Of a stretch of 64,000 bases of DNA, positions 1 to 64,000 are shown one piece after another. The first letter of the stretch is position 1. The number at the start of each line of letters is the position of its first letter. Both the position numbers and the translations under genes were made by a program. The stretch lies in sequence record LR756504.1; one strand, 5' to 3'. The notes under the pieces were generated by a model that was not told the origin of the DNA, did no database searches, and worked only from the letters and a program-made list of their open reading frames with translations.

Positions 1-332
1 CCATATTTAACCATATCCGATCTTTCAATAGCATTCTCAGTATCAATGTATACTATAACATAATCTTTTTTCTGTGCTTCTCTCGCAACATTAAAGCATA
101 GATATGATTTACCTACACCAGATTCACCCGCAAATACAGTAATTCTATTATTTAAAATACCACCATTTTTAATTGATGCACTTAGAACAGCATCTAGCAT
201 ATAGATACCTGTAGAGATGAATTCTTTTGGTTTATTATGCTTTTCAATTACAACAGATGTAGATTGAACAGATTCATCGAACAATTTTCCAATATCAGTA
301 AATGTAAAGCCAATTTCTTTCTTTTTAGCCAT
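1..332 (-). CDS. uvsX: RecA/UvsX-like recombinase, N-terminal part (runs off window edge; not in ORF track)
   Basis: Manual translation MAKKKEIGFTF...FISTGIYMLDAVLS...RITVFAGESGVGKSYLC...VYIDTENA: Walker A GESGVGKS and YIDTE motif of RecA/UvsX. Confidence 0.88.
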   Translation of the reverse strand, partial: MAKKKEIGFTFTDIGKLFDESVQSTSVVIEKHNKPKEFISTGIYMLDAVLSASIKNGGILNNRITVFAGESGVGKSYLCFNVAREAQKKDYVIVYIDTENAIERSDMVKY

Positions 333-524
333 TTCAAAAATTTATTTATTATTTATATAAATAATTCACTTTTTGTTTTGAAAAAAATATAACTATTTAT
401 AGAATTTAATATATAGATAAAATAGGGTTAATCATTATAAAAAATACTTCAATAAAACAGCAATTTATTATAAAAATGTTGTTTTCTGATGATAAAAGCC
501 AATTAATAATTAATAAATACTAAG

Positions 525-1220
525 ATGAAAAACGTTTTAAATTTTGAGCAATTTGTAAATGAAAATTGGGATTTTCCTGGATATGGTGTTGCTATGAATG
601 GTAATGGTGTGACACCAAATGACCCGACAACGAGCGTAAATGCTTATGATAAATTTAAAGCTGATGCTGAAAATCAAATTGCACGTCTTAGATTTATTTT
701 ACAAAATGCTTTTGCTGATGCATCTACATTGGATAAATCTAAATTTGATTTTGTTATAGAAAACTTAAAGGTATTTAGAATATTACCTAATAATAATGGA
801 TTTTTAGATATTTACATCAAATTTATATTAAATGAAACTAATTACATGGGATGTTTTAAAGATTGGGGAAGTAAAAATTGTAAATTTGAAAGTGCTGTAC
901 TCGCAGTTCCACAAATAAGAATACATTTAGAAAATAAAATAAAACTTGAAGGAATATTCAAAAAATGTTTAACTGAATGGTTTATTCCTAATAATGGTGA
1001 ATATAAAGCATTAACTAAAATAAAAGTATATGATTTTATGGGTGACATTTTTTATATCCCACAAGATGCAAACATAGTAGTTGATGAAGTTGTAACAGAA
1101 GATGATAAACCAACAATTAATATTTTATACAAAGAAAAAATGTATTATTTGACTAATCTTGACTATTACTTCTTTAATTGGTGGTTTGATACTAAAGAAA
1201 AACCTAAATTTTATATCTAA
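525..1220 (+). CDS. Hypothetical protein with CTS-like N-terminus (MKNVLNFEQFVNE)
   Basis: 231-aa ORF; no catalytic motif recognised. Confidence 0.6.
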   Translation: MKNVLNFEQFVNENWDFPGYGVAMNGNGVTPNDPTTSVNAYDKFKADAENQIARLRFILQNAFADASTLDKSKFDFVIENLKVFRILPNNNGFLDIYIKFILNETNYMGCFKDWGSKNCKFESAVLAVPQIRIHLENKIKLEGIFKKCLTEWFIPNNGEYKALTKIKVYDFMGDIFYIPQDANIVVDEVVTEDDKPTINILYKEKMYYLTNLDYYFFNWWFDTKEKPKFYI

Positions 1221-1459
1221 ATCTTTTTAACTTGTTTTAGATTGGATGGATTAGTTACCCTTGATGGAATAATTTCATTATCATATTCATTTACTGCAAC
1301 TTCTAATTTAGTGATTGCTTCAGAGAAAAACTTATTCGATACATTTATAACATATTTAGATGCTAATATTAATTTGTTAGCTCTATGAATTTTTTCTTTT
1401 AGAGAATCTATTTCTGCTTTTTGTTTTTCGATAAGGTTTATTAAATCTTGCTGATTCAT
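1217..1459 (-). CDS. Hypothetical coiled-coil protein
   Basis: 80-aa ORF downstream of the peptidase, heptad-like N-terminus. Confidence 0.5.
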   Translation of the reverse strand: MNQQDLINLIEKQKAEIDSLKEKIHRANKLILASKYVINVSNKFFSEAITKLEVAVNEYDNEIIPSRVTNPSNLKQVKKI

Positions 1460-1471
1460 ATATTAATGTGT

Positions 1472-2638
1472 TTATATGTCCATATGACCACTACTCCATC
1501 CATTATAAGCATCTTGATCCCATTCCATGTGTGGTGAAGTTGACATTCTCGCTGGGGGTAATAGAAGTGGTGCTTTAGTTATAGTACTAGAAAAAGGGCT
1601 ATTATTTAAATTCCTTTTTTTAGATTGCTTATAATCTTTTTTTTCTTTTCTTGACATTTTATTCCAATTTGGTGGAAAATAAGCAGTTGATATTTTAACA
1701 TTATTATTAAATGTAATAATAGTCTTACTTCCGTCCGCATGGTGAACTATGTCCTCTCTTTTGTCGTTATTTTTCTTTTTAATTTCTACAGGGCGACCTG
1801 CATAAAAATCATCTAAGTCTTTTATTGTATATTTTGAATAACTCGTTGGTTTTTTAGCAAATTCGTGTTTATAAATCTTTGTAGATAAATCATTGATTAT
1901 ATCATATACAAGTCCTACACAACGTTCAACATCATCTAGTCTAATAAATTCTGTTGCAGTATGTGGCATATAATAACCACAAGACATATTGAAACAAGCG
2001 ACATTTAAACCCATTTCTTTTAATTCAACAATATCGGTTTGTCCACCCATTTCAATTTTATAACCCCATTTTTCCAATAAAGGTTTTAAATCATCTTCAA
2101 AATCTTCATTAAATAGCTGAATTCCATGTCCATATTTAATGAAATCATCAGCACCTCTTCTATCACACTGAATTAAGAAAGCAGAATCGTTAAAAAATTC
2201 CATTCTACATGCACTAGAGCCCACACAACCAATTTCTTCTCTAGAAAAGAAAGCCACTTTAATGTTATCTAATTTAGATAACATATCTAAGCAGACATAT
2301 ACACCTACTTTATCATCACCACCAATACCATATTGTTCATTTTTAACAGTATCAAATGCAATTAAATCACCATTTTCGTTAAATCTAACTTCTACATTCA
2401 TATTAACATCATGTACAGTATCAATATGAGATACAACAGTCGGGTAAAAATCGGCTAATCCCTTAGTGACATAAATATTGCCTTCTTCATCATATTCAAT
2501 GAAAATATCAGCCCCCATTTCAATCATTTTAAGTATTTTATCAACGAGGTATTGAACCATCCTTGATTCATCTTTGGAATGTGATTGAATTTTTAAGACT
2601 TCAACTAACTTTTCAACATTTATGTTTTGATATGGCAT
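1472..2638 (-). CDS. M20/M28-like zinc peptidase (copy 1)
   Basis: SHIDTVH, GGDDKVG, REEIGCVGS, DRRG and YYMPHT metal-binding motifs. Confidence 0.8.
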   Translation of the reverse strand: MPYQNINVEKLVEVLKIQSHSKDESRMVQYLVDKILKMIEMGADIFIEYDEEGNIYVTKGLADFYPTVVSHIDTVHDVNMNVEVRFNENGDLIAFDTVKNEQYGIGGDDKVGVYVCLDMLSKLDNIKVAFFSREEIGCVGSSACRMEFFNDSAFLIQCDRRGADDFIKYGHGIQLFNEDFEDDLKPLLEKWGYKIEMGGQTDIVELKEMGLNVACFNMSCGYYMPHTATEFIRLDDVERCVGLVYDIINDLSTKIYKHEFAKKPTSYSKYTIKDLDDFYAGRPVEIKKKNNDKREDIVHHADGSKTIITFNNNVKISTAYFPPNWNKMSRKEKKDYKQSKKRNLNNSPFSSTITKAPLLLPPARMSTSPHMEWDQDAYNGWSSGHMDI

Positions 2639-2654
2639 TTTGAATATTTTAATA

Positions 2655-2685
2655 CAAATATAGTGATTTTTTTTATATTGTCAAA
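2655..2685 (-). promoter_or_regulatory. Bacteroidota-type sigma70 promoter
   Basis: Minus strand TTTG (2685-2682), 19-nt spacer, TATATTTG (2662-2655), just upstream of the peptidase start. Confidence 0.7.
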
Positions 2686-2823
2686 CAAATATTGTTTTAA
2701 AAATGAAAAATTTGAATAAATAGGATTTTATAAAGCATTTCTTCTTTTTTGAATGAATTTTACGGTAAAATTATATAATATAGAGTTATTCTAATTGATG
2801 TAGTTGAATTTATGATATAGTAA

Positions 2824-4377
2824 TCATGTTTTATATATGAAATTTATATTTCCAGAATCATAAATCCTAAATATCTTTCTTTCTAACATTATCTCTTTTT
2901 CTGTTTTATTTGTATCGTACCCACTTTTAATTAGAATGCTTTTTCTATATTTAGATTTATTTTCTTTTTTATGATTAAGTACATAGTAATAATCAGGTTT
3001 TGTATTTGATATAAATTTAAAATTTAACTTTTCGTATAGTTTACCTATACTCCAATTTCTATCTACGCTTGTTATTATTTTTGATGGGTTATATCTTTTC
3101 AAAAAATAGTTAAATAATTTTGACGCACCACCAATTACAGTATAGTTTAATTTACTACAAAAATAAATCATTTTATACATATTAGCATCATTTTTTATAT
3201 TTTTAAATGTCATTACTGTTGTTAACTCATCATTATAATATAAAGCAATATTTATTTTAGAACATGTATATCCTTGTAAATTATTATTTTCTAAAAACAA
3301 TTTACTTTCTTTATTATTAATTTCTTTTATTTCACATTTTCTAGCATAAATTTTATTTGGTGTTTTCCCTAATAAATTTAATATCATAGATTTTACTATA
3401 TCTTTTTTAAAAAGCCAATCATCTTCGTAAATATGAATTAATTGTATATTATTTCTTAAACAATCCTCTGTTTTATTTAGATGATAGTCATTATTTTTAT
3501 CTAATTCACAATGCCAATATAGTCCATTAATTTCAAATGCAATATTTAAATCAGGTAGATAAATATCCAACTCTTTCCCTTTTAAAATTTTTCTATTAGA
3601 TTTTATAATATTTAAAGTATAATATTTTTTTATAAAAATTATAATTTCGTTTTCAATACCAGATAAATTACTAAATTTTGGATAACAATTTGTACATACC
3701 TCAATGTTACTTTTAATTCTATTATAAAATAGACCCATTGTAATAGTAAAGTCACTATTACAAATTAAATGATGTAATTTAATTTTTTGATAATTTTTAT
3801 ACAGTATCTTGTAATTTATTAAATAATTTTCATTTTTATTTAAAAATACATTCGTACTATTTCTCAATGATGAATGATTTTCAACACCATATTTTTCTAA
3901 ATTAGTGATTTTTATTTTATTTTTTATGTTGTTATCTTGCACACCATATTCAACACCATATTTTTCTAAATTAGTGGTTTTTATTTTATTTTTTATATCA
4001 TTATTACTTAATGGATGTCCACCCCAATTTTTAATGAATGTGTCTTTTCTTTTTTCTTGAAATTTTTTTATATTAGATGGATTTATTTCGCCATATTTAC
4101 TATATAAAGTTTTTTTAGATTTTATAATGTTACATTTTGAACAAACATATGATTTATCACCATTATTTATGCTGTTAAAATATGATGCGTATGAAACATA
4201 TGTTAAATTTTCACAATTAGAACATTTGCAATTTACTTTTATTTTACTATAAGGTTTTAAATGATGTGGTAACACATCTATCATATCGCCAGATTTTTCG
4301 AATACATAATTTAAATTTTTCCAATATTTACATGTTTTATTATGTACAACAACTTTAATAAATTCATCTATAATCAT
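2824..4377 (-). mobile_element. Free-standing putative homing endonuclease (Zn-ribbon, TNLEKYGVE repeats, PD-(D/E)xK/Vsr-like nuclease, C-terminal accessory domain)
   Basis: CxCxxC and CxxC motifs, repeated KTNLEKYGVE, ELDIYLPDLNIAFEINGLYWH core; 17 bp downstream of the helicase gene. Confidence 0.7.
3880..3996. repeat. Imperfect ~48-bp direct repeat with 69-bp period encoding KIKxTNLEKYGVE
   Basis: TTCAACACCATATTTTTCTAAATTAGTGxTTTTTATTTTATTTTTTAT at about 3880-3927 and 3949-3996. Confidence 0.8.
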
Positions 4378-4394
4378 TTAAATATAATATTTTT

Positions 4395-5738
4395 TTAATC
4401 AAATCTCTTATCATTTATTATAGCAAGATATTTAATATCTAATTCAAAATGCGTTCTTTCCCATTTGAATCCACCATCTCGCATTTTTAATAGTTTGAGA
4501 ATGTATTTATTTTCTTTTCTCATAGCATCGGTTCTAATAATTCCAAGTACTAAATCCGAAGTTTCAACTATTGCCTTACTTTCAGAAATATCTTGTAAAG
4601 TTATATCACCTGCACCAAAATTATCCTTACCAACTTGCATTGCAGTTACCATTGCTAAGTCGTATTTTTGTGCAATTGCTCTTAAACCTTCTGATAATTG
4701 TTTACCATTACTGAAAAGATTACCTTGTTTATTATCAGGACACATAATAGTAAGATAATCAACAATTACCATATCAATTTTAATACCCTTTTTATCTTGT
4801 AGCATTTTAATATGATTATCTACATCAGATATAGTAGCAGAACCAGCAGGGAATTCTTTCACGAAGAATTTACCCATTGGATTTTCAAATAAACTAGAAT
4901 CCTTTGTAAATTGAGCATTTCTACTTCTACGCTCTTTTATTTTAGATTCAATATACTTTATATCTTTACTTCTATGATCATATTCTTCTATAGGAATTTT
5001 TAAACTAATTGCACCATATCTCTTCATTACTTTTCTATCAGACATTTCAAGAGATACATAAAGAACGTTCTTACCATAATTAGTAGCATTAACAGCTATA
5101 TTTGATAACCATAATGATTTACCTGAGTTAGATGGACCAATTATGATAGAAAGTGTTTTTAAATCAAATCCACCCGATGTTAATTCATCTAATGTTTTCC
5201 AACCAGTAGGAATTTTATTCTTTAGAGTATCTTGTATGTGTGATTTAGGATCATCAAAATCTAACCCTAAATTTTCATCATCAAAATTTAATAACATTGA
5301 ATTACCAAATAATTCTTTCAACTTTGATGCTGCTAATTCAACGTTATCGTAATCAGCAGGATTTAAATTTCTAACATAGTCAACAGCTTCTTGCATTCTT
5401 GATCGAATGTTAGTTGTAGTAGACCATGATTGAATATTTTTTCTCAACCATTCATCATCTTTCCCTTGTTGATATTGAGATAGATCAACAGCTAGTAATG
5501 TTTGTAAATAATCATCTGAAATTTTTCCATGTGGATCATCAATTCTAACTATTTGTCTAATCATTTGTGGTGTAGGCACAATAGGTTTTTTAGAACCAAT
5601 AAAATGATTTCTTATTCTCTGATAAACGAATTGTATTTGTGCATTCTTAAATGCTATTGGTTCTACTCTATGAAAGTAGGATGGATTATCTAAAATGTAG
5701 TTAAAAAAAATTGGTTCTAATGTCTCTAAGTTTTGCAT
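4395..5738 (-). CDS. dnaB: Replicative DNA helicase, T4 gp41/DnaB family
   Basis: IPTGWKTLD, Walker A GPSNSGKS, YVSLEM, IVDYL, AMQV, KMRDG. Confidence 0.92.
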   Translation of the reverse strand: MQNLETLEPIFFNYILDNPSYFHRVEPIAFKNAQIQFVYQRIRNHFIGSKKPIVPTPQMIRQIVRIDDPHGKISDDYLQTLLAVDLSQYQQGKDDEWLRKNIQSWSTTTNIRSRMQEAVDYVRNLNPADYDNVELAASKLKELFGNSMLLNFDDENLGLDFDDPKSHIQDTLKNKIPTGWKTLDELTSGGFDLKTLSIIIGPSNSGKSLWLSNIAVNATNYGKNVLYVSLEMSDRKVMKRYGAISLKIPIEEYDHRSKDIKYIESKIKERRSRNAQFTKDSSLFENPMGKFFVKEFPAGSATISDVDNHIKMLQDKKGIKIDMVIVDYLTIMCPDNKQGNLFSNGKQLSEGLRAIAQKYDLAMVTAMQVGKDNFGAGDITLQDISESKAIVETSDLVLGIIRTDAMRKENKYILKLLKMRDGGFKWERTHFELDIKYLAIINDKRFD

Positions 5739-5840
5739 CTGTATCTATATTTATTCTTGTGTTAATTATAGATAAATTGTGTGATCGGTTTTAAAACTGG
5801 TTGATATTTTTCTATATAAGTAAAAAGAATAGTTAAAAAT

Positions 5841-6038
5841 ATGGATAATTTATTTCCAATAGCACAAAGAATACAATCAAAAATTATAGGAATTGAATTA
5901 GTATCGGTTCAACCTTTAGCAACACCAAATTATTATCCTTACTGGAGGAATATAGTATACGACAGAAAATCTAAAATAGATAGAATATTTAAAAGTCCTG
6001 AATGGAGACAACATAAAATAGAAGAATTGTTAAAATAA
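5841..6038 (+). CDS. 65-aa protein with a gp23-like N-terminal segment and two R-x-x-K-I motifs
   Basis: LFPIAQRIQSKIIGIELVSVQPLATP resembles the VQPM..P segment of T4-like major capsid proteins. Confidence 0.55.
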   Translation: MDNLFPIAQRIQSKIIGIELVSVQPLATPNYYPYWRNIVYDRKSKIDRIFKSPEWRQHKIEELLK

Positions 6039-6135
6039 TTACAAAAAATGGTAAATTCATCTTTGAAAAATACAACATTTATTATTTTTAGCGTATAATA
6101 GTTACCTAAAATAGGTAAAAAATTAAACTTTAAAC

Positions 6136-6816
6136 ATGTTAGAAAATGAAAAGAATGAACCTACCGATGATTTAGAAAGCGAAGAAAATTTACCAGGTGA
6201 TGAATTAGATTCTGATATTTACACCGAATCAGATGGTACAGAAGAGCAAGATAATGCAGTGCTTGATGAAGAGCTGGCTGAATTATCAGAAAAAACTGAT
6301 GAAACTAAATTAGCTTCCGAAGAAGAGTCCAAACACAAAATAAAAGGAAAACATTCATTAACACACGATTCAATTTTTAAAGGTAAAAAAAAGAAGGATG
6401 AAAACGGTGATGATGATGAATTCTCCGCAGATTTTTTAGTTCCAAAACAAGATAATTTTGATTTCGATGTTTCATCTGGATACCATGAAGAAACAAAAGA
6501 TCCTGAAGAATACGTAAGACTTAAAAAGCTTAAAGAAGAAATTTATATTATTATTATTGAGAAAACTGATATAAATATTAAGAATTCGAGAAGAAAGCCA
6601 GGTAGATTAGATTTTAATAAATATTATGGTGTTATGGTAGAAAACTTAGATACTAAAACATATAGTTATGGTGAAATATTCATAGAATTGTCTTTTTATT
6701 TTAGTGATAATATTTTTAATATGTTCAAACTTTTAGATAAGAAATGGGGAGGAAAGATTATTAAAGAATTAGCAAAGAAAAGAAATATTAGAATAGATCA
6801 AATGGATTTTTTATAG
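6136..6816 (+). CDS. Hypothetical protein, very acidic N-terminal half
   Basis: 226-aa ORF, D/E-rich low-complexity N-terminus. Confidence 0.6.
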   Translation: MLENEKNEPTDDLESEENLPGDELDSDIYTESDGTEEQDNAVLDEELAELSEKTDETKLASEEESKHKIKGKHSLTHDSIFKGKKKKDENGDDDEFSADFLVPKQDNFDFDVSSGYHEETKDPEEYVRLKKLKEEIYIIIIEKTDINIKNSRRKPGRLDFNKYYGVMVENLDTKTYSYGEIFIELSFYFSDNIFNMFKLLDKKWGGKIIKELAKKRNIRIDQMDFL

Positions 6817-6840
6817 AAAAAAGGGCATAAGCCCTTTTTT
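6817..6840. terminator. Bidirectional intrinsic terminator
   Basis: AAAAAAGGGC-ATAA-GCCCTTTTTT between convergent ORFs. Confidence 0.85.
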
Positions 6841-6841
6841 C

Positions 6842-7174
6842 TTATATTAAATTTTTTATCTTTCTTCTCCTTATAAAATTTGTAAGAATACCTAGTTGAT
6901 ATTCAGTAATTAAAGGTTTACCATTACTGAAACACAATACAATTATATCTAATGATTTTTCACTTATATAACATAATACATCGAATGTGTAGAAATCTTT
7001 CCAACCTTTTATTACTACATTTTCATATTTATTGTAATATCCAACTTCCTCTATAGTTATAGTAATATCATCATAGATACCTTCTTTATTCAATTCAGTT
7101 TCCATTTCTAATTTATCTTTACCTTCAAGATAAATTAATTCATCAAATATTCCTCTAACAATTATATTTCTCAT
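6842..7174 (-). CDS. Hypothetical protein ending RRRKIKNLI
   Basis: 110-aa ORF. Confidence 0.55.
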   Translation of the reverse strand: MRNIIVRGIFDELIYLEGKDKLEMETELNKEGIYDDITITIEEVGYYNKYENVVIKGWKDFYTFDVLCYISEKSLDIIVLCFSNGKPLITEYQLGILTNFIRRRKIKNLI

Positions 7175-7244
7175 AATAAAACCCCCTTCAGTTTAATTTT
7201 TAAGTTAAACCAAAGAGGGAAAAAATTAAGTCTAAATTATTTAA

Positions 7245-8228
7245 TTAAAAATCTTCATCAAATTTTATTTGATTATCTTCTACACTTTTACCTGTAGAAG
7301 CTCTCTTATATTCTGAAACTCTTTTTTCAAAGAAATTATTTTTTCCAGATAATGATAACATTTCCATAAAATCAAATGGGTTTGTTACATTATATACTTT
7401 AGAATAACCTAATCTTTGTAACCAAAAATCTGCTATATATTCTATATATTGTGTCATTAAATTTGAATTCATACCTATCAGTGATACTGGTAACGATTCC
7501 GTAATAAATTCCTTTTCTATTTCTACAGCACTTATAATAATCTCTTTAACCTGTTCTTCTGATAGTTTATTTACTATATGATTTTTATACAATAAACATG
7601 CAAAATCACAATGTAATCCTTCATCTCTGGAAATTAAATCATTAGAAAATGATAATCCTGGCATCAATCCTCTTTTCTTTAACCAGAAAATCGAACAAAA
7701 TGCTCCTGAGAAAAATACGCCTTCTATGGCAGCGAATGCAATAAGTCTCTCTACGAAAGAGCCGTTATCAATCCAACGCATAGCCCACTCGGCTTTCTTT
7801 TTAATTGCTGGTATAGTGTCGTGAGCATTAAATAATCTATCTTTTTCAGCAGGATTTTTAATATAAGTATCAATTAAGAGTGAATATGTTTCGGAATGTA
7901 TATTTTCCATCATAATTTGAAAGCCATAATAGAATTTAGCTTCTGCGTATTGTACGGAATTAACCATATTACTACAGAGATTTTCATTTACGATGCCATC
8001 GGATGACGCAAAGAAAGCTAATATCATTGATATGAAATGTCTTTCATTATCAGTAAGACTCTCCCAATGTTTTATATCTTCCGATAAATCAATTTCTTCT
8101 GCCGTCCAAAACATTGATTCAGCAGTTTTATATGCTTGCCAAATATCATCATGTTTTATAGGGAAAATAACAAATCTATTTGGATCTTCAACAAGAATTG
8201 GTTCAATTTTTTCTAAATTTTTATTCAT
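7245..8228 (-). CDS. nrdB: Ribonucleotide reductase class Ia beta (R2) subunit
   Basis: [57 protein letters not shown]. Confidence 0.96.
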
Positions 8229-8362
8229 TCTATAATATACTTATTTTTTTATCTTAATTATTATATTATAAATGATATAATAGTTTAGTTAAATAAGAAT
8301 AAAAAAATCCACAGCTTTAGTAATTCTAAAATTGTGGATTTTTATTTAATTATAAAAATTGT

Positions 8363-9334
8363 TTATAACATAGTTACCTTGAATGATCTAGTTTTAGTAT
8401 AAACTATGTAATTTTTACCAATTACTGCTTTATATTTAAAAAAGTTTAATAGAATACCTTGATATACAAAATTTCCTTGAAAGTCATATATGTTTGCATC
8501 TTCTTGTAGATAATTAGTAGCAACATAAATAATATTAGTATATGTAGTAGCTCCATCATAGTCAACTTGTTTTATTCTATAATAAAGAACTGGTTCAACT
8601 ACATTGTGTTGTGTAAATGTATATTGATTATATTTGATATTTATACCACTAACTTCACCAATATCAGTAAAAACTTTTCCATCAATTGAATTTTCAATTA
8701 CATATTTATCATTATTTACTTCATCCGCAACAGTCCAATTAAGGATAACATCACCATTATTTTCTTTACCTGTAAATGAAATAAATTTAACTGGTAATGA
8801 ACCTACACACGAAACAACACTACCACTTGATGATGTTGGTGCTACTATAATAATGTTATCAATTAAAATATTATAATCTGAATAATTAGTAGCGAATGCA
8901 ATTTTAAATATACCTTGTCCAGTAGAAGTAGGTGTAAATGTAGTTGTGTACAAAGTCCATCCAATATTTGATTTACTTACTGTTGTAGGGTTACTATATG
9001 TACCACTAATATTAGTAGATACTGTTATACTATTGGTGCTTGGTATTGTTTCTATATCATAATAAAATGATATTGTATAGGGTTTACCAATTTCAAAGTA
9101 ATATTTTTGACTAATAATATATTCACCATCTTTAGCCTCAGCGTATTGATATCCTTCTTGTGCTCTCCCATCAGGAGTTTTTCTAACTTGAACATTAGAA
9201 CTACTTGGATCCCAACATGCATCATCTCTTAAATTTCCAGTATATACATTTTCAAAACCATCGACAAATTGTGTTGTTTGACCAATACATAGCGATGTAC
9301 ATAATAATACGAATAGAAATGTTATTTTTTTCAT
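8363..9334 (-). CDS. Secreted protein with CBM-like domain, LPV(K/E)-type Ig-like domain and degenerate T9SS C-terminal domain
   Basis: Signal peptide MKKITFLFVLLCTSLCIG; LPVKFISFTG...VILNWTVADEVNNDKYVIENSIDG...YYRIKQVDYDG; tail ANIYDFQGNFV. Confidence 0.75.
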   Translation of the reverse strand: MKKITFLFVLLCTSLCIGQTTQFVDGFENVYTGNLRDDACWDPSSSNVQVRKTPDGRAQEGYQYAEAKDGEYIISQKYYFEIGKPYTISFYYDIETIPSTNSITVSTNISGTYSNPTTVSKSNIGWTLYTTTFTPTSTGQGIFKIAFATNYSDYNILIDNIIIVAPTSSSGSVVSCVGSLPVKFISFTGKENNGDVILNWTVADEVNNDKYVIENSIDGKVFTDIGEVSGINIKYNQYTFTQHNVVEPVLYYRIKQVDYDGATTYTNIIYVATNYLQEDANIYDFQGNFVYQGILLNFFKYKAVIGKNYIVYTKTRSFKVTML

Positions 9335-9438
9335 TTTAGTGATTTTATTTTAATTCTTTGATTATAGAATAACTAAATAAAAAAGTTTTAAAAATAGAGA
9401 ATTATATTATTAAATAATGTTAAAAGTCTGTTTTTTAG

Positions 9439-10998
9439 CTAATTACACACAGGACAATCTCTTTCACCTTGTCCACCACATTCATAACATTCCCTGCTTC
9501 CTTCATTACAATAATTACAATATACTTTACCATCATTACAGTCGGAATTAGTACAATCAATTTTACCTATACCTTCACAGTTGTGGCATGTATTATGACC
9601 ATCTGTACAATATGCACAAGGTTCATATCCAATACCATCACAATCCTCACATTTTTCAATATTAAGCTTCCCAATACCTTTACATGTCTTACATTTAACT
9701 TCAATTTTCTTTTGCTCACCTATGCCATTAATAGTAAGTTGTGGTTCATCGATTAGTATAACACCTTTTCCTTTACAATCCACACATTCATCATAAGTTT
9801 CACCTACACCATTACATGTGTCACATTCAGAACCTCTGCCTGTTCCATCACATTTTTCACAGTCTATTTCACCAGTTCCACTACAATCAGAGCATTCAAT
9901 TTTTTCTGTTCCATCACAATAAGGACAATCTTGGTAACCATCACCATCACACTCATCACATTCATAAGAACCGTTATCACATTCACATGTAATAGTACCA
10001 TCACCCCCACATCTTTCACATTTATTATTAGGGCCGCCGTCAGTTTCGGACCATTTTTGAACATGACTCCTTGTGCTTGAATTGGTTAAATAATAACCAT
10101 CTGCGTCCTCACATAGAAATTTTATAGTATCCATGTATGGTTTTTCTACTTCTATCCAATCAATGCCTTTTGGTAAATTTATATCAAAATTTAGCTGTTT
10201 TACTCCATCTGAAGTATTAAATCTTTGACATGTGTATGATTGCTCAGTTTTATAAACCCATCCTTTTGTTTTAGCGTAATCAACCATCATATGAAGAGTT
10301 TCATCATCAATACTATAAACTCTATCCATAAATGTATATGTTTCTCCTTCGAAATCTTTAATATCTTTCCATATAATAGCTCTCGCCATTAATGTATTAC
10401 TTTTAATATCTATAAGAGCTAATAAATAAACATTAGGTGTTTTTGTATAAACTGTAAAATAATCTTCACACGATTCATATCTCATGCACGAATTATAAAG
10501 AGAAATGCTATCAGTTTTTCCATCTGGCCTAATGTAGTATTTATTTTCATTATACCATTTACTAATAACATCACCATGAAATAATTCAAATTTTGTTTTT
10601 TCTGAATCAGAAAACATTTTGTTGTGTGCTATCTTAAATTTATTAACAAAATCTTCTATTGCTTTATCATTAACGTCTACACCTTTTTTAAGAAGTAATG
10701 CTCTAAGTAAACGTCCAATTTTAGTTGATTGTCTTTTCTTTGATGTCCATTCAGTTTCACCTTCACTTGGTAATGTTTTACCAATATATGATACAAAATC
10801 ATTTTTATCACGTAAAATATCAAGATAGCTATCGCCTAAATCATCTTTTCCTTGATGTGCATCTAATAAAAATTTAGCTAATGGATCATCTATTTTTTCT
10901 AAAAGTTGTATTAAAGAATGGCTTAATACCAATTCTTTTTCAGAAATCATACCATTTAAAAAATTAAGGAATTCAACTAAAATTTTATAGTGATTCAT
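9439..10998 (-). CDS. SCMRY-domain protein with long C-terminal DnaJ-like CxxCxGxG zinc-finger array
   Basis: KIGRLL, SCMRY, RAIIW, FMDRVY; 14 CxxC plus 2 irregular Cys pairs. Start moved from 11130 to 10998 because a terminator lies in the longer N-terminus. Confidence 0.7.
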   Translation of the reverse strand: MNHYKILVEFLNFLNGMISEKELVLSHSLIQLLEKIDDPLAKFLLDAHQGKDDLGDSYLDILRDKNDFVSYIGKTLPSEGETEWTSKKRQSTKIGRLLRALLLKKGVDVNDKAIEDFVNKFKIAHNKMFSDSEKTKFELFHGDVISKWYNENKYYIRPDGKTDSISLYNSCMRYESCEDYFTVYTKTPNVYLLALIDIKSNTLMARAIIWKDIKDFEGETYTFMDRVYSIDDETLHMMVDYAKTKGWVYKTEQSYTCQRFNTSDGVKQLNFDINLPKGIDWIEVEKPYMDTIKFLCEDADGYYLTNSSTRSHVQKWSETDGGPNNKCERCGGDGTITCECDNGSYECDECDGDGYQDCPYCDGTEKIECSDCSGTGEIDCEKCDGTGRGSECDTCNGVGETYDECVDCKGKGVILIDEPQLTINGIGEQKKIEVKCKTCKGIGKLNIEKCEDCDGIGYEPCAYCTDGHNTCHNCEGIGKIDCTNSDCNDGKVYCNYCNEGSRECYECGGQGERDCPVCN

Positions 10999-11050
10999 TT
11001 GAAATAATAATACATTTTGATTATATATATTAATTAATTGATATAAAACA

Positions 11051-11079
11051 AAAAATCCTCTAAAATATAGAGGATTTTT
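11051..11079. terminator. Intrinsic terminator after the 11099 ORF
   Basis: AAAAATCCTCTA-AAATA-TAGAGGATTTTT. Confidence 0.75.
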
Positions 11080-11098
11080 AAAAATAGCTATTAACTTA

Positions 11099-12550
11099 TT
11101 ATCTTCTTCCGACACCTTTACAATATTCACAAGTCATAGTATCACCATCTTCTTTATGATGTCCTACGCCATCACATTCTTCGCAAAAACCACCATGATT
11201 GTATGACCAATTATCATCCCACTTTTGATTTTCATCATTAGTAAGTCTCGGAACTAATTTACCTGTTTCAACATCTTTAAAATATTTAAAAAATTTCAAT
11301 GTATCTAAATAAGGAAATCTAGTATTTTTCCAATCAGACCAATTAATATCATTTATAATAAATGCTTGTAATACAGATTGTTTTACGATAGCACCATTTG
11401 TAATAGGTGTATATGGTTTAGCGTTTTGTGTAGCTTTATACCACCAACCTCTTTTTTCAGCATATAGTTTAAACAATTCATCTAAAGGACCTTCAACACA
11501 ATAGATTCTATCCATAAAAGTAGCTATTTCACCATCAATTAGAATATCATTCCAAATTAATGCTCTACCCATTAATAATCCATTTTCTTTACTTATTAAA
11601 GTAAGAAGAGATATAAAAGGAGTATGTGTATAAACATGAAGATAATCTCCACATTTATCATAACGCATACAAGATTTATTTAGTGTGTCACCACCATCAA
11701 TGGGTTGGTGATATGAATTACCATTATACCATTTGATAATTTCTTCACCTTTTGTCATTTTCCAATCAGCAAATTCTAATTGCTCAGAATCGTCTACTTT
11801 TTGAATCGATCTGTATTTAGCAACGAAGGTATCTATCTCAGGCTGTGTGAATTGAACACCCCTTTCGTTGGCTACAGCAGTAACTAATCTACTAATTTTA
11901 GTTTTTTGTCTACTTGGATGTCTCCATACATCTCTTTCATTACCAATATCTTTTTTCTTTATTGGTAGATATGAAATAAATCCTTCTTCTGATGCAGTAT
12001 CAATATAACTAAAATCAATATTTAATACTTCTGAACTATTATGTAAATCTAAAAGAAATCTTGAAATAGTACCACCCATTCTTTTCAATTTATGTGATAG
12101 ACTTTTACCTAAAACAATTTCTTTTTGCTCCATTATAGAAAATAAGAATCCTCTTAATTGATCCATATCAGTTATAATAGAAGCTGGTGTTTTTTTAGAA
12201 GAAGTGGATTTTTTATCAGAAGAAGCAACTTCTGAATACCTATTCTTTATTACTTTTTTAGGAGTAAATGTAGCACCACCTATACCCCAATCATTTATAT
12301 TAATTGGTTGTTCTAAAAATTGTCGTTGCCTTTCAATATGTTCAGCAATCACTCTTTGTCTATCACCCTCATTATCACCCTCATTGTTATTTACATCAGG
12401 AATAGGAATACCCTCAGTAAAAAGCAACCAAACACCACCATTTTGATGTTCTTCTGCACCCACTTCCATATCTCTTCCTTTTTTTTGGGACACCCTTTTT
12501 TTATTTAAATAATCTTGGAAAGATCCTCTTTCGTTATCACCAGTTGGCAT
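11099..12550 (-). CDS. SCMRY-domain protein (paralog of 9439 ORF) with one terminal CxxCxGxG pair
   Basis: KISRLV, SCMRY, RALIW, FMDRIY, PYLDTLK; likely start MPTGDNERG at 12550 (track gives 12637). Confidence 0.7.
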   Translation of the reverse strand: MPTGDNERGSFQDYLNKKRVSQKKGRDMEVGAEEHQNGGVWLLFTEGIPIPDVNNNEGDNEGDRQRVIAEHIERQRQFLEQPININDWGIGGATFTPKKVIKNRYSEVASSDKKSTSSKKTPASIITDMDQLRGFLFSIMEQKEIVLGKSLSHKLKRMGGTISRFLLDLHNSSEVLNIDFSYIDTASEEGFISYLPIKKKDIGNERDVWRHPSRQKTKISRLVTAVANERGVQFTQPEIDTFVAKYRSIQKVDDSEQLEFADWKMTKGEEIIKWYNGNSYHQPIDGGDTLNKSCMRYDKCGDYLHVYTHTPFISLLTLISKENGLLMGRALIWNDILIDGEIATFMDRIYCVEGPLDELFKLYAEKRGWWYKATQNAKPYTPITNGAIVKQSVLQAFIINDINWSDWKNTRFPYLDTLKFFKYFKDVETGKLVPRLTNDENQKWDDNWSYNHGGFCEECDGVGHHKEDGDTMTCEYCKGVGRR

Positions 12551-12638
12551 ATTTTTCTTTTTAATTGCTTTTTTAATCAATTTAATGTAAAAAATAATAA
12601 TTTTCTTACATTTTTTTATAAATTTGAAAATTTTCATC

Positions 12639-14324
12639 TTATTTTTTGTTAATCTTCTTCAAGGCATCTATAAAATATTGTGGAAACATTTTAGTATTTC
12701 CAACTAAAATATCACCAAAACAGCTATCTAATATGAATGTATCGCAATAATCATCATTATTTCGCACACTTCTACCATAACTTTGAATTATAGTCTGTAT
12801 AGTCTTTAACGCATACCACGAAGGTTTGTTCTTCAAACGGACTTGATTTACTTTAGAACTTAGACTTGGATATGGAACTTTTATTATAATTTGGAATCTA
12901 GACAAGTCATCTTTTAAGTCAATTCCTTCACTCATGGAAGCTGAAACCAGGACACAATCATCAATTCTATTAATATGCTCATTAAGTTTAACATCTCTTT
13001 TATCAGGATCCACGAAAATTAATCGTTCATCTTTAATATCTCTTCTAACGTATTCTAAAAATTCATACGAATTCGTATGAATTATTCCTTTTTTACCTTT
13101 ATACTTTTTTAATATTTGCTTTATTACAGGTACAAAATTCCCCCAAGAACTCTCTTTATGTTGATATGATAACTTTCCTAATGGGTAATAATAAATAGGT
13201 CTTTTTGATGCATCGAATGGTGATGTTTGAGAAAAGAATGAGAAATCATTTTCAGGTATACCATTCAGAAACGAAAATGTATTTCCATCAATAATAGTAC
13301 CTGACATGAATATAATATGTTTATACTTACCCCAAACATGTTTAGCTAATATATCACCTGTCCACAATGGTTGAATAGTCCACGTAATATCACCTTTAAT
13401 AATTTTTCTATCTGCTACCCATTCAGAAGTATTACTTCTAAAGTCTTCTAAAAACTTTTTTAATTTAGAAGTTAATTCTGATATGTATTTTATAGTTCTT
13501 AGCCTTTCTTCCCATTTCTTATCCTTTAATGATGGTAAAACTGCTCTGTGTGCTCCTTCTGAAATAGCTAAATCAGCCAATAATGTATTTTCAATCCAAT
13601 TTGCAATTTCTTCAATTCTTTCAAATTTAGCTAATTCAAATTCATACTTAGAATCCCTACCACCTACTATTAAACCTCTCCATGTTTTTGGACCTAACAC
13701 AAAAGTTACGAAATCATTAATAATAGATTCAAAATTGTGACATTCATCTATTATCAGAACATCAGATTTTCTAACATCTAAAATTTCACTATTAAATAAT
13801 GCATATAATCCTATTAAATGAAAATTAGTTAAACTGATTTTACCATCAAGCCATTTACTTTTAGCTTCTTCGTATGGACATTCTTCACATTTTTGTTTTT
13901 TATTGCTCTGATTGCATATATTTCCGAATTCACATGTTCCACTCCATCTATCACATTCGTAATTTGATCTACCCCATAGATTATTGATATAATCAAATTC
14001 GTTAACATATTGTGTTTGAAGAATTTTACTATTGGTTAAAATATCAAATTTTGCATTACCATTTATTCTCTCTAAATATCTCTTACATAAATACATCGAA
14101 TAAATACTTTTGCCGCTACCTGTTGGTAGTTCTAAGGCTAAAAATTTATTACCACTTTCTATACTTGATATAGACCACTCTATTGCATTTTCTTGAATTG
14201 GTCGTAATGTATAATCCATAGAATCAAAAAGCATTTCTTTGACTACTCTATCCCTTTTTTTGACAATTTTCTTAAAGTTTTTCATTCTTAAAAATATTTG
14301 ATTTAAAATATCATTTATTGACAA
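12639..14324 (-). CDS. DinG/Rad3-like SF2 helicase
   Basis: LELPTGSGKS, Cys cluster typical of the Fe-S domain, IIDECH, MSGT, EGIDL, QSYGRSVR. Confidence 0.85.
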   Translation of the reverse strand: MSINDILNQIFLRMKNFKKIVKKRDRVVKEMLFDSMDYTLRPIQENAIEWSISSIESGNKFLALELPTGSGKSIYSMYLCKRYLERINGNAKFDILTNSKILQTQYVNEFDYINNLWGRSNYECDRWSGTCEFGNICNQSNKKQKCEECPYEEAKSKWLDGKISLTNFHLIGLYALFNSEILDVRKSDVLIIDECHNFESIINDFVTFVLGPKTWRGLIVGGRDSKYEFELAKFERIEEIANWIENTLLADLAISEGAHRAVLPSLKDKKWEERLRTIKYISELTSKLKKFLEDFRSNTSEWVADRKIIKGDITWTIQPLWTGDILAKHVWGKYKHIIFMSGTIIDGNTFSFLNGIPENDFSFFSQTSPFDASKRPIYYYPLGKLSYQHKESSWGNFVPVIKQILKKYKGKKGIIHTNSYEFLEYVRRDIKDERLIFVDPDKRDVKLNEHINRIDDCVLVSASMSEGIDLKDDLSRFQIIIKVPYPSLSSKVNQVRLKNKPSWYALKTIQTIIQSYGRSVRNNDDYCDTFILDSCFGDILVGNTKMFPQYFIDALKKINKK

Positions 14325-14391
14325 ATATTGGCATTTTTCAAAATAATATCTATATACGAATATAATATATACTAAAAAGTATTAAAGTTTA

Positions 14392-14646
14392 ATGCAAAAT
14401 AGAGTTTTATCTTTTTCTGATTATACAAAAGAAAGCACTTATAAAATGGGTGCTAATGGTATGGAATTACAGGAATGGTCATATTACAAAGATCATTATC
14501 CAGAAAAATATGATATGCCCAAAGAGGAGCAATTTGTATGGATTATTAAACATAAAGAAAAGAAGATGATAATAGTTAACAGTACTATATCAGAAGACAA
14601 AGTTAAAACTATTTTAGAAGAAATGAAAAAAGCAACGCTTTTATAA
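14392..14646 (+). CDS. Hypothetical protein with CTS-like N-terminus
   Basis: 84-aa ORF, MQNRVLSFSDYTKES. Confidence 0.5.
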   Translation: MQNRVLSFSDYTKESTYKMGANGMELQEWSYYKDHYPEKYDMPKEEQFVWIIKHKEKKMIIVNSTISEDKVKTILEEMKKATLL

Positions 14647-15155
14647 TGAATATCTTCAATTTTGATAAATGGAATGATTTAAATGAGGAACGAATAACTC
14701 CCATTGGTATAGAGAAATTCAACGAATTACTTATTAAATATGCTCATTCTAATCAAAATGCTTTTTTATACAAAAAGATAATTAATCCTAAAACTAAAGT
14801 TGGTATTTTTTTTAAAACTACTAAACAATTTGAAAATCATGTTAATGAGCTTAAAACAGGAGAAAAACAAGAATGGAATGGATTTCCATTAAGAGATATG
14901 AGTTTAGTTTGCTATAATTACATTGAAAAAGAAGAAGGTGAAACATTCATGGTATTTCCTTTTAAATCGTCTCTATTTACAATATCTTCAAAAAAAGAGT
15001 GGGACACAGATGTAAATAGTGAAAATTGTAATAAAGGATATTGGACAGATAAAATCAAATGGTTAGAAAACTTAGATCAAAGGGAATTATGGACTGAATC
15101 ACCATGTTTAATAATTTCCAAAAAGATGTGGGATTCATTAAATAAAAAATCTTAA
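14646..15155 (+). CDS. Hypothetical protein with CTS-like N-terminus
   Basis: 169-aa ORF, MNIFNFDKWNDLNEE; TAATG coupling. Confidence 0.55.
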   Translation: MNIFNFDKWNDLNEERITPIGIEKFNELLIKYAHSNQNAFLYKKIINPKTKVGIFFKTTKQFENHVNELKTGEKQEWNGFPLRDMSLVCYNYIEKEEGETFMVFPFKSSLFTISSKKEWDTDVNSENCNKGYWTDKIKWLENLDQRELWTESPCLIISKKMWDSLNKKS

Positions 15156-15171
15156 TTTTTATATATACATT

Positions 15172-15894
15172 ATGAAATTTTTAAAGGATTATAAATTATT
15201 TGAAAGTTATAATGAGGTTAAATCATTATTGATTAATCCTACAAGTAATATGAGAAGCAATTATAATAATATAATTAAAGCTATTAATGCGGTTTGTACA
15301 GGATTTGGATTAAATACGGGTAAAGAATTACTAAAAGAGATCGCTATGGTTGAAACAAGACTCGGTACATTACCTGGTTCTATAAGAACTACAGGTAGAG
15401 GTGGTAGAGGTCCATGGCAAATTGATGAAATTGCATATAGAGATATTATTTCAAGAGGAAAAAAAGAATTCAAAGTATTTTTCAATAAATTTAAAATTTA
15501 TACAGGTATAGACTTATCACAAGTGCAATGGAATGAATGTAATCAATTTTTAATAGGATGTGCATTTGCAAGATTGATAATGCAAGAAAGAGGTATTAGT
15601 GATAATATTAAAGATAGAGCGGATAGAGCACTTGCTTGGAAAAAGTATTATAATACTGTTGCAGGAAAAGGAACACCACAAAAATACTGGGAAATAGTTT
15701 CAGATTGTAATAAAGCATTAGCAATAAATGATCCATTAGCGGGTAAAACGTATAATGATTATATAGAAGAAAAAGATCAAATTTTAGCAGCACCTGATAC
15801 AGAATCAATTATTCAATCACCACTTTATAAACAAAATGATGCATCAGAAATTGATTCTACTTATGTTGCGAAAAAGCCATATATTAGTAAATGA
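15172..15894 (+). CDS. Lysozyme-like/transglycosylase-fold protein (copy 1)
   Basis: AMVETRLG, GPWQID, WKKYYNTVAGKGT; paralog of 31645 ORF. Confidence 0.6.
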   Translation: MKFLKDYKLFESYNEVKSLLINPTSNMRSNYNNIIKAINAVCTGFGLNTGKELLKEIAMVETRLGTLPGSIRTTGRGGRGPWQIDEIAYRDIISRGKKEFKVFFNKFKIYTGIDLSQVQWNECNQFLIGCAFARLIMQERGISDNIKDRADRALAWKKYYNTVAGKGTPQKYWEIVSDCNKALAINDPLAGKTYNDYIEEKDQILAAPDTESIIQSPLYKQNDASEIDSTYVAKKPYISK

Positions 15895-16259
15895 AGAAAA
15901 AGGAATTTAAAGAAATTTTAGATTACCTTTTTGGTGAAATACATGGAATAGATACACATCGAATATGTTATGATGATTATAGCTATGATGAAAACATCAA
16001 TATAATTGTGAATTATCTTAGAGACGAAGAAAATACTTTAAGAGTTATATTTCCTGAATATGATGTATTAACAACAGAAAATTCCCAATTAAATAGTCTT
16101 CTATCTAAATTATCATCAGCTTCAATTTTATATAAAGAAATTGATAATACATATTTTTATCATGAAATGTTATTAAATAAAGAAATTATTGGTAAAATTA
16201 TTTTTCATAAAATTCTTAAAGAGAATAGAAAATATAAGATAAGTAATTTATTATTCTAA
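15891..16259 (+). CDS. Hypothetical protein ending RKYKISNLLF
   Basis: 122-aa ORF. Confidence 0.5.
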   Translation: MKKKEFKEILDYLFGEIHGIDTHRICYDDYSYDENINIIVNYLRDEENTLRVIFPEYDVLTTENSQLNSLLSKLSSASILYKEIDNTYFYHEMLLNKEIIGKIIFHKILKENRKYKISNLLF

Positions 16260-17525
16260 TATACTTTCAATTTCTTTGAAGAAAATTGTCTCCACTCTTT
16301 CTTTAAAATGTGTTGGATAGTATATGGAATCATGTACGGTGAACATTTTAATGTCAGGCATCTCTTTTTTTATCTTAATACAAATATTTTGAAAAATTAA
16401 TTTCGATTCAATAATTTGTAACTTGTGTGCCAGCACTTTACTATCATCTTTTTTATATTGCTTCATCCATTCAAATATTCTTGGATATAAATTCTTAAAA
16501 ATTTTATTCAATCTACATGTTTCATAATTCTTACCAAAAAATACTTTGTAAATTAATGTTTTTGCTTCCGCTCTTGTTAGAGATGAACACTCCATTATTT
16601 CTTCATATATAAGTCCATTTTTTACAGTTTCAAAATATCTTTTGAATTCTATAGGTTCTTTTTTATCAAAACCAGTTTCTTTTAAAAGTTGAATTAATAA
16701 TCGTGGTTGAGAATTTTTAATATCCGTTTCACATACAGCATGACCATCAATTTTTAAGAATGATGATCTAATATGACTTTTAAGAGTCGTGAAATTTGTG
16801 TGAAATCTACCATACTTATCTTCGGTAAAATATGGTTGTTTATGTGCAATTTCTTCAACACTCATTAAATTTTTATTATAAGCCAAATCTTGAATTTGCC
16901 CCGATTTATATAGATAATCTAAATATCTTTTTGACTCATGTATATCAATTTCTACAAATAATAAGTCATGTGCTAATAGTTTTTTAATAGGACTTAATGT
17001 AGTTATACTCTGCGATTCATCCGCACATAAATCAATAAATTGAGAATTATAAAAAGTCCTTTTATATTTATTCAGTATAGTTTTATTAGTATTATATATT
17101 CTAATTTTTGAATCAGGTATATTAAATAAATCCTTATTTACTTCATATTTTCTAGAGCTTTTTCCAGCACAATGATTCTTTACTTTTTTCAAAAAACCAA
17201 CATTAACTAAAAATTGTACAACATACTTATAATTAGCACCATAAAGTTTTCTAAATACCGTAGAGTTTAAATAAAATATATTATCATCGGTTCTAAATAC
17301 TTTACATATCAATTTATGTGTTAAATCAAATATAAAATCTGTATTAACTTCCATATTTCTACTAAGTATATTTTTATTACCATCTTTTGTTGTATATTTA
17401 CATTCAACAGTTAAAAATTCTTTATTTACATAAGACTCAAATGATTTAGGAATCCATTGTAAGATACTTTCTCTATTTTCTATAGCTTCTATAACTTCAT
17501 TTGAAATAATTTTCCTCATATACAC
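16251..17525 (-). CDS. Minimal family A-like polymerase (TV-Pol-like), no exonuclease domain
   Basis: GRF, motif A DIKNSQP, motif B RAEAKTLIYKVFFG, Q-x-x-E, motif C TVHDSI. Confidence 0.7.
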   Translation of the reverse strand: MYMRKIISNEVIEAIENRESILQWIPKSFESYVNKEFLTVECKYTTKDGNKNILSRNMEVNTDFIFDLTHKLICKVFRTDDNIFYLNSTVFRKLYGANYKYVVQFLVNVGFLKKVKNHCAGKSSRKYEVNKDLFNIPDSKIRIYNTNKTILNKYKRTFYNSQFIDLCADESQSITTLSPIKKLLAHDLLFVEIDIHESKRYLDYLYKSGQIQDLAYNKNLMSVEEIAHKQPYFTEDKYGRFHTNFTTLKSHIRSSFLKIDGHAVCETDIKNSQPRLLIQLLKETGFDKKEPIEFKRYFETVKNGLIYEEIMECSSLTRAEAKTLIYKVFFGKNYETCRLNKIFKNLYPRIFEWMKQYKKDDSKVLAHKLQIIESKLIFQNICIKIKKEMPDIKMFTVHDSIYYPTHFKERVETIFFKEIESILE

Positions 17526-17587
17526 AATATTTACTATTATTATAAGAAAGTTATTCTAGTTTTAATATATACTTTAAAATATTTTTT

Positions 17588-17830
17588 ATGGCTAAAATTG
17601 TAAATAAATATTCAGATTATATGAAATCCTTAAATAAGGACTATGATTGGGATCCTATACCAACTAGGGATATATCACATCAAAAATGGAATCCAAATGC
17701 AGACATTAGAGAAATTGGAATAGGTGATGCTGATCCAGTGTTAAAATTTAAAGATTGGATTGGTCAATATTGGTTAAAAAAACAAGATGTTTCTAAAATC
17801 AGAAGAAAGAATAAGAATAAGAAAAAATAA
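17588..17830 (+). CDS. Hypothetical protein, basic C-tail
   Basis: 80-aa ORF; AATATATAC upstream. Confidence 0.5.
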   Translation: MAKIVNKYSDYMKSLNKDYDWDPIPTRDISHQKWNPNADIREIGIGDADPVLKFKDWIGQYWLKKQDVSKIRRKNKNKKK

Positions 17831-17865
17831 TGCTATTTTTTGATATATAGTCAAAAAGGTATAAA

Positions 17866-18138
17866 ATGGCAAACAATAATAGTACAACAAGAAGAGGAAA
17901 TTACATCTGTAAAGTAGGTGATTTAGATATTTATCAAAAGACTACACACGAAACATCAGGAAAAGGTAAAAGTGATGTTACTAATTTAAAGATTGTATCA
18001 AGAATATTATCAATTTATCACGCAAAGAAACTCTTAATTGGTGGATTTAAAACTAAAGATTTAGCCGTAGCGAAAGCCACTGAAATTATGGATGGTGGTA
18101 TGAAAGCTGTCAATAATTTAAAGAAAGGTAAAAAATAA
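17866..18138 (+). CDS. Small basic hypothetical protein
   Basis: 90-aa ORF; GATATATAG upstream. Confidence 0.55.
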   Translation: MANNNSTTRRGNYICKVGDLDIYQKTTHETSGKGKSDVTNLKIVSRILSIYHAKKLLIGGFKTKDLAVAKATEIMDGGMKAVNNLKKGKK

Positions 18139-18141
18139 TAT

Positions 18142-18174
18142 AAAAAGGGTTTTTCTAATTAGAGAAGCCCTTTT
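18142..18174. terminator. Bidirectional intrinsic terminator
   Basis: AAAAAGGGTTTTTCT-AATT-AGAGAAGCCCTTTT between convergent ORFs. Confidence 0.75.
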
Positions 18175-18419
18175 ATTTTTCTATTCCTACACCAAGCCAA
18201 ATAAGAATTTTTATGCTCATTCATTAACACATTCGTTAAATCTTCTAATGTATTCATATCATCAGATGATAAATCATTATTTAAATATCTTTTACTAATA
18301 GCCTCAAAGTAACCCCAAAGGTATTCATTATCCTGAACATTTAACATAATACTTTTATATTTTGAGAATTCGATAATTAAATCCAATTCATCAAACAAGT
18401 TCTTTGTTTTTTTTGTCAT
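18159..18419 (-). CDS. Hypothetical protein ending RNRKIKGLL
   Basis: 86-aa ORF. Confidence 0.55.
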   Translation of the reverse strand: MTKKTKNLFDELDLIIEFSKYKSIMLNVQDNEYLWGYFEAISKRYLNNDLSSDDMNTLEDLTNVLMNEHKNSYLAWCRNRKIKGLL

Positions 18420-19080
18420 TAATGTATATATCGATAATAGTGGATATTTTGTTATAAAATGGTGATGGTTCTATCCAGAAATTCTCTTCGCCTTTACCAT
18501 ATAATTTATTCAAAATTTGTTTTAATTTTATGGAATTAATGGCTATTTTTGAATTACTCTGAACAGTTAAATAATAATTATCCACCGAATTACATTTTAT
18601 TATTAATTGAACATAACCAAGGCTAATTAACATAGTGAACATATCATTTCTATTCTTAATTAATTTTTCTATTATTATACCATAATTCTTAAAAAAATTA
18701 ACAATTTCTCTAACTTTATTCGAAAGTGTAAAATCTAAATTTTCTGCTATAAGTTTGTTATTAAGATATTCATCATTATAAAAACCATTTTTTAAAATGA
18801 TTTCTTTAGAGTAAACTAATATTTTATATCTACCCTTATACTTAAAAAATTCTCTGTCTTCACTCAATTTAGACTCTATTTCAATAAATTTATTCCAAAA
18901 GATTAGATTGAATGCATTATTTTCATAAACTTTTAATATAAAATCATCATTTAAAATGGACTCCACTTTAAATTTTCTAAATACTTTATAATCAGGTATT
19001 TCCTCAAGAAAAATACCATTTAACTTTAAAAAATCAACAATTTTGCTTATTCTATCCACTTCAATTATAGTTAAAGACAC
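18391..19080 (-). CDS. Hypothetical protein
   Basis: 229-aa ORF. Confidence 0.5.
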   Translation of the reverse strand: MSLTIIEVDRISKIVDFLKLNGIFLEEIPDYKVFRKFKVESILNDDFILKVYENNAFNLIFWNKFIEIESKLSEDREFFKYKGRYKILVYSKEIILKNGFYNDEYLNNKLIAENLDFTLSNKVREIVNFFKNYGIIIEKLIKNRNDMFTMLISLGYVQLIIKCNSVDNYYLTVQSNSKIAINSIKLKQILNKLYGKGEENFWIEPSPFYNKISTIIDIYINDKKNKELV

Positions 19081-19100
19081 AAAAATGTTTATAATTAATA

Positions 19101-19130
19101 TTGTATATTTGATAATTTTTATTATATTTG
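19101..19130 (+). promoter_or_regulatory. Bacteroidota-type sigma70 promoter
   Basis: TTG (19101-19103), 19-nt spacer, TATATTTG (19123-19130). Confidence 0.65.
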
Positions 19131-19148
19131 TTATTAAACTTTAAATTA

Positions 19149-19973
19149 ATGGGTGTTGTTATTATACTAATACTTGTATCTTTACTTATTTATGTTACCC
19201 TATCAGATGATAAAAAATCACCTTATAGAAATTATGATGATATTTCAAAAGTAGAAAGAGATGATTATTTCAGAAAAACTACTTTGAGAATAAGAATTAA
19301 AAAAAATCTATCCGTATACTTTAAGGCAAATTTCTTAAATATGATCACAAATATGATAATTGAAAGGCACACAGAACCTTGGAGAGCGTATCATACTATG
19401 AAACATATTAACTCTATTCTTGATATGTTAGAGGATAATGCTGTAGTATTCTCTAATAGAGATGTATATGGTCAATTATTTTTAGTAGCTGTATATCATG
19501 ATATTGTTTATAAACCTTGGAGAAAAGATAATGAAAAAATGAGTGCCGAACTTTTTAAAAAGCATTGGACTAAATATGCAAAGAAATCGCCCAATAAAAA
19601 CATAATTGAAAATTTTGTATATAATTGCATAACACAAACAAAAAATCATGATGGCGAAAAACATTTAGAACATGTATTTAATTCTTTAGATATGTCTATA
19701 ATAAGTGGAACTAAAGAAGAAGTTATGTTATGGGAGAAAGAAATAGCGAAAGAATATAGCTTTATCCCATATAAAATATACAAAAAACATAGATTAGAAT
19801 TTTTAGAAAAATTCAGTCAATATGGAAATATAATCAAAGTTATAGAATATGTTAAAAATACTAAAAGTACTAATAATCCACTTTTATATTTCTTAAATAG
19901 CTATTTTAAGTTATATTCACATAAAATCAGCAAATTTTTCACTATAGATATGGATTTCGATATAGATATTTAA
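19149..19973 (+). CDS. Membrane-anchored HD-domain phosphohydrolase
   Basis: RAYHTMKHI, AVYHDIVY, NEKMSA, LDMSII; N-terminal TM; start set to ATG 19149 because the track TTG overlaps the promoter. Confidence 0.75.
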   Translation: MGVVIILILVSLLIYVTLSDDKKSPYRNYDDISKVERDDYFRKTTLRIRIKKNLSVYFKANFLNMITNMIIERHTEPWRAYHTMKHINSILDMLEDNAVVFSNRDVYGQLFLVAVYHDIVYKPWRKDNEKMSAELFKKHWTKYAKKSPNKNIIENFVYNCITQTKNHDGEKHLEHVFNSLDMSIISGTKEEVMLWEKEIAKEYSFIPYKIYKKHRLEFLEKFSQYGNIIKVIEYVKNTKSTNNPLLYFLNSYFKLYSHKISKFFTIDMDFDIDI

Positions 19974-20022
19974 AACATAGGCTTTTAATTTTGCTATAAT
20001 AAGCAGATAAAATATAAATTTT

Positions 20023-20592
20023 ATGAGAAATTCAATAATAGAAGAAGTAACAGAAGCAACTGCTGTATTATATAGATTTGCAAGCAATGAGAAGAACATT
20101 GCTAAAATAGAAGCATCTGCATCAATTCTGATAGATGCTTTTAAAAAAGGTAATAAGGTAATAACTTGTGGTAATGGTAGCTCTCATTGTGATGCTATGC
20201 ACTTTGCAGAAGAGCTAACTGGTAGATATAAAGAAGACAGAAAACCTTTACCAGCAATTGTAATATCAGATACATCATACATATCATGTGTATCTAATGA
20301 TTACGGTTATTCAGAAGTATTTAGTAGATATGTAGAAGCACTCGGAAAAGAAGGAGATGTTCTTTTTGCTATATCTACATCTGGAAATTCTGAAAATATT
20401 ATTAAAGCTATAGAAGTAGCTAGAAATAAAGGCATGAAAGTTATAGGATTAACTGGTAAGCATGGTGGTAAAATGAAAGGTGTGTGTGATATTGAAATAA
20501 GAGTACCACATTTTAAATATGCTCATAGAATTCAAGAAGTACATATAAAAATTATTCATATTCTAATAAATTTGATAGAAAAATCATTATGA
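20023..20592 (+). CDS. gmhA: Phosphoheptose (sedoheptulose-7-phosphate) isomerase
   Basis: [39 protein letters not shown]. Confidence 0.93.
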
Positions 20593-21263
20593 AAGTAATT
20601 ACTATTGGAGATATTCATGGTAGAGATCATTGGAAAAAAATAAATCCATATGAGTGGGATTTAATTATATTTATAGGTGATTATGTGGATTCTTTTAATC
20701 ATAGTGGACAAAGATGTTTAGAAAATTTAAGAGAGATTATAGAATTTAAGGAGATGTATAATGATAGAGTTATACTACTTTTAGGTAATCACGATATTCA
20801 TTATTTATACTTAGATACTCAATGGAGAGGTGCTGGTTTCGATGCAGAAATGATTCCTTATTATAGACACATCTTTAGTAATTACTATAATTTTCAAATA
20901 GCATATCAAAAAGATAATTATTTATGGACGCATGCGGGTGTAAATAAATGTTGGTTTGATAAACACATACCAAATACATCTAATTTGGAAATAGCTAATG
21001 TTATTAATGAATTACAGATAACTCAGGAAGGTAGAGAAGCTTTATTTAATATGGGATATGCAAGAGGTGGGATTGGATATGGTGGTCCTATTTGGTGTGG
21101 TAAAAAAGAAATGTATAGAGACCCTCTTACAAATTTCATACAAATAGTCGGCCATACACCTGTTAAAGAAATTGAGCAGGAAAATAGCAAGGAAGATAAT
21201 AGCACAATTTATTACATAGATTGTTTGCGTGATAGAGTAGACTTCTTACAACTAACAATTTAA
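20589..21263 (+). CDS. Calcineurin-like metallophosphoesterase
   Basis: GDIHG, GDYVD, GNHD, THAG, GHTP. Confidence 0.88.
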
Positions 21264-21264
21264 A

Positions 21265-21654
21265 ATGGGAAAGATTTTACAAAATGCAGCATATTGTTTA
21301 AAATGTGATACTTATATCATTTCTACACATACACACGATTATATAACATGTTATTGTGGTAATATTGCTGTAGATGGTGGAAGTGAATATTTAAAGCGTT
21401 CTATTGATGAAAAAGAATCTTACGATGATTTCAGCTTAAATACCGAAAGTATCCCAGAAGAAATTAGAGCAAAATTGTTATGGGGCTCAAGAGGTAAGGA
21501 TGGTACAGAACCGTTAAAATTTTTACCAATTGGACAAAGAGAAACTGATCATTTAGAGGCTATTTTGAAAACACAAACTCAAATAAATGAGTTATATAAA
21601 ACTGCAATAAGAACAGAATTAAGAATAAGAAAAATATCGAACGCATCATTCTAA
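21265..21654 (+). CDS. Zn-binding phage protein
   Basis: CLKC...HTHDYITCYCGNIAVDGG; ends RIRKISNASF. Confidence 0.65.
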   Translation: MGKILQNAAYCLKCDTYIISTHTHDYITCYCGNIAVDGGSEYLKRSIDEKESYDDFSLNTESIPEEIRAKLLWGSRGKDGTEPLKFLPIGQRETDHLEAILKTQTQINELYKTAIRTELRIRKISNASF

Positions 21655-21942
21655 TTCAGATTCATCCGTTCCATCATCTTCAATTTCTTCCTCTGACATT
21701 TGAATTAGATATAAAGTTAATTCTTGAAATATTTCATTCATCTGTGTATAATCGAACCATGTTGTACTATTTTCAAGAATTTCTAAAAATTCAACAAATG
21801 TATCTGTATCTGGCTGAAAATGAATAAATGCTTTATCATAGTCTAATCCTCTTTGATTAACGTATTGACAGAAGATAGAGTAAAAATCTTCTTCTTGTTC
21901 GGATGGTAATCCTTTATATTCTTCCCACTCGCTATAGTTCAC
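21646..21942 (-). CDS. Acidic hypothetical protein
   Basis: 98-aa ORF. Confidence 0.5.
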   Translation of the reverse strand: MNYSEWEEYKGLPSEQEEDFYSIFCQYVNQRGLDYDKAFIHFQPDTDTFVEFLEILENSTTWFDYTQMNEIFQELTLYLIQMSEEEIEDDGTDESELE

Positions 21943-23005
21943 TTTCTTTATTCTCTTTAATTTTACACTTTATATTTAAAAGACTTGGTGCTAAATGCTT
22001 TAAAGCGATAAGAATTTTTATATCATTACCATCAACTACTAATTCAACTATAAAATCTTTATTTTCATTAACTAAGAATCTTTCTTTAATATTAGTACTT
22101 GATTTTTCGATCCATTCTGATTTAGATGGAATATTAATTATATTCATTTTAGAATCAAATCTGAAATAAGATTCATCTGATATTGCATGATATTTCAATA
22201 AAATATTATGTACATCATCATATCTTTCATCATGTTCTTTAACAAGAGGGTATAATACATCTTTATTAAGAATATCATTCTTTATATTTAGATATTGAGA
22301 TTTGAATGTGCTGAAATCATTGAATGCATCAGGGGTTTTAGATAAATCAACATTCAAGTCATAAAAAGAACTGTAATATAATTTAGGTAAAGCTTCTATT
22401 TTAATTCCCAATCCTTTCATTTTAAAATTTCTATAAGTTTCCCAAGTTATTTCACCAATAATGTCTAAGAAATTAATATAATGCTTTAAAAATTCATCTT
22501 TCAAATTAGCTTTTACTAATTCTACCCATTTAGTAATTAATACATCCCAATTATCATGTGTATAAATTCTTCTAGCTGTAAATCCTAAGAATTTCTCTAT
22601 ATCAGTAAGTGATACTTTATCATCTACATTTTTGTTTCTTATTACATTATTATCAATTATTATACCACCATTATTTAAAATTTTAATAGATGATATATCT
22701 GCGAATTTTTCTTTTATTTTTAAAGATGCTTCAAAACATTTCTTTAACTTAGCCCAATCAGATTCAATATTTATACCTTTGATATTAATTAAATGTTGCT
22801 TTTCAATTTTTATTTCAGGAGTTTTTTTAATTTCAATTATAAGTCCTTGCCAAAATGAATTATCAGTTAAAAAGAAACGATTTTTCATAGAATTTAAAAA
22901 ATCAAAATACTCAGGTTTAAATACAGCTAATGCAGTTATAACCGAATAAATTAAAGGGAATTCACTTTTTCCTTCAGTTAAATATTCATTATATTTCTTA
23001 ACCAT
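21932..23005 (-). CDS. Hypothetical protein with CTS-like N-terminus (MVKKYNEYLTEG)
   Basis: 357-aa ORF. Confidence 0.6.
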   Translation of the reverse strand: MVKKYNEYLTEGKSEFPLIYSVITALAVFKPEYFDFLNSMKNRFFLTDNSFWQGLIIEIKKTPEIKIEKQHLINIKGINIESDWAKLKKCFEASLKIKEKFADISSIKILNNGGIIIDNNVIRNKNVDDKVSLTDIEKFLGFTARRIYTHDNWDVLITKWVELVKANLKDEFLKHYINFLDIIGEITWETYRNFKMKGLGIKIEALPKLYYSSFYDLNVDLSKTPDAFNDFSTFKSQYLNIKNDILNKDVLYPLVKEHDERYDDVHNILLKYHAISDESYFRFDSKMNIINIPSKSEWIEKSSTNIKERFLVNENKDFIVELVVDGNDIKILIALKHLAPSLLNIKCKIKENKESEL

Positions 23006-23082
23006 TTAGAGCATTGTTTTTGTTATATATTAATTTTTACAGTTGTATTGATAGTTTGAATAGAAAAAATAATATATAGAAT

Positions 23083-23715
23083 ATGAAATATTTGAAAAGA
23101 TTTAAGTTGTTTGAGAAATCATTGGAAGAAGCGGTAGAAGAATTAAAAGACTTTCAAAAGGAATTAGACATTAACTCAAATCTTACTAAGCTCATAAAAT
23201 CTATAGATGGCATCGAATTAGAACTTAGTACGATATTCGAACATTTATTAGGCGATGAAGATATTACGGAATTAGAAGATGATCCTAAATTTAATAATGA
23301 ATTATCCGATAGAAATTTAAAAATTAGTGAATTATTTGATACAGAGGAATCAGCCACTTTAATAAAGCTAAGACTTAAATACTATTGGATTTATACAACA
23401 GATTCAACAGAATTGGATACACCTGTTTATATTCTACTACAATGGGTAAATAAAGACAACACACTATCAAATATAAGACTTTTTTACGTACAGAAAGATA
23501 TAACAAATTTCTATGATGAATTATCAACTGTTAAAATGATAGTGAAACAAAAAGATAAAAAAAGCAATAAATGGATTTACATTAGTAGTAATTCTGGACA
23601 AAATTGGGTATTACAAAATGCCGAAAATGCTACAACAACTTTTAAACAGACTTTAAATGCTGAAGATGTTGAAGAGCTATCAAAACACCCCGATGTTATA
23701 GTAGTTTTTGAATAA
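23083..23715 (+). CDS. Hypothetical protein with CTS-like N-terminus (MKYLKRFKLFE)
   Basis: 210-aa ORF; AATATATAG 4 nt upstream. Confidence 0.6.
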   Translation: MKYLKRFKLFEKSLEEAVEELKDFQKELDINSNLTKLIKSIDGIELELSTIFEHLLGDEDITELEDDPKFNNELSDRNLKISELFDTEESATLIKLRLKYYWIYTTDSTELDTPVYILLQWVNKDNTLSNIRLFYVQKDITNFYDELSTVKMIVKQKDKKSNKWIYISSNSGQNWVLQNAENATTTFKQTLNAEDVEELSKHPDVIVVFE

Positions 23716-23751
23716 TTTTTACTAATATATATAGCTAAATAGTAGATAGTT

Positions 23752-24096
23752 ATGTTTAAAATTTTATTGTCTAAAATATCTCAATCATTAGTTGATCACT
23801 TAGGTAAAGTGAGTCAAGTTAGAGTTCAGTCGTATTTTATTTTAGCTGAAATTATAATTACTGGATTTTTTTTCTTGGCAATAGAAGCTGCTAATGCATA
23901 TCAATTTATTTTTGTAGATAATAAACCGTATGCGCCTACTACGCAGTCTATAGTTGTTTTTGGTATGGTATTAGCGCATCATTTAGTAATGCTAGGTTTA
24001 AAGTCTGGTTCAGAAGCTACTTCTTTCCCAAGTTTAGATAAAAAAGTCATTATTCCTAAATCCGATGATGTGTGTGATAATACGCAACCAAAGTAA
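23752..24096 (+). CDS. Two-TM membrane protein
   Basis: Hydrophobic segments YFILAEIIITGFFFLAI and IVVFGMVLAHHLVMLGL. Confidence 0.55.
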   Translation: MFKILLSKISQSLVDHLGKVSQVRVQSYFILAEIIITGFFFLAIEAANAYQFIFVDNKPYAPTTQSIVVFGMVLAHHLVMLGLKSGSEATSFPSLDKKVIIPKSDDVCDNTQPK

Positions 24097-24121
24097 GATA
24101 TATAAAAAAAGGTTATGATAA

Positions 24122-24460
24122 ATGAGTAAAATACAACCAAAACAAATTGATTTATATACCGATCCTAACTTTACTTCATCATCGGATCAACTCATACCAT
24201 CTCAAAAAGCAACTAAGATTTATGTTAATACTCAAATACAGAGTAATAAATATCATGCTCTTCTGATATCTGGACAAAATTCATATGATGTTATTCATAA
24301 TATGAATAATTATTATCTATCCATAGATGTATGGACAGTATCAGGTATTATTCCAGTTGAAAAAATATACCCTCAAATTTTGATTATTGATAGTAACACA
24401 GTAAGAATAAATTTCAATTCTGCTACTACAGAGGATACTATGATGGTAATAAAGGCATAA
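24122..24460 (+). CDS. Hypothetical beta-rich protein, possibly virion-associated
   Basis: 112-aa ORF starting MSKIQPKQID. Confidence 0.45.
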   Translation: MSKIQPKQIDLYTDPNFTSSSDQLIPSQKATKIYVNTQIQSNKYHALLISGQNSYDVIHNMNNYYLSIDVWTVSGIIPVEKIYPQILIIDSNTVRINFNSATTEDTMMVIKA

Positions 24461-24465
24461 AAAGG

Positions 24466-26520
24466 TTATACCGCTCCATTTTTTTTAATTGTTTTAGAAG
24501 CCTCTTTAAGTTTTTTCTTTTCCTCTTTATTTTTAATTCTTTCTTCTTTTATAAAAGTTTTTAATTCAAGTACTGATTTAAATTTAGGTTCTATAAATTC
24601 ATTTTTAACATTGACATACCCCCATAAATTATTGACTTTAAATATAGCATCGTTTGCATATAATTTTATTAAATCATAAATTGGTGGTATAACTTCTTCA
24701 AAAGTGTTTATATTTATTATACCCCGCTTACGATTACTATGAGTAATTAAAAAATTACTTTTTTTAACTGTACGAGATGTATCAAACCAATGATAATTTC
24801 TATCAGCAGATACTACGATTTCTCCTTTTGATATATCGAACAATTCAGCTTTTCTGGTATTGTCAACATTTTTACCAACACTAAACAAATAAGTTCCGTG
24901 AATTTGACTACAAAAATCCCATTCATTGCTGTAAATTTCATTACCATTAGAATCTAAAAAAACTTCTACTTTTTTTTTATCTACGAATTTAGTTGCTTTA
25001 TAAAATATTTTTCCTATATCACTTAAAATAACACGAATTTTATCAATTATTGTATATTTGAATTCGGTAATAAACTTCATTTGTTCAATGTCATAAATTG
25101 CATGTATTCTACAGTTGTTAATATTTTTTGAAATATTAAGATGACTATCACTAAGAAAATGTATACTATGACAAGAATCAATTATAACTTCTCCTTTTTC
25201 ATTTAATATTTTTTGTTCAGTTAAGTAAGAAGATACATTCGATACAATAGAAAATAATACTTTATCATTTGGACATATAATAGCATTTATATAACTACCA
25301 TTAATAGATTTGAAATCAAACAAAAACTCTTTTGTTTCAATATTGAAAATAGTAGTTACATTATTATTCTTAGCAAACACCAAATTTTTAGAATTTCCTG
25401 CTTTATAAATATTTAAATATTTATTTTCTAATATTATATTATTATCTACATCAATAATGCCATATAAACCTTTTTCGTTGCAATTAATAGCATATTTTTC
25501 CGAAATAACTTGTAAATTATTAAAATAGATAATTTCAATAGCATTGACAACTTTACCATCTTTATCTAAAAAAATACCACCATAAAGATTTTTACCACTA
25601 ACATTTCTTTTCATAAGTTTGTAAAATGTTGTAGATTTAATGTTATTATCCACAGCAATATGATCATAATCAGCATTGATAATGAAATCTCCACTTTTAT
25701 TCATTATACCATATTTATTATTTAAACTGTTAAAAATAACTACAAAATTGTTATTCATGCTTTGTTGTATAATAGTATATGTTTTTCCTAAACCAAACAT
25801 AACAGATTGCTTACCATCGTTATAAAGGCTCTTATTTAAACTATAAACACCCCTTCTTTCGGTTTGTAGTTTATTCAACCACGCATCAATAGTCTCTTTG
25901 AATCCTGTTCTATCAGTACCATATACTCTATTTTCAGTAACTAATAATGTATCTTTATCATTTACAAAAGGTTTAATTAATACCCTCGCAACTGGATTTT
26001 TAATGTTTAAATCATTATCTCTGATTAGATATGCAATAAGAGTTCCTACTTTAACATCTTCTGCTACATATTTTTTATTTTGTCCTGTTTGAAGGTGCAT
26101 ACAAGAAGTCCAACCTCTACCTGTACTCATTGACATAATATCTAATGGGTGTTTAGAAATAACTACTTTTAACCCACTGAGTTTAACGCCCACTCTTGTA
26201 ACATCAGAATCAAATTTATTTTTTAATTCGGGATTTATTCTTTGTAATAATCTCCCTATTTTAAATTCATTCTTTGTATTTTCTTTTTTTGTCGCAACTC
26301 CCACACTATAATCTTTTAAAGAATAGCCGTTTTCCGATAAAGCTTTGGATACTATCAGTTGAATTTCTGAAATTGTTCTTTCTATAGGTTGTTCACCTAT
26401 CATATTTAGATAAATTCGGTGTTTATTACCAAACCATTCAGCATATCTAGTATCCCCGTGTACAGTTTTCCATATTTTATGGTAATTTCTTATTTCATGT
26501 AGTTTTACAATAGCTTTCAT
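24466..26520 (-). CDS. SCM-type domain fused to WG-repeat region
   Basis: FKIGRLL, GRGWTSCM, VARVLIKPF, ENRVYG; then KYGIMNKSG, LYGIIDVDN, KRGIININ, LWGYVNVKN repeats. Confidence 0.65.
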   Translation of the reverse strand: MKAIVKLHEIRNYHKIWKTVHGDTRYAEWFGNKHRIYLNMIGEQPIERTISEIQLIVSKALSENGYSLKDYSVGVATKKENTKNEFKIGRLLQRINPELKNKFDSDVTRVGVKLSGLKVVISKHPLDIMSMSTGRGWTSCMHLQTGQNKKYVAEDVKVGTLIAYLIRDNDLNIKNPVARVLIKPFVNDKDTLLVTENRVYGTDRTGFKETIDAWLNKLQTERRGVYSLNKSLYNDGKQSVMFGLGKTYTIIQQSMNNNFVVIFNSLNNKYGIMNKSGDFIINADYDHIAVDNNIKSTTFYKLMKRNVSGKNLYGGIFLDKDGKVVNAIEIIYFNNLQVISEKYAINCNEKGLYGIIDVDNNIILENKYLNIYKAGNSKNLVFAKNNNVTTIFNIETKEFLFDFKSINGSYINAIICPNDKVLFSIVSNVSSYLTEQKILNEKGEVIIDSCHSIHFLSDSHLNISKNINNCRIHAIYDIEQMKFITEFKYTIIDKIRVILSDIGKIFYKATKFVDKKKVEVFLDSNGNEIYSNEWDFCSQIHGTYLFSVGKNVDNTRKAELFDISKGEIVVSADRNYHWFDTSRTVKKSNFLITHSNRKRGIININTFEEVIPPIYDLIKLYANDAIFKVNNLWGYVNVKNEFIEPKFKSVLELKTFIKEERIKNKEEKKKLKEASKTIKKNGAV

Positions 26521-26784
26521 TCGGGGACAATTAAATATCTATTCACCAAATGTAAAATAAAAAAATGATATATGCAAATAAATAGCTATGAAATGTGGGA
26601 AAAATACTCATTTTTATGTTGTATATAACACATTTTTAACGGCTTATATATTAAAAAGATACAATACCATTTTTTTGGTTTTTTGGAATCTTCCTTTTTA
26701 TAGATGATATATAACATCTCTTAAAAATTTTTATCAAAATTATATAAAACCAAACACAGAAAAAAATAATAATAGTTAAATAAA

Positions 26785-28002
26785 ATGAAAAATGATATGA
26801 ATCAAATTGTAGTTGTAAAGCGAAACGGTAAAAAAGAGTCAGTTAAGCTTGAAAAAATTCTACACAGAATTGACAAAGAAAGTTATGGATTGAATTCTCA
26901 ATGGATTCAACCAATGGAAATAGCAAAAAAAGTAATAGCGGGTATTTATAGTGGTGTAACTACTAAAGAACTAGATAAATTGAGCATCGAGACTGCTGCA
27001 TCATTAACAACTAAACACCCAGATTATTCTACACTTGCTGCAAGATTAGCAATCACAACTTTACACAAGGACACTAAAAGATATTTTTCTGAATGTGTAG
27101 AAGACTTATATAATTTTATTAATAAGGAAACTAATAGACATGCGCCTTTAGTAAGTGAAGAATTTTATAATATCGTTAAAGAAAATGCTGACGAATTAGA
27201 TTCTGCTATTGTTGCGTCTCGCGATTTCATGTTTGATTATTTCGGATACAAAACATTAGAAAAATCATACTTATTAAAAATTGATGATGCTGTAGCAGAA
27301 AGACCTCAATATTTATTTATGAGAACGGCATTAGGTATTCACGGTAGAGATATTGAATCTGTATTAAAAACTTATGATTTGATTTCACAGGGGTATTTTA
27401 CGCATGCTACACCAACATTATTTAATGCTGGTACAACAAGACCCCAACTTTCGAGTTGTTTTCTTTTAAAATTACATTCTGATTCAATTGAAGGAATTTT
27501 TGAAACAATTAAAGATACTGCATTAATTTCCAAAAATGCTGGTGGTATAGGCATTGCCATCTCAAATGTTAGAGCGGCTGGTTCTTATATCACTGGTACT
27601 AACGGACGCTCTAACGGATTAATACCATTCTTGAAAATATTTGACTCATGTGCTAGGGCGGTTGATCAGTGTTTTTTAGAAGGTACTAAAATTGTAACTA
27701 ATAAAGGTTTAGTAGAAATTAACAATCTTAAAGAAGGTGATTTAGTTCTTACATCCGATGGGAAATTTAATCCAGTTGAAACTAAATTGTCATTTACAAA
27801 AGAAACAGCTAGGATAGTTAAAATTAAAACTGCTAAAGGTGAACAAGAAGTAACTGAAGAGCATAATATATTAGTTATCCAAAATATAGAAAAAGATTTA
27901 GATAAAGAAACAATTAAAAAAAGAATATTAACTGGACTTTATCCAATAGAATGGAAGAAAGCAAAAGATTTAGTTATAACAGATAGAATATTAAAATATT
28001 AA
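26785..28002 (+). CDS. nrdA: RNR class Ia alpha subunit, N-terminal fragment fused to N-half of a split intein
   Basis: ATP-cone (VVKRNG), ERPQY, THATPTLFNAG, LSSCFLL, AGGIG, ...AVDQ then intein block A CFLEGT. Confidence 0.93.
   Translation: MKNDMNQIVVVKRNGKKESVKLEKILHRIDKESYGLNSQWIQPMEIAKKVIAGIYSGVTTKELDKLSIETAASLTTKHPDYSTLAARLAITTLHKDTKRYFSECVEDLYNFINKETNRHAPLVSEEFYNIVKENADELDSAIVASRDFMFDYFGYKTLEKSYLLKIDDAVAERPQYLFMRTALGIHGRDIESVLKTYDLISQGYFTHATPTLFNAGTTRPQLSSCFLLKLHSDSIEGIFETIKDTALISKNAGGIGIAISNVRAAGSYITGTNGRSNGLIPFLKIFDSCARAVDQCFLEGTKIVTNKGLVEINNLKEGDLVLTSDGKFNPVETKLSFTKETARIVKIKTAKGEQEVTEEHNILVIQNIEKDLDKETIKKRILTGLYPIEWKKAKDLVITDRILKY
27670..27999 (+). mobile_element. Split intein, N-half (110 aa)
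   Basis: Starts CFLEGTKIVT; block B VTEEHNIL; ends at stop 28000-28002. Confidence 0.88.
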
Positions 28003-28067
28003 AATTTATTTTTAATATTTAAAGTAATTAGTCCATAAGGATTAATTAAAAATTATTGAAATTAAAT

Positions 28068-28979
28068 ATGTCAAAAATAATCACAACAGAAGATTTTATA
28101 TTAAATGCTAAACAAAAACATAACGATATTTACGACTATTCTTTAGTAGTTTATAAAAATGCTAAAGAAAAAATAAAAATTATATGTAAAATACATAATG
28201 AAATATTTACACAAACACCAAATTCACATCTACGTGGAAGTGGATGTCACTTATGTGGAAGAAAAAAAGTAGAGGATTCTATGCGATTATCAAATGAAAT
28301 ATTTATAGAAAAAGCTATATTAATACACGGATTAAAATATAACTATGACGAAATAAATTATATTGATTATTATACTAAGATTAAAATAAAATGTTCTTTA
28401 CATGGTGAATTTTTTCAACAACCTAGGAAACATTTATATGGTAATGGTTGTAAAAAATGTTGTGGTTTAATAAATAATTTTATAGATTTATGTAAAGAAA
28501 AATTTTCAGAATATAACTTTGATTATACAATTACTAAATATGAAGGTATGCGAAATAAAATCAAAGTAAATTGTTTAAAACATGGAATATTCGAAAAAAC
28601 GGCATCCAAATTCTACCACAGTAATCAAATATGTCCGAAGTGTGTCAATAGAACAATATCAAAATCTGAACATGATTGGTTAGATGATTTAAAAATACCA
28701 CAAATAAATAGAAATTATTATTTATTAATAGGTGATAAAACATATTGTTTAGATGGTATTGATTTAAAAAATAAAATTATATACGAATTTAATGGTGACT
28801 TTTTTCATGGTAATCCATCAAAATATAAAAATGATGATATAAACCCATTACTTAAAGAAACATTTGGTGAATTATATAAAAAAACTTTAGAAAAAGAAAA
28901 ATATATTTTGGAAAACAGCGATTTTAAAGTGGTATCTATATGGGAGAGTGAATATTTAAAAAGTAAAAATAAAAAATAG
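28068..28979 (+). mobile_element. Free-standing Vsr-like/PD-(D/E)xK homing endonuclease between the intein halves
   Basis: Three YDYS..Y...KIKIxCxxHG-type Zn repeats, LDGIDLKNKIIYEFNGDFFHG, VSIWESE; ATG at 28068 (track starts at TTG 28056). Confidence 0.85.
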
Positions 28980-28987
28980 AAATAAAT

Positions 28988-29182
28988 ATGAGTAAAGAAC
29001 AAATTGAAAGTGGAATGGAGTATATAGAATCTCCAGAAGAATTAAATTTAAATTTTGATTTAATTGATTTTGAGGAAATAGAAAGTGTTTCTATTGAAGA
29101 AGTTGAAAATGTAAAAGTATATGATTTAGAAATAAAAAATAATCATACGTATCAAGTTGATGGGCTAGGATTAGTTCATAAC
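28988..29182 (+). mobile_element. Split intein, C-half (65 aa)
   Basis: Own ATG; block F VYDLEIKNNHTY, block G LVHN; followed by GGG. Confidence 0.88.
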
Positions 29183-31079
29183 GGTGGTGGTAAACTGTAA
29201 TTGCTTCCACATAAAAAAATTCTGTGAACTGCTGGAAAATCCTTTAAGTTTCTAATACTACAAAGTAATCTGTGAAGATAAACTTGAATGTTTAAAAAAT
29301 TAGAAAATTGGACAATCAGCATCCAAGCTTCTTAGAAATAAGAAGAAGGTTCAACGACTACTAAAAGTAATCTAAGTTTTAAATAATATGATGAAATTGG
29401 CACGAGTGCAGAACAGTCTAAAAAACTGAAGATATAGTCTGAACTTATAAGAAATTATAAGAAATTAGGATAAAGAACCTAATGATAACAAACTGAAAAG
29501 AAAAGGTAGTTTTGCTGTATATTTAGAACCTTGGCACGGTGACATCATGGATTTTCTCGATTTAAAGAAAAACCATGGTAAAGAAGAAATGCGAGCAAGA
29601 GATTTATTTTATGCTATATGGATGTGTGATCTTTTTTTACAAAGAGTGGAAAAAGATTTAGATTGGTCATTAATGTGTCCTAATCAATCACCAGGTTTGG
29701 ATGATGTATACGCTGAAGAATTTGTTAAATTGTATGAACAATATGAAGCTGATGGTAAATTTTTGAGAAAAGTTAAAGCCAGAGATGTTTGGCACAAGAT
29801 ACTTGAAGCGCAAATGGAAACTGGTACACCATATATTTTATATAAAGATTCGTGTAATGCTAAATCAAATCAAAAAAATGCTGGAATTTTGAAGACATCA
29901 AATCTTTGTGCTGAAATATTAGAAGTAGTATCTGGTGAAGAAGACATAGATCCAGAAACTGGTGTGGCTGGACAAACTGCTGTTTGTAATTTAGCATCTA
30001 TTTGTTTGCCAAAATTTGTAAAAGGTAAAAAGAATTTCAAATTTGATTTCGAAAAATTACATGATGTAGCTTACCAAGCTATTGTAAATTTGAATAAAGT
30101 AATTGATGTTAATTATTACCCAACAGAGAGAGCGAAAAGATCAAATACTAAAATGAGACCTGTTGGTCTCGGCACACAGGGTATGGCGGATGTTTTTTTC
30201 TTAATGAATTTAGAATTTACATCACCAGAATCTAAAAAATTAAATATAGAAATATACGAAACAATATATCACGCAGCATTACAAGCCTCTTGTGATATAG
30301 CTAAAAAAGAAGGTACATACACAATGTTTGAAGGTTCACCAGCTTCTAAAGGTATATTACAATTTGATATGTGGAATGTTGTACCATCAAACAGATATAA
30401 TTGGTATGAATTGAAAGAAGAAATTAAAAAATATGGTTTGAGAAACTCATTAACCACATGTAGTATGCCTACGGCATCAACGGCATCAATTTTCGGAAAC
30501 GAAGCTTCACAAGAAGTTCAAAGTAGCAATATGTATACACGTAAAGTTCTTTCAGGCGAATTCATTATAGTAAATAAACATTTAGTTAAAAAATTGTGCG
30601 AATTGAATTTATGGTCTGATGAAATGAGACAACAAATTATTGTTAATAATGGATCTATTCAAAACATTACTTCAATACCTAAAGAAATTAGAGATATTTA
30701 CAAAACTGTTTGGGAAACTTCTCAAAAAGATGTCATAGATATGTATGCTAATCGAGGCTCTTTTATCGATCAAACACAATCTATGAATATATTTATGGCT
30801 AATCCTAATTATGCCAAATTAACATCAATGCATTTCTATGGATGGGGTGGTGGAGTAACAAAAAGTTCACTGGATGAAAAATACGGAGCAACACCAGAAA
30901 AAGCATTAAAAACTGGTATTTACTATTTAAGAAGTCAGGCTGCTGCTGATGCAATCAAATTTACAATAGATCCCAATATGGTTAAAAGTGTAAAGGTTGA
31001 TGGGAAAGAATATGATGCGAATGAACAAATGAGTTGTTCAATTGATAATCCTGATGATTGCATTGCATGCGGCTCGTAA
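28988..31079 (+). CDS. nrdA: IntC + RNR alpha C-terminal fragment (exons 28988-29191 and 29496-31079)
   Basis: KRKGSFAVYLEPWHGDI, TSNLCAEI, AVCNLASI, MPTAST, DQTQSMN, YYLRS, C-terminal CSIDNPDDCIACGS. Confidence 0.93.
29192..29495 (+). ncRNA. Group I intron (304 nt, no ORF) in nrdA C-terminal gene
   Basis: P GAACTGCTGGAAA (29226), Q AATCAGCA (29314), R GTTCAACGACTA (29349), S AAGATATAGTC (29429); P1 exon GUGGUGGU pairs with GCUUCCAC ending in U-G; terminal G; removal restores HN-GGG-KRKGSFAVYLEPWH in frame. Confidence 0.93.
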
Positions 31080-31087
31080 ATGAAAAT

Positions 31088-31120
31088 AAAAAAGGCTTGG
31101 AATAAATCTAAGCCTTTTTT
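31088..31120. terminator. Bidirectional intrinsic terminator
   Basis: AAAAAAGGCTTGGA-ATAAA-TCTAAGCCTTTTTT. Confidence 0.8.
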
Positions 31121-31123
31121 ATT

Positions 31124-31555
31124 TTATACTGTTTCTTCAATAAAATAATTATCAATGTGTTCAAATAATTCTTTGTTGCAACGATTCTTCATTGTTTTTT
31201 TAATTTCAGAATTATCATATTCACCATCATTCAACTCACTATTACATTGGATATAAAAGTAAGTTTTGTTATCCCTACTACTATGAAAACCAATTGATAG
31301 AAGATATTTTTTGAATAGATGATAACTTTCATCAGATTCAAAATTAGCTTTTAAATCATTTTTAATTTCAACGAGTGAATCAACTGCTAAAATTAGCACA
31401 GGATTTACATTACCGCCTCTTAAATCTCTATGTGTGAAATCAAGATGTCCAAAATTCTTTGAAAACCACGATAAACCCAATTGTAAGGTTGTTATAGCAT
31501 TAGCTTTCTCTAAATGAGAATCTCTAATTTGTGCTATTCTATCAAGTGAATCCAT
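31124..31555 (-). CDS. Hypothetical protein
   Basis: Likely start MDSLDRIA at 31555; the track start overlaps a promoter. Confidence 0.55.
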   Translation of the reverse strand: MDSLDRIAQIRDSHLEKANAITTLQLGLSWFSKNFGHLDFTHRDLRGGNVNPVLILAVDSLVEIKNDLKANFESDESYHLFKKYLLSIGFHSSRDNKTYFYIQCNSELNDGEYDNSEIKKTMKNRCNKELFEHIDNYFIEETV

Positions 31556-31574
31556 AATCCCTATTATTATAATA

Positions 31575-31606
31575 CAAAGGTACAAAAAATTGTAGTTAAA
31601 TACAAA
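31575..31606 (-). promoter_or_regulatory. Bacteroidota-type sigma70 promoter
   Basis: TTTG (31606-31603), 20-nt spacer, TACCTTTG (31582-31575). Confidence 0.65.
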
Positions 31607-31644
31607 TAAATAGAAGAATAAATCTTCAAAATTATATATACATC

Positions 31645-32256
31645 ATGAAACACATTAAACCGATATACGAATTTTTTAACAGAAAACCTGAATATTGTAT
31701 AGAAATTACAACAGCTAATATTAAGGATAATTTAAAAAATATTGCAAATGCTGTAGTTAAAGCATTAGATTATCTAAGCGATAAAGAGATTGGTGGTAAA
31801 GAATTTCTTAAAGAAATAGCAATGACTGAAACTAAACTTGGAACTGATCCTAATACTAATAGAACAACTGGTAATGCAGGGCGTGGAGTATGGCAAATAG
31901 ACGAAATTGGGTTTGATGCGACAAAAGATGTAGATTCTCATCCAATTTTAAAGAAATATCACGAAAATTTAAAAAGAAATGGAATTGATTGGGATGATGT
32001 TGAATGGGATGATTGTAATAAGCTTATTTATGGGGCTATAGCAGCTCGACTTTTAATAGCAGTAAAACCATTCAAGATAAATGAAAATCGTGCTTATAGA
32101 GCATATCAATGGAAGAAATACTACAATACCAATGATGGTAAAGGTACAGCCGATGATTATTGGGATAGGGTGAGAGAATGTTATAAAAAGTGTGGATTTT
32201 CTGATAAATATGCCAATATAACTTTAGCTCAATACTTGAAAAGTATTAAAAATTAG
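31645..32256 (+). CDS. Lysozyme-like/transglycosylase-fold protein (copy 2)
   Basis: AMTETKLG, GVWQID, WKKYYNTNDGKGT. Confidence 0.6.
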   Translation: MKHIKPIYEFFNRKPEYCIEITTANIKDNLKNIANAVVKALDYLSDKEIGGKEFLKEIAMTETKLGTDPNTNRTTGNAGRGVWQIDEIGFDATKDVDSHPILKKYHENLKRNGIDWDDVEWDDCNKLIYGAIAARLLIAVKPFKINENRAYRAYQWKKYYNTNDGKGTADDYWDRVRECYKKCGFSDKYANITLAQYLKSIKN

Positions 32257-32338
32257 TATACCAAAAGCTTAATAATAGGATGAATAGTGTACTAATTTTT
32301 AATGTGAATGGTATTTCTGAGTATATTTTATTTTTCAT
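32246..32338 (-). CDS. 30-aa single-TM peptide (not in track)
   Basis: MKNKIYSEIPFTLKISTLFILLLSFWYTNF; TATATTTG at 32393-32386 upstream. Confidence 0.35.
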   Translation of the reverse strand: MKNKIYSEIPFTLKISTLFILLLSFWYTNF

Positions 32339-32475
32339 TTTGTCTAATTAAATTGTAAATTTTTTGTGATTTGATTATTGTTTTACAAATATAAGTAAAA
32401 TATAGAGAAATTAAAAATAATTATTAAAAAAGTTTTTAAAATATAAACATTTTCTAATTTTTATATAAAAATGGT

Positions 32476-32889
32476 ATGTATTACCACATTACTGATAAAA
32501 AATCATTACCCATTCTAAATGAAATTTCTGAAAAATTGTACGAAGAGCAATATAAGGAGTTAGCACAAGAAAATTTCTTTTTAACGCAAACAGGAATTAT
32601 AAATTTGTACAAAATTGATGATGATAGAAAGCTAATAACTACAATGCTTTCAACAGTCAATTACCATATGAAATGGAGTGATTTTATTAATTTGTTAAAA
32701 GAATATCCAAAAGATAATGAATTTATTTTTATAAAATCTATCGAACGTATTAACAATAAGAGAATTAGAATAATTGAAGATTTAATAGACGAAGAGATAA
32801 AAGATAAATTTTATAAATTTAGGTTTGTAAAATCTGAGATTTGTCCAATTTTACATAGTCCATACTTCAAAAAATCAAAGGAAACCTAA
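32476..32889 (+). CDS. Hypothetical protein
   Basis: 137-aa ORF. Confidence 0.5.
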   Translation: MYYHITDKKSLPILNEISEKLYEEQYKELAQENFFLTQTGIINLYKIDDDRKLITTMLSTVNYHMKWSDFINLLKEYPKDNEFIFIKSIERINNKRIRIIEDLIDEEIKDKFYKFRFVKSEICPILHSPYFKKSKET

Positions 32890-32955
32890 ATTTATTAATA
32901 TATTATTAAACAAAAATGAAAAACGTAGTAAAATACGTGAAAATAAGTTTATAAT

Positions 32956-34857
32956 ATGGCTAAGAAGTTGAAAGTTGAAGAAATCTACGAAAAATTATCA
33001 CAAAGAGAACACGTTTTAAAAAGACCTGATACTTATGTAGGTTCAATAAGTTCTGTTGAAGAAAAGTTGTATGTTGCTGATGCAGATAATTTACCTAATC
33101 CAACTATTAAAAAAGAATTAGTTAAATATAGTCCAGCATTCATTAAATTATTTGATGAAATAATTACTAACGCATCAGATCATTACATAAGAACTGGAAA
33201 AGTTAAATACATTAAAGTAAATGTAGAACAGGATTGTATTACAGTTGAAAATGATGGTCCTGGTATTCCTGTAGAAATGCATAAAAAAGAAAAAGTGTGG
33301 GTCCCTGAATTGATATTTTTTAATTTACTTGCAGGTTCTAATTTTGATGATACTGAACAAAGATTTGTCGGTGGTAGAAATGGTTTAGGTTCTAAATTAA
33401 CATGTATTTTCTCTAAAAAGTTTATTATTGAAACAGCCGATGGTAAGAAAAAATACAAGCAAATTGTAAATGATAATCTTTACCATAAAGTATCCGATAA
33501 TGATTATAAAGCATATTTCGATGCACATAGTGCACCAAAAATAGCACCATCTGATAAATCATATACTAAAATAACTTTCTATCCAGATTTTGAAAGATTT
33601 GGGATGACTGGTTTCGACAAAGATGTAATGAAAATTTTATTGAAGAGAACATTAGATATTGCAGTTTATTGCCCTAAAGCAAAGGTTTCATTTAATGATG
33701 AAGTACTTCCAATTAAAACAATGAGGGATTACATGGAAATGCATTTACCAGAAGGTGCTGAATTATTCTACGAAAAATTAGATAATGGATGGGAAGTTGG
33801 TATTGCTAAATCTCAATCAGAATCATTTGAGCAAGTTAGTATTGTTAATGGTATTACTACTTATAGAGGTGGTACACATGTTAATTATATTTCTCTTGAA
33901 ACATCTAAAGATTTAGCTGATATGTTGACAAGAGGAAATAAAAAACTTAAAGTATCTTGGGTAGATGTTAAAAATAAATTATTCTTATTCTTAATATGTA
34001 GAATACCAAATCCTACATTTGATACACAAACAAAAGAAAATTTAACTAATTATATTAATAAAGAAATTCACAATGGTTGTAAACTATCAGAATTATCTTT
34101 AAAGAAAATAATGAAATCAGAAATAGTTAAATCAATATTAGAGGAAATTGAATTAAAAGAATTAAGAGATTTAAATAGACTTCAAAAAAGTTTAGCTTCT
34201 GTTAAAGTTGAAAAACTAATTGATGCTAAAGGTAAAGATAGAGAATCTTGTATACTTGGAATTTTTGAAGGTGATGCTGCATTAAAAGGTGTTAGGAAAA
34301 TGAGAGATGATCCTAATAGATTTGGTGCATTTCCACTTAGAGGAAAATTTCTCAATGTGTCTGAGCTTAATGCATCAACAGTAATTAAGAACGAGGAAGT
34401 TAAAAATTTAATATCTGCTGTTGGAATTCAATTAGGTAATAAAATAAATGAAAGTACTTTAAGATATGGTAAGATATACATCTATTCTGATGCTGATACT
34501 GATGGTGATTCCATTGCATCACTATTGATAAATTTCTTTTATAAATATTGGCCAGAATTATTTGAACAAGGTAGAATTTATAAAGTACTTACACCATTAT
34601 TAGTTGCAATTAAAGGGAAAGACAAAAAATATTTTTATACACAGGATGAATTTGAAGCTTGGATAACTAAAGTAAATGTTAAACAATGGCTAATTGAATA
34701 TAAAAAAGGATTGGGTGCATTAGAAGATATTGAATATGGTTTAATTATAAATGATCCAGTATTAGTTCAACTAACACCTGATAAATTATCTGAAATGAAT
34801 TTAGATGTTTGGTTTGGTAAAGATTCTGGTAAAAGAAAAGATAAACTAATGTCATAA
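32956..34857 (+). CDS. DNA topoisomerase II large (GyrB-like, gp39+gp60) subunit
   Basis: EHVLKRPDTYVG, EIITNA, ENDGPGIP, GRNGLG, Toprim FEGDAA, PLRGK, DADTDG, YKKGLG. Confidence 0.94.
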   Translation: MAKKLKVEEIYEKLSQREHVLKRPDTYVGSISSVEEKLYVADADNLPNPTIKKELVKYSPAFIKLFDEIITNASDHYIRTGKVKYIKVNVEQDCITVENDGPGIPVEMHKKEKVWVPELIFFNLLAGSNFDDTEQRFVGGRNGLGSKLTCIFSKKFIIETADGKKKYKQIVNDNLYHKVSDNDYKAYFDAHSAPKIAPSDKSYTKITFYPDFERFGMTGFDKDVMKILLKRTLDIAVYCPKAKVSFNDEVLPIKTMRDYMEMHLPEGAELFYEKLDNGWEVGIAKSQSESFEQVSIVNGITTYRGGTHVNYISLETSKDLADMLTRGNKKLKVSWVDVKNKLFLFLICRIPNPTFDTQTKENLTNYINKEIHNGCKLSELSLKKIMKSEIVKSILEEIELKELRDLNRLQKSLASVKVEKLIDAKGKDRESCILGIFEGDAALKGVRKMRDDPNRFGAFPLRGKFLNVSELNASTVIKNEEVKNLISAVGIQLGNKINESTLRYGKIYIYSDADTDGDSIASLLINFFYKYWPELFEQGRIYKVLTPLLVAIKGKDKKYFYTQDEFEAWITKVNVKQWLIEYKKGLGALEDIEYGLIINDPVLVQLTPDKLSEMNLDVWFGKDSGKRKDKLMS

Positions 34858-34903
34858 TAATTACCTAATATAAATATAAAAAATAAAATAATACGTAAAA
34901 TTT

Positions 34904-36256
34904 ATGACTGTTATAAAAAGAAATATATCTGACTACTTAGAAAATGAATATAAGAGTTATGCAATGTATGTTATTGAAAACCGTGCTGTACCATCTATTA
35001 TAGATGGTTTAAAACCAGTTCAAAGAAAAGTTATACAAGTAGCTAGAAAAACTTGGCGTGGTGTTGAAGGGGAAAAAGAAATGAAAGTATTCCAACTTAC
35101 TGGTAAAGTTGCTAATGAGTGTTTTTATCATCATGGTGATTCTTCTTTAAATGGTGCTATTATTTCAATGGCACAAAGATTTAAAAATAACTTACCTCTT
35201 CTTGAAGATAAAGGACAATACGGTTCATTGCGTTCACCAGAAGCAGCTGCACCTCGTTATATTGGTACAAGATTAACTAAAAATTTTAATTTAGTTTATA
35301 AAGATTTTGAATTACTTACATCAAGATTTGAAGAAGGTTATGAAATTGAACCACAATATTTTTTACCAATTATACCAACTATTTTAATTAATGGTGGTTC
35401 TGGTATTGCTGTAGGATATTCTTCTAATATTTTAAATAGGAATCCTAAAGAGGTAGTGTCAGCATGTTTAAACTATTTATATGGTAAAAAAATTGGAAAG
35501 CTTAAACCATATCAAGAAGAATTTACAGGAACTTATACAGTAGATAAAGAAAACACTAATAGATGGATTATAAGAGGTTGTTATGAAATATTAAATACAA
35601 CGACTATAAGAATTACAGAACTTCCACCATCTATGACATATGAAAAATGGGAAAATCTTTTAGATAAATTAGTTGAAGAAAGAAAGATAAGAACATATGA
35701 AGATAATGGTAAAGAAAATATTGACTATTCAATTAAAATGAGTCGTGAAGATTTGGATAAATTACAAAATGATGAAAATGCATTATTTAATTTATTCAAA
35801 CTAAGTGAGTCTGTTTCTGAATTTTTTACAACTATTGATGAAAATGGCAAACTTAAATTATTTAACAATGCTGAGGAAATTGTACATTATTTTGTTGATT
35901 TTAGATTAACTTATTATAATAAGAGAAAGAAGTATCAAATTGAAAGATTATCAGAAATAGTTAGAATTATAAATAATCGTGCATTATTTATTCAGTCTAT
36001 ATTAGAAAGTAAAATTATTGTAAATAAGAAATCTAAAGATGAAATAATTAAACAAATAATTAAAGTTGGTTTAGAAACTAAAGATGATTCATACGACTAT
36101 TTATTGGCTATGCCAATTCACGCATTATCAAAAGAAAGATGGGAAGCATTAAAAGTTGAATTAAAAGATAGAAAAGAAGATTTAAAAATAATTAAAGCTT
36201 CTAAACCTGAAGAAATTTATATAGAAGAGTTAGAAGAATTGAGAAAAAAGATATAA
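34904..36256 (+). CDS. DNA topoisomerase II small (GyrA-like, gp52) subunit
   Basis: RAVPSIIDGLKPVQRK, YHHGD, AAPRY catalytic Tyr, GIAVG. Confidence 0.94.
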   Translation: MTVIKRNISDYLENEYKSYAMYVIENRAVPSIIDGLKPVQRKVIQVARKTWRGVEGEKEMKVFQLTGKVANECFYHHGDSSLNGAIISMAQRFKNNLPLLEDKGQYGSLRSPEAAAPRYIGTRLTKNFNLVYKDFELLTSRFEEGYEIEPQYFLPIIPTILINGGSGIAVGYSSNILNRNPKEVVSACLNYLYGKKIGKLKPYQEEFTGTYTVDKENTNRWIIRGCYEILNTTTIRITELPPSMTYEKWENLLDKLVEERKIRTYEDNGKENIDYSIKMSREDLDKLQNDENALFNLFKLSESVSEFFTTIDENGKLKLFNNAEEIVHYFVDFRLTYYNKRKKYQIERLSEIVRIINNRALFIQSILESKIIVNKKSKDEIIKQIIKVGLETKDDSYDYLLAMPIHALSKERWEALKVELKDRKEDLKIIKASKPEEIYIEELEELRKKI

Positions 36257-36299
36257 ACTTTTTAACGATTCGCATTATAATTAAAAATAAAATAGAAGT

Positions 36300-36470
36300 A
36301 TGCCAATAGGTGAAGATAACATAAAGCATTGTTTATGCTGTAAAAAGAAGGTAATTTCATACGAATTATTTTTTGTTTGTTCCAAATGTGTTAATAAAGG
36401 TCATACAGGATGGTTATCTTGTTCTGTGTGTAGCAAAGAAAAAAAGACTAAAGATACTGATATAAAATGA
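36300..36470 (+). CDS. 56-aa Cys-rich putative zinc-finger protein (not in track)
   Basis: HCLCC, CSKC, CSVC; ATGA overlap with next ORF. Confidence 0.5.
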   Translation: MPIGEDNIKHCLCCKKKVISYELFFVCSKCVNKGHTGWLSCSVCSKEKKTKDTDIK

Positions 36471-36919
36471 AAAATTTAGTTAAAATTGATTTAAGGACAA
36501 AAAGCCATTGGAATAAAACATCCCGTAATTATGAAACATTAACACCAGTTAATTTAAAAAAGTTTTTAGAAACTGTTGGTGAGGGAAATCAAGAAAGAAT
36601 TGATATTTTAAACTATTTTACAACTAAATTTGAATTATTTGCAATTGATTTAGAAACTTTAGAATTAACGGCTGGTTATACAGCTAAAGAAAGTTATTTA
36701 AATGAAGATTACTACAGAAGATTTGAAGAGAATAAATTTATTGATTTATCTGATAATATGTTGTACATGGAATATGAATATTTATGTGTGTGGAATGAAA
36801 ATAAGTTATGGGGAAAGTTAAAAAAAGAGCTTGGTGATGGATATACAATAAATTGGGAAACGTATCCATTGTGGGGATCTAGGAAAGCTAGAATTGTTGA
36901 TTTATTATTAGATGATTAA
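36467..36919 (+). CDS. Hypothetical protein ending RKARIVDLLLDD
   Basis: 150-aa ORF. Confidence 0.55.
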   Translation: MKNLVKIDLRTKSHWNKTSRNYETLTPVNLKKFLETVGEGNQERIDILNYFTTKFELFAIDLETLELTAGYTAKESYLNEDYYRRFEENKFIDLSDNMLYMEYEYLCVWNENKLWGKLKKELGDGYTINWETYPLWGSRKARIVDLLLDD

Positions 36920-37024
36920 AAAATAGTTAAAGGAGGATTAAATAAAAATAATCTTCCTTTTTTATTTTATAAACGATTAGAAAGAGTTAAAAATATTATA
37001 AATAAAGAAAAGAATGCTATTAGC

Positions 37025-37192
37025 ATGGATAAAAGTATAGAATTACTAAAAAGAGAGTTATCATTCATTGAATCTAGAATACTTTTAATAAGACAAGGTA
37101 AAGTAAATGAAGTTAAAGGAATTACTCTAAAAGAAGCTTTGGAATATAAGGATGATTATAAAAAAGCCATTGAAATTTTAGAAAAAAAGTAA
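37025..37192 (+). CDS. 55-aa hypothetical protein (not in track)
   Basis: MDKSIELLKRELSFIESR...; fills the gap before 37201. Confidence 0.4.
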   Translation: MDKSIELLKRELSFIESRILLIRQGKVNEVKGITLKEALEYKDDYKKAIEILEKK

Positions 37193-37200
37193 ATATTTTA

Positions 37201-37623
37201 ATGTTTGTAGAAATTGCACCAAAAGAAACTGGTAAAATTCAAAGATTAGTTAAAGATGCTATTAAATATCTTAATAGTCATCAGAATACCATTATATATT
37301 TAATATCTTATTCAGAAGCTCAATCCAATCAAATAAAAGATATAATTTTAGAAGAATATAACTGTGATAGTAGTAGAATTATAATTTCTAAATTTATGAC
37401 AAGAAAAAAAATATCTGGTTCAAGGGTTATAAAAAATTATGTGTATGGTTTCGATTTAATGAAAGAAATGGTAAACAATATGAAATATCTTTTTATAGAT
37501 GATGACGCTTATTATACAACATCTATTGGTACTTATTCTGATTTTACTAAACAATTAATAACACACTTTAAAAAATCATATAACAGAAAGAAGAAGATTG
37601 AAAATATAATTGAAGAAGAATAA
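37201..37623 (+). CDS. Hypothetical protein ending RKKKIENIIEEE
   Basis: 140-aa ORF. Confidence 0.55.
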   Translation: MFVEIAPKETGKIQRLVKDAIKYLNSHQNTIIYLISYSEAQSNQIKDIILEEYNCDSSRIIISKFMTRKKISGSRVIKNYVYGFDLMKEMVNNMKYLFIDDDAYYTTSIGTYSDFTKQLITHFKKSYNRKKKIENIIEEE

Positions 37624-37639
37624 AAAATTTTAAAAATAA

Positions 37640-39445
37640 ATGATTAAATATTACGAAGGAATAATATGCGTAGACAAGTTCAAGAAAGCATATTGTCAAG
37701 TGAATGAAAAAGAAACTGTTTATATAGCACCAAAATTTTTAAATAGAGCACTACATGGTGATAAAGTTTTATTGAAAATAAAAGATAACTATGGATTCGT
37801 ACAAAAAGTTATAGAAAGAAATAAAGTGCATATTACGGGACAAATACAAATAATGGATAATGGTGTCGCATTCGTTAAACCATGGATAAATAAATATCAA
37901 AAAGATTTTTTTATTAAAAATTCTGACATAAATGAGGCTAAAGATGGTGATGTTGTAGAAATAGAAGTTAGTGATTGGCCTAAGAAATTTAAATCTCCGA
38001 TAGCAAAAGTAAAAAAGGTATTATATCATACAACATCTGAACAAAACTTAATTTATAAGCTTAATTTACCAACTAAATTTCCCGATGGAGTTTTAGAAGA
38101 AATTCAAAACATTGAAAATAATATTAAAGAAGAAATTCAAAACAGAATAGATTTGAGACATCTCAGAGTATTTTCTATTGATCCAAAAGGTTCAAAAGAT
38201 TTAGATGATGCGCTATCACTTGAAGTAACTGATCATGGTTATAGGGTTGGTATCCACATAGCCGATGTAACAGCTTGGATGAAACCAGGTACATTACTTG
38301 ATCAAGAGGCATTCAAACGAGGATGTTCCGTATATTTACCAAATACAGTAGTACCTATGATACCACATTCATTATGTGAAAACTTATGTAGTTTATTACC
38401 ACAGCAAGATAGACTAGCTATATCAGTTATGATTAATTTTGATAGAGAATGGAATTTATCTGATTATTACATATTTAGAAGTGTTATACACAATAGACAT
38501 CAATTTACTTACGAAGAAGCCGAAATACATAGAACAAGCTCAGAATCAGAATATTATAATGAATTAAATATGTTGTATGTAATAGGACAAAAAATAAGAA
38601 ATCAATATTTTCCAAATGAGTTTGAATTAAAAATGCCTTATTTAAAATGGGAATTTGATGAAAATAAAGAACCTGTAAAAATTAAAATAAAAGATAGAAT
38701 AGCTACTAATGATTTAATACAATCGTGGATGTTAATGGCTAATTTTTTAGTTACTAAGAAAATAGAGAGTTTGGGTTCATTTCCTTGGGTATATAGAGTC
38801 CATCCAGAAATTACTGATGAAAAAATAAATAATATAAAAGTAGATATTAAGCATTTAAATTTAGAATGGGATGATTCCATAAATATATATGCTAATATAA
38901 AGAAATTATTATCATCAGAACGTTCAGATATTGTGTCAGATATTCTAATAAAGAAATTTAGACCTGCTTATTATAGCCCTGAAAGAAAAGGACATTTTGC
39001 TTTGGGTTCGCATGAATATGCCCACTTTACCTCACCTATAAGAAGGTATCCTGATGTAATAATACATAGAATTTTATTAAATGCTTTAGATGGTAAACAA
39101 ATTTTTTGCGGAAATTTGGAAGATGAATGTAATCATTTAAGTACATGTGAAAAAATAGCAGATGATGCTGAAAGAACCGCACACCAATTGAATAGTTTAA
39201 AATTTATTAAAGATGTCAAATATCCAATGGATGGCACTATAACATCTTTTTCTAAGAGAGGTATAACAATAAGAACCGAATTAATGGTTGATGGCTTCAT
39301 TCATGCTAAAGAACTACCAGCTTATTGGTCGGATGATGAAAGACGATGGGTAAATGAGCAAAATTGGAAAATTGGTGATATAGTAAGAGTAAAAATAAAG
39401 AATTTAGATTGGAATAGAAGAGAAATTGTTCTAAATTTTGTATAA
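37640..39445 (+). CDS. rnr: Ribonuclease R/II family exoribonuclease
   Basis: ALHGDKV cold-shock domains, SIDPKGSKDLDDALS, HIADV, HFTSPIRRYPD, C-terminal S1. Confidence 0.92.
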   Translation: MIKYYEGIICVDKFKKAYCQVNEKETVYIAPKFLNRALHGDKVLLKIKDNYGFVQKVIERNKVHITGQIQIMDNGVAFVKPWINKYQKDFFIKNSDINEAKDGDVVEIEVSDWPKKFKSPIAKVKKVLYHTTSEQNLIYKLNLPTKFPDGVLEEIQNIENNIKEEIQNRIDLRHLRVFSIDPKGSKDLDDALSLEVTDHGYRVGIHIADVTAWMKPGTLLDQEAFKRGCSVYLPNTVVPMIPHSLCENLCSLLPQQDRLAISVMINFDREWNLSDYYIFRSVIHNRHQFTYEEAEIHRTSSESEYYNELNMLYVIGQKIRNQYFPNEFELKMPYLKWEFDENKEPVKIKIKDRIATNDLIQSWMLMANFLVTKKIESLGSFPWVYRVHPEITDEKINNIKVDIKHLNLEWDDSINIYANIKKLLSSERSDIVSDILIKKFRPAYYSPERKGHFALGSHEYAHFTSPIRRYPDVIIHRILLNALDGKQIFCGNLEDECNHLSTCEKIADDAERTAHQLNSLKFIKDVKYPMDGTITSFSKRGITIRTELMVDGFIHAKELPAYWSDDERRWVNEQNWKIGDIVRVKIKNLDWNRREIVLNFV

Positions 39446-39447
39446 TA

Positions 39448-39479
39448 TTTGGATTTTTAATTTATTTTTCGTAATTTTG
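39448..39479 (+). promoter_or_regulatory. Bacteroidota-type sigma70 promoter
   Basis: TTTG (39448), 20-nt spacer, TAATTTTG (39472-39479). Confidence 0.65.
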
Positions 39480-39495
39480 TATAAATTCAAACATT

Positions 39496-40119
39496 ATGTA
39501 TATATTAGGAAACGCAATCATTTCAAGGATTTTTAGTACGCATGGATTTCTTTTTAATGATAAAGGATTATTCTATATCACTGATAGTAAATATAAACGT
39601 TATGAAATCCTAATTTCAAATGATGTCAAAAAGATAGTTGAACTATTGGGTGTAAATTTTGAAGACATTGACAATAAAGATGAAAGTGAATTTTTTAAAA
39701 CTATGGTTGTTAGCCCGTATTTCAAAGCTAAGAAGTTCAAAAAAGATATATCAGAAGGAGGTTCTAAACTACTTTCTAATATGGCAGAATTTTTGAAAAC
39801 TATCGAACATAATATTGAATACCAAAGACTTCAATTAGATACAATGTTCGAATTTTTTAAAGAAGAAAAGTTTGAAGAAACATATAAAAAAGCAGTTTCA
39901 TCTATTGAAAATTTTCATGAAATAAGAAGTAAATTTAGTGGAAGTGTTATATTAAAACATATTCCTGAATTTGATAAATATCAATTGGGAGAAACGATTC
40001 ACAATTTTAATCACTCACATTTTTCATCAGACCTTGAAAGGGATTATTTCTTATTAATATCAAGTGAAGAAGATATTATAAAAGAATTTGTTGAATCTAC
40101 TAAACAGGAAGCATTTTAA
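39496..40119 (+). CDS. Protein resembling the C-terminal half of phage nucleotidyltransferase-like proteins
   Basis: LGNAIISRIF..HGFLFNDKGLFY...ILIS.D...IVELLG...SPYF pattern; no N-terminal catalytic motif seen. Confidence 0.4.
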   Translation: MYILGNAIISRIFSTHGFLFNDKGLFYITDSKYKRYEILISNDVKKIVELLGVNFEDIDNKDESEFFKTMVVSPYFKAKKFKKDISEGGSKLLSNMAEFLKTIEHNIEYQRLQLDTMFEFFKEEKFEETYKKAVSSIENFHEIRSKFSGSVILKHIPEFDKYQLGETIHNFNHSHFSSDLERDYFLLISSEEDIIKEFVESTKQEAF

Positions 40120-40170
40120 AACGATGTTGGGATATATTTTCTATAAAAAAATAGGTTAAAAACCTCTTTT

Positions 40171-40596
40171 TTATTTATTTTTATATGCTACAGCTTGGTT
40201 AATCCATACTGTATATCCCATAGCATTATGGTATCCATTTTCATCTTTTCGACTAGTGCTTTTATTAGTAATTAAAGGAACTTTATACATCACATCATTT
40301 AAATTGAATATGATATATATTCTATCAATATTAACTATATTTAAGTTGTCTTTATTCTCAATTAAAGTGTTAATTATGTATGTTCTATAAGTATCATCTG
40401 TAGATGTACCAAATGTAAACTCTACTTGTGATGATATTGTAGCAACATTTTTAATTTCACTTATTAAAAATTCTTTAATTTTAGGAAGAAGAAATCTTTT
40501 AATTTTTGAAATATGTCTTTTTAATACTGTATCATCAAAAGCTTGAATGTTGAATTCAAGCGATTCATTAACAGATAAAGATTTAATAAATTTCAT
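40171..40596 (-). CDS. Hypothetical protein with CTS-like N-terminus (MKFIKSLSVNES)
   Basis: 141-aa ORF. Confidence 0.55.
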   Translation of the reverse strand: MKFIKSLSVNESLEFNIQAFDDTVLKRHISKIKRFLLPKIKEFLISEIKNVATISSQVEFTFGTSTDDTYRTYIINTLIENKDNLNIVNIDRIYIIFNLNDVMYKVPLITNKSTSRKDENGYHNAMGYTVWINQAVAYKNK

Positions 40597-40615
40597 AGTT
40601 TATTTTTTATTTTTT

Positions 40616-41071
40616 TTAACTTCTTTTAACTACCATATTATTTTCAAACACAACTGTTTTGCTATGTGTACGTAAAAACCATCTACCTTTTACTCTCATT
40701 ACTTTATATCCTTGTGGAATATATTCATTTATTCTTGCTAATGTAACATTTGTCTCATAACCACCATTATCCAATTTAAAATCACCTGATGGATAGAATG
40801 TTACGATATTAGTTTGGTGTAAACGAATGGCTATTGCACCATCATCCAATCTTACTGCATAAGTATTATTAGCTATCTTTTTTCTTTCATTGGATTTACC
40901 TTGTAATAAATCATCAAATTTAGCATAATCTTCACCAATATCTTCATCTTCTTCATTTTCATCATCGGATTCTTCATCCTCACTATCATCATCTACGAAA
41001 CTCTCAGCCGTAAATTTCAAATTTTTATTATATTCAGAATTAGTAAATTCTTCAAACTTTTTAATACTCAT
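40616..41071 (-). CDS. Phage protein with CTS-like N-terminus, acidic linker and LHQTNIV...GGYETNVTLARIN domain
   Basis: 151-aa ORF, MSIKKFEEFTNSE. Confidence 0.6.
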   Translation of the reverse strand: MSIKKFEEFTNSEYNKNLKFTAESFVDDDSEDEESDDENEEDEDIGEDYAKFDDLLQGKSNERKKIANNTYAVRLDDGAIAIRLHQTNIVTFYPSGDFKLDNGGYETNVTLARINEYIPQGYKVMRVKGRWFLRTHSKTVVFENNMVVKRS

Positions 41072-41164
41072 ATAAATATCTTCATATTTTACTTATATAT
41101 TAAAAAATTTATCGTTTTTTAAAACTTTCAATTTTTATTTTTCTATAATCGACAAATTAAACAC

Positions 41165-41704
41165 ATGAAAGTCTTAAAAGACATTACCAACTTCTTTATT
41201 TTGAAAGATTATCAAGATAAAATTCGAATGACCGCAAAAGATTTCGGATACATACTATTATTTAAAATATGTATAGCTTACATTTCTGTAATAATAGGAA
41301 ATTTGCTATTAACATATGTCTTTAAATTGAAAGTAGATAGTATACATTCTAAAATTGCTATTGGTGAATTATATTACTTAGGAGTTATTTTAGCTCCTAT
41401 ATTAGAAGAACTTTTTTTTAGATTACCACTACTTTTAATAAGTATGGTACTTAAAAATTTTAAAATGTTAGTGATGATTTCATATGTTTGTATATCTGTG
41501 TTTTTTGGATTAATTCATATTACTAATTATAACAACTTTTCAAACTATTCAGCTTTAGAAATGTTAGTTATAACATTTCCTCAAATATTAGGAGGTTTTG
41601 TATTAGGTTGGGTGTGTTTAAAATATAAATTTGGATTATTATGGAGCATTCTTTTACACGCATCATTTAATTTTATAGGAGTTTCACTTTCAGCATTATT
41701 ATAA
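41165..41704 (+). CDS. CPBP (CAAX/Abi) intramembrane metalloprotease
   Basis: PILEELFFR, FFGLIH, LHASFN; multiple TM segments. Confidence 0.85.
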   Translation: MKVLKDITNFFILKDYQDKIRMTAKDFGYILLFKICIAYISVIIGNLLLTYVFKLKVDSIHSKIAIGELYYLGVILAPILEELFFRLPLLLISMVLKNFKMLVMISYVCISVFFGLIHITNYNNFSNYSALEMLVITFPQILGGFVLGWVCLKYKFGLLWSILLHASFNFIGVSLSALL

Positions 41705-41922
41705 TGGAATACATAGGCAAAACTAAAAAAGAAGGTAGAGATATTACAGTTTACTCTGGACATTTAGCTGGGGTAAGTAATAAAAAGAAATTAAAAAGGA
41801 TGCTACTTATAGCTTTTATTATACTACTTGTATTAAGTGTAATAATATTCCCTTATCAAATTGGTAGTGTTATAGGATACTGGGTTTCTGAATTTATAAG
41901 TGGTATAAAGAGTCATTTTTAA
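41704..41922 (+). CDS. Small membrane protein
   Basis: 72 aa, one long TM. Confidence 0.5.
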   Translation: MEYIGKTKKEGRDITVYSGHLAGVSNKKKLKRMLLIAFIILLVLSVIIFPYQIGSVIGYWVSEFISGIKSHF

Positions 41923-41932
41923 TATATTAAAT

Positions 41933-42109
41933 ATGAATAAACTAATACTCTATATTATTTTTTCTATGTCAGTTATAATATTCGTACAATATAAAGAAAA
42001 TAAACAAATAAAATTCCATCATAAAAATGAAATCTGTAATAAAAATTTAGAGATAAAAAAATTAAAAAATAAATTAATTGAAAAGAATGAAAAAATATCC
42101 AAACAATAG
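41933..42109 (+). CDS. 58-aa TM plus coiled-coil protein (not in track)
   Basis: MNKLILYIIFSMSVIIFVQY... Confidence 0.4.
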   Translation: MNKLILYIIFSMSVIIFVQYKENKQIKFHHKNEICNKNLEIKKLKNKLIEKNEKISKQ

Positions 42110-42139
42110 ATAAAACAATTGTATTATAAGTCTATATAA

Positions 42140-42622
42140 TTGCATATGGCATTAAAAGCGGAGAAAAAAATATTTAGAATTATTAAGAAGAAAGTAATTC
42201 AGAGAGAAGATGGTAAAGATTATATGGTTAGATATTCTTTACCCACGTTCAATTGGCTACCATTTTCTCTAAAAATTCATAAAATATTATTAAGCGATGA
42301 TTTTTGCTTACATGACCACCCGTGGTTATTTTATTCTTTAATATTGAAAGGTGGTTATTGGGAGCATACACCACCAGTAGATCAACATAAAAATGATATT
42401 ACAAGTTCTTACAATGGCATAGATAGTGTAAATAAATGGATTGGCCCAGGTAGTTTTATAAAAAGACCTGCACATTGGATACATCGTTTAGAAATACCCG
42501 AAAATAAACCATGTTGGACATTTGTAATAACGATGAACAAAAGCAGAGAATGGGGATTTTTTACTAAAAAATTCGGATTTCTAAACTGGAAAAATTACAA
42601 CTCGGAAGAACATTGTGAATAA
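42140..42622 (+). CDS. Cupin-fold phage protein
   Basis: LHDHPW..SLILKGGYWE, HWIHRLE, CWTFVIT. Confidence 0.7.
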   Translation: MHMALKAEKKIFRIIKKKVIQREDGKDYMVRYSLPTFNWLPFSLKIHKILLSDDFCLHDHPWLFYSLILKGGYWEHTPPVDQHKNDITSSYNGIDSVNKWIGPGSFIKRPAHWIHRLEIPENKPCWTFVITMNKSREWGFFTKKFGFLNWKNYNSEEHCE

Positions 42623-42635
42623 ATAATTTAATAAT

Positions 42636-42791
42636 ATGGAAATTTTAAAACTAATATTAGAAAATGCAATAGCGACAATTGCAATAATCTTTTTTACTTC
42701 GTTAGGAATTTCGGAGATTGTTTCATCATTTGTATCTGAAAAATGTAAATGTAAAAAGACTAATAGAAATGAAAAAATCTTAAAATCTTAA
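42636..42791 (+). CDS. 51-aa TM peptide ending RNEKILKS (not in track)
   Basis: MEILKLILENAIATIAIIFFTSLGISEIV... Confidence 0.4.
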   Translation: MEILKLILENAIATIAIIFFTSLGISEIVSSFVSEKCKCKKTNRNEKILKS

Positions 42792-43814
42792 TTGCCTATG
42801 AGCAAATTAAAAACCATCGGACAGTTTATCATAAGCGAACAATTACATTTTCCAGATGCTTCTGGTAAATTATCTAGCTTGTTAAATGATATTACTATAG
42901 CTGCTAAAATCGTAAATAGTCAAGTAAATAAAGCAGGACTAATAAATATTTTAGGCGATGATGGTACTACGAATGTACATGGTGAGTCGGTAAAAAAATT
43001 AGATATTTTTGCAAATGAACAGTTTATTAAAGCATTATCATCAGGTGGTCAATGTTGTGCTATAGCAAGTGAAGAAAATGAAGATATTATAAATTTAGAT
43101 GATAGTGGTAAATATGTTGTTTGTATAGATCCACTAGATGGTAGTGATGGTGTGACTTACAATTCTATAATAGGAACAATTTTTTCAATTTATAAAAGAT
43201 TAAGTGATGTTGGAACTAAATCTAATATTAAAGATTGTCTACAAAAGGGTATAAATCAAGTAGCATCTGGATTCTTTTTATTTGGACCATCCACTATTTT
43301 CATTTTGACTACTGGAAATGGTGTTAATGGATTTACTTTATATCCTTCTGTGGGAGAATTCTTTTTATCACACCCAAATATAAATATATCTAAAAATGGG
43401 AAAATTTATAGCATAAATGAGGGGAATTATTTCAAATTTCCAATAGGTGTTAAAAAATATATCAAATATTGTCAGAAAGAAGATAAAAGTACTGATAGAC
43501 CATATACTACTCGTTATATGGGTAGTATGGTAGGTGATATATTTAGAACATTGATAAAAGGTGGAATATTTATGTATCCTACTACATCAAGTTATCCCAA
43601 TGGTAAATTGAGATTATTGTACGAATGTAATCCAATGAGTTTTATCATAGAACAAGCTGGTGGGATATCAATAAATGAATATGGTAATAGAATAATGGAT
43701 ATTCAACCATCAGAAATTCATCAAAGAACTTCTATATATTTAGGTTCTGAAAACATGATAGAAAAAATGAAAGAGTTTATATTAAAGAATAGAAAGATGA
43801 TAAGTAAACATTAA
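42792..43814 (+). CDS. fbp: Fructose-1,6-bisphosphatase class 1
   Basis: KKLD, ASEE, DPLDGS, YSINEG, RYMGSMVGD, GKLRLLYECNPM. Confidence 0.92.
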   Translation: MPMSKLKTIGQFIISEQLHFPDASGKLSSLLNDITIAAKIVNSQVNKAGLINILGDDGTTNVHGESVKKLDIFANEQFIKALSSGGQCCAIASEENEDIINLDDSGKYVVCIDPLDGSDGVTYNSIIGTIFSIYKRLSDVGTKSNIKDCLQKGINQVASGFFLFGPSTIFILTTGNGVNGFTLYPSVGEFFLSHPNINISKNGKIYSINEGNYFKFPIGVKKYIKYCQKEDKSTDRPYTTRYMGSMVGDIFRTLIKGGIFMYPTTSSYPNGKLRLLYECNPMSFIIEQAGGISINEYGNRIMDIQPSEIHQRTSIYLGSENMIEKMKEFILKNRKMISKH

Positions 43815-43994
43815 TTATTTCTTCTGTTATGTTATTTTTTTAATTTTTACCAATATTATATTTATTTATTTATTTATTTTAGTAGGATATTATTAATATT
43901 ATTCTTATATTTGTGAAAAATTTAATTAAAGTTAAGAAAAAGTTAGGAATTAATATATACTTTTTTAAAAACTAAAACTTTTATGATATAAGTA

Positions 43995-44597
43995 ATGAAG
44001 GATTTTACTATTAGAGTTGCAACATCAGATGATGAAAAACTCGCAAAGACAATTTGTAATGAATACGAAGAGTCTGCAAAAGCAAGGGGAACTGGTATCG
44101 CAAAGCGCAATCCAAATTACGTAATTAGTAAAATGAATGAGGGAAAGGCTGTAATAGCATTTCATAAAGATGGTAGATGGGCTGGTTTTTGTTATATTGA
44201 AACATGGGGACATGGTGAATATGTAGCAAATTCAGGTTTAATAGTTAACCCACTTTTTAGAAAGGGTGGATTAGCAACAGCCATAAAAAATAAAATATTT
44301 GAGCTTTCAAGAAATAAATTTCCTGATGCAAAAATATTCGGAATAACTACAAGTTTAGCAGTTATGAAAATAAATTCAGAATTGGGATATAAACCTGTTA
44401 CTTTCTCTGAATTAACACAAGATGATGAATTTTGGAAAGGGTGTCAATCTTGTCCAAATTTTGATATTCTCAACAGAAACAATAGAAAAATGTGTCTGTG
44501 TACAGGAATGTTATATACACCTAAAGAAAAAATTGAGCAGAAAATAAAGAGAGCTTTTAAAAAGTCTTTATCGTTGATGTTCAGCATATTTATATAA
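43995..44597 (+). CDS. Bacteroidota-type GNAT acetyltransferase (ArgA-like family)
   Basis: SAKARGTGIAKR, GFCYIETWGHG, ANSGLIV, FGITTSLAVMKINS, FWKGCQSC, CLCTGM. Confidence 0.75.
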   Translation: MKDFTIRVATSDDEKLAKTICNEYEESAKARGTGIAKRNPNYVISKMNEGKAVIAFHKDGRWAGFCYIETWGHGEYVANSGLIVNPLFRKGGLATAIKNKIFELSRNKFPDAKIFGITTSLAVMKINSELGYKPVTFSELTQDDEFWKGCQSCPNFDILNRNNRKMCLCTGMLYTPKEKIEQKIKRAFKKSLSLMFSIFI

Positions 44598-44599
44598 AT

Positions 44600-44627
44600 A
44601 AAAAAGGGCTTTAATAAGCCCTTTTTT
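44600..44627. terminator. Bidirectional intrinsic terminator
   Basis: AAAAAAGGGCTT-TAAT-AAGCCCTTTTTT. Confidence 0.85.
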
Positions 44628-44628
44628 A

Positions 44629-44982
44629 TTATTTTTCTACAGCATTTGTACTCATTAGTAGTTCAGCAAAATATTTCTCATAATTAAGTTCTAATTCAAG
44701 AAAATCAATTGTTCTAACATATTTGTTTTCGTTCTTATAAATTATAATATATGTATCGCCTAAATCGGCACTTGTATAAAAACTTATTGGTCCCATTCTA
44801 CCAACTTTATAAATTATTTCTTTCGCCTCCGAATAATATTCAAGAACAAATTTATCCTTTATATCAATTTCCATAGAAGTTTTAGTTTTAGTAGTGTAAT
44901 TTCTACCTAAATCTTTTTGATATTTGGGATGCATTTCTATTTTTTTTCTGAAATGATGAGTACATACAATATTTATGTCCAT
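44629..44982 (-). CDS. Hypothetical protein
   Basis: 117-aa ORF. Confidence 0.5.
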   Translation of the reverse strand: MDINIVCTHHFRKKIEMHPKYQKDLGRNYTTKTKTSMEIDIKDKFVLEYYSEAKEIIYKVGRMGPISFYTSADLGDTYIIIYKNENKYVRTIDFLELELNYEKYFAELLMSTNAVEK

Positions 44983-44996
44983 ATTTTAATATGTTT

Positions 44997-45566
44997 TTAA
45001 TATATATCGTCAGTTAACGAGTCCTTTTCATCATCTTTAAATCTCTTTACATCAGACGTTTTTGATGGAACTTTTAATACAGCAGCTTTTATTTCTTTTA
45101 TAGTCTTGATTAAGAAGTCTTCATTCATTTTATCAATAGGAATAACAATTTCCTTTTGTTTAATTATATATTCTCTATCGTAATCATAAACATCAACAGT
45201 TAATAAAAGCTTTTCAACTTGTTTTAATCTACCCTGTATTTCATGTTCTAAAAATTTAATCTTCCACATATACTCTTTATCGACATCCTCTGCCCAAATA
45301 CACAATCCTCTTCTTTCTTTAGTAATATCTCTATTTTTAGCTAATAAAATATTGCTGATTTCTCCATATTTGAACCAATATATTAAATGTCCTCTCAATT
45401 CTTCTAAAAATTCTTTAAGTACAACCGCAGAATTTCTATCTTGAATTTCTGGTTCTTGATTAACATCTTGATTATCAGATTGTAATGCTTCTGGTGCGGG
45501 TGCTATAGCAGATTCATCAGCTTCCTTTATTAAATTATACTTCTTAAATTTTACAATATATTTCAT
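44997..45566 (-). CDS. Hypothetical protein with CTS-like N-terminus (MKYIVKFKKYNLIKEA)
   Basis: 189-aa ORF; AATATATAC upstream. Confidence 0.6.
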   Translation of the reverse strand: MKYIVKFKKYNLIKEADESAIAPAPEALQSDNQDVNQEPEIQDRNSAVVLKEFLEELRGHLIYWFKYGEISNILLAKNRDITKERRGLCIWAEDVDKEYMWKIKFLEHEIQGRLKQVEKLLLTVDVYDYDREYIIKQKEIVIPIDKMNEDFLIKTIKEIKAAVLKVPSKTSDVKRFKDDEKDSLTDDIY

Positions 45567-45661
45567 TTTTGAGGAAATCTTTAGTGTATATATTAAATTT
45601 TGTGGATTTATTTTCTTTTTTGGAATTTTTTTATTATATTTGATATGTATAATTTGTTAAT

Positions 45662-46006
45662 ATGTCTGTAATACGTAATTTGTTCTTAGATGATGAAAGG
45701 TATCCAAATGATGTCTTTTGGAATGGTGATGTATATAAAAACAATGAATGGTGTATTGTTCGTAATTTCTTAGAGTTTCAAAATTGGATATTAGAAAATG
45801 GAATGCCTGATATATTATCCTATGATAACGATTTGGGTGGGGAATTAGAAGGATATGATTGTGCTAAATGGTTATGTGAAACTTATTGTGTTGATAATAA
45901 TATAAGATTGAATAAAATATACGTTCATTCAAAAAATATATCAACAAACCAAAAAATATTGGACTATTGTGCATGGTTCGACAAAAATTTTGATAAATTC
46001 TTTTAA
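45662..46006 (+). CDS. Cyclic-phosphate-processing receiver-like (cREC) domain protein
   Basis: LFLDDERYP, IVRN, SYDNDLG, GYDCAKWL, VHSKN. Confidence 0.7.
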   Translation: MSVIRNLFLDDERYPNDVFWNGDVYKNNEWCIVRNFLEFQNWILENGMPDILSYDNDLGGELEGYDCAKWLCETYCVDNNIRLNKIYVHSKNISTNQKILDYCAWFDKNFDKFF

Positions 46007-46007
46007 T

Positions 46008-46574
46008 ATGACAGATCAAGAAATTGTTGATAGAATAAAAGTTGGTGATGATACTGCTGTGTCATATTTATATGATAAGTATTATAAAATGGGAACTAAT
46101 GTCATTACTAAAAATAATGGTAATGATGATGATGCTAAAGATATCTATCAAGAAGCTGTCATATTGGTTTGGAAAAAAATAATGGCTGAAAAATTTGTTC
46201 TTTCTTCTAAATTAGGTACTTTCTTTTATGGTATATGTTATAAATTATGGCTTAAAGAACTTAGTAGAAGAAAAAAATATGAAAATAATGAAAACGAAAA
46301 GTCAGAATACATACTCGATAATGACGAATATACAATATCCTCAATGGAGGATGAGCAAATAAAAGAAGTTATTCGAGAGAATTTAGATAATATTTCAGAA
46401 TCAGATAGAAATATTTTATTTTATTTTTATATAGAAAATAAAACAATGGAGGAGATTAGTAGTATATTAGGATATACTAATCCCGATTCTGCAAAAGTTA
46501 AAAAACATAGAGCTAAAGCGGCATTAGCAGAAATAATAAAAAGCAAATATAAATTTACAGATTTTCTAGATTAA
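46008..46574 (+). CDS. ECF-type RNA polymerase sigma factor
   Basis: DAKDIYQEAV region 2, TMEEISSILGY...AKVKKHRAK region 4; start MTDQE at 46008. Confidence 0.85.
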   Translation: MTDQEIVDRIKVGDDTAVSYLYDKYYKMGTNVITKNNGNDDDAKDIYQEAVILVWKKIMAEKFVLSSKLGTFFYGICYKLWLKELSRRKKYENNENEKSEYILDNDEYTISSMEDEQIKEVIRENLDNISESDRNILFYFYIENKTMEEISSILGYTNPDSAKVKKHRAKAALAEIIKSKYKFTDFLD

Positions 46575-46578
46575 TAAT

Positions 46579-46974
46579 ATGGTAATAACATTAATAATAT
46601 TGAGTGTAACAGGTATGTCCCTTCTTTATATGTTTGGTTATAAGATAGGTAAAGAAAAAGGAACTAATGAACAAATTTCACTTTTAAATAAAGAAGTCGA
46701 ATCTGAACAACGAATAGGTGTATTAACCACAAATCTTTTATGTGGTGAAGAAACTATCGTAATTAAAGCAGAAGTTAAAGAGATTGCTAAAGGTGATACA
46801 AAATGTAAGGTAGAATATACAACATTTCATATTACACCAACTAAACACAATAATCAAAACCGATGGGATGCGGTAAAAGAGTATCTTGGTCCTTGGGTAG
46901 ATTCAAAAAATATAGAGTGGTATGTTGAATATGATACAAGAAAGCGGAGAATTCAAAGATTTTTAAATAAATAA
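46579..46974 (+). CDS. N-terminally anchored membrane protein ending RKRRIQRFLNK
   Basis: 131-aa ORF. Confidence 0.55.
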   Translation: MVITLIILSVTGMSLLYMFGYKIGKEKGTNEQISLLNKEVESEQRIGVLTTNLLCGEETIVIKAEVKEIAKGDTKCKVEYTTFHITPTKHNNQNRWDAVKEYLGPWVDSKNIEWYVEYDTRKRRIQRFLNK

Positions 46975-47060
46975 TTCAAAGCCTTCTTTTTTAGAAGCTT
47001 TTTTATTAATTTCAAAACTAATATACATTTTTGTGTATAAAAAGAAAATGATTTTAATAG

Positions 47061-55764: not shown

Positions 55765-56609
55765 GATTTTTAAAAAACTTATTCAAAAGAAATCCAAATA
55801 GATTTAAGAAAACTAAATGGGATGATTTAATTGCTGATAATCCATTCTCTAAAAAGAATAAAAATAGTGCAAATTCTTATTCAAATAGCATACCTAAATC
55901 AGTGCTTCAAATTATAGGAATAAACGTAGCAGTATTTTTACTATTATGGATTTGTGAAATTGCTTTACCTATGACATGGTATCAAATGATTGTTAAAATG
56001 CTTGCTGTTCCTACAGATATAGAAATATTATATAAACCTTGGACTGTAATAACATCAGCATTTACGCATTTATCTTTTGGTCATATATTAGGAAATATGT
56101 TAGCTATATTTTTCATAGCACCTTATTTCAAAATGGCATTCATAGATAAACAAATATGGAATTTATATTTATTGGGACATTTTGTAGGGATATTCTTTTC
56201 AATAGGAATTAATATTCTTATATTTGATGATCACGGGATGGCTTTAGGTGCATCGTGTGGTGTGTCAGCATTAGTAGCTGGTGTATGTTTTAAATTTCCA
56301 CAAATGCCAGTGAATATATTTTTTATTAACACAACACTTAAATGGTTAATTGCTATTTATGTAATACAATCAATATTCATGTTATTCTCACCTAATATGG
56401 TTGGTGGTATTGGACATTTATTTGGAATGTTATTAGGTGTATTGTATGTTCATTTATTAACAAAAAATATAGAAATAGGAAAAATATTTGATTCAATTAC
56501 TAAATTAAAAATTAAAAAAACAGGTAAAGGTATTAAATACGTTTCAATGTATAGTGAAAAATCAGAAAATTCAATTAAAAATATAATTAACAAAAACTTC
56601 AAAAAATAA
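55761..56609 (+). CDS. Rhomboid family intramembrane serine protease
   Basis: PWTVITSAFTH, HILGNM, GASCG, GHLFG; multiple TM. Confidence 0.88.
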   Translation: MRFLKNLFKRNPNRFKKTKWDDLIADNPFSKKNKNSANSYSNSIPKSVLQIIGINVAVFLLLWICEIALPMTWYQMIVKMLAVPTDIEILYKPWTVITSAFTHLSFGHILGNMLAIFFIAPYFKMAFIDKQIWNLYLLGHFVGIFFSIGINILIFDDHGMALGASCGVSALVAGVCFKFPQMPVNIFFINTTLKWLIAIYVIQSIFMLFSPNMVGGIGHLFGMLLGVLYVHLLTKNIEIGKIFDSITKLKIKKTGKGIKYVSMYSEKSENSIKNIINKNFKK

Positions 56610-57676
56610 TGAGCGAGATTAAAGAATTGTTTTTAAAACTTACGGAATATACTATACCATTCGGAAAAGAAGAATCATTAGAGCCTATTTTACCAACTGG
56701 ATTTAAAAGAGATAAAATAGGAAACTATTATTATGAAATAGGCGAATCTGAAACTCTTTTTACAACACATTTAGATACTTATTCAGATAAGTATGAAAAA
56801 GTTGTTCATAAATTTTATAAAAAGGATGGTACACCTTGCGAAAAAGACGAAGCTGATATTATTGCCACTGATGGAAAAACTATTTTAGGTGGCGATAATA
56901 AAGCGGGTTGTACTATTTTAATCAATATGATTAATAATAAAATTCCAGGCGTTTACTATTTTTTTTTAGGAGAAGAACCGATTTTATCGGGGGGCGTTTG
57001 GGGAAGTACACAAGCATTAAAAGCAAATCCAGAATACTTTAAAAGATTTAAAAGAGCTATTGCATTTGATAGAAGAGAAATGGGATCAGTTATTACTCGT
57101 CAAATGGCTAGAAACTGTTGTTCTACAGAATTTACAGATGCAATTATAAAAGAATTAGCTGGACAAGGATTGTCATTTAAAAAGGATCCAACGGGATATT
57201 ATACTGACAGTGGTGTTTTTATGGATGTAATACCAGAAGTAACAAATCTATCAGCAGGTGTGTGGAATGAACACTCACCCAAAGAATTTTGCTCTATAAA
57301 ATATCTCGAAAAAGTAGCCGAGGCGGCTTTACATGTTAATTGGGAATCATTACCTGTTGTTAGAAAAGCATTTAAAAATGTACCAATTAAAAAAGGAAAC
57401 TTTGTAACAAAATTTGTAGATGTTAAAAAAACAAAGAAAACATTCAACATTATAAATAATTTTCTTGAAATGTATGGATATTTATGTATTAATGTAGAAG
57501 ATTATGAACCTGAACACGAAATGGTTTTCTCACAATGGCATAATGAATCTGAAATTATAATAAAATTTAAAGACGATTCTGTTATTTACGAAGATCAAGA
57601 AATACCAGTAAAAGATTTTATTTTGATGTTAGATCCAGAAGCAGACTTAGAAGAAATATTTAATCCTGAAAAATAG
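56609..57676 (+). CDS. M20/M28-like zinc peptidase (copy 2)
   Basis: TTHLDT, GGDNKAG, GEE, DRRE, YTDS, NEHS. Confidence 0.8.
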   Translation: MSEIKELFLKLTEYTIPFGKEESLEPILPTGFKRDKIGNYYYEIGESETLFTTHLDTYSDKYEKVVHKFYKKDGTPCEKDEADIIATDGKTILGGDNKAGCTILINMINNKIPGVYYFFLGEEPILSGGVWGSTQALKANPEYFKRFKRAIAFDRREMGSVITRQMARNCCSTEFTDAIIKELAGQGLSFKKDPTGYYTDSGVFMDVIPEVTNLSAGVWNEHSPKEFCSIKYLEKVAEAALHVNWESLPVVRKAFKNVPIKKGNFVTKFVDVKKTKKTFNIINNFLEMYGYLCINVEDYEPEHEMVFSQWHNESEIIIKFKDDSVIYEDQEIPVKDFILMLDPEADLEEIFNPEK

Positions 57677-57677
57677 T

Positions 57678-57737
57678 ATGAAAATTTTAAAAGAAAAAGA
57701 ATCTTCTGCTGGTATTAATCCAAATGAATTAGAATAA
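57678..57737 (+). CDS. 19-aa mini-ORF MKILKEKESSAGINPNELE duplicating part of the 57763 ORF
   Basis: ATG 1 nt after the peptidase stop; carries the inverted-repeat copy in frame. Confidence 0.4.
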   Translation: MKILKEKESSAGINPNELE

Positions 57738-57927
57738 AAAAAAGGGCTTAAAGCCCTTTTTTTTATTCATCAAAATCTCTTGCCCTACTCAATACACCAT
57801 CAATAGACTTTGCTAAATCTACGGGTATTTGATGTCCTCTACAGCGTTCTAATAAATGTCTCATATCAGAAGCAACACCTAGTAATTCTATTAATTCATT
57901 TGGATTAATACCAGCAGAAGATTCTTT
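57696..57927. repeat. Perfect 36-bp inverted repeat (57696-57731 / 57892-57927)
   Basis: AAAGAATCTTCTGCTGGTATTAATCCAAATGAATTA on + strand and its exact reverse complement 160 bp downstream. Confidence 0.95.
57736..57764. terminator. Bidirectional intrinsic terminator
   Basis: AAAAAAAAGGGCT-TAA-AGCCCTTTTTTTT. Confidence 0.85.
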
Positions 57928-57990
57928 AAGTTCTTTATGAAGTCTTGCATTTTCTAACTTTAAATATTCTAACTCATAATTTTTATCCAT
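57763..57990 (-). CDS. Hypothetical 75-aa protein
   Basis: Coiled-coil N-terminus; contains KESSAGINPNEL. Confidence 0.55.
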   Translation of the reverse strand: MDKNYELEYLKLENARLHKELKESSAGINPNELIELLGVASDMRHLLERCRGHQIPVDLAKSIDGVLSRARDFDE

Positions 57991-58008
57991 GTGTGTTTAA
58001 TAAATTTT

Positions 58009-58560
58009 TTACAATAATATAAAAAAAAGTACTATGGCTAATGTAACAACATTAGTACCAATTAGAGTTTTTACTGTACCATTTTTTCTTTTTATCTTTC
58101 CTTCTTGTTTTTGAATAATTTCATCTTTTTTTGTACTTATTTCTTCGTATTTAGCAATAGTTTTTTTATCATTTGATAAAATCTGTTCATCATTCTTTAT
58201 AATTTCATTAGCTTTAGCATTTTCTAATATTAAAGAATCGGTAATATTTTTACATTGTTTATCTTTTTCTTCCATTATTATAATTTTTGTGCTAAGTGCA
58301 TCAACTTTTTCCGCATCAATCAAACCTTTTTCAAGACATTTTGCTATTTCTTTAGCTTTACCAGTTTCCCAAATCCAATAAGTTTTACCTGTTATAGAAT
58401 CTTTAACTACTTTATCTGGTGTAATATCTTCAACGATTGGTGTTTGTGTGTCTTGGACAATATTATTTGTTGTGTTTTCTACGCTGTTCGTAGTCTGCGA
58501 AAAACTGATGTAGCTGCTTGTCATTAAAATTAGTAATATTATCAATTTTTTCATATTCAT
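58009..58560 (-). CDS. Secreted/anchored coiled-coil protein (signal peptide plus C-terminal TM)
   Basis: MKKLIILLILMTSSYISFSQ; TLIGTNVVTLAIVLFFILL. Confidence 0.6.
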   Translation of the reverse strand: MNMKKLIILLILMTSSYISFSQTTNSVENTTNNIVQDTQTPIVEDITPDKVVKDSITGKTYWIWETGKAKEIAKCLEKGLIDAEKVDALSTKIIIMEEKDKQCKNITDSLILENAKANEIIKNDEQILSNDKKTIAKYEEISTKKDEIIQKQEGKIKRKNGTVKTLIGTNVVTLAIVLFFILL

Positions 58561-58873
58561 TATTTATTTTTTCTAAAATATCATTTTGCTTTTTAATTTC
58601 TTCATTGAGACTATCCATTTTTTGTTGCATTATTGGAATTCTTTTTTCTATAGCTTCTTTATCTCTTTTAAGGATTTGATTTTGTCCTTCAAATTTATTA
58701 TTAGCATCTTTTAATACTTGAATTTCAGTTTCTTTTTTATTAATATACTTATATCCCTTTTTAAGAAAACCATTAATTGGTAATGATGGAACTAAACATG
58801 TTAGAAACACACCAAAAAAGAAACATACCATATATTTCCAATACTTCTTTATAAAATTTGTTAAAAATAACAT
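58463..58873 (-). CDS. N-anchored coiled-coil membrane protein (i-spanin-like architecture)
   Basis: YMVCFFFGVFLTCLVPSL then long coiled coil; overlaps downstream ORF by 98 nt. Confidence 0.5.
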   Translation of the reverse strand: MLFLTNFIKKYWKYMVCFFFGVFLTCLVPSLPINGFLKKGYKYINKKETEIQVLKDANNKFEGQNQILKRDKEAIEKRIPIMQQKMDSLNEEIKKQNDILEKINNEYEKIDNITNFNDKQLHQFFADYEQRRKHNK

Positions 58874-58874
58874 A

Positions 58875-59174
58875 TTATTTCTTTAAATTTTCCTTTATAT
58901 AGTTAACTTCATCATCTACCCAAGAATTATTTCCTGAATATAAAGTGGATTTAAGTTTATCTAATAAAGTAAGCTTTTCTTTTAAATATGTTTCTAACAT
59001 AAGATTTTTGATGCTATTTACAAATTCAACATTAGATTTAATAATAATATTTTTGCTTGCGGCTTGTGGATCATTATCAACTATAATATCCAATGATTCT
59101 ATCAATTTATCTATTTTCTCTTCAAATGATAGAGAATCGTGTGTTGATTCATTAATTTGACTAAATTTTTTCAT
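58875..59174 (-). CDS. Hypothetical protein with CTS-like N-terminus (MKKFSQINES)
   Basis: 99-aa ORF; AATATATATAAC upstream. Confidence 0.6.
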   Translation of the reverse strand: MKKFSQINESTHDSLSFEEKIDKLIESLDIIVDNDPQAASKNIIIKSNVEFVNSIKNLMLETYLKEKLTLLDKLKSTLYSGNNSWVDDEVNYIKENLKK

Positions 59175-59232
59175 TTTAAGGTTATTTATTTTAGTTATAT
59201 ATATTTTTATAAATTTCCTTAAAAATCAATTA

Positions 59233-59646
59233 TTAGTTCATATAAGGAAAGAAGAATTTACTCTCGATACTAGCATTTTCATCAGAATCAGATCCGTGTA
59301 CAGCATTAGCTTCCATACTTTTTGCAAATAGATTTCTAATAGTACCTGGTTCAGCATTAGCTGGATTTGTTGCACCAACTAATTTACGATAATCAGCGAC
59401 AGCATTTTCTTTTTCGAGTACAAATACTACAATATTTCCACTTGACATATAATTAGTTAAATCATTGTAAAATGGTCTTTCTTTGTGAACTTCGTAGAAT
59501 TTACCAGCATCTTCAATAGTAAGATTTGTCATTTTCAAATCTACTATTTTAAAACCTTCATTCTCTATCATTTTTAGTATTGCATCAACGTGTCCATCTT
59601 TTACTGCATCTGGCTTAATCATTGAAAATGTTCTATTTGTCTCCAT
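59233..59646 (-). CDS. ndk: Nucleoside diphosphate kinase
   Basis: [37 protein letters not shown]. Confidence 0.96.
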
Positions 59647-59703
59647 ATTTTTTATTTTTGTATCGTCTATAAGCTATAATACAGCTTATTATTATAAGTG
59701 TTA

Positions 59704-61218
59704 TCATATATCAAATTTTATTCCTTGAGATAATGGTAATTCTTTACTGTAATTTATAGTATTTGTTTGTCTTCTCATATATACTCTCCAAGCATCCGAA
59801 CCAGATTCAAATCCACCACCAGTTTCCTTATGTCCACCAAATGCGCCACCAATTTCTGCACCAGATGTTCCAATATTAATATTTGCTATACCACAATCAG
59901 AACCCCAAGCAGATAGAAACATTTCAGATTCTCTAATATCTGTTGTAAATAATGATGATGATAATCCTTGTTTTACATCATTTTGAATTTCAATAGCATT
60001 AGTAATATCACCTTTATATTTCATTAAATATAGTATTGGCACAAATGTTTCTTTTTGTACAATATCATAACGATTTTCTGCTTCAACTATTGCTGGATAA
60101 ACATAATTCTCATAAAGATGTCTTCCACCAACAATTAATCTACCACCTTCGTGTTCAACTTTAAATATAGCATCTTTAAAAGAATTGACAGCATCCATAT
60201 CAATTAATGGTCCTACTAATGTATCTTCTTTTAGAGGATTACCAATTCTTATATTTTTATATACTTCTACTAACTTCGATTTAACTTCTGAATACACATC
60301 TTCGTGTACAATCAACCTTCTTGTTGTTGTGCATCTTTGCCCAGCAGTGCCAACTGCGCTAAAAGCCACCGCTCTAATTGCTAAATCTAAATCAGCTTTA
60401 TTAGAGATAATAATAGCATTATTACCACCCAATTCTAAAATTGTTTTACCAAATCTATCAGCAACAGCTTTACTAACAATTCCACCCATTCTCGTAGAAC
60501 CTGTAGCAGACACTAACGCAATTCTTCTATCATTAGCAATTAAAGAACCTATTGTAGCATCACCATTAACTAATGAAAATATACCTTCTGGTAATTTATT
60601 TTTTACCAATACTTGTTTTATAATATTTTGACAAGCAATGGCGGTTAAAGGAGTTTTTTCACTTGGCTTCCATACACATACATTACCACAAACGGCAGCT
60701 ATCATAGCATTCCAAGCCCATACAGCAACAGGGAAATTAAATGCTGAAATAATACCAACTATACCAAGTGGATGCCACTGTTCATATATTCTATGCTCAG
60801 GACGTTCGGAATGCATAGTCAATCCATATAATTGTCTAGATAAACCGACAGCAAAATCACATAAGTCAATCATCTCTTGTACTTCACCTAAACCCTCTTG
60901 AAGAATTTTGCCCATTTCTAAAGAAACTAACATACCCAAAGCTTCCTTATTCTTCCTTAATTCATCACCAATTTGGCGAACAATTTCACCTCTCTTAGGT
61001 GCTGGTATAGTTCTCCATATTTTGAATGCTTTCTCAGCTTCTTGTATAACTCTTTCGTAATGACTTTCATTTGCCATACATACAGATGCTATAACTTCAT
61101 TATTAATGGGAGATTTAATAACTTTTTCGTTATCCGAATACTCATGTATTAAACCTGTACTTGAACATGGATTTACTTTAGCTATTTCTAATTGATTTAA
61201 AACTTCTTTTATTACCAT
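59704..61218 (-). CDS. Aldehyde dehydrogenase family 7 (alpha-aminoadipic semialdehyde dehydrogenase-like)
   Basis: EGLGEVQEMID, SAFNFPVAVW, ATGSTRMG, LELGGNNA, GQRCTT, FGGHKETG. Confidence 0.92.
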   Translation of the reverse strand: MVIKEVLNQLEIAKVNPCSSTGLIHEYSDNEKVIKSPINNEVIASVCMANESHYERVIQEAEKAFKIWRTIPAPKRGEIVRQIGDELRKNKEALGMLVSLEMGKILQEGLGEVQEMIDLCDFAVGLSRQLYGLTMHSERPEHRIYEQWHPLGIVGIISAFNFPVAVWAWNAMIAAVCGNVCVWKPSEKTPLTAIACQNIIKQVLVKNKLPEGIFSLVNGDATIGSLIANDRRIALVSATGSTRMGGIVSKAVADRFGKTILELGGNNAIIISNKADLDLAIRAVAFSAVGTAGQRCTTTRRLIVHEDVYSEVKSKLVEVYKNIRIGNPLKEDTLVGPLIDMDAVNSFKDAIFKVEHEGGRLIVGGRHLYENYVYPAIVEAENRYDIVQKETFVPILYLMKYKGDITNAIEIQNDVKQGLSSSLFTTDIRESEMFLSAWGSDCGIANINIGTSGAEIGGAFGGHKETGGGFESGSDAWRVYMRRQTNTINYSKELPLSQGIKFDI

Positions 61219-61328
61219 ATACCGTAAGATTTTTAATTATAGATAAATTGATTATTAAAGTTTGATATTTTTAAAACTTTTATCATTTTTTTCCTAATAA
61301 TTAAAAACCAATATAAATCACTATTGTT

Positions 61329-61715
61329 ATGAAACTGTACATATTATTAATACTATTGTTAACATCTATTACATGCTTTGGTCAAAAATATTGGGATCAA
61401 AATCATTTTTATCACACAAAAGGTGGTGAAATGAAGCATTGTGATTCCGTTTCAGTTGAATTAATTCCACTAAAAAATTGTAACTGTGAGCACGAACAAA
61501 ACGCCAATAATAAAGATCCATTTGCACCAATTCAACCGTTTATAGAACATACTTGTGTTGAAAAACGTTACACTAAACATTGTAAAAAAGCTGTATGGGT
61601 TAGTAAATCTGGTGAAAAAGATGTTCATATTTGGAATGGTAAATATTGGATTTTAATGAGTTCCAAAGGAATTTATTGGTATTATTACTGGGAGAAATAT
61701 ACAGAAATTCTTTAA
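61329..61715 (+). CDS. Secreted Cys/Trp-rich hypothetical protein
   Basis: Signal peptide MKLYILLILLLTSITCFG. Confidence 0.55.
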   Translation: MKLYILLILLLTSITCFGQKYWDQNHFYHTKGGEMKHCDSVSVELIPLKNCNCEHEQNANNKDPFAPIQPFIEHTCVEKRYTKHCKKAVWVSKSGEKDVHIWNGKYWILMSSKGIYWYYYWEKYTEIL

Positions 61716-61766
61716 AGTTTGCAAAATTGAGCATTTTTTTGTATATTTATACAAAATTAATATTTA

Positions 61767-62213
61767 ATGAAAAAGAGAATCGAAATATTGTATGATACAT
61801 TAAAAAATCCTTATATAGGTGTTAAATATTATCCGTATGAGCTTGGTGCATATTTAACATTATTTAAAAAATTTCTTAATGATGATAAAATACACGATTT
61901 TTATTCTTTAAATAGAATAAATAGAGATGGTGAAAATTTTCATATAACTTTATTTATTGTTCCTGAATATAATTTTAAGAAAGAAGTATTAGATGATTAT
62001 ATAAATATTGAAGTTGATATTAATATAATTGGAATAGGGCGTGTCGAAGAAGATGATAATGAAGCATTCTATTTAATTGTTGATTCTTTTGATTTAAATA
62101 ATATTAGAATTGAAAATGATTTCGAATATAAAGATTTACATATTACTTTAGGATTCAAAGAAAAAGATATATTCATACCAAAAGGATTGGATACAGTGGT
62201 ACTTAAATTATGA
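61767..62213 (+). CDS. 2H phosphoesterase (Swiss-army-knife type)
   Basis: Two HxT motifs: FHITLF and LHITLGF. Confidence 0.75.
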   Translation: MKKRIEILYDTLKNPYIGVKYYPYELGAYLTLFKKFLNDDKIHDFYSLNRINRDGENFHITLFIVPEYNFKKEVLDDYINIEVDINIIGIGRVEEDDNEAFYLIVDSFDLNNIRIENDFEYKDLHITLGFKEKDIFIPKGLDTVVLKL

Positions 62214-62572
62214 GAAAACTATATGATAGATTAAAAATACTAAAGGATAATCAAGAATTTATTTCCGATTTTGTTATTTATTTAAATGAACAAGAAAATT
62301 GGAAATCATCACTCGAAAACTATGAAATAAATGATAAAATCATAGTTAAAGAGTGTAATTTTACTATAGTAAATGAAAATCATAGAGAATCTCTAACAGC
62401 TATCATTGAAGTATTTAAAATAGGAGATAATAAAAAATCCAATTATACTTATTGTTTATTTAATATAGATGTAAATGGTGAATTAAGTTCTAATATAGTT
62501 GAAAACTTAGAAATATTTTTCATTGATATGACATCAATCATTAGAAAGCATAGAATAACATACTTCATATGA
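62210..62572 (+). CDS. Hypothetical protein ending RKHRITYFI
   Basis: 120-aa ORF. Confidence 0.5.
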   Translation: MRKLYDRLKILKDNQEFISDFVIYLNEQENWKSSLENYEINDKIIVKECNFTIVNENHRESLTAIIEVFKIGDNKKSNYTYCLFNIDVNGELSSNIVENLEIFFIDMTSIIRKHRITYFI

Positions 62573-63105
62573 TGAGATTAAATAATAAAAACTTTAGAGA
62601 GATTTTTTTCAAAATTGATGCTGATAATATTAATGATTTAAAAAATGAAATATTGAATATATTTAAAATAAATAATATATCATCATCTTACTATTTTAGA
62701 ACATGGTTTAATTTACCTATTAATAAACATAGAAATATTAGCGGATATGTAAAAAATCCATTTGAAGCACCATCTATTAATCAATTAACAGGTATTGTTC
62801 AATTTTTGCATTTTTCTAAAATTGATGGATTGCCTCTATTTTTTGCATATCAAACACCCGTAGATTTTTCGGGAATACAACCTAATATGGATGTGAATAA
62901 TAATACTTTAGGGCTAACAGAAAATATTATAATTGGTTTTAGTTCAAAATTAGAGTCTAATAAAATTATAGACAGTAATTATCAAATAGGAAATTTAAAC
63001 AACGTTAAAGTATTACTTGCTAGTTTACTTGAATCTGATTATCCTAATGATACTTTTAATCTAAAAAATAGAAGTGATAGAATAGAAAATTTATTAGAAG
63101 ATTGA
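62569..63105 (+). CDS. Hypothetical protein ending RSDRIENLLED
   Basis: 178-aa ORF. Confidence 0.5.
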   Translation: MMRLNNKNFREIFFKIDADNINDLKNEILNIFKINNISSSYYFRTWFNLPINKHRNISGYVKNPFEAPSINQLTGIVQFLHFSKIDGLPLFFAYQTPVDFSGIQPNMDVNNNTLGLTENIIIGFSSKLESNKIIDSNYQIGNLNNVKVLLASLLESDYPNDTFNLKNRSDRIENLLED

Positions 63106-63750
63106 TTATTTCTCTACATTTCTTTCGATGTAAAGTCCTATAGTTTTCACTAAACTACTTAAATCGTCTAATTCCACAGTAGTTGGTTTATCTAAATATT
63201 TAAATGTTAATTTAAATTTTTCATCATTTTCTTTTCTCAAATCAAGTATAATATCACTTTTGTTATTAACATTGAATTTAAAATCCATGCTTAACTTTTG
63301 ACAAGGTATTACAACGAATTCTGGATGATAATCAAATTCATACACTGAGTATCCTTCTATTTTATTTTCGAAAAAATAATTATTAATAGTTTGTTCTGGT
63401 GATACCATAAGTTCACTTAATGCTAATATATTTTCTCCAAATTTATTCTCAGAAAAAATTCTGTTTATTTTGGATTCAAGTTCATCTAAATTTGCAAATT
63501 TTAATAATCTATATTTACAATTTAAATCATAAAGATATAAGAATTCAAGCGAACGTAAATTTTCTTTATTTTCATCAAGCTTAAAAATAAAGCGAGTGTG
63601 TATAATAAGAGTAGTATCATTAGTTAGCTTATGAAAATTCAAAATCCAGTTCCAACCATTTTTATCCTTTTCGATAACGGCTTTAAATCTATAAAGATGT
63701 GTATCTTCAAAAATTATTTTTATTCTCTCTTGTAATTCTACCCAAGTCAT
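63106..63750 (-). CDS. Hypothetical protein
   Basis: 214-aa ORF, TAATG-coupled to rpsU. Confidence 0.6.
   Translation of the reverse strand: MTWVELQERIKIIFEDTHLYRFKAVIEKDKNGWNWILNFHKLTNDTTLIIHTRFIFKLDENKENLRSLEFLYLYDLNCKYRLLKFANLDELESKINRIFSENKFGENILALSELMVSPEQTINNYFFENKIEGYSVYEFDYHPEFVVIPCQKLSMDFKFNVNNKSDIILDLRKENDEKFKLTFKYLDKPTTVELDDLSSLVKTIGLYIERNVEK

Positions 63751-64000: not shown

What the first reader, a model, noticed from the sequence alone, without database searches (positions are those of the whole stretch)
525..59174. T4 capsid-targeting-sequence-like N-terminus on about 12 unrelated proteins
Seen: N-termini MKNVLNFEQFVNE (525), MQNRVLSFSDYTKES (14392), MNIFNFDKWNDLNEE (14646), MKFLKDYKLFES (15172), MVKKYNEYLTEG (23005-), MKYLKRFKLFEKS (23083), MKHIKPIYEFFN (31645), MKFIKSLSVNES (40596-), MSIKKFEEFTNSE (41071-), MKYIVKFKKYNLIKEA (45566-), MKKFSQINES (59174-), more weakly 17588 and 10998-. 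The bodies are unrelated. Known: T4 internal proteins carry a ~10-aa N-terminal capsid-targeting sequence of the form MKT(Y/F)xEF...E that the gp21 prohead protease removes after Glu. Inference: a large, scattered set of head-packaged proteins, possibly injected into the host.
Basis: partly seen in the sequence, partly recalled or inferred. Interest (0 to 1): 0.68.

Follow-up and report, generated by a model that had tools for sequence, protein, structure and literature searches.

The report
Capsid-targeting-like tags in a huge phage
Dozens of otherwise unrelated proteins of one of the largest known phages (636 kb) begin with the same short peptide, which looks and is positioned like the phage T4 tag that loads proteins into the capsid and is cut off after a glutamate. 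If that reading holds, these giant phages may carry a large cargo of proteins into the cell.

Summary
A matrix trained on the held 348-kb contig found 28 strong N-termini among 584 ORFs, none at 91,382 internal positions, and 1-2 in shuffles. It then found about 20 more in 288 kb of the same genome that it had not seen. The window is part of LR756504.1, a 636-kb uncultured 'Mahaphage'.

The consensus is M-K-[YH]-[LI]-K-x-[FY]-x-x-[FY], often followed by [LIV]-[NK]-E-[SNAG]. About 60-85 of 923 ORFs carry it. Only two window genes fit the strict form. About eight fit looser forms, one is weak and one is wrong.

Evidence for a T4-like capsid-targeting propeptide:
- The core aromatic-x-x-aromatic-[LIV]-x-Glu also fits the T4 tag and the T4 capsid cleavage site.
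- The last residue is Glu rather than Asp (25:5 here, 52:3 in a relative).
- The genome has a T4-type capsid protein, portal and protease-scaffold, and the scaffold carries 11 repeats of the same pattern.
- Tagged genes share a promoter-like motif with the structural genes.
- Codon usage shows selection on the peptide, not the DNA.

Relatives carry 13-57 tags each, and the cultured relative PTm1 carries none. Packaging, cleavage and injection are untested.

The parts
15172..15894 (+). Tagged gene, strict form (tag = first 12 codons, 15172-15207, ending L-F-E|S). The body is lysozyme-like.
   Evidence: Matrix score 16.6 bits. The tag is conserved in homologs 44-85% identical and absent from distant ones. 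AF2 model pLDDT 72.7; the top 30 VIA-align hits are almost all muramidases or lytic transglycosylases, Z 4-6.2, aligned from residue ~25 onward. ATATATA lies at 15161-15167, 4 nt before the ATG.
23083..23715 (+). Tagged gene, strict form (tag 23083-23121, MKYLKRFKLFE|KS). The body is an orphan.
   Evidence: 22.2 bits. ATATATA at 23072-23078, 4 nt before the ATG. No confident Pfam or PHROG family and no Atlas lead.
525..1220 (+). Tagged gene, core-heptad form (tag 525-563, F-E-Q-F-V-N-E|N).
   Evidence: One of the 25 N-terminal matches to aromatic-x-x-aromatic-[LIV]-x-E, where 2.6 are expected. No family found.
21932..23005 (-). Tagged gene, core-heptad form (tag 22970-23005, Y-N-E-Y-L-T-E|G).
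   Evidence: Close to the tag form of the 735-kb relative. ATATATA at 23024-23030, 18 nt upstream.
31645..32256 (+). Tagged gene (prefix MKHIK, I-Y-E at residues 7-9). Paralog of 15172 with a lysozyme-like body.
   Evidence: ATATATA at 31634-31640, 4 nt before the ATG.
44997..45566 (-). Tagged gene (tag 45519-45566: prefix MKYIVKF, then L-I-K-E|A), followed by an acidic linker.
   Evidence: ATATATA at 45587-45593, 20 nt upstream.
40616..41071 (-). Tagged gene of the MSIKKF sub-form, then a long acidic linker, then a Kyano_Gp96-like domain (residues 66-146).
   Evidence: ATATATA at 41094-41100.
40171..40596 (-). Probable tagged gene (MKFIK prefix, V-N-E|S at residues 9-12). It lacks the two aromatic residues. 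It lies just downstream of 40616-41071 on the same strand.
   Evidence: Below my thresholds (3.2 bits).
58875..59174 (-). Probable short tag (MKKFSQ-I-N-E|S).
   Evidence: A near-identical N-terminus occurs in the 735-kb relative. ATATATA at 59196-59204.
14392..15155 (+). Two adjacent genes (14392-14646 and 14646-15155) with looser tags: F-S-D-Y-T-K-E|S, and F-D-K-W then L-N-E|E.
   Evidence: ATATATA at 14365-14371 upstream of the first gene. Both are below the matrix threshold.
17588..17830 (+). Weak candidate (Y-S-D-Y with no Glu site). A paralog elsewhere in the genome carries a strict tag.
   Evidence: ATATATA at 17565-17571.
9439..10998 (-). Not part of the system: a tail-fibre-like paralog whose N-terminus is the conserved start of its own family.
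   Evidence: BLAST family of six large proteins next to a baseplate wedge gene.

Best explanation
The peptide is an N-terminal address tag and propeptide of the T4 capsid-targeting-sequence type.

Proposed mechanism:
- Late in infection, tagged proteins are made together with the head proteins.
- The two aromatic positions of the tag bind the scaffolding core, which is the C-terminal repeat region of the protease-scaffold protein. The proteins are thereby enclosed in the prohead.
- The gp21/gp175-family prohead protease then cuts after the glutamate of [LIV]-x-E. This frees the cargo inside the head, from where it may be ejected with the DNA.

Shown here: the motif, its restriction to N-termini, its Glu specificity, selection at the peptide level, the T4-type head genes, the scaffold repeats, the shared promoter-like motif, and conservation in relatives.

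Inferred: binding to the scaffold, cleavage, packaging and injection.
For: 1. Restricted to N-termini and far above chance.

2. Bodies are unrelated, apart from a few paralog pairs. In the 15172 family the tag lies outside the folded domain and is missing from distant homologs.

3. T4 sequences read from AF158101: the IPII/IPIII tag contains Y-Q-E-F-I-A-E|A, and the gp23 maturation site is F-G-S-F-L-T-E|A. Both fit aromatic-x-x-aromatic-[LIV]-x-E. In this phage that pattern occurs at 25 N-termini against 2.6 expected, and in the 735-kb relative at 52. PMC9026906 reports that T4 tag residues 4 and 7 carry targeting, residues 8 and 10 carry processing, and gp21 cuts after L/I-x-E. These are the positions conserved here.

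4. Tags defined by residues 1-7 alone have [LIVF]-x-E with the Glu at residues 8-18 in 79% of cases (77% in a relative). Other N-termini show 25% (p = 5e-10).

5. The heptad ends in Glu rather than Asp: 25:5 and 52:3, against a background near 1:1. In T4, Asp blocks processing.

6. Head module: capsid protein in Pfam Gp23 (8e-26); portal in Portal_T4 (2e-65); protease-scaffold matching phrog_207 (2e-32), Peptidase_S80 (23.6 bits) and S77 (22.4 bits).

7. The scaffold part has 11 tandem repeats Y-S-E-Y-[LIV]-A-E. They are conserved in six related genomes.

8. The capsid protein and the protease have conserved [IVM]-x-E-[NSA] sites near their N-termini.

9. ATATATA lies within 28 nt upstream of 44 of 68 tagged genes against 116 of 855 others (p = 7e-20). 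The same motif precedes the capsid, portal, sheath and baseplate wedge genes. The replication genes of the window lack it.

10. Synonymous codon usage inside the tag equals genome usage.
Against: - No virion proteome, N-terminal sequencing or transcript data exist. Only the source DNA run was found.
- The family is very large: 7-9% of ORFs here, and 13% of ORFs in the ~1 Mb flanking the IMG/VR matches.
- It includes ordinary-looking enzymes: FMN-reductase-like, HD-domain, HAD/PNK-like and an alpha/beta hydrolase.
- The commonest sub-form here (MKYLKLFEDF followed by an acidic run) often has no [LIV]-x-E beyond Glu8. Glu8 is kept whatever stands at P3, so it may not be a cleavage site.
- A matrix trained strictly on the scaffold repeats does not pick out the tags: 1/3/9 N-terminal hits in the top 20/50/100, against 1.3/3.3/6.5 expected. 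The likeness to the scaffold exists only at the residue-class level, and the repeats count as one evolutionary event.
- DNA polymerase and one helicase also have an upstream ATATATA, so 'late promoter' is an inference.
Confidence: 0.58

Rival explanations
1. The tag is an expression device. In this view a nascent-peptide or 5'-coding 'ramp' favours translation of mRNAs that start at or near the AUG, in a host phylum that does not use Shine-Dalgarno sites. It would have nothing to do with the capsid.
For: 21 of 68 tagged genes have the promoter-like ATATATA only 3-6 nt before the ATG, so their mRNAs would be nearly leaderless. Only 38 of 855 other genes do (p = 5e-11). The tag is built wholly from A/T-rich codons.
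Against: - As many tagged genes (23) have 14-28 nt leaders.
- The most highly expressed genes with the same promoter motif (capsid, sheath, portal) lack the tag.
- Synonymous codons vary as in the rest of the genome, so the constraint is on the peptide.
- A strict Glu-over-Asp preference 10-13 residues in is not expected of a ramp.
Confidence: 0.12
2. The tag addresses proteins to something other than the prohead. Candidates are a degron for the phage-encoded AAA+ protease/unfoldase, a docking helix for another phage assembly, or a membrane-associating amphipathic helix.
For: The phage encodes a 648-aa two-AAA+ 'ATP-dependent protease' homolog (phrog_4871, 3e-207). The tag is a short amphipathic segment. 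The cargo includes peptidoglycan-directed proteins that could equally be lysis proteins.
Against: - It does not explain the match to the T4 tag and the T4 capsid cleavage site, or the Glu specificity typical of gp21/gp175 proteases.
- It does not explain why the tags have so far been seen together with scaffolds carrying the same heptad pattern.
- The tag has no hydrophobic core: only 4 of 86 tagged proteins have any TM-like segment.
Confidence: 0.17
3. There is no function. The similarity would come from A/T-rich composition plus the usual Met-Lys start, or from a DNA cassette (promoter plus first codons) copied around by recombination.
For: GC content is 26%. MK- starts are common in all ORFs. 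Many tags sit right behind a conserved promoter-like motif.
Against: - Shuffles that keep the composition, or the column make-up, of the N-termini give 1-2 hits against 28.
- There are no internal hits.
- Held-out sequence validates the matrix.
- The reversed DNA pattern gives 0-1 hits per genome against 13-57.
- Synonymous sites are not conserved, so a copied DNA cassette is unlikely.
- The tag persists between genomes whose capsid proteins are only 48-52% identical.
Confidence: 0.03

Closest known systems
Capsid targeting sequence (CTS) of phage T4 internal proteins IPI, IPII, IPIII
   Same: An N-terminal peptide of 10-13 residues on unrelated cargo. Two aromatic residues three apart are followed by an aliphatic residue, any residue and Glu, then a small residue. 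The genome pairs it with a gp21-family protease, a scaffolding core, a Gp23-family capsid protein and a T4-type portal.
   Different: - The prefix is different and longer (M-K-Y-L-K-x before the core). The T4 tags score below zero with the matrix built here.
- 60-85 carriers per genome, against a handful in T4.
- The scaffold is fused to the protease and is made of 14-residue repeats.
- The cargo tends to be acidic rather than basic, often behind an acidic linker.
- Function is untested.
Propeptides of head, inner-body and ejection proteins of giant phages phiKZ, 201phi2-1 and SPN3US
   Same: Many (about 20) head proteins are processed after Glu by a diverged gp21 homolog (Peptidase S80 family) in very large capsids. 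The protease here just passes the S80 threshold.
   Different: In those phages the site is S/A/G-x-E and no common N-terminal address sequence has been described. Here P3 is L/I/V/F and a common tag exists.
Cargo-loading peptides of encapsulins
   Same: A short conserved peptide on unrelated cargo directs it into an HK97-fold shell (my own knowledge, not tested here).
   Different: Encapsulin peptides are usually C-terminal, bind the shell itself and are not cleaved.

Membership tests
T4-type capsid targeting sequence | Located at the extreme N-terminus, starting at Met1 | tested here: met
   28 N-terminal hits against 0 of 91,382 internal positions.
T4-type capsid targeting sequence | Carried by proteins whose mature parts are unrelated | tested here: met
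   All-against-all BLAST of the bodies finds only three small paralog groups.
T4-type capsid targeting sequence | Aromatic residues at the two targeting positions (T4 residues 4 and 7), followed by an L/I-x-E processing site | tested here: met
   The pattern is shared with T4 IPII/III and the gp23 site. It occurs at 25 N-termini against 2.6 expected. 79% of prefix-defined tags have [LIVF]-x-E. Glu outnumbers Asp 25:5 and 52:3. About a fifth of the tags lack a clear site.
T4-type capsid targeting sequence | Sequence similarity to the T4 tag itself | tested here: not met
   T4 IPI-III score 0.3 bits or less with the matrix built here. The likeness is one of residue classes and needs a three-residue shift.
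T4-type capsid targeting sequence | The genome encodes a gp21-family Glu-specific prohead protease and a scaffolding core | tested here: met
   phrog_207 2e-32; Peptidase_S80 23.6 bits (cut-off 23.4); S77 22.4 bits (below the cut-off of 27). It lies next to a Gp23-family capsid gene and carries a C-terminal repeat region. Its specificity is inferred, not measured.
T4-type capsid targeting sequence | The tag binds the scaffold core, and the cargo is found in proheads and virions | not testable with these tools
No proteome exists for this uncultured phage.
T4-type capsid targeting sequence | The tag is removed by the protease during head maturation | not testable with these tools
   Only the sequence motif could be examined.
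T4-type capsid targeting sequence | Expressed together with the head proteins (late) | tested here: inconclusive
   An upstream ATATATA is shared with the capsid, portal and sheath genes and enriched 12-fold at tagged genes. No RNA data were found, and two replication genes also have the motif.
phiKZ-type head propeptides | Cleavage motif S/A/G-x-E | tested here: not met
   P3 at the candidate sites is L, I, V or F.
Sec, Tat or lipoprotein signal peptides | A hydrophobic core of about 10 or more residues after a basic N-region | tested here: not met
   The tag alternates charged and aromatic residues. True lipoprotein-like signals in the window (for example 8363-9334) look different.

The most novel reading that the evidence does not exclude
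The largest known phages use one modular address tag to load 60 or more different proteins into the prohead. The cargo would include muralytic enzymes and many orphans, held there by a tag that imitates the cleavable repeat of the protease-scaffold fusion. The protease would then release all of them at once, giving an injected protein arsenal an order of magnitude more diverse than T4's. The tag would make the arsenal readable directly from sequence in hundreds of metagenomic phage contigs.
Probability: 0.4. Interest if true: 0.85.

Novelty: new variant of a known kind. Interest (0 to 1): 0.66.

Why it matters
If the tag is a capsid address, it predicts from sequence alone which proteins huge uncultured phages carry into the cell. 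These proteins are the first to meet host defences, and here most of them are orphans. It would also explain part of what these phages do with their extra coding capacity and capsid volume.

Three further consequences follow:
- It links the T4 targeting rule to a distant clade.
- It suggests how a cargo tag can evolve by imitating a scaffold cleavage site.
- It offers a natural, portable tag for loading foreign proteins into very large capsids.

The prediction therefore reaches well beyond this genome. None of the papers checked connects capsid targeting with huge phages.

Tried and rejected
- **Strict scaffold mimicry.** A matrix trained on the scaffold repeats does not enrich N-termini. Only the residue-class pattern is shared.
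- **Cultured relatives.** PTm1, pT24, MA9V-1, MaF61 and PAU have no match to the tag DNA pattern. PTm1 has no shared N-terminal family at all, and its scaffold has different repeats. No published virion proteome could therefore be used.
- **Lak-B5.** No match to the prefix DNA pattern. It was not examined further, because it uses another genetic code.
- **Core-only DNA pattern.** Too unspecific: 29 matches against 12 for the control.
- **Function of the cargo.** Pfam and PHROGs gave little. The PDB sequence search gave nothing. Foldseek gave nothing significant. The ESM Atlas gave no usable lead.
- **RNA evidence.** Only the source DNA run holds the sequence.
- **False positives of my loose rules.** SbcC-like, a DegT aminotransferase, the CPBP protease at window 41165, and members of the tail-fibre-like family.


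Full report
**What the window is**

The window has 26% GC and is densely coding under the standard bacterial code. It is 100% identical to LR756504.1, an unannotated 636,363-bp 'uncultured phage'. That record is one of the four largest curated genomes of Al-Shayeb et al. 2020, in the Mahaphage clade with a predicted Bacteroidetes host (PMC7162821).

The genome held for the window is a 347,857-bp IMG/VR contig. It is only part of that circle, bounded by a 123-bp inverted repeat. I fetched the missing 288 kb and rebuilt the record, which gives 923 ORFs. Window coordinate + 410,060 = record coordinate.

The window itself mostly encodes replication and nucleotide-metabolism genes. These are a DnaB-like helicase, both ribonucleotide reductase subunits, a second helicase and a type II topoisomerase. 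The tagged genes are scattered among them.

The quoted N-termini are all present.

- Starting from 13 seeds, an iterated 12-column matrix converged on 28 N-termini at 14 bits or more among 584 ORFs. There is a gap down to 6.9 bits.
- No internal position among 91,382 reached 14 bits.
- Within-protein and column-wise shuffles of the N-termini gave 1.1 and 1.7 hits at 8 bits or more.
- The matrix is self-trained, so the real test is the 288 kb it never saw. There it found about 20 further clear members.
- An unsupervised count found 152 pairs of N-termini sharing at least 7 of 13 residues, against 5-11 in controls.

The consensus is M-K-[YH]-[LI]-K-x-[FY]-x-x-[FY]. It is followed by one of three things:

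- [LIV]-[NK]-E-[SNAG];
- L-F-E-[SK] overlapping the second aromatic residue;
- an acidic run.

Three overlapping definitions give 33, 25 and 68 members, with a union of 86. Identified false positives bring the likely total to about 60-85. They are an SbcC-like protein, a DegT aminotransferase, a CPBP protease and tail-fibre-like paralogs.

In the window, only 15172 and 23083 are strict members. The looser forms are 525, 23005-, 45566-, 41071-, 31645, 40596-, 59174-, 14392 and 14646. 17588 is weak. 10998- is the start of a different family.

The bodies are unrelated by BLAST, apart from a few pairs such as 15172/31645.

**Peptide or nucleic acid?**

Synonymous codon choice at tag positions equals or exceeds genome-wide diversity. 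For example AAA:AAG is 71:29 in the tag against 85:15 genome-wide. The tag-coding DNA in relatives uses all synonymous forms. Selection therefore acts on the peptide.

**Comparison with T4, using sequences read from AF158101**

- IPII and IPIII begin M-K-T-Y-Q-E-F-I-A-E|A.
- The gp23 maturation site is F-G-S-F-L-T-E|A.
- gp22 begins M-L-K-E-Q-L-I-A-E-A.

The first two fit aromatic-x-x-aromatic-[LIV]-x-E. According to PMC9026906, T4 tag residues 4 and 7 carry targeting and residues 8 and 10 carry processing. Asp at position 10 blocks processing, and gp21 cuts after L/I-x-E.

In this phage the same heptad occurs at 25 N-termini against 2.6 expected. In the 735-kb relative LR756501 it occurs at 52 N-termini. 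There the prefix is shorter (M-[IV]-K-[KN]-), which brings the whole tag to within one residue of the length of the T4 tag.

I also defined tags by residues 1-7 only, so that downstream residues are unbiased. Of these, 79% have [LIVF]-x-E with the Glu at residues 8-18, and 77% do in relative LR745206. Other N-termini show 25% and internal windows 24% (p = 5e-10).

The heptad ends in Glu rather than Asp 25:5 here and 52:3 in LR756501, although the two residues are equally common overall. The next residue is usually S, A, N or G.

**Head machinery**

Outside the held contig lie three head genes:

- a T4-type portal (Portal_T4, 2e-65);
- a 764-aa protease-scaffold (phrog_207 2e-32; Peptidase_S80 23.6 bits, just over its cut-off; S77 22.4 bits, under its cut-off);
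- next to it, a Gp23-family capsid protein (8e-26).

The protease ORF probably starts at an internal Met, and a V-N-E-S follows 15-18 residues later. The capsid protein has a conserved [IM]-x-E-N about 42 residues in, in five genomes.

The C-terminal half of the protease ORF holds 11 tandem 14-residue repeats Y-S-E-Y-[LIV]-A-E-x-L-D-K. This makes it by far the richest internal carrier of the heptad (11 copies; the next protein has 3). The repeats recur in LR745206, LR756502, LR756501, LR756500 and two 482-483-kb IMG/VR genomes.

A strict matrix built from these repeats does not pick out the tags. The likeness is therefore one of residue classes, and the repeats count as a single event.

**Regulation**

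ATATATA (extended form TTTAATATATA) lies within 30 nt upstream of a same-strand ORF start for 178 of its 477 occurrences. There are two spacing classes: 3-6 nt (59 genes) and 14-28 nt (101 genes).

The second class includes the capsid, portal, sheath and baseplate wedge genes and the giant structural-looking proteins. Of the 68 rule-defined tagged genes, 44 have the motif, against 116 of 855 others (odds ratio 11.7, p = 7e-20). The window's replication genes lack it.

I read this as co-expression with the virion genes. The timing is not shown, and DNA polymerase and one helicase also carry the motif.

**Cargo**

Most tagged proteins have no family.

The 15172/31645 pair folds with pLDDT 72.7. 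Its best structural neighbours are almost all lysozyme-like enzymes, such as phiKZ gp144, MltE, FlgJ and endolysins. The Z-scores are 4-6.2, individually modest. The alignments start at about residue 25, so the tag is an appendage. Close homologs keep the tag and distant ones lack it.

Other tagged proteins carry a peptidoglycan-binding domain, an FMN-reductase domain, an HD domain, a HAD/PNK-like domain or a Kyano_Gp96-like domain. Residues 14-40 are on average acidic.

**Distribution**

| Genome | Matches to the tag-coding DNA pattern |
|---|---|
| LR756504.1 (this phage) | 33 |
| LR745206 | 53 |
| LR756502 | 57 |
| LR756500 | 13 |
| LR756501 (735 kb) | 0 |
| Lak-B5 | 0 |
| Five cultured relatives | 0 |
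| Reversed-pattern control | 0-1 per genome |

LR756501 has its own prefix variant. PTm1 has no N-terminal family, and its scaffold lacks the repeats.

Their flanks, about 1 Mb in all, hold 284 tags among 2,151 ORFs.

**Verdict**

The best explanation is a T4-like capsid-targeting and cleavage tag used on an unusually large scale (confidence about 0.58). The rivals are less well supported: a translation device, another address or degron, and chance or a DNA cassette.

The weak points are:

- the absence of any proteomic or transcript evidence;
- the size and enzymatic content of the family;
- the sub-form without a clear cleavage site;

None of the papers checked connects capsid targeting with huge phages. 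I file it as a new variant of a known kind.

Noticed in passing
whole window; genome contig ends (LR756504.1 89771-89893 and 378400-378522): The held 348-kb IMG/VR contig is labelled as having inverted terminal repeats and 100% completeness. It is in fact 55% of the circular 636-kb genome, cut at a 123-bp inverted repeat, and it lacks all the head genes.
   Followed up: yes
window 15161-15167, 23072-23078, 31634-31640 (4 nt before the ATG); 14365-14371, 17565-17571, 23024-23030, 41094-41100, 45587-45593, 59196-59204 (16-23 nt before): A promoter-like motif TTTAATATATA occurs in two spacing classes. The close class would give nearly leaderless mRNAs. The motif also precedes the capsid, portal, sheath and baseplate wedge genes, and it is conserved upstream of tagged genes in relative LR745206.
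   Followed up: partly
window 26785-31079: The large subunit of ribonucleotide reductase is split. 26785-28002 carries the ATP-cone, the N-domain, the start of the barrel and a Hint (intein) domain. 29547-31079 carries the rest of the barrel. Two small ORFs (28056-28979 and 28988-29200) lie between them.
   Followed up: no
window 9439-12637 and LR756504.1 480998-486796, 530888-533059: A family of at least six proteins of 500-770 aa shares a ~300-residue N-terminal domain and lies next to a baseplate wedge gene, so it is probably tail-fibre-like. Two members outside the window (record positions 299414 and 480998) carry the MKY[LI]K prefix in front of the family N-terminus.
   Followed up: partly
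window 41165-41704: A multi-pass membrane protein with motifs typical of CPBP/Abi intramembrane proteases. Its N-terminus resembles the tag only superficially.
   Followed up: no
window 8363-9334, 58009-58560, 61329-61715: Proteins with lipoprotein or secretion-type signal peptides that end in a ...C-x-G-Q or S-Q-T-T style, as in Bacteroidota. This fits the predicted host phylum.
   Followed up: no
LR756504.1 187410-189248 (L035 9410-11248) and 163745-165586, 192855-194807: Large HNH/homing-endonuclease-like genes (phrog_3339/559) sit inside the head module, one of them between the protease and portal genes.
   Followed up: no
LR756504.1 534497-536443 (held contig 156098-158044): The phage encodes a 648-aa protein with two AAA+ modules that matches 'ATP-dependent protease' (phrog_4871, 3e-207). 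This makes a degron reading of the tag conceivable.
   Followed up: no

What the first reader, a model, noticed from the sequence alone, without database searches (positions are those of the whole stretch)
5841..63105. Shared C-terminal R-x-x-(K/R)-I-x-x-(L/I/F)-(L/I) tag on about 11 otherwise unrelated ORFs
Seen at or within a few residues of the stop: RQHKIEELLK (5841), RRRKIKNLI (6842-), RKYKISNLLF (15891), RNRKIKGLL (18159-), RIRKISNASF (21265), RKARIVDLLLDD (36467), RKKKIENIIEEE (37201), RKRRIQRFLNK (46579), RNMIINDILN (52230), RKHRITYFI (62210), RSDRIENLLED (62569), weakly RNEKILKS (42636). Bodies are soluble, Zn-binding or membrane-anchored and share nothing else; codons differ, so selection acts on the peptide. 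The set is almost mutually exclusive with the CTS-bearing set and absent from the recognisable enzymes. Inference: a portable amphipathic helical address tag (docking to a phage hub, packaging/localisation signal or degron). I know of no description of such a system.
Basis: partly seen in the sequence, partly recalled or inferred. Interest (0 to 1): 0.8.

Follow-up and report, generated by a model that had tools for sequence, protein, structure and literature searches.

The report
Portable C-terminal tag in huge phage
About one in six proteins of this 636-kb uncultured phage, mostly small and otherwise unrelated, end in the same nine-residue helical motif (R-K-x-K/R/I-I-x-x-L-L), which looks like an undescribed address or docking tag whose receptor is still unknown.

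Summary
The window is bases 410061-474060 of LR756504.1, a 636-kb 'Mahaphage' predicted to infect Bacteroidetes. In the window the strict motif occurs 9 times within 6 residues of a stop and never internally; shuffles expect about 0.02-0.04. Genome-wide, the core R-x-x-x-I-x-x-[LIFMV] ends within 9 residues of the C-terminus in 156 of 928 proteins, against about 11 expected. An unbiased pattern enumeration ranks it as the top C-terminal pattern. Synonymous codons follow background usage, so selection acts on the peptide. With the tag removed, the proteins fall into 113 BLAST clusters, and the largest families are unrelated by profile comparison. Orthologues at 29-66% identity keep the tag. A relative, LR756502.1, uses a shifted version (R-D/E-x-K-I-x-x-I-L). 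Sampled regions of an equally AT-rich Tenacibaculum jumbo phage, the Lak phages and LR756511 lack it. Conservation follows helical periodicity with a strict Arg and Ile. This points to a helix that docks on one co-evolving protein receptor. The receptor and the outcome (sorting, recruitment or proteolysis) remain unknown. A phage ClpX is not co-distributed with the tag, and the clamp, membrane and nucleic-acid readings are disfavoured. No description was found in the literature.

The parts
5841..6038 (+). 65-aa protein ending RQHKIEELL-K; tag codons 6006-6032
6842..7174 (-). 110-aa protein ending RRRKIKNLI*; tag codons 6845-6871. It ends convergently with 6136-6816 and is followed by a terminator-like hairpin.
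15891..16259 (+). 122-aa protein ending RKYKISNLL-F; tag codons 16227-16253
18159..18419 (-). 86-aa protein ending RNRKIKGLL*; tag codons 18162-18188; convergent gene end
36467..36919 (+). 150-aa protein ending GSRKARIVDLL-LDD; tag codons 36881-36907. Four orthologues at 29-63% identity keep GSRKA[RK][IL]..[LFI][LM] as the best-conserved block. AlphaFold2 predicts the tag as a separate terminal helix (139-149) after a coil.
37201..37623 (+). 140-aa protein ending RKKKIENII-EEE; tag codons 37585-37611. Orthologues: RKKRIEDII at 66% identity, RISKLKSFL at 50%, and a degenerate tag at 22%. The tag is predicted helical.
46579..46974 (+). 131-aa protein with an N-terminal transmembrane helix, ending RKRRIQRFL-NK; tag codons 46939-46965
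52230..52520 (+). 96-aa protein ending RNMIINDIL-N, of the Ile4 subtype; tag codons 52488-52514
62210..62572 (+). 120-aa protein ending RKHRITYFI*; tag codons 62543-62569; its stop overlaps the start of the next gene
62569..63105 (+). 178-aa protein ending NRSDRIENLL-ED; tag codons 63070-63096. An orthologue at 47% identity ends NRSDRIDKILLTL. The body is also homologous to an internal part of an untagged 563-aa protein elsewhere in the genome.
6136..6816 (+). 226-aa protein ending RNIRIDQMD-FL: a borderline match (Met at position 8). Its homologue in LR756502.1 lacks the motif.
21265..21654 (+). 129-aa Zn-ribbon-like protein ending RIRKISNASF: doubtful, because it lacks the hydrophobic residues at positions 8 and 9
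42636..42791 (+). 51-aa membrane protein ending RNEKILKS: doubtful, because the spacing is not met

Best explanation
The motif is a portable short linear motif selected at the peptide level. It most likely forms about two and a half turns of amphipathic helix. Arg1, Ile5, Leu8 and residue 9 lie on one face, flanked by residues 2 and 4 (Lys/Arg/Ile). Positions 3, 6 and 7 are polar and free to vary. A variable linker joins the helix to the end of more than 100 unrelated, rapidly turning-over small proteins.

I propose it works as a common address or docking signal. One stereospecific receptor protein, either phage-encoded or at least co-evolving with the phage lineage, would recognise this helix near a free chain end. 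It would thereby recruit, sort or process the whole set of accessory proteins, which are probably host-takeover or early proteins.

Shown here:
- the motif exists and is strongly enriched at C-termini;
- selection acts on the peptide, not the DNA;
- it is portable across unrelated bodies;
- it is conserved in orthologues;
- it is restricted to one clade;
- its consensus differs between related phages.

Inferred: helical docking, a single receptor, and an early or accessory role for the carriers.

Unknown: the receptor, and what happens after binding.
For: Enrichment:
- Window: 9 terminal against 0 internal.
- Genome: 156 of 928 proteins against 10.7 expected.
- It is the top pattern in an unbiased enumeration.

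Peptide rather than DNA:
- Codon use at tag positions resembles the genome's synonymous usage.
- Codon identity between tags on unrelated bodies is 0.47-0.73, against 0.42-0.77 expected.
- 29 of 156 tagged genes end convergently, so no downstream start codon is involved.

Portability:
- 113 BLAST clusters after removing the tag.
- hhalign probabilities below 45%, mostly below 2%, between the seven largest families.
- Carriers include soluble proteins, 13 with an N-terminal transmembrane helix, and a Nudix-like protein that has an untagged paralogue.
- One paralogue family shows the layout body, then an indel-rich linker, then the conserved tag.

Purifying selection: the tag is kept, and is the best-conserved block, in orthologues at 29-66% identity.

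Stereospecific receptor:
- Arg1 is not replaceable by Lys: 0 terminal cases against 44.
- Ile5 is hardly replaceable by Leu, Val, Met or Phe: 2 against 44.
- Information content peaks at positions 1, 2, 4, 5, 8 and 9, and positions 6 and 7 are almost never hydrophobic. This is helical periodicity.
- The tag is helical in both AlphaFold2 models, with low confidence.

Co-evolving receptor:
- LR756502.1 has the tag with a charge reversal at position 2 (K to D/E) and Ile at position 8.
- Sampled regions of pT24, Lak-A2, Lak-B2 and LR756511 do not have it, although pT24 and the Lak phages have the same AT-rich composition.

Genomic setting: tagged genes sit in co-directional arrays of small genes. 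They are concentrated in one region of about 135 kb of the circular genome, where about 35-40% of genes carry the tag.
Against: - No receptor was identified, and nothing here shows binding.
- Both structure models are low-confidence (mean pLDDT 60 and 56), and the tag itself scores about 50 or less. The helix is therefore supported mainly by sequence periodicity.
- A single hub facing about 150 competing ligands is unusual unless it is abundant or processes clients one after another.
- The strict position near the chain end is not explained by docking alone.
- The tag can decay in distant orthologues (L031) or lie 12 residues from the end (P0015).
- The early or host-takeover status of the carriers is inferred only from gene size and arrangement.
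Confidence: 0.55

Rival explanations
1. The tag is a degron or adaptor tag. It delivers the proteins, or the targets they hold, to an AAA+ protease, giving timed clearance of early proteins or targeted destruction of host factors.
For: - The motif sits within 0-6 residues of the chain end, as expected for a signal that starts threading.
- The phage invests heavily in proteolysis: a ClpX without the N-terminal zinc domain, three ClpP paralogues and a ClpA/C-like double AAA+ protein.
- One tagged gene overlaps the stop of a clpP gene.
- From general knowledge, ClpX has a class of basic-plus-hydrophobic C-terminal degrons (the MuA type).
Against: - Phage ClpX is not co-distributed with the tag. 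LR756502.1 carries the tag but has no ClpX hit at E <= 1e-40.
- Lak-B2 and LR756511 carry ClpX but show no tags around it.
- The residues after Leu8 and the exact distance to the carboxylate vary.
- The helical periodicity suggests docking rather than recognition of an extended chain in a pore.
- The loop equivalent to E. coli's RKH loop is still basic (KKQ), so it does not complement a basic tag.
- Host ClpX or the ClpA-like protein were not tested.
Confidence: 0.2
2. The tag is a virion or compartment loading signal. It would bind the inside of the procapsid, a scaffold, or an intracellular phage compartment, as cargo peptides do in encapsulins and bacterial microcompartments.
For: - The layout is a terminal amphipathic helix on a variable linker attached to unrelated cargo.
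- A lattice-type receptor would accommodate about 150 different clients.
- The tag is specific to one clade of huge phages.
Against: - 13 carriers are membrane-anchored, which fits capsid packaging poorly.
- Carriers sit in arrays that look like early genes rather than in structural modules.
- No shell or compartment gene was identified, and no expression-timing or virion proteome data exist.
Confidence: 0.12
3. The tag is a PIP-box-like motif that binds the sliding clamp. The spacing K-x-x-I-x-x-L-L resembles non-canonical PIP boxes, with the phage clamp acting as the hub.
For: - The h-x-x-h-h spacing, with a basic or Gln residue three positions upstream and a position at the extreme C-terminus.
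- The phage has a gp44/RFC-like clamp loader, with tagged genes on both sides of that cluster.
Against: - The replisome enzymes that should carry such a motif do not. The putative PolB, the FEN-like 5'-3' exonuclease and the clamp loader all have untagged C-termini.
- There is no aromatic pair.
- The invariant residue is Arg at position 1, which has no counterpart in a PIP box.
- No clamp gene was identified. E. coli DnaN finds nothing.
- The one protein ending QYKIDDLL is a WG-repeat protein, not a polymerase.
Confidence: 0.04
4. The tag is a shared structural element: either the last helix of one very divergent superfamily, or a short zipper through which the small proteins associate with one another.
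For: - The motif has a heptad-like hydrophobic spacing.
- Many carriers are paralogues in tandem arrays.
Against: - The bodies are unrelated at profile level. They range from 54 to about 230 residues and may or may not have a transmembrane helix.
- A variable, indel-rich linker separates body and tag.
- The same body occurs tagged and untagged.
- Self-association was not tested.
Confidence: 0.06
5. The tag is a membrane-targeting amphipathic helix of the MinD/FtsA type.
For: The hydrophobic face is flanked by Lys and Arg, and the tag lies at the C-terminus.
Against: - Arg1 cannot be Lys, and Ile5 is rarely Leu, Val or Phe. Lipid binding tolerates such exchanges.
- Only three or four hydrophobic residues are present.
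- Many tags end in acidic residues.
- The tag also occurs on proteins that already have a transmembrane anchor.
Confidence: 0.02
6. The conserved feature is in the nucleic acid rather than the peptide: a translation-initiation region, an operator for the next gene, a promoter, or a recombination cassette that overlaps gene ends.
For: - Many tagged genes overlap the next start codon (ATGA).
- TGA stops are enriched: 29% of tagged genes against 11% of untagged genes.
- The coding sequence is A-rich.
Against: - Synonymous codons vary as in the background.
- The variable positions 3, 6 and 7 carry many different codons.
- 29 of 156 tags lie at convergent gene ends, and others precede terminator-like hairpins.
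- The distance from tag to stop varies by 0-6 codons.
- Exact DNA patterns recover only 1-12 of about 150 tags.
Confidence: 0.01

Closest known systems
Encapsulation peptides of bacterial microcompartments and cargo-loading peptides of encapsulins
   Same: Each is a short terminal peptide, an amphipathic helix in microcompartments. It is joined by a poorly conserved linker to unrelated cargo proteins and is recognised by one receptor surface.
   Different: - No shell or encapsulin gene is known here.
- The sequence differs (invariant Arg, then I-x-x-L-L).
- The scale is far larger: about 150 carriers, roughly 17% of a phage proteome.
- The carriers are tiny proteins of unknown function rather than enzymes.
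C-terminal ClpX degrons (ssrA type and MuA type) and the ClpX-binding tail of the adaptor SspB
   Same: These are portable peptides at the extreme C-terminus, partly basic plus hydrophobic, that hand unrelated proteins to one machine. The phage encodes ClpX and ClpP.
   Different: - The last residues and the distance to the carboxylate vary.
- The conservation pattern has helical periodicity.
- The phage ClpX lacks the zinc domain that binds adaptor tails.
- ClpX is not co-distributed with the tag across the sampled phages.
PIP box and clamp-binding tails (archaeal or eukaryotic PCNA partners; T4 gp43, gp33 and gp55 tails)
   Same: The motif is a C-terminal h-x-x-h-h motif with basic flanks. 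A clamp is a hub that can have very many partners.
   Different: There is no Gln or aromatic pair, the key residue is Arg, and the motif is absent from the polymerase, the flap nuclease and the clamp loader.
Poxvirus ankyrin/PRANC (F-box-like) proteins and other viral adaptors with a shared C-terminal docking motif
   Same: A large, fast-evolving family of variable target-binding bodies carries one conserved C-terminal element that plugs into a common machine.
   Different: That system is eukaryotic and ubiquitin-based, with a domain-sized element of about 40-50 residues on related (ankyrin) bodies. Here the element is 9 residues on unrelated bodies.
T4 capsid targeting sequence and eukaryotic terminal sorting signals (PTS1, classical NLS)
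   Same: A short, transferable peptide address is shared by unrelated proteins.
   Different: The T4 signal is N-terminal and is cleaved off. PTS1 and the NLS have different sequences, receptors and cellular settings. No compartment is known for this phage.

Membership tests
ClpX C-terminal degron (ssrA-like or MuA-like) | Defined last residues next to the free alpha-carboxylate | tested here: not met
   The motif ends 0-6 residues before the stop. The residues after Leu8 vary: L, I, N, Y, then E, D, K or N.
ClpX C-terminal degron (ssrA-like or MuA-like) | A cognate ClpXP is present wherever the tag is used | tested here: not met
   ClpX and ClpP are present in LR756504.1. LR756502.1 has tags but no ClpX hit at E <= 1e-40. 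Sampled regions of ClpX-bearing Lak-B2 and LR756511 have no tags. Host ClpX was not examined.
ClpX C-terminal degron (ssrA-like or MuA-like) | Tag-dependent degradation | not testable with these tools
   This needs stability assays.
PIP box / clamp-binding motif | Q-x-x-[ILM]-x-x-[FY]-[FY] or a close variant | tested here: inconclusive
   The I-x-x-L-L spacing fits, and the residue three positions upstream is Lys in 59% and Gln in 5% of tags. There is no aromatic pair, and the invariant Arg has no counterpart.
PIP box / clamp-binding motif | Carried by the replisome enzymes of the same genome | tested here: not met
   The putative PolB, the 5'-3' exonuclease and the clamp loader have untagged C-termini.
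Microcompartment encapsulation peptide / encapsulin cargo peptide | A terminal amphipathic peptide on a variable linker attached to unrelated cargo | tested here: met
   Helical periodicity; an indel-rich linker in alignment A4; unrelated bodies.
Microcompartment encapsulation peptide / encapsulin cargo peptide | A shell protein gene (BMC-H/P or encapsulin) in the same genome | not tested
None was seen among about 45 large proteins scanned.
Membrane-targeting amphipathic helix (MinD/FtsA type) | Physicochemical rather than residue-specific conservation (K and R interchangeable; I, L, V and F interchangeable) | tested here: not met
   Lys at position 1: 0 terminal cases against 44 with Arg. Leu, Val, Met or Phe at position 5: 2 against 44.
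T4-type capsid targeting sequence | An N-terminal peptide removed by the prohead protease | tested here: not met
   The tag is C-terminal. Cleavage is not testable here.
Regulatory or recombination DNA cassette at gene ends (for example T4 promoter-stem-loop cassettes) | Conservation at the nucleotide level beyond what the peptide requires | tested here: not met
   Codon identity between tags equals the codon-usage expectation, and synonymous codons vary.

The most novel reading that the evidence does not exclude
Huge Bacteroidetes phages of this clade run a protein-sorting system of their own. A C-terminal helical signal, with versions that differ between phage lineages, marks about one sixth of the proteome. 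A dedicated phage-encoded receptor reads this signal and directs more than 100 unrelated accessory proteins to a specific place or machine in the infected cell. The destination could be a compartment, a scaffold or a processing complex. This would be a bacterial-virus counterpart of NLS/importin or PTS1/Pex5.
Probability: 0.3. Interest if true: 0.92.

Novelty: new variant of a known kind. Interest (0 to 1): 0.8.

Why it matters
- Most genes of huge phages are small and have no recognisable function. A single transferable tag shared by about 150 of them gives a handle on the whole class. One peptide could be used to fish out a common partner, to predict which unknown proteins act together, and to ask where they go in the infected cell.
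- If a dedicated receptor exists, phages would be shown to organise a large part of their proteome with a linear sorting or recruitment code. As far as I know, this is not documented for bacterial viruses.
- The differing versions of the tag in related phages offer a natural covariation experiment for finding the receptor.
- The tag is also a simple marker for recognising this phage clade in metagenomes.
- If it proves transferable, it would be a compact tag for synthetic biology in Bacteroidetes.

Tried and rejected
- Exact DNA patterns for the tag recover only 1-12 of about 150 cases, so I did not scan public collections by DNA pattern.
- Two IMG/VR scans, with the RNase R-like protein and with the tagged family A2, returned only the same phage.
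- Pfam and PHROG scans of 150 tagged proteins found no shared family and almost no annotation. The DnaJ hit is a chance match to the loose motif.
- A Foldseek search of the A2 model against the PDB gave nothing below E = 4.
- ARAGORN found no tmRNA whose tag might resemble the motif.
- Alignment of the phage ClpX with E. coli ClpX shows no acidic substitute for the RKH loop that would complement a basic tag.
- The only large protein ending in a PIP-like Q-x-x-I-x-x-L-L is a WG-repeat protein, not a polymerase.
- No tagged orthologue pairs were found between LR756504.1 and the 150 kb sampled from LR756502.1. I therefore could not follow the version shift within single gene lineages.
- Counts of the Bacteroidetes -7 promoter motif upstream of tagged genes were uninformative: 12 of 156 tagged against 139 of 772 untagged, with a random rate of 0.07.
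- Five literature searches found no description of the motif.


Full report
**Origin of the window.** A tblastn search with the ribonucleotide reductase gene of the window matches LR756504.1 at 100%. The whole window is found at bases 410061-474060 of that record. LR756504.1 is one of the four largest curated, circular phage genomes of Al-Shayeb et al. 2020. It belongs to the 'Mahaphage' clade and is predicted to replicate in Bacteroidetes (PMC7162821). The window is 26% G+C and contains no N. Because this is a virus of bacteria, I fetched the full record in 13 pieces so that the statistics could be done genome-wide.

**Check of the observation.**
- In a greedy set of 92 ATG-started genes in the window, R..[KR]I..[LIF][LI] occurs 9 times in the last 15 residues and never in 17,865 internal positions.
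- Shuffling whole proteins, or only their last 20 residues, gives 0.016 and 0.04 terminal hits on average.
- Genome-wide (928 genes, 192,194 residues) the strict motif is terminal 44 times and internal 5 times.

- 36 further proteins end in R-K-x-I-I-x-x-L-L, and about 50 end in R-K-x-R-I-x-N-L-N/Y.
- The common core R-x-x-x-I-x-x-[LIFMV] ends within 9 residues of the C-terminus in 156 of 928 proteins. That includes 144 of the 526 proteins of 55-160 residues. The internal rate predicts 10.7.

To guard against a motif defined after the fact, I enumerated every gapped three-residue pattern in the last 14 residues against internal windows. R...I..L is the top pattern: 108 of 907 against 30 of 12,343, p = 5e-140.

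**Peptide or nucleic acid.**
- Codons at the conserved positions follow the genome's synonymous usage. For example Arg is AGA 33, AGG 8, CGN 3, and Leu8 is TTA 23, CTA 8, TTG 3, CTT 3.
- For pairs of tags on unrelated proteins, the fraction of identical codons at identical residues is 0.47-0.73, against 0.42-0.77 expected from codon usage.
- 29 of 156 tagged genes end facing a convergent gene, and some are followed by terminator-like hairpins. The motif therefore does not depend on a downstream start codon.

Selection acts on the peptide, and the tags are not recent DNA copies.

**Portability.**
- With the tag removed, the 156 proteins fall into 113 BLAST clusters, 98 of them singletons.
- Profile-profile comparison of the seven largest families gives probabilities below 45%, mostly below 2%.
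- Almost none has a Pfam or PHROG family.
- Thirteen have an N-terminal transmembrane helix.
- A Nudix-like carrier has an untagged paralogue.
- The body of window gene 62569-63105 recurs inside an untagged 563-residue protein.
- A seven-member paralogue family shows the layout clearly: a conserved body, then an indel-rich linker, then the conserved F..I..DIR.EKI..LL.

**Conservation and distribution.**
- The orthologue of 62569-63105 at 47% identity ends NRSDRIDKILLTL.
- The four homologues of 36467-36919, found among 1.8 billion representative proteins, are 29-63% identical and keep GSRKA[RK][IL]..[LFI][LM] as the best-conserved block.
- Orthologues of 37201-37623 keep the tag at 66% and 50% identity and lose it at 22%.
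- Related metagenomic contigs carry many tags. For example, about 13-15 of 33 genes in L032 are tagged.
- LR756502.1, whose reductase is 56% identical, has the tag in all three 50-kb samples: 28 carriers against 3.2 expected. Its consensus is shifted, to R-[D/E]-x-K-I-x-x-I-L, compared with R-K-x-[K/R/I]-I-x-x-L-[L/I] here.
- Compositional and phylogenetic controls lack it in the regions sampled. Tenacibaculum phage pT24 (28% G+C) has 2 against 0.6 expected. Lak-A2 and Lak-B2 have 1 against 1.2. LR756511 has 0 against 0.8.
- Tagged genes lie in co-directional arrays of small genes. They are concentrated in 580-636 kb plus 0-80 kb, one contiguous region of the circular genome, where about 35-40% of genes carry the tag.

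**What the anatomy suggests.**
- Arg at position 1 is effectively invariant. Lys occurs there in 0 terminal cases, against 44 with Arg.
- Ile at position 5 is rarely replaced: 2 cases against 44.
- Conditioning only on R, I and the hydrophobic residue at position 8, the other informative positions are 2 (Lys 59%), 4 (Lys/Arg/Ile 90%) and 9 (hydrophobic 76%). Positions 6 and 7 are almost never hydrophobic.
- With 100 degrees per residue, positions 1, 5, 8 and 9 share one face of a helix, and positions 2 and 4 flank it. This last step is my own inference.
- Two AlphaFold2 models built on shallow alignments predict the tag as a terminal helix, in one case after a 10-residue coil. Confidence is low: mean pLDDT 60 and 56, and about 50 or less over the tag.

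Residue-specific conservation on one helical face, a variable linker, unrelated bodies and consensus shifts between lineages are the signature of a docking peptide read by one co-evolving protein receptor. They are not the signature of lipid binding or a self-packing helix. This is my best-supported explanation (confidence 0.55). It leaves the receptor and the outcome open.

**Candidate receptors examined.**
- Searching the proteome with E. coli proteins shows that the phage encodes ClpX, three ClpP paralogues, DnaK and DnaJ, but no DnaN or Lon. Pfam adds a ClpA/C-like double AAA+ protein and a gp44/RFC-like clamp loader.
- The phage ClpX lacks the N-terminal zinc domain. Its pore loop reads GYTG, and its counterpart of the RKH loop reads KKQ.
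- A degron or adaptor role is attractive because the motif must lie near a chain end. However, phage ClpX and the tag dissociate. LR756502.1 has tags but no ClpX hit at E <= 1e-40 among 63 matching records. Lak-B2 and LR756511 have ClpX but no tags around it. Host ClpX and the ClpA-like protein remain possible.
- The spacing resembles a non-canonical PIP box. However, the putative PolB, the flap-type exonuclease and the clamp loader are untagged. The one large protein ending Q-Y-K-I-D-D-L-L is a WG-repeat protein.
- Capsid packaging fits poorly with the membrane-anchored carriers.

**Comparison with known systems.** The closest functional analogues are:
- encapsulation peptides of microcompartments and cargo peptides of encapsulins;
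- C-terminal degrons and adaptor tails read by ClpX;
- clamp-binding tails;
- viral adaptor families with a shared C-terminal docking element.

The tag is not a member of any of these by the features I could test (see the membership table). Five full-text searches found no description of it.

**Verdict.** I rate it a new variant of a known kind, namely portable terminal targeting or docking peptides. It is unusual in its scale (about 17% of a viral proteome), its restriction to one clade of huge phages and its differing versions between related phages. The most novel reading not excluded is a phage-encoded protein-sorting code with a dedicated receptor (probability about 0.3).

Noticed in passing
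LR756504.1 whole genome (L001-L013); window examples 36467-36919 (Arg4, hydrophobic 9) and 52230-52520 (Ile4): Positions 4 and 9 of the tag co-vary. With Arg at position 4, position 9 is Asn or Tyr in 22 proteins and hydrophobic in 12. With Lys or Ile at position 4, it is hydrophobic in 77 proteins and Asn in 6, never Tyr. Each subtype spans many unrelated clusters, so there may be two or three signal classes.
   Followed up: partly
LR756504.1 whole genome: A second terminal bias exists. K.F..F-type patterns are enriched in the first 15 residues: 34 of 907 proteins against 29 of 12,282 internal windows. Among small proteins this set never co-occurs with the C-terminal tag (0 of 17, p = 0.005).
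   Followed up: partly
LR756504.1 record coordinates 37587-38744, 370660-371439, 291825-292514, 146134-146688, 534497-536443, 388805-390682, 575764-576741: The phage carries a large protein-quality-control set: ClpX without the zinc domain, three ClpP paralogues, a ClpA/C-like double AAA+ protein, DnaK and DnaJ. A tagged gene (291481-291825) overlaps the stop of one clpP gene.
   Followed up: partly
window 41165-41704 and 55761-56609: Two intramembrane proteases are encoded in the window: an Rce1-like CPBP protease (E = 6e-11) and a rhomboid (E = 9e-20). The CPBP gene is syntenic in a related contig (L029).
   Followed up: no
window 42798-43814, 59704-61218, 37640-39445, 50141-50968; record 65765-67891: The phage encodes metabolic and translation-related genes: fructose-1,6-bisphosphatase, an aldehyde dehydrogenase, an RNase R/II-like exoribonuclease, an RNase T-like exonuclease, and an EF-G. 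A ribosomal protein S21 gene is annotated next to the orthologous region in a relative (L017). The 62-residue gene at window 63750-63938 is its likely counterpart.
   Followed up: no
window 9439-10998 and 11099-12637: Two adjacent proteins of about 515 residues have cysteine-rich C-terminal parts. One matches the DnaJ central CXXCXGXG domain and ends ...ECGGQGERDCPVCN. The other has no Pfam family and ends ...CEYCKGVGRR.
   Followed up: no
window 51028-51104 (minus strand): ARAGORN reports an odd tRNA-like gene with a two-base anticodon loop call ('at'). It overlaps the 60-residue ORF 50954-51136, whose match to the tag pattern is therefore probably spurious. Three similar 'tRNA-???' calls occur elsewhere in the genome.
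   Followed up: no
protein P0015 (metagenomic homologue of the family at record 624676-629909): In this more distant homologue the tag (DIRVEQIEDFL) is followed by 12 extra residues. Closeness to the chain end is therefore not absolute.
   Followed up: no
LR756504.1 whole genome: TGA stops are more frequent in tagged genes (45 of 156) than in untagged genes (86 of 772). This is because many tagged genes overlap the next start codon as ...TTATGA, a sign of tight translational coupling within the arrays.
   Followed up: partly

What the first reader, a model, noticed from the sequence alone, without database searches (positions are those of the whole stretch)
57678..57990. Perfect 36-bp inverted repeat, in frame in two convergent ORFs: a potential invertible domain-swap switch
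Seen: 57696-57731 and 57892-57927 are exact reverse complements, each encoding KESSAGINPNEL on codon boundaries, one in a 19-aa plus-strand mini-ORF right after the peptidase, the other in the 75-aa minus-strand ORF. The 160 bp between hold the 42-aa C-terminal part and a symmetric bidirectional terminator. Inverting it would give a 60-aa plus-strand protein (MKILKE-repeat-C-domain) and a 34-aa minus-strand stub, moving the C-domain to a different operon while keeping termination intact. Inference: a shufflon-like phase switch, or the scar of a recent template-switch duplication. No site-specific recombinase is seen in this window; UvsX could act on 36 bp.
Basis: partly seen in the sequence, partly recalled or inferred. 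Interest (0 to 1): 0.68.

Follow-up and report, generated by a model that had tools for sequence, protein, structure and literature searches.

The report
Deletion scar with inverted copied filler
The perfect 36-base inverted repeat is real, but it is most likely the scar of a recent deletion in a huge phage genome, in which a small gene was lost and the gap was patched with a short inverted copy of the neighbouring gene; it does not look like a built-in genetic switch.

Summary
Window 57696-57731 and 57892-57927 are exact reverse complements with 160 nt between them. This is the only spaced inverted repeat longer than 17 nt in the 348-kb record.

The window belongs to an AT-rich megaphage and is identical to GenBank LR756504.1 (636 kb).

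The 75-aa minus-strand gene is real and has four relatives at 69-88% identity. The 19-aa "mini-ORF" is not a gene of its own. In the closest relative (L009, about 84% DNA identity) a 111-aa gene starting MKFLKEKEL sits at this spot after the peptidase. The window keeps only its first 8 codons (MKILKEKE) and its last ~16 nt.

The 296 nt between were replaced by a 20-nt filler (57702-57721), an exact inverted copy of 57902-57921. The filler is flanked by microhomologies: AAAGAA on the left and AAATGA(ATTA) on the right. It matches the window's own allele at all 8 positions where L009 differs, so the event is recent. No relative has the repeat.

No invertase was found. The one serine recombinase is an IS607 transposase 241 kb away. 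The 75-aa protein models as a single three-helix bundle that inversion would cut.

Orientation mixtures could not be tested, because only k=31 contigs were available.

Verdict: a microhomology-mediated template-switch scar, of low interest.

The parts
56609..57676 (+). 355-aa peptidase gene, the last full gene of the plus-strand gene row. It is conserved next to the 75-aa gene in relatives.
   Evidence: PHROG 4191 'peptidase', E 3.8e-51. Weak PepT-like NCBIfam hits, below the cut-off. Syntenic 355/344-aa genes in L009, L010 and L012.
57678..57737 (+). 19-aa 'mini-ORF'. It is the remnant of a lost 111-aa accessory gene: the first 8 codons (57678-57701) and the last ~16 nt (57722-57737) are homologous to the L009 gene, and the middle is filler.
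   Evidence: The L009 gene at 4254-4589(-) begins MKFLKEKEL directly after the peptidase stop. A second family member, P0007, also begins MKFLKEKEL. BLAST homology with L009 breaks at window 57701 and 57722.
57696..57731 (+). Left arm of the inverted repeat. This is the derived copy.
   Evidence: Exact reverse complement of 57892-57927. Absent from the same position in L009, L010 and L012.
57702..57721 (+). Unambiguous templated filler (20 nt), an inverted copy of 57902-57921. It replaces 296 nt of the ancestral gene (L009 4270-4565).
   Evidence: BLAST breakpoints, alignments. It matches the window's own allele of the source.
57732..57768 (.). Perfect 18+1+18 palindrome, read as a bidirectional intrinsic terminator shared by the two convergent gene rows. 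It is ancestral and not part of the copied filler.
   Evidence: A nearly identical palindrome (GAATAAAAAAAGGGCTT / AAGCCCTTTTTTTATTC) is in L010, which has no repeat. A similar one is in L009.
57763..57990 (-). Conserved 75-aa gene of unknown function, predicted to be a single three-helix bundle. It is the last gene of the minus-strand row (aldehyde dehydrogenase, NDK, 99-aa, 136-aa, 183-aa and 75-aa genes).
   Evidence: Four relatives at 69-88% identity with an invariant N-terminal KNYELEYLKLEN. AlphaFold model with pLDDT 80.2, helices 3-26, 30-49 and 57-74. No Pfam, PHROG or NCBIfam match. Only generic helical bundles in the PDB.
57892..57927 (-). Right arm of the inverted repeat. This is the native source sequence, residues 22-33 of the 75-aa protein (end of helix 1, loop, start of helix 2), the most variable stretch of the protein.
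   Evidence: The homologous stretch sits at the same position in all relatives. It differs from the L009 homologue at 8 of 36 positions.

Best explanation
The inverted repeat is a mutational scar, not a device.

The ancestor of this megaphage carried a 111-aa accessory gene between the peptidase gene and the shared terminator, as the closest relative L009 still does. In the window's lineage, after its split from L009, about 296 nt of that gene were lost in one event. The junction was bridged by a short stretch of DNA synthesis that used the neighbouring convergent 75-aa gene, some 200-500 nt away, as template on the opposite strand.

Shown:
- The deletion.
- The 20-nt exact inverted filler.
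- The recency of the event.
- The absence of the repeat from relatives.
- The 6-nt identity (AAAGAA) at the left junction and the 6-10-nt identity (AAATGA, perhaps plus ATTA) at the right junction, between the source and the sequence that flanked the deletion.

Inferred mechanism: a microhomology-primed template switch, by one of two routes.
(a) Snap-back synthesis at a resected double-strand break. The minus-strand 3' end ...TCATTT folds back onto AAATGA in its own strand, copies about 30 nt up to ...TTCTTT, then anneals to ...AAAGAA on the other end.
(b) A stalled nascent plus strand ending ...AAAGAA jumps to TTCTTT on the other template strand, copies leftwards, and returns at AAATGA.

The two routes cannot be told apart from the sequence.

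The 19-aa ORF is a by-product. Its reading frame is kept because both microhomologies are common in-frame codon pairs of this AT-rich genome (AAA GAA; AAT GA). As a side effect the 36-nt repeat may now allow rare RecA/UvsX-type inversion. It would also form a 36-bp stem in any read-through RNA. Nothing indicates that either has been selected.
For: (1) The closest relative, L009, has a 111-aa gene exactly where the mini-ORF lies, with the same start context (TAATATGAAATTTTTAAAAGAAAAGGAA in L009, TAGTATGAAAATTTTAAAAGAAAAAGAA in the window).

(2) The family is real and its N-terminus is native. P0007 (54% identity, different genomic context) also starts MKFLKEKEL and ends NEVL. No other copy is in the window's genome.

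(3) BLAST of L009 against the window gives two collinear matches that stop at window 57701 and 57722, corresponding to L009 4566 and 4269. So 296 nt are replaced by 20 nt.

(4) Those 20 nt plus both flanks are the exact reverse complement of the window's own 75-aa gene. That stretch is native to the 75-aa gene, because all relatives have it there.

(5) The copy agrees with the window's allele at all 8 of 36 positions where L009 differs. The two genomes differ by about 16% overall. The event is therefore younger than the split, and no substitution has followed it.

(6) L009, L010, L012 and L022 have no such repeat.

(7) No quasi-repeat existed beforehand in L009. The local alignment score is reached by 336 of 2000 shuffles.

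(8) The pattern (inverted repeat made of insertion plus flanking microhomology on both sides, with a deletion) is the signature described for snap-back synthesis-dependent MMEJ (PMC2943611, read).

(9) A second small gene nearby is also reduced to an N-terminal stub in the window relative to L009: 24 aa against 100 aa. Loss of small accessory genes is therefore ongoing in this region.
Against: - The ancestral sequence is inferred from a relative with only about 84% DNA identity, so the exact breakpoints and microhomology lengths are uncertain, especially on the right (57722-57737).
- L010 and L012 lack the 111-aa gene altogether, so its history of gain and loss rests on L009 plus the 8-codon remnant.
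- Snap-back and end-joining repair of this type has been characterised mainly in eukaryotes. Which enzymes would do it in a megaphage-infected Bacteroidota cell is unknown.
- Read-level data that could show a second orientation were not available, so current function as an inversion substrate is not excluded.
Confidence: 0.8

Rival explanations
1. Programmed or selected invertible switch. Recombination between the 36-nt arms flips 57732-57891, turning the conserved 75-aa gene off (34-aa stub) and producing a 60-aa fusion driven by the peptidase gene row. The recombinase would be either the phage RecA/UvsX-like protein or an unrecognised one.
For: - The arms are perfect and in frame, and the terminator in the spacer is symmetric, so both orientations would be terminated.
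- A RecA/UvsX-like gene is present.
- Orientation in reads could not be tested, and the k=31 graph is compatible with either orientation.
Against: - No relative has the repeat.
- The left arm is filler at a deletion junction inside a gene remnant.
- No invertase was found. The only serine recombinase is an IS607-family transposase with an N-terminal HTH, 241 kb away. There is no tyrosine recombinase above the cut-off and no large serine recombinase in the 636-kb genome.
- The arm has no dyad symmetry of the hix/gix kind.
- Only two copies exist.
- Inversion would cut a single three-helix bundle and remove its invariant N-terminal helix.
- All four assembled records show one orientation.
- From my own knowledge, 36 bp is near or below the length at which T4-type or RecA recombination becomes efficient.
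Confidence: 0.05
2. Selected nucleic-acid structure. The two arms would act together as a long-range 36-bp RNA stem in read-through transcripts (for example an RNase III site controlling the 75-aa gene's mRNA), or as a pair of protein-binding operators flanking the terminator.
For: The minus-strand RNA 57995-57670 folds with the 36-bp stem enclosing the C-terminal coding half and the terminator: MFE -104.3 kcal/mol, z = -11.1 against shuffles.
Against: - The fold follows trivially from a perfect repeat.
- The stem needs read-through of a strong 17-18-pair terminator.
- There is no conservation or covariation to test, because no relative has the second arm.
- There is no Rfam match in this region.
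Confidence: 0.04
3. Assembly artefact: a chimeric or misjoined contig created the second arm or the orientation of the inner segment.
For: De Bruijn graphs with k below 36 cannot orient the inner 160 nt. Logan contigs break exactly at the arms.
Against: - The arm unitig has twice the depth of the flanks (37.8 against 18.4 and 19.3), so two copies exist in the reads.
- Four records (G000, IMGVR_UViG_3300012582_000194, LR756504.1, WNFQ01000001.1) agree base for base.
- A 636-kb genome, matching LR756504.1 in length, is among those reported as manually curated to completion (PMC7162821).
- The assembled orientation gives a 75-aa gene collinear with four relatives.
Confidence: 0.02
4. Gene conversion between older, diverged inverted repeats. 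The N-terminus of the 111-aa gene and the middle of the 75-aa gene would already have been similar, and were homogenised before a separate simple deletion.
For: By eye, L009 KEKELIGLTKEDL faintly resembles KELKELETGIKPNEL.
Against: The DNA similarity in L009 is no better than chance: the score is reached by 336 of 2000 shuffles. The repeat finder reports no inverted repeat there. This reading needs two events where one suffices.
Confidence: 0.04

Closest known systems
Snap-back synthesis-dependent microhomology-mediated end joining (SD-MMEJ; Pol theta-type templated insertions), as described by Yu & McVey 2010 (PMC2943611) and Khodaverdian et al. 2017 (PMC5728401)
   Same: A deletion joined through a short insertion that is an inverted copy of nearby sequence. 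The repeated motif consists of the insertion plus flanking bases on both sides (primer repeat and microhomology repeat). The template lies close by on the same molecule.
   Different: - Here the filler is 20-30 nt and the template is about 170-470 nt away, larger and further than the few-base events typical of those assays.
- The system is a phage replicating in a bacterium, where no Pol theta is known.
- The enzymes are unidentified, and the break itself is inferred, not observed.
Replication template switching (FoSTeS/MMBIR-type fork switching; quasipalindrome template-switch mutagenesis of T4 and E. coli).
   Same: A nascent strand leaves its template, primes on a few complementary bases on the opposite strand, copies a short stretch in inverted orientation and returns. 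This gives a deletion plus an inverted duplication with microhomology at both joints.
   Different: Classical quasipalindrome events perfect an imperfect palindrome that already exists. No such quasi-repeat existed here. FoSTeS/MMBIR was defined in human and yeast genomes.
Site-specific DNA inversion switches (Hin/Gin/Cin/Pin serine invertases; shufflons with Rci; fimbrial-type tyrosine switches)
   Same: Two inverted repeats flank a short segment that carries the 3' part of a coding sequence, so inversion would exchange C-terminal coding parts, as in the phage Mu G segment or shufflons.
   Different: - No invertase is present.
- There are only two repeat copies.
- The repeats lack dyad symmetry.
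- The repeat is not conserved in relatives.
- One 'alternative N-terminus' is an 8-codon gene remnant.
- The exchanged part is not a separate domain.

Membership tests
Templated-insertion deletion scar (SD-MMEJ / template switch) | The inserted bases are an exact direct or inverted copy of nearby sequence. | tested here: met
   57702-57721 is the exact reverse complement of 57902-57921, 180 nt away.
Templated-insertion deletion scar (SD-MMEJ / template switch) | The repeat extends beyond the net insertion into the flanks on both sides (microhomology at both junctions). | tested here: met
   The arm is 36 nt and the net insertion is 20 nt. On the left, AAAGAA (57696-57701) is shared with the ancestral gene start (AAGGAA in L009). 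On the right, AAATGA (57722-57727) is identical in L009, and the next 4 nt are uncertain. The ancestor is inferred from an 84%-identical relative.
Templated-insertion deletion scar (SD-MMEJ / template switch) | Ancestral sequence is lost at the junction. | tested here: met
   L009 4270-4565 (296 nt of the 111-aa gene) has no counterpart in the window. No copy of the gene lies elsewhere in the genome.
Templated-insertion deletion scar (SD-MMEJ / template switch) | The state is derived and lineage-specific, absent from relatives. | tested here: met
   No inverted repeat in L009, L010, L012 or L022. The copy carries the window-specific allele at 8 of 8 diagnostic sites.
Templated-insertion deletion scar (SD-MMEJ / template switch) | A polymerase or helicase able to carry out microhomology-primed synthesis has been identified. 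| not tested
   The phage encodes replication and recombination proteins (DnaB-like helicase, RecA/UvsX-like protein). No test links any enzyme to the event.
Serine-invertase switch (Hin/Gin/Cin/Pin) | An invertase gene (N-terminal catalytic domain, C-terminal HTH) lies next to or near the invertible segment. | tested here: not met
   The only Resolvase-domain gene in the 348-kb and 636-kb records is 241 kb away. It has an N-terminal HTH and scores 174 bits on NF033518, IS607-family transposase (cut-off 110).
Serine-invertase switch (Hin/Gin/Cin/Pin) | Crossover sites of about 26 bp with two inversely oriented half-sites (internal dyad symmetry). | tested here: not met
   The best internal dyad in the 36-nt arm is 6 of 8 pairs, and longer ones are 50% or less.
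Serine-invertase switch (Hin/Gin/Cin/Pin) | Both orientations are present in a population. | not testable with these tools
   Only Logan k=31 contigs were available. They break at the arms and fit either orientation. All four assemblies show one orientation.
Shufflon | An Rci-type tyrosine recombinase is present. | tested here: not met
   PF00589 has no match above the cut-off in either record. The single 14.9-bit match contains 6 stops.
Shufflon | Several (more than two) repeat copies delimit multiple invertible segments with alternative C-terminal exons. | tested here: not met
   There are exactly two copies in the genome. There is one segment and no alternative full-length C-terminal cassette.
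Quasipalindrome template-switch mutation | A pre-existing imperfect palindrome is made more perfect. | tested here: not met
   The corresponding L009 sequences are no more similar than shuffled controls (336 of 2000 reach the score). No inverted repeat is reported there.

The most novel reading that the evidence does not exclude
The scar has been co-opted. The 36-nt perfect repeat would serve as a substrate for recombinase-independent (RecA/UvsX-type) inversion in a megaphage. This would give a heritable on/off toggle of the conserved 75-aa three-helix protein, with a 60-aa N-terminally swapped variant expressed from the peptidase gene row. It would be a phase switch born from a repair accident, without a dedicated invertase.
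Probability: 0.05. Interest if true: 0.6.

Novelty: new member of a known kind. Interest (0 to 1): 0.2.

Why it matters
As a scar, it is a clean natural example of how short-range, microhomology-primed template switching removes small accessory genes from a 636-kb phage genome. It also shows how such events leave behind in-frame mini-ORFs and perfect inverted repeats that look like engineered switches.

This is a useful caution for genome scans: a perfect, in-frame inverted repeat with a neat predicted inversion product need not be a device, and comparison with a close relative resolves it.

It also documents gene flux in this region of a Mahaphage-type genome: the 111-aa gene and a 100-aa membrane gene are both reduced to N-terminal stubs. 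Beyond that it changes no open question.

Tried and rejected
- Reads. The look-up of sequencing runs gave one full holder (X1, a soil metagenome, possibly the source sample) and one marginal holder (X2), both held only as Logan k=31 contigs. Read laying shows contigs breaking at the arms and the arm at 2x depth, with no joints. Orientation mixtures cannot be judged from this.
- Searches for the 36-mer in viral contigs and metagenome contigs returned only other records of the same genome, in the same orientation.
- I did not search for the hypothetical inverted junction or the 60-aa product. The protein look-up accepts only sequences the window encodes, and assembled contigs carry only the majority form.
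- Function of the 75-aa and 111-aa proteins. There is no Pfam, PHROG or NCBIfam match. The AlphaFold model of the 75-aa protein (pLDDT 80) matched only generic three-helix bundles in the PDB, with best E 0.9. No function is assigned.
- Invertase search. Resolvase, Phage_integrase and Recombinase Pfam families were searched in both the 348-kb and 636-kb records. Only an IS607 transposase was found.
- A pre-existing quasi-palindrome in L009 and dyad symmetry within the arm were both tested, and both were negative.
- I considered whether 'GAATAA' before the terminator belongs to the copied tract. I rejected this because L010, which has no repeat, has the same GAATAAAAAAAGGGCTT terminator arm.
- I considered the nearby T5orf172-domain gene as a source of the break. 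It is conserved in L009 and L010 at the same place, so there is no specific link.
- The large representative-protein search was not used, because the word search already found relatives.

Full report
**1. The observation**

Reading the sequence and the repeat finder confirm a 36-nt inverted repeat. The arms are 57696-57731 and 57892-57927, 100% complementary, with 160 nt between them.

The left arm lies in a 19-aa plus-strand ORF (57678-57737, MKILKEKESSAGINPNELE*) that begins 2 nt after the stop of a 355-aa gene. The right arm encodes residues 22-33 of a 75-aa minus-strand ORF (57763-57990). Both arms read KESSAGINPNEL in frame.

The spacer holds the last 42 codons of the 75-aa ORF and a perfect 18+1+18 palindrome (57732-57768) with a G+C core between A8 and T8 runs. 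The scan calls this palindrome terminator-like.

I scanned the whole 347,857-bp record for exact inverted repeats within 5 kb. This is the only spaced one with arms longer than 17 nt. All other long ones are hairpin palindromes of the terminator type. At 26% G+C the chance expectation for such a repeat is about 1e-9 (my estimate).

**2. What the genome is**

The window is G000:C1:31662-95661 of a 348-kb virus record. It encodes the following:
- a DnaB-like helicase
- split topoisomerase II / gyrase-like subunits
- ribonucleotide reductase
- an RNase R-like protein
- NusG, NDK and a rhomboid protease
- a RecA/UvsX-like protein
- tRNAs

So it is a very large phage.

The 75-aa protein's exact sequence is also on GenBank LR756504.1 (636,363 bp, "uncultured phage") and WNFQ01000001.1 (636,443 bp). 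Both are 100% identical to the window over the 6.2 and 5.7 kb fetched. An IMG/VR contig of 267,884 bp is also identical.

LR756504 is cited among published megaphages (PMC9723777). A 636-kb genome is one of the four largest manually curated, circularised genomes of Al-Shayeb et al. 2020. It belongs to the Mahaphage clade, with Bacteroidetes predicted as host (PMC7162821). That LR756504.1 is this genome is my inference from the length. All four records show the same orientation of the inner segment, but they are probably not independent of one another.

**3. The 75-aa gene is real; the mini-ORF is not a gene of its own**

The word search found four relatives of the 75-aa protein at 88, 79, 69 and 73% identity. 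Their alignment shows an invariant N-terminal KNYELEYLKLEN and a conserved C-terminal half. The stretch covered by the arm (residues 22-29 above all) is the most variable part.

An AlphaFold model from this alignment (pLDDT 80.2) is a single three-helix bundle with helices 3-26, 30-49 and 57-74. The arm therefore covers the end of helix 1, the loop and the start of helix 2.

The contigs encoding the relatives were fetched. In L010 and L012 the peptidase gene and the 75-aa gene converge directly on the shared palindromic terminator. In L009, the closest relative (83-86% DNA identity), a 111-aa gene lies between them on the peptidase strand. It starts 1 nt after the peptidase stop with MKFLKEKELIGL... 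and ends at the terminator.

A second member of this small family, P0007 (54% identity, on an 85-kb contig in a different neighbourhood), also starts MKFLKEKEL and ends NEVL. The window's MKILKEKE is therefore the N-terminal remnant of this gene. The genome holds no other copy.

**4. Anatomy of the scar**

BLAST of L009 against the window gives two collinear matches that end at window 57701 (= L009 4566) and 57722 (= L009 4269). Between them L009 has 296 nt and the window has 20 nt (57702-57721). These 20 nt are the exact reverse complement of 57902-57921 inside the window's own 75-aa gene.

The identity between copy and source runs on into both flanks:
- Left: AAAGAA (57696-57701), which is also the ancestral KE codon pair of the lost gene (AAGGAA in L009).
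- Right: AAATGA (57722-57727), identical in L009's last codons (…TTA AAT GAG ATA TTA TAA), perhaps extended by ATTA.

The sequence GAATAAAAAAAAGGGCTT that follows is the ancestral terminator arm. L010, which has no repeat, carries the same palindrome.

The source stretch differs from its L009 homologue at 8 of 36 positions, and the copy agrees with the window's allele at all of them. So the event happened in the window's lineage after the split from L009, and no substitution has occurred since. No relative has an inverted repeat at this place. L009 shows no prior similarity between the two sites: the alignment score is reached by 336 of 2000 shuffles.

**5. Mechanism**

What is shown is a ~296-nt deletion joined through an inverted, locally templated filler with microhomology at both joints. 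Yu & McVey describe this signature for snap-back synthesis-dependent MMEJ: an inverted repeat made of the net insertion plus flanking sequence on both sides (PMC2943611; see also PMC5728401). From my own knowledge it also fits replication-fork template switching (FoSTeS/MMBIR) and Ripley-type strand switching.

Two concrete routes fit the sequence.
(a) After a break in the 111-aa gene and resection, the right end's minus-strand 3' tail (…TCATTT-3') folds back on AAATGA about 170 nt further along the same strand. It is extended by about 30 nt to …TTCTTT-3', unfolds, and pairs with the left end's …AAAGAA-3'.
(b) A stalled nascent plus strand ending …AAAGAA-3' pairs with TTCTTT (57922-57927) on the other template strand. 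It copies leftwards to 57892 and returns to its own template at AAATGA.

I cannot choose between the two routes.

The in-frame property follows from the microhomologies being frequent in-frame codon pairs. AAAGAA occurs 733 times in the genome, against 85 expected for a random hexamer.

**6. The switch reading**

I searched both the 348-kb and 636-kb records for recombinases.
- The single Resolvase-domain gene (G000:330623-330985) has an N-terminal HTH. It is followed by an overlapping 475-aa ORF and scores 174 bits on the IS607-family transposase model (cut-off 110). It lies 241 kb from the repeat.
- There is no tyrosine recombinase above the cut-off and no large serine recombinase.
- The arm has no internal dyad symmetry, and only two copies exist.
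- Inversion would strip the 75-aa protein of its invariant first helix.

A RecA/UvsX-like protein is present, so rare homologous inversion across 36 bp is conceivable. From my own knowledge 36 bp is near the lower limit for such recombination, and nothing suggests selection for it.

Read-level evidence could not be obtained. The only runs are kept as Logan k=31 contigs, which break at the arms. The arm forms a separate 36-nt unitig at depth 37.8, twice the flanks, and a k=31 graph is compatible with either orientation of the inner 220-nt unitig. This does confirm that the duplication is present in the reads.

**7. Other readings**

A read-through RNA would form the 36-bp stem. That is a trivial consequence of the repeat. 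It would require passage through a strong terminator, and it has no comparative support. There is no Rfam family in this region. An assembly artefact is excluded by the depth doubling and by the collinearity of the 75-aa gene with its relatives.

**8. Verdict**

The interpretation as an invertible domain-swap switch is not supported.

It is a new instance of a known kind of mutation in an unusual genome. Interest is low (0.2). The residual novel reading, a scar co-opted as a recombinase-free phase switch, has a probability of about 0.05.

Noticed in passing
whole record G000 (window = G000:C1:31662-95661): The 347,857-bp IMG/VR record is flagged 'inverted terminal repeats' and 100% complete. 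It appears to be only about 55% of a 636-kb circular megaphage genome (GenBank LR756504.1 / WNFQ01000001.1). Three matched positions fit G000 x = LR756504 x + 378,399 mod 636,363. The completeness and ITR labels are therefore doubtful.
   Followed up: partly
window 26785-31079 (+): The ribonucleotide reductase large subunit is interrupted. ORF 26785-28002 has ATP-cone, RNR_lgN and barrel positions 1-72, then a Hint (intein) domain. ORF 28056-28979 (307 aa) has no Pfam match. ORF 29547-31079 resumes the barrel at profile position 92. This looks like an intein or another insertion, possibly degraded or split.
   Followed up: partly
window 59633-59707 (-): A 24-aa ORF ([24 protein letters not shown]) between the aldehyde dehydrogenase and NDK genes shares its start with a 100-aa membrane-protein gene at the same place in L009 (2017-2319). 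This is a second small gene reduced to an N-terminal stub in the window's lineage, here without obvious templated filler.
   Followed up: partly
G000:C1:330458-332453 (locus L016 1336-3331), outside the window: An IS607-family serine transposase (195 aa, N-terminal HTH, NF033518 at 174 bits) is followed by an overlapping 475-aa ORF with no Pfam or NCBIfam match. The second ORF is possibly a divergent TnpB-like partner.
   Followed up: partly
G000:C1:106529-106588 and 99422-99498, outside the window: A 60-nt perfect palindrome (30-nt arms, no loop), and a 34-nt inverted repeat with a 9-nt loop. These are the longest hairpin-type repeats of the record.
   Followed up: no
L022 2390-2734 (IMGVR_UViG_3300042261_000762): A distant homologue (39% identity) of the 75-aa protein carries a ~37-aa basic N-terminal extension (114-aa ORF). 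It sits in a different gene neighbourhood, not convergent with a peptidase.
   Followed up: no
window 51031-51104 and 51176-51250 (-): Two tRNA genes above the Rfam gathering score.
   Followed up: no
window 58009-58873 (-): The 183-aa and 136-aa ORFs upstream of the 75-aa gene are coiled-coil proteins with hydrophobic ends. The L012 homologue of the 136-aa ORF has a weak DivIC match. As listed by the ORF listing they overlap by 98 nt, and gene calls on LR756504.1 choose a later start for the downstream one (171 aa).
   Followed up: no
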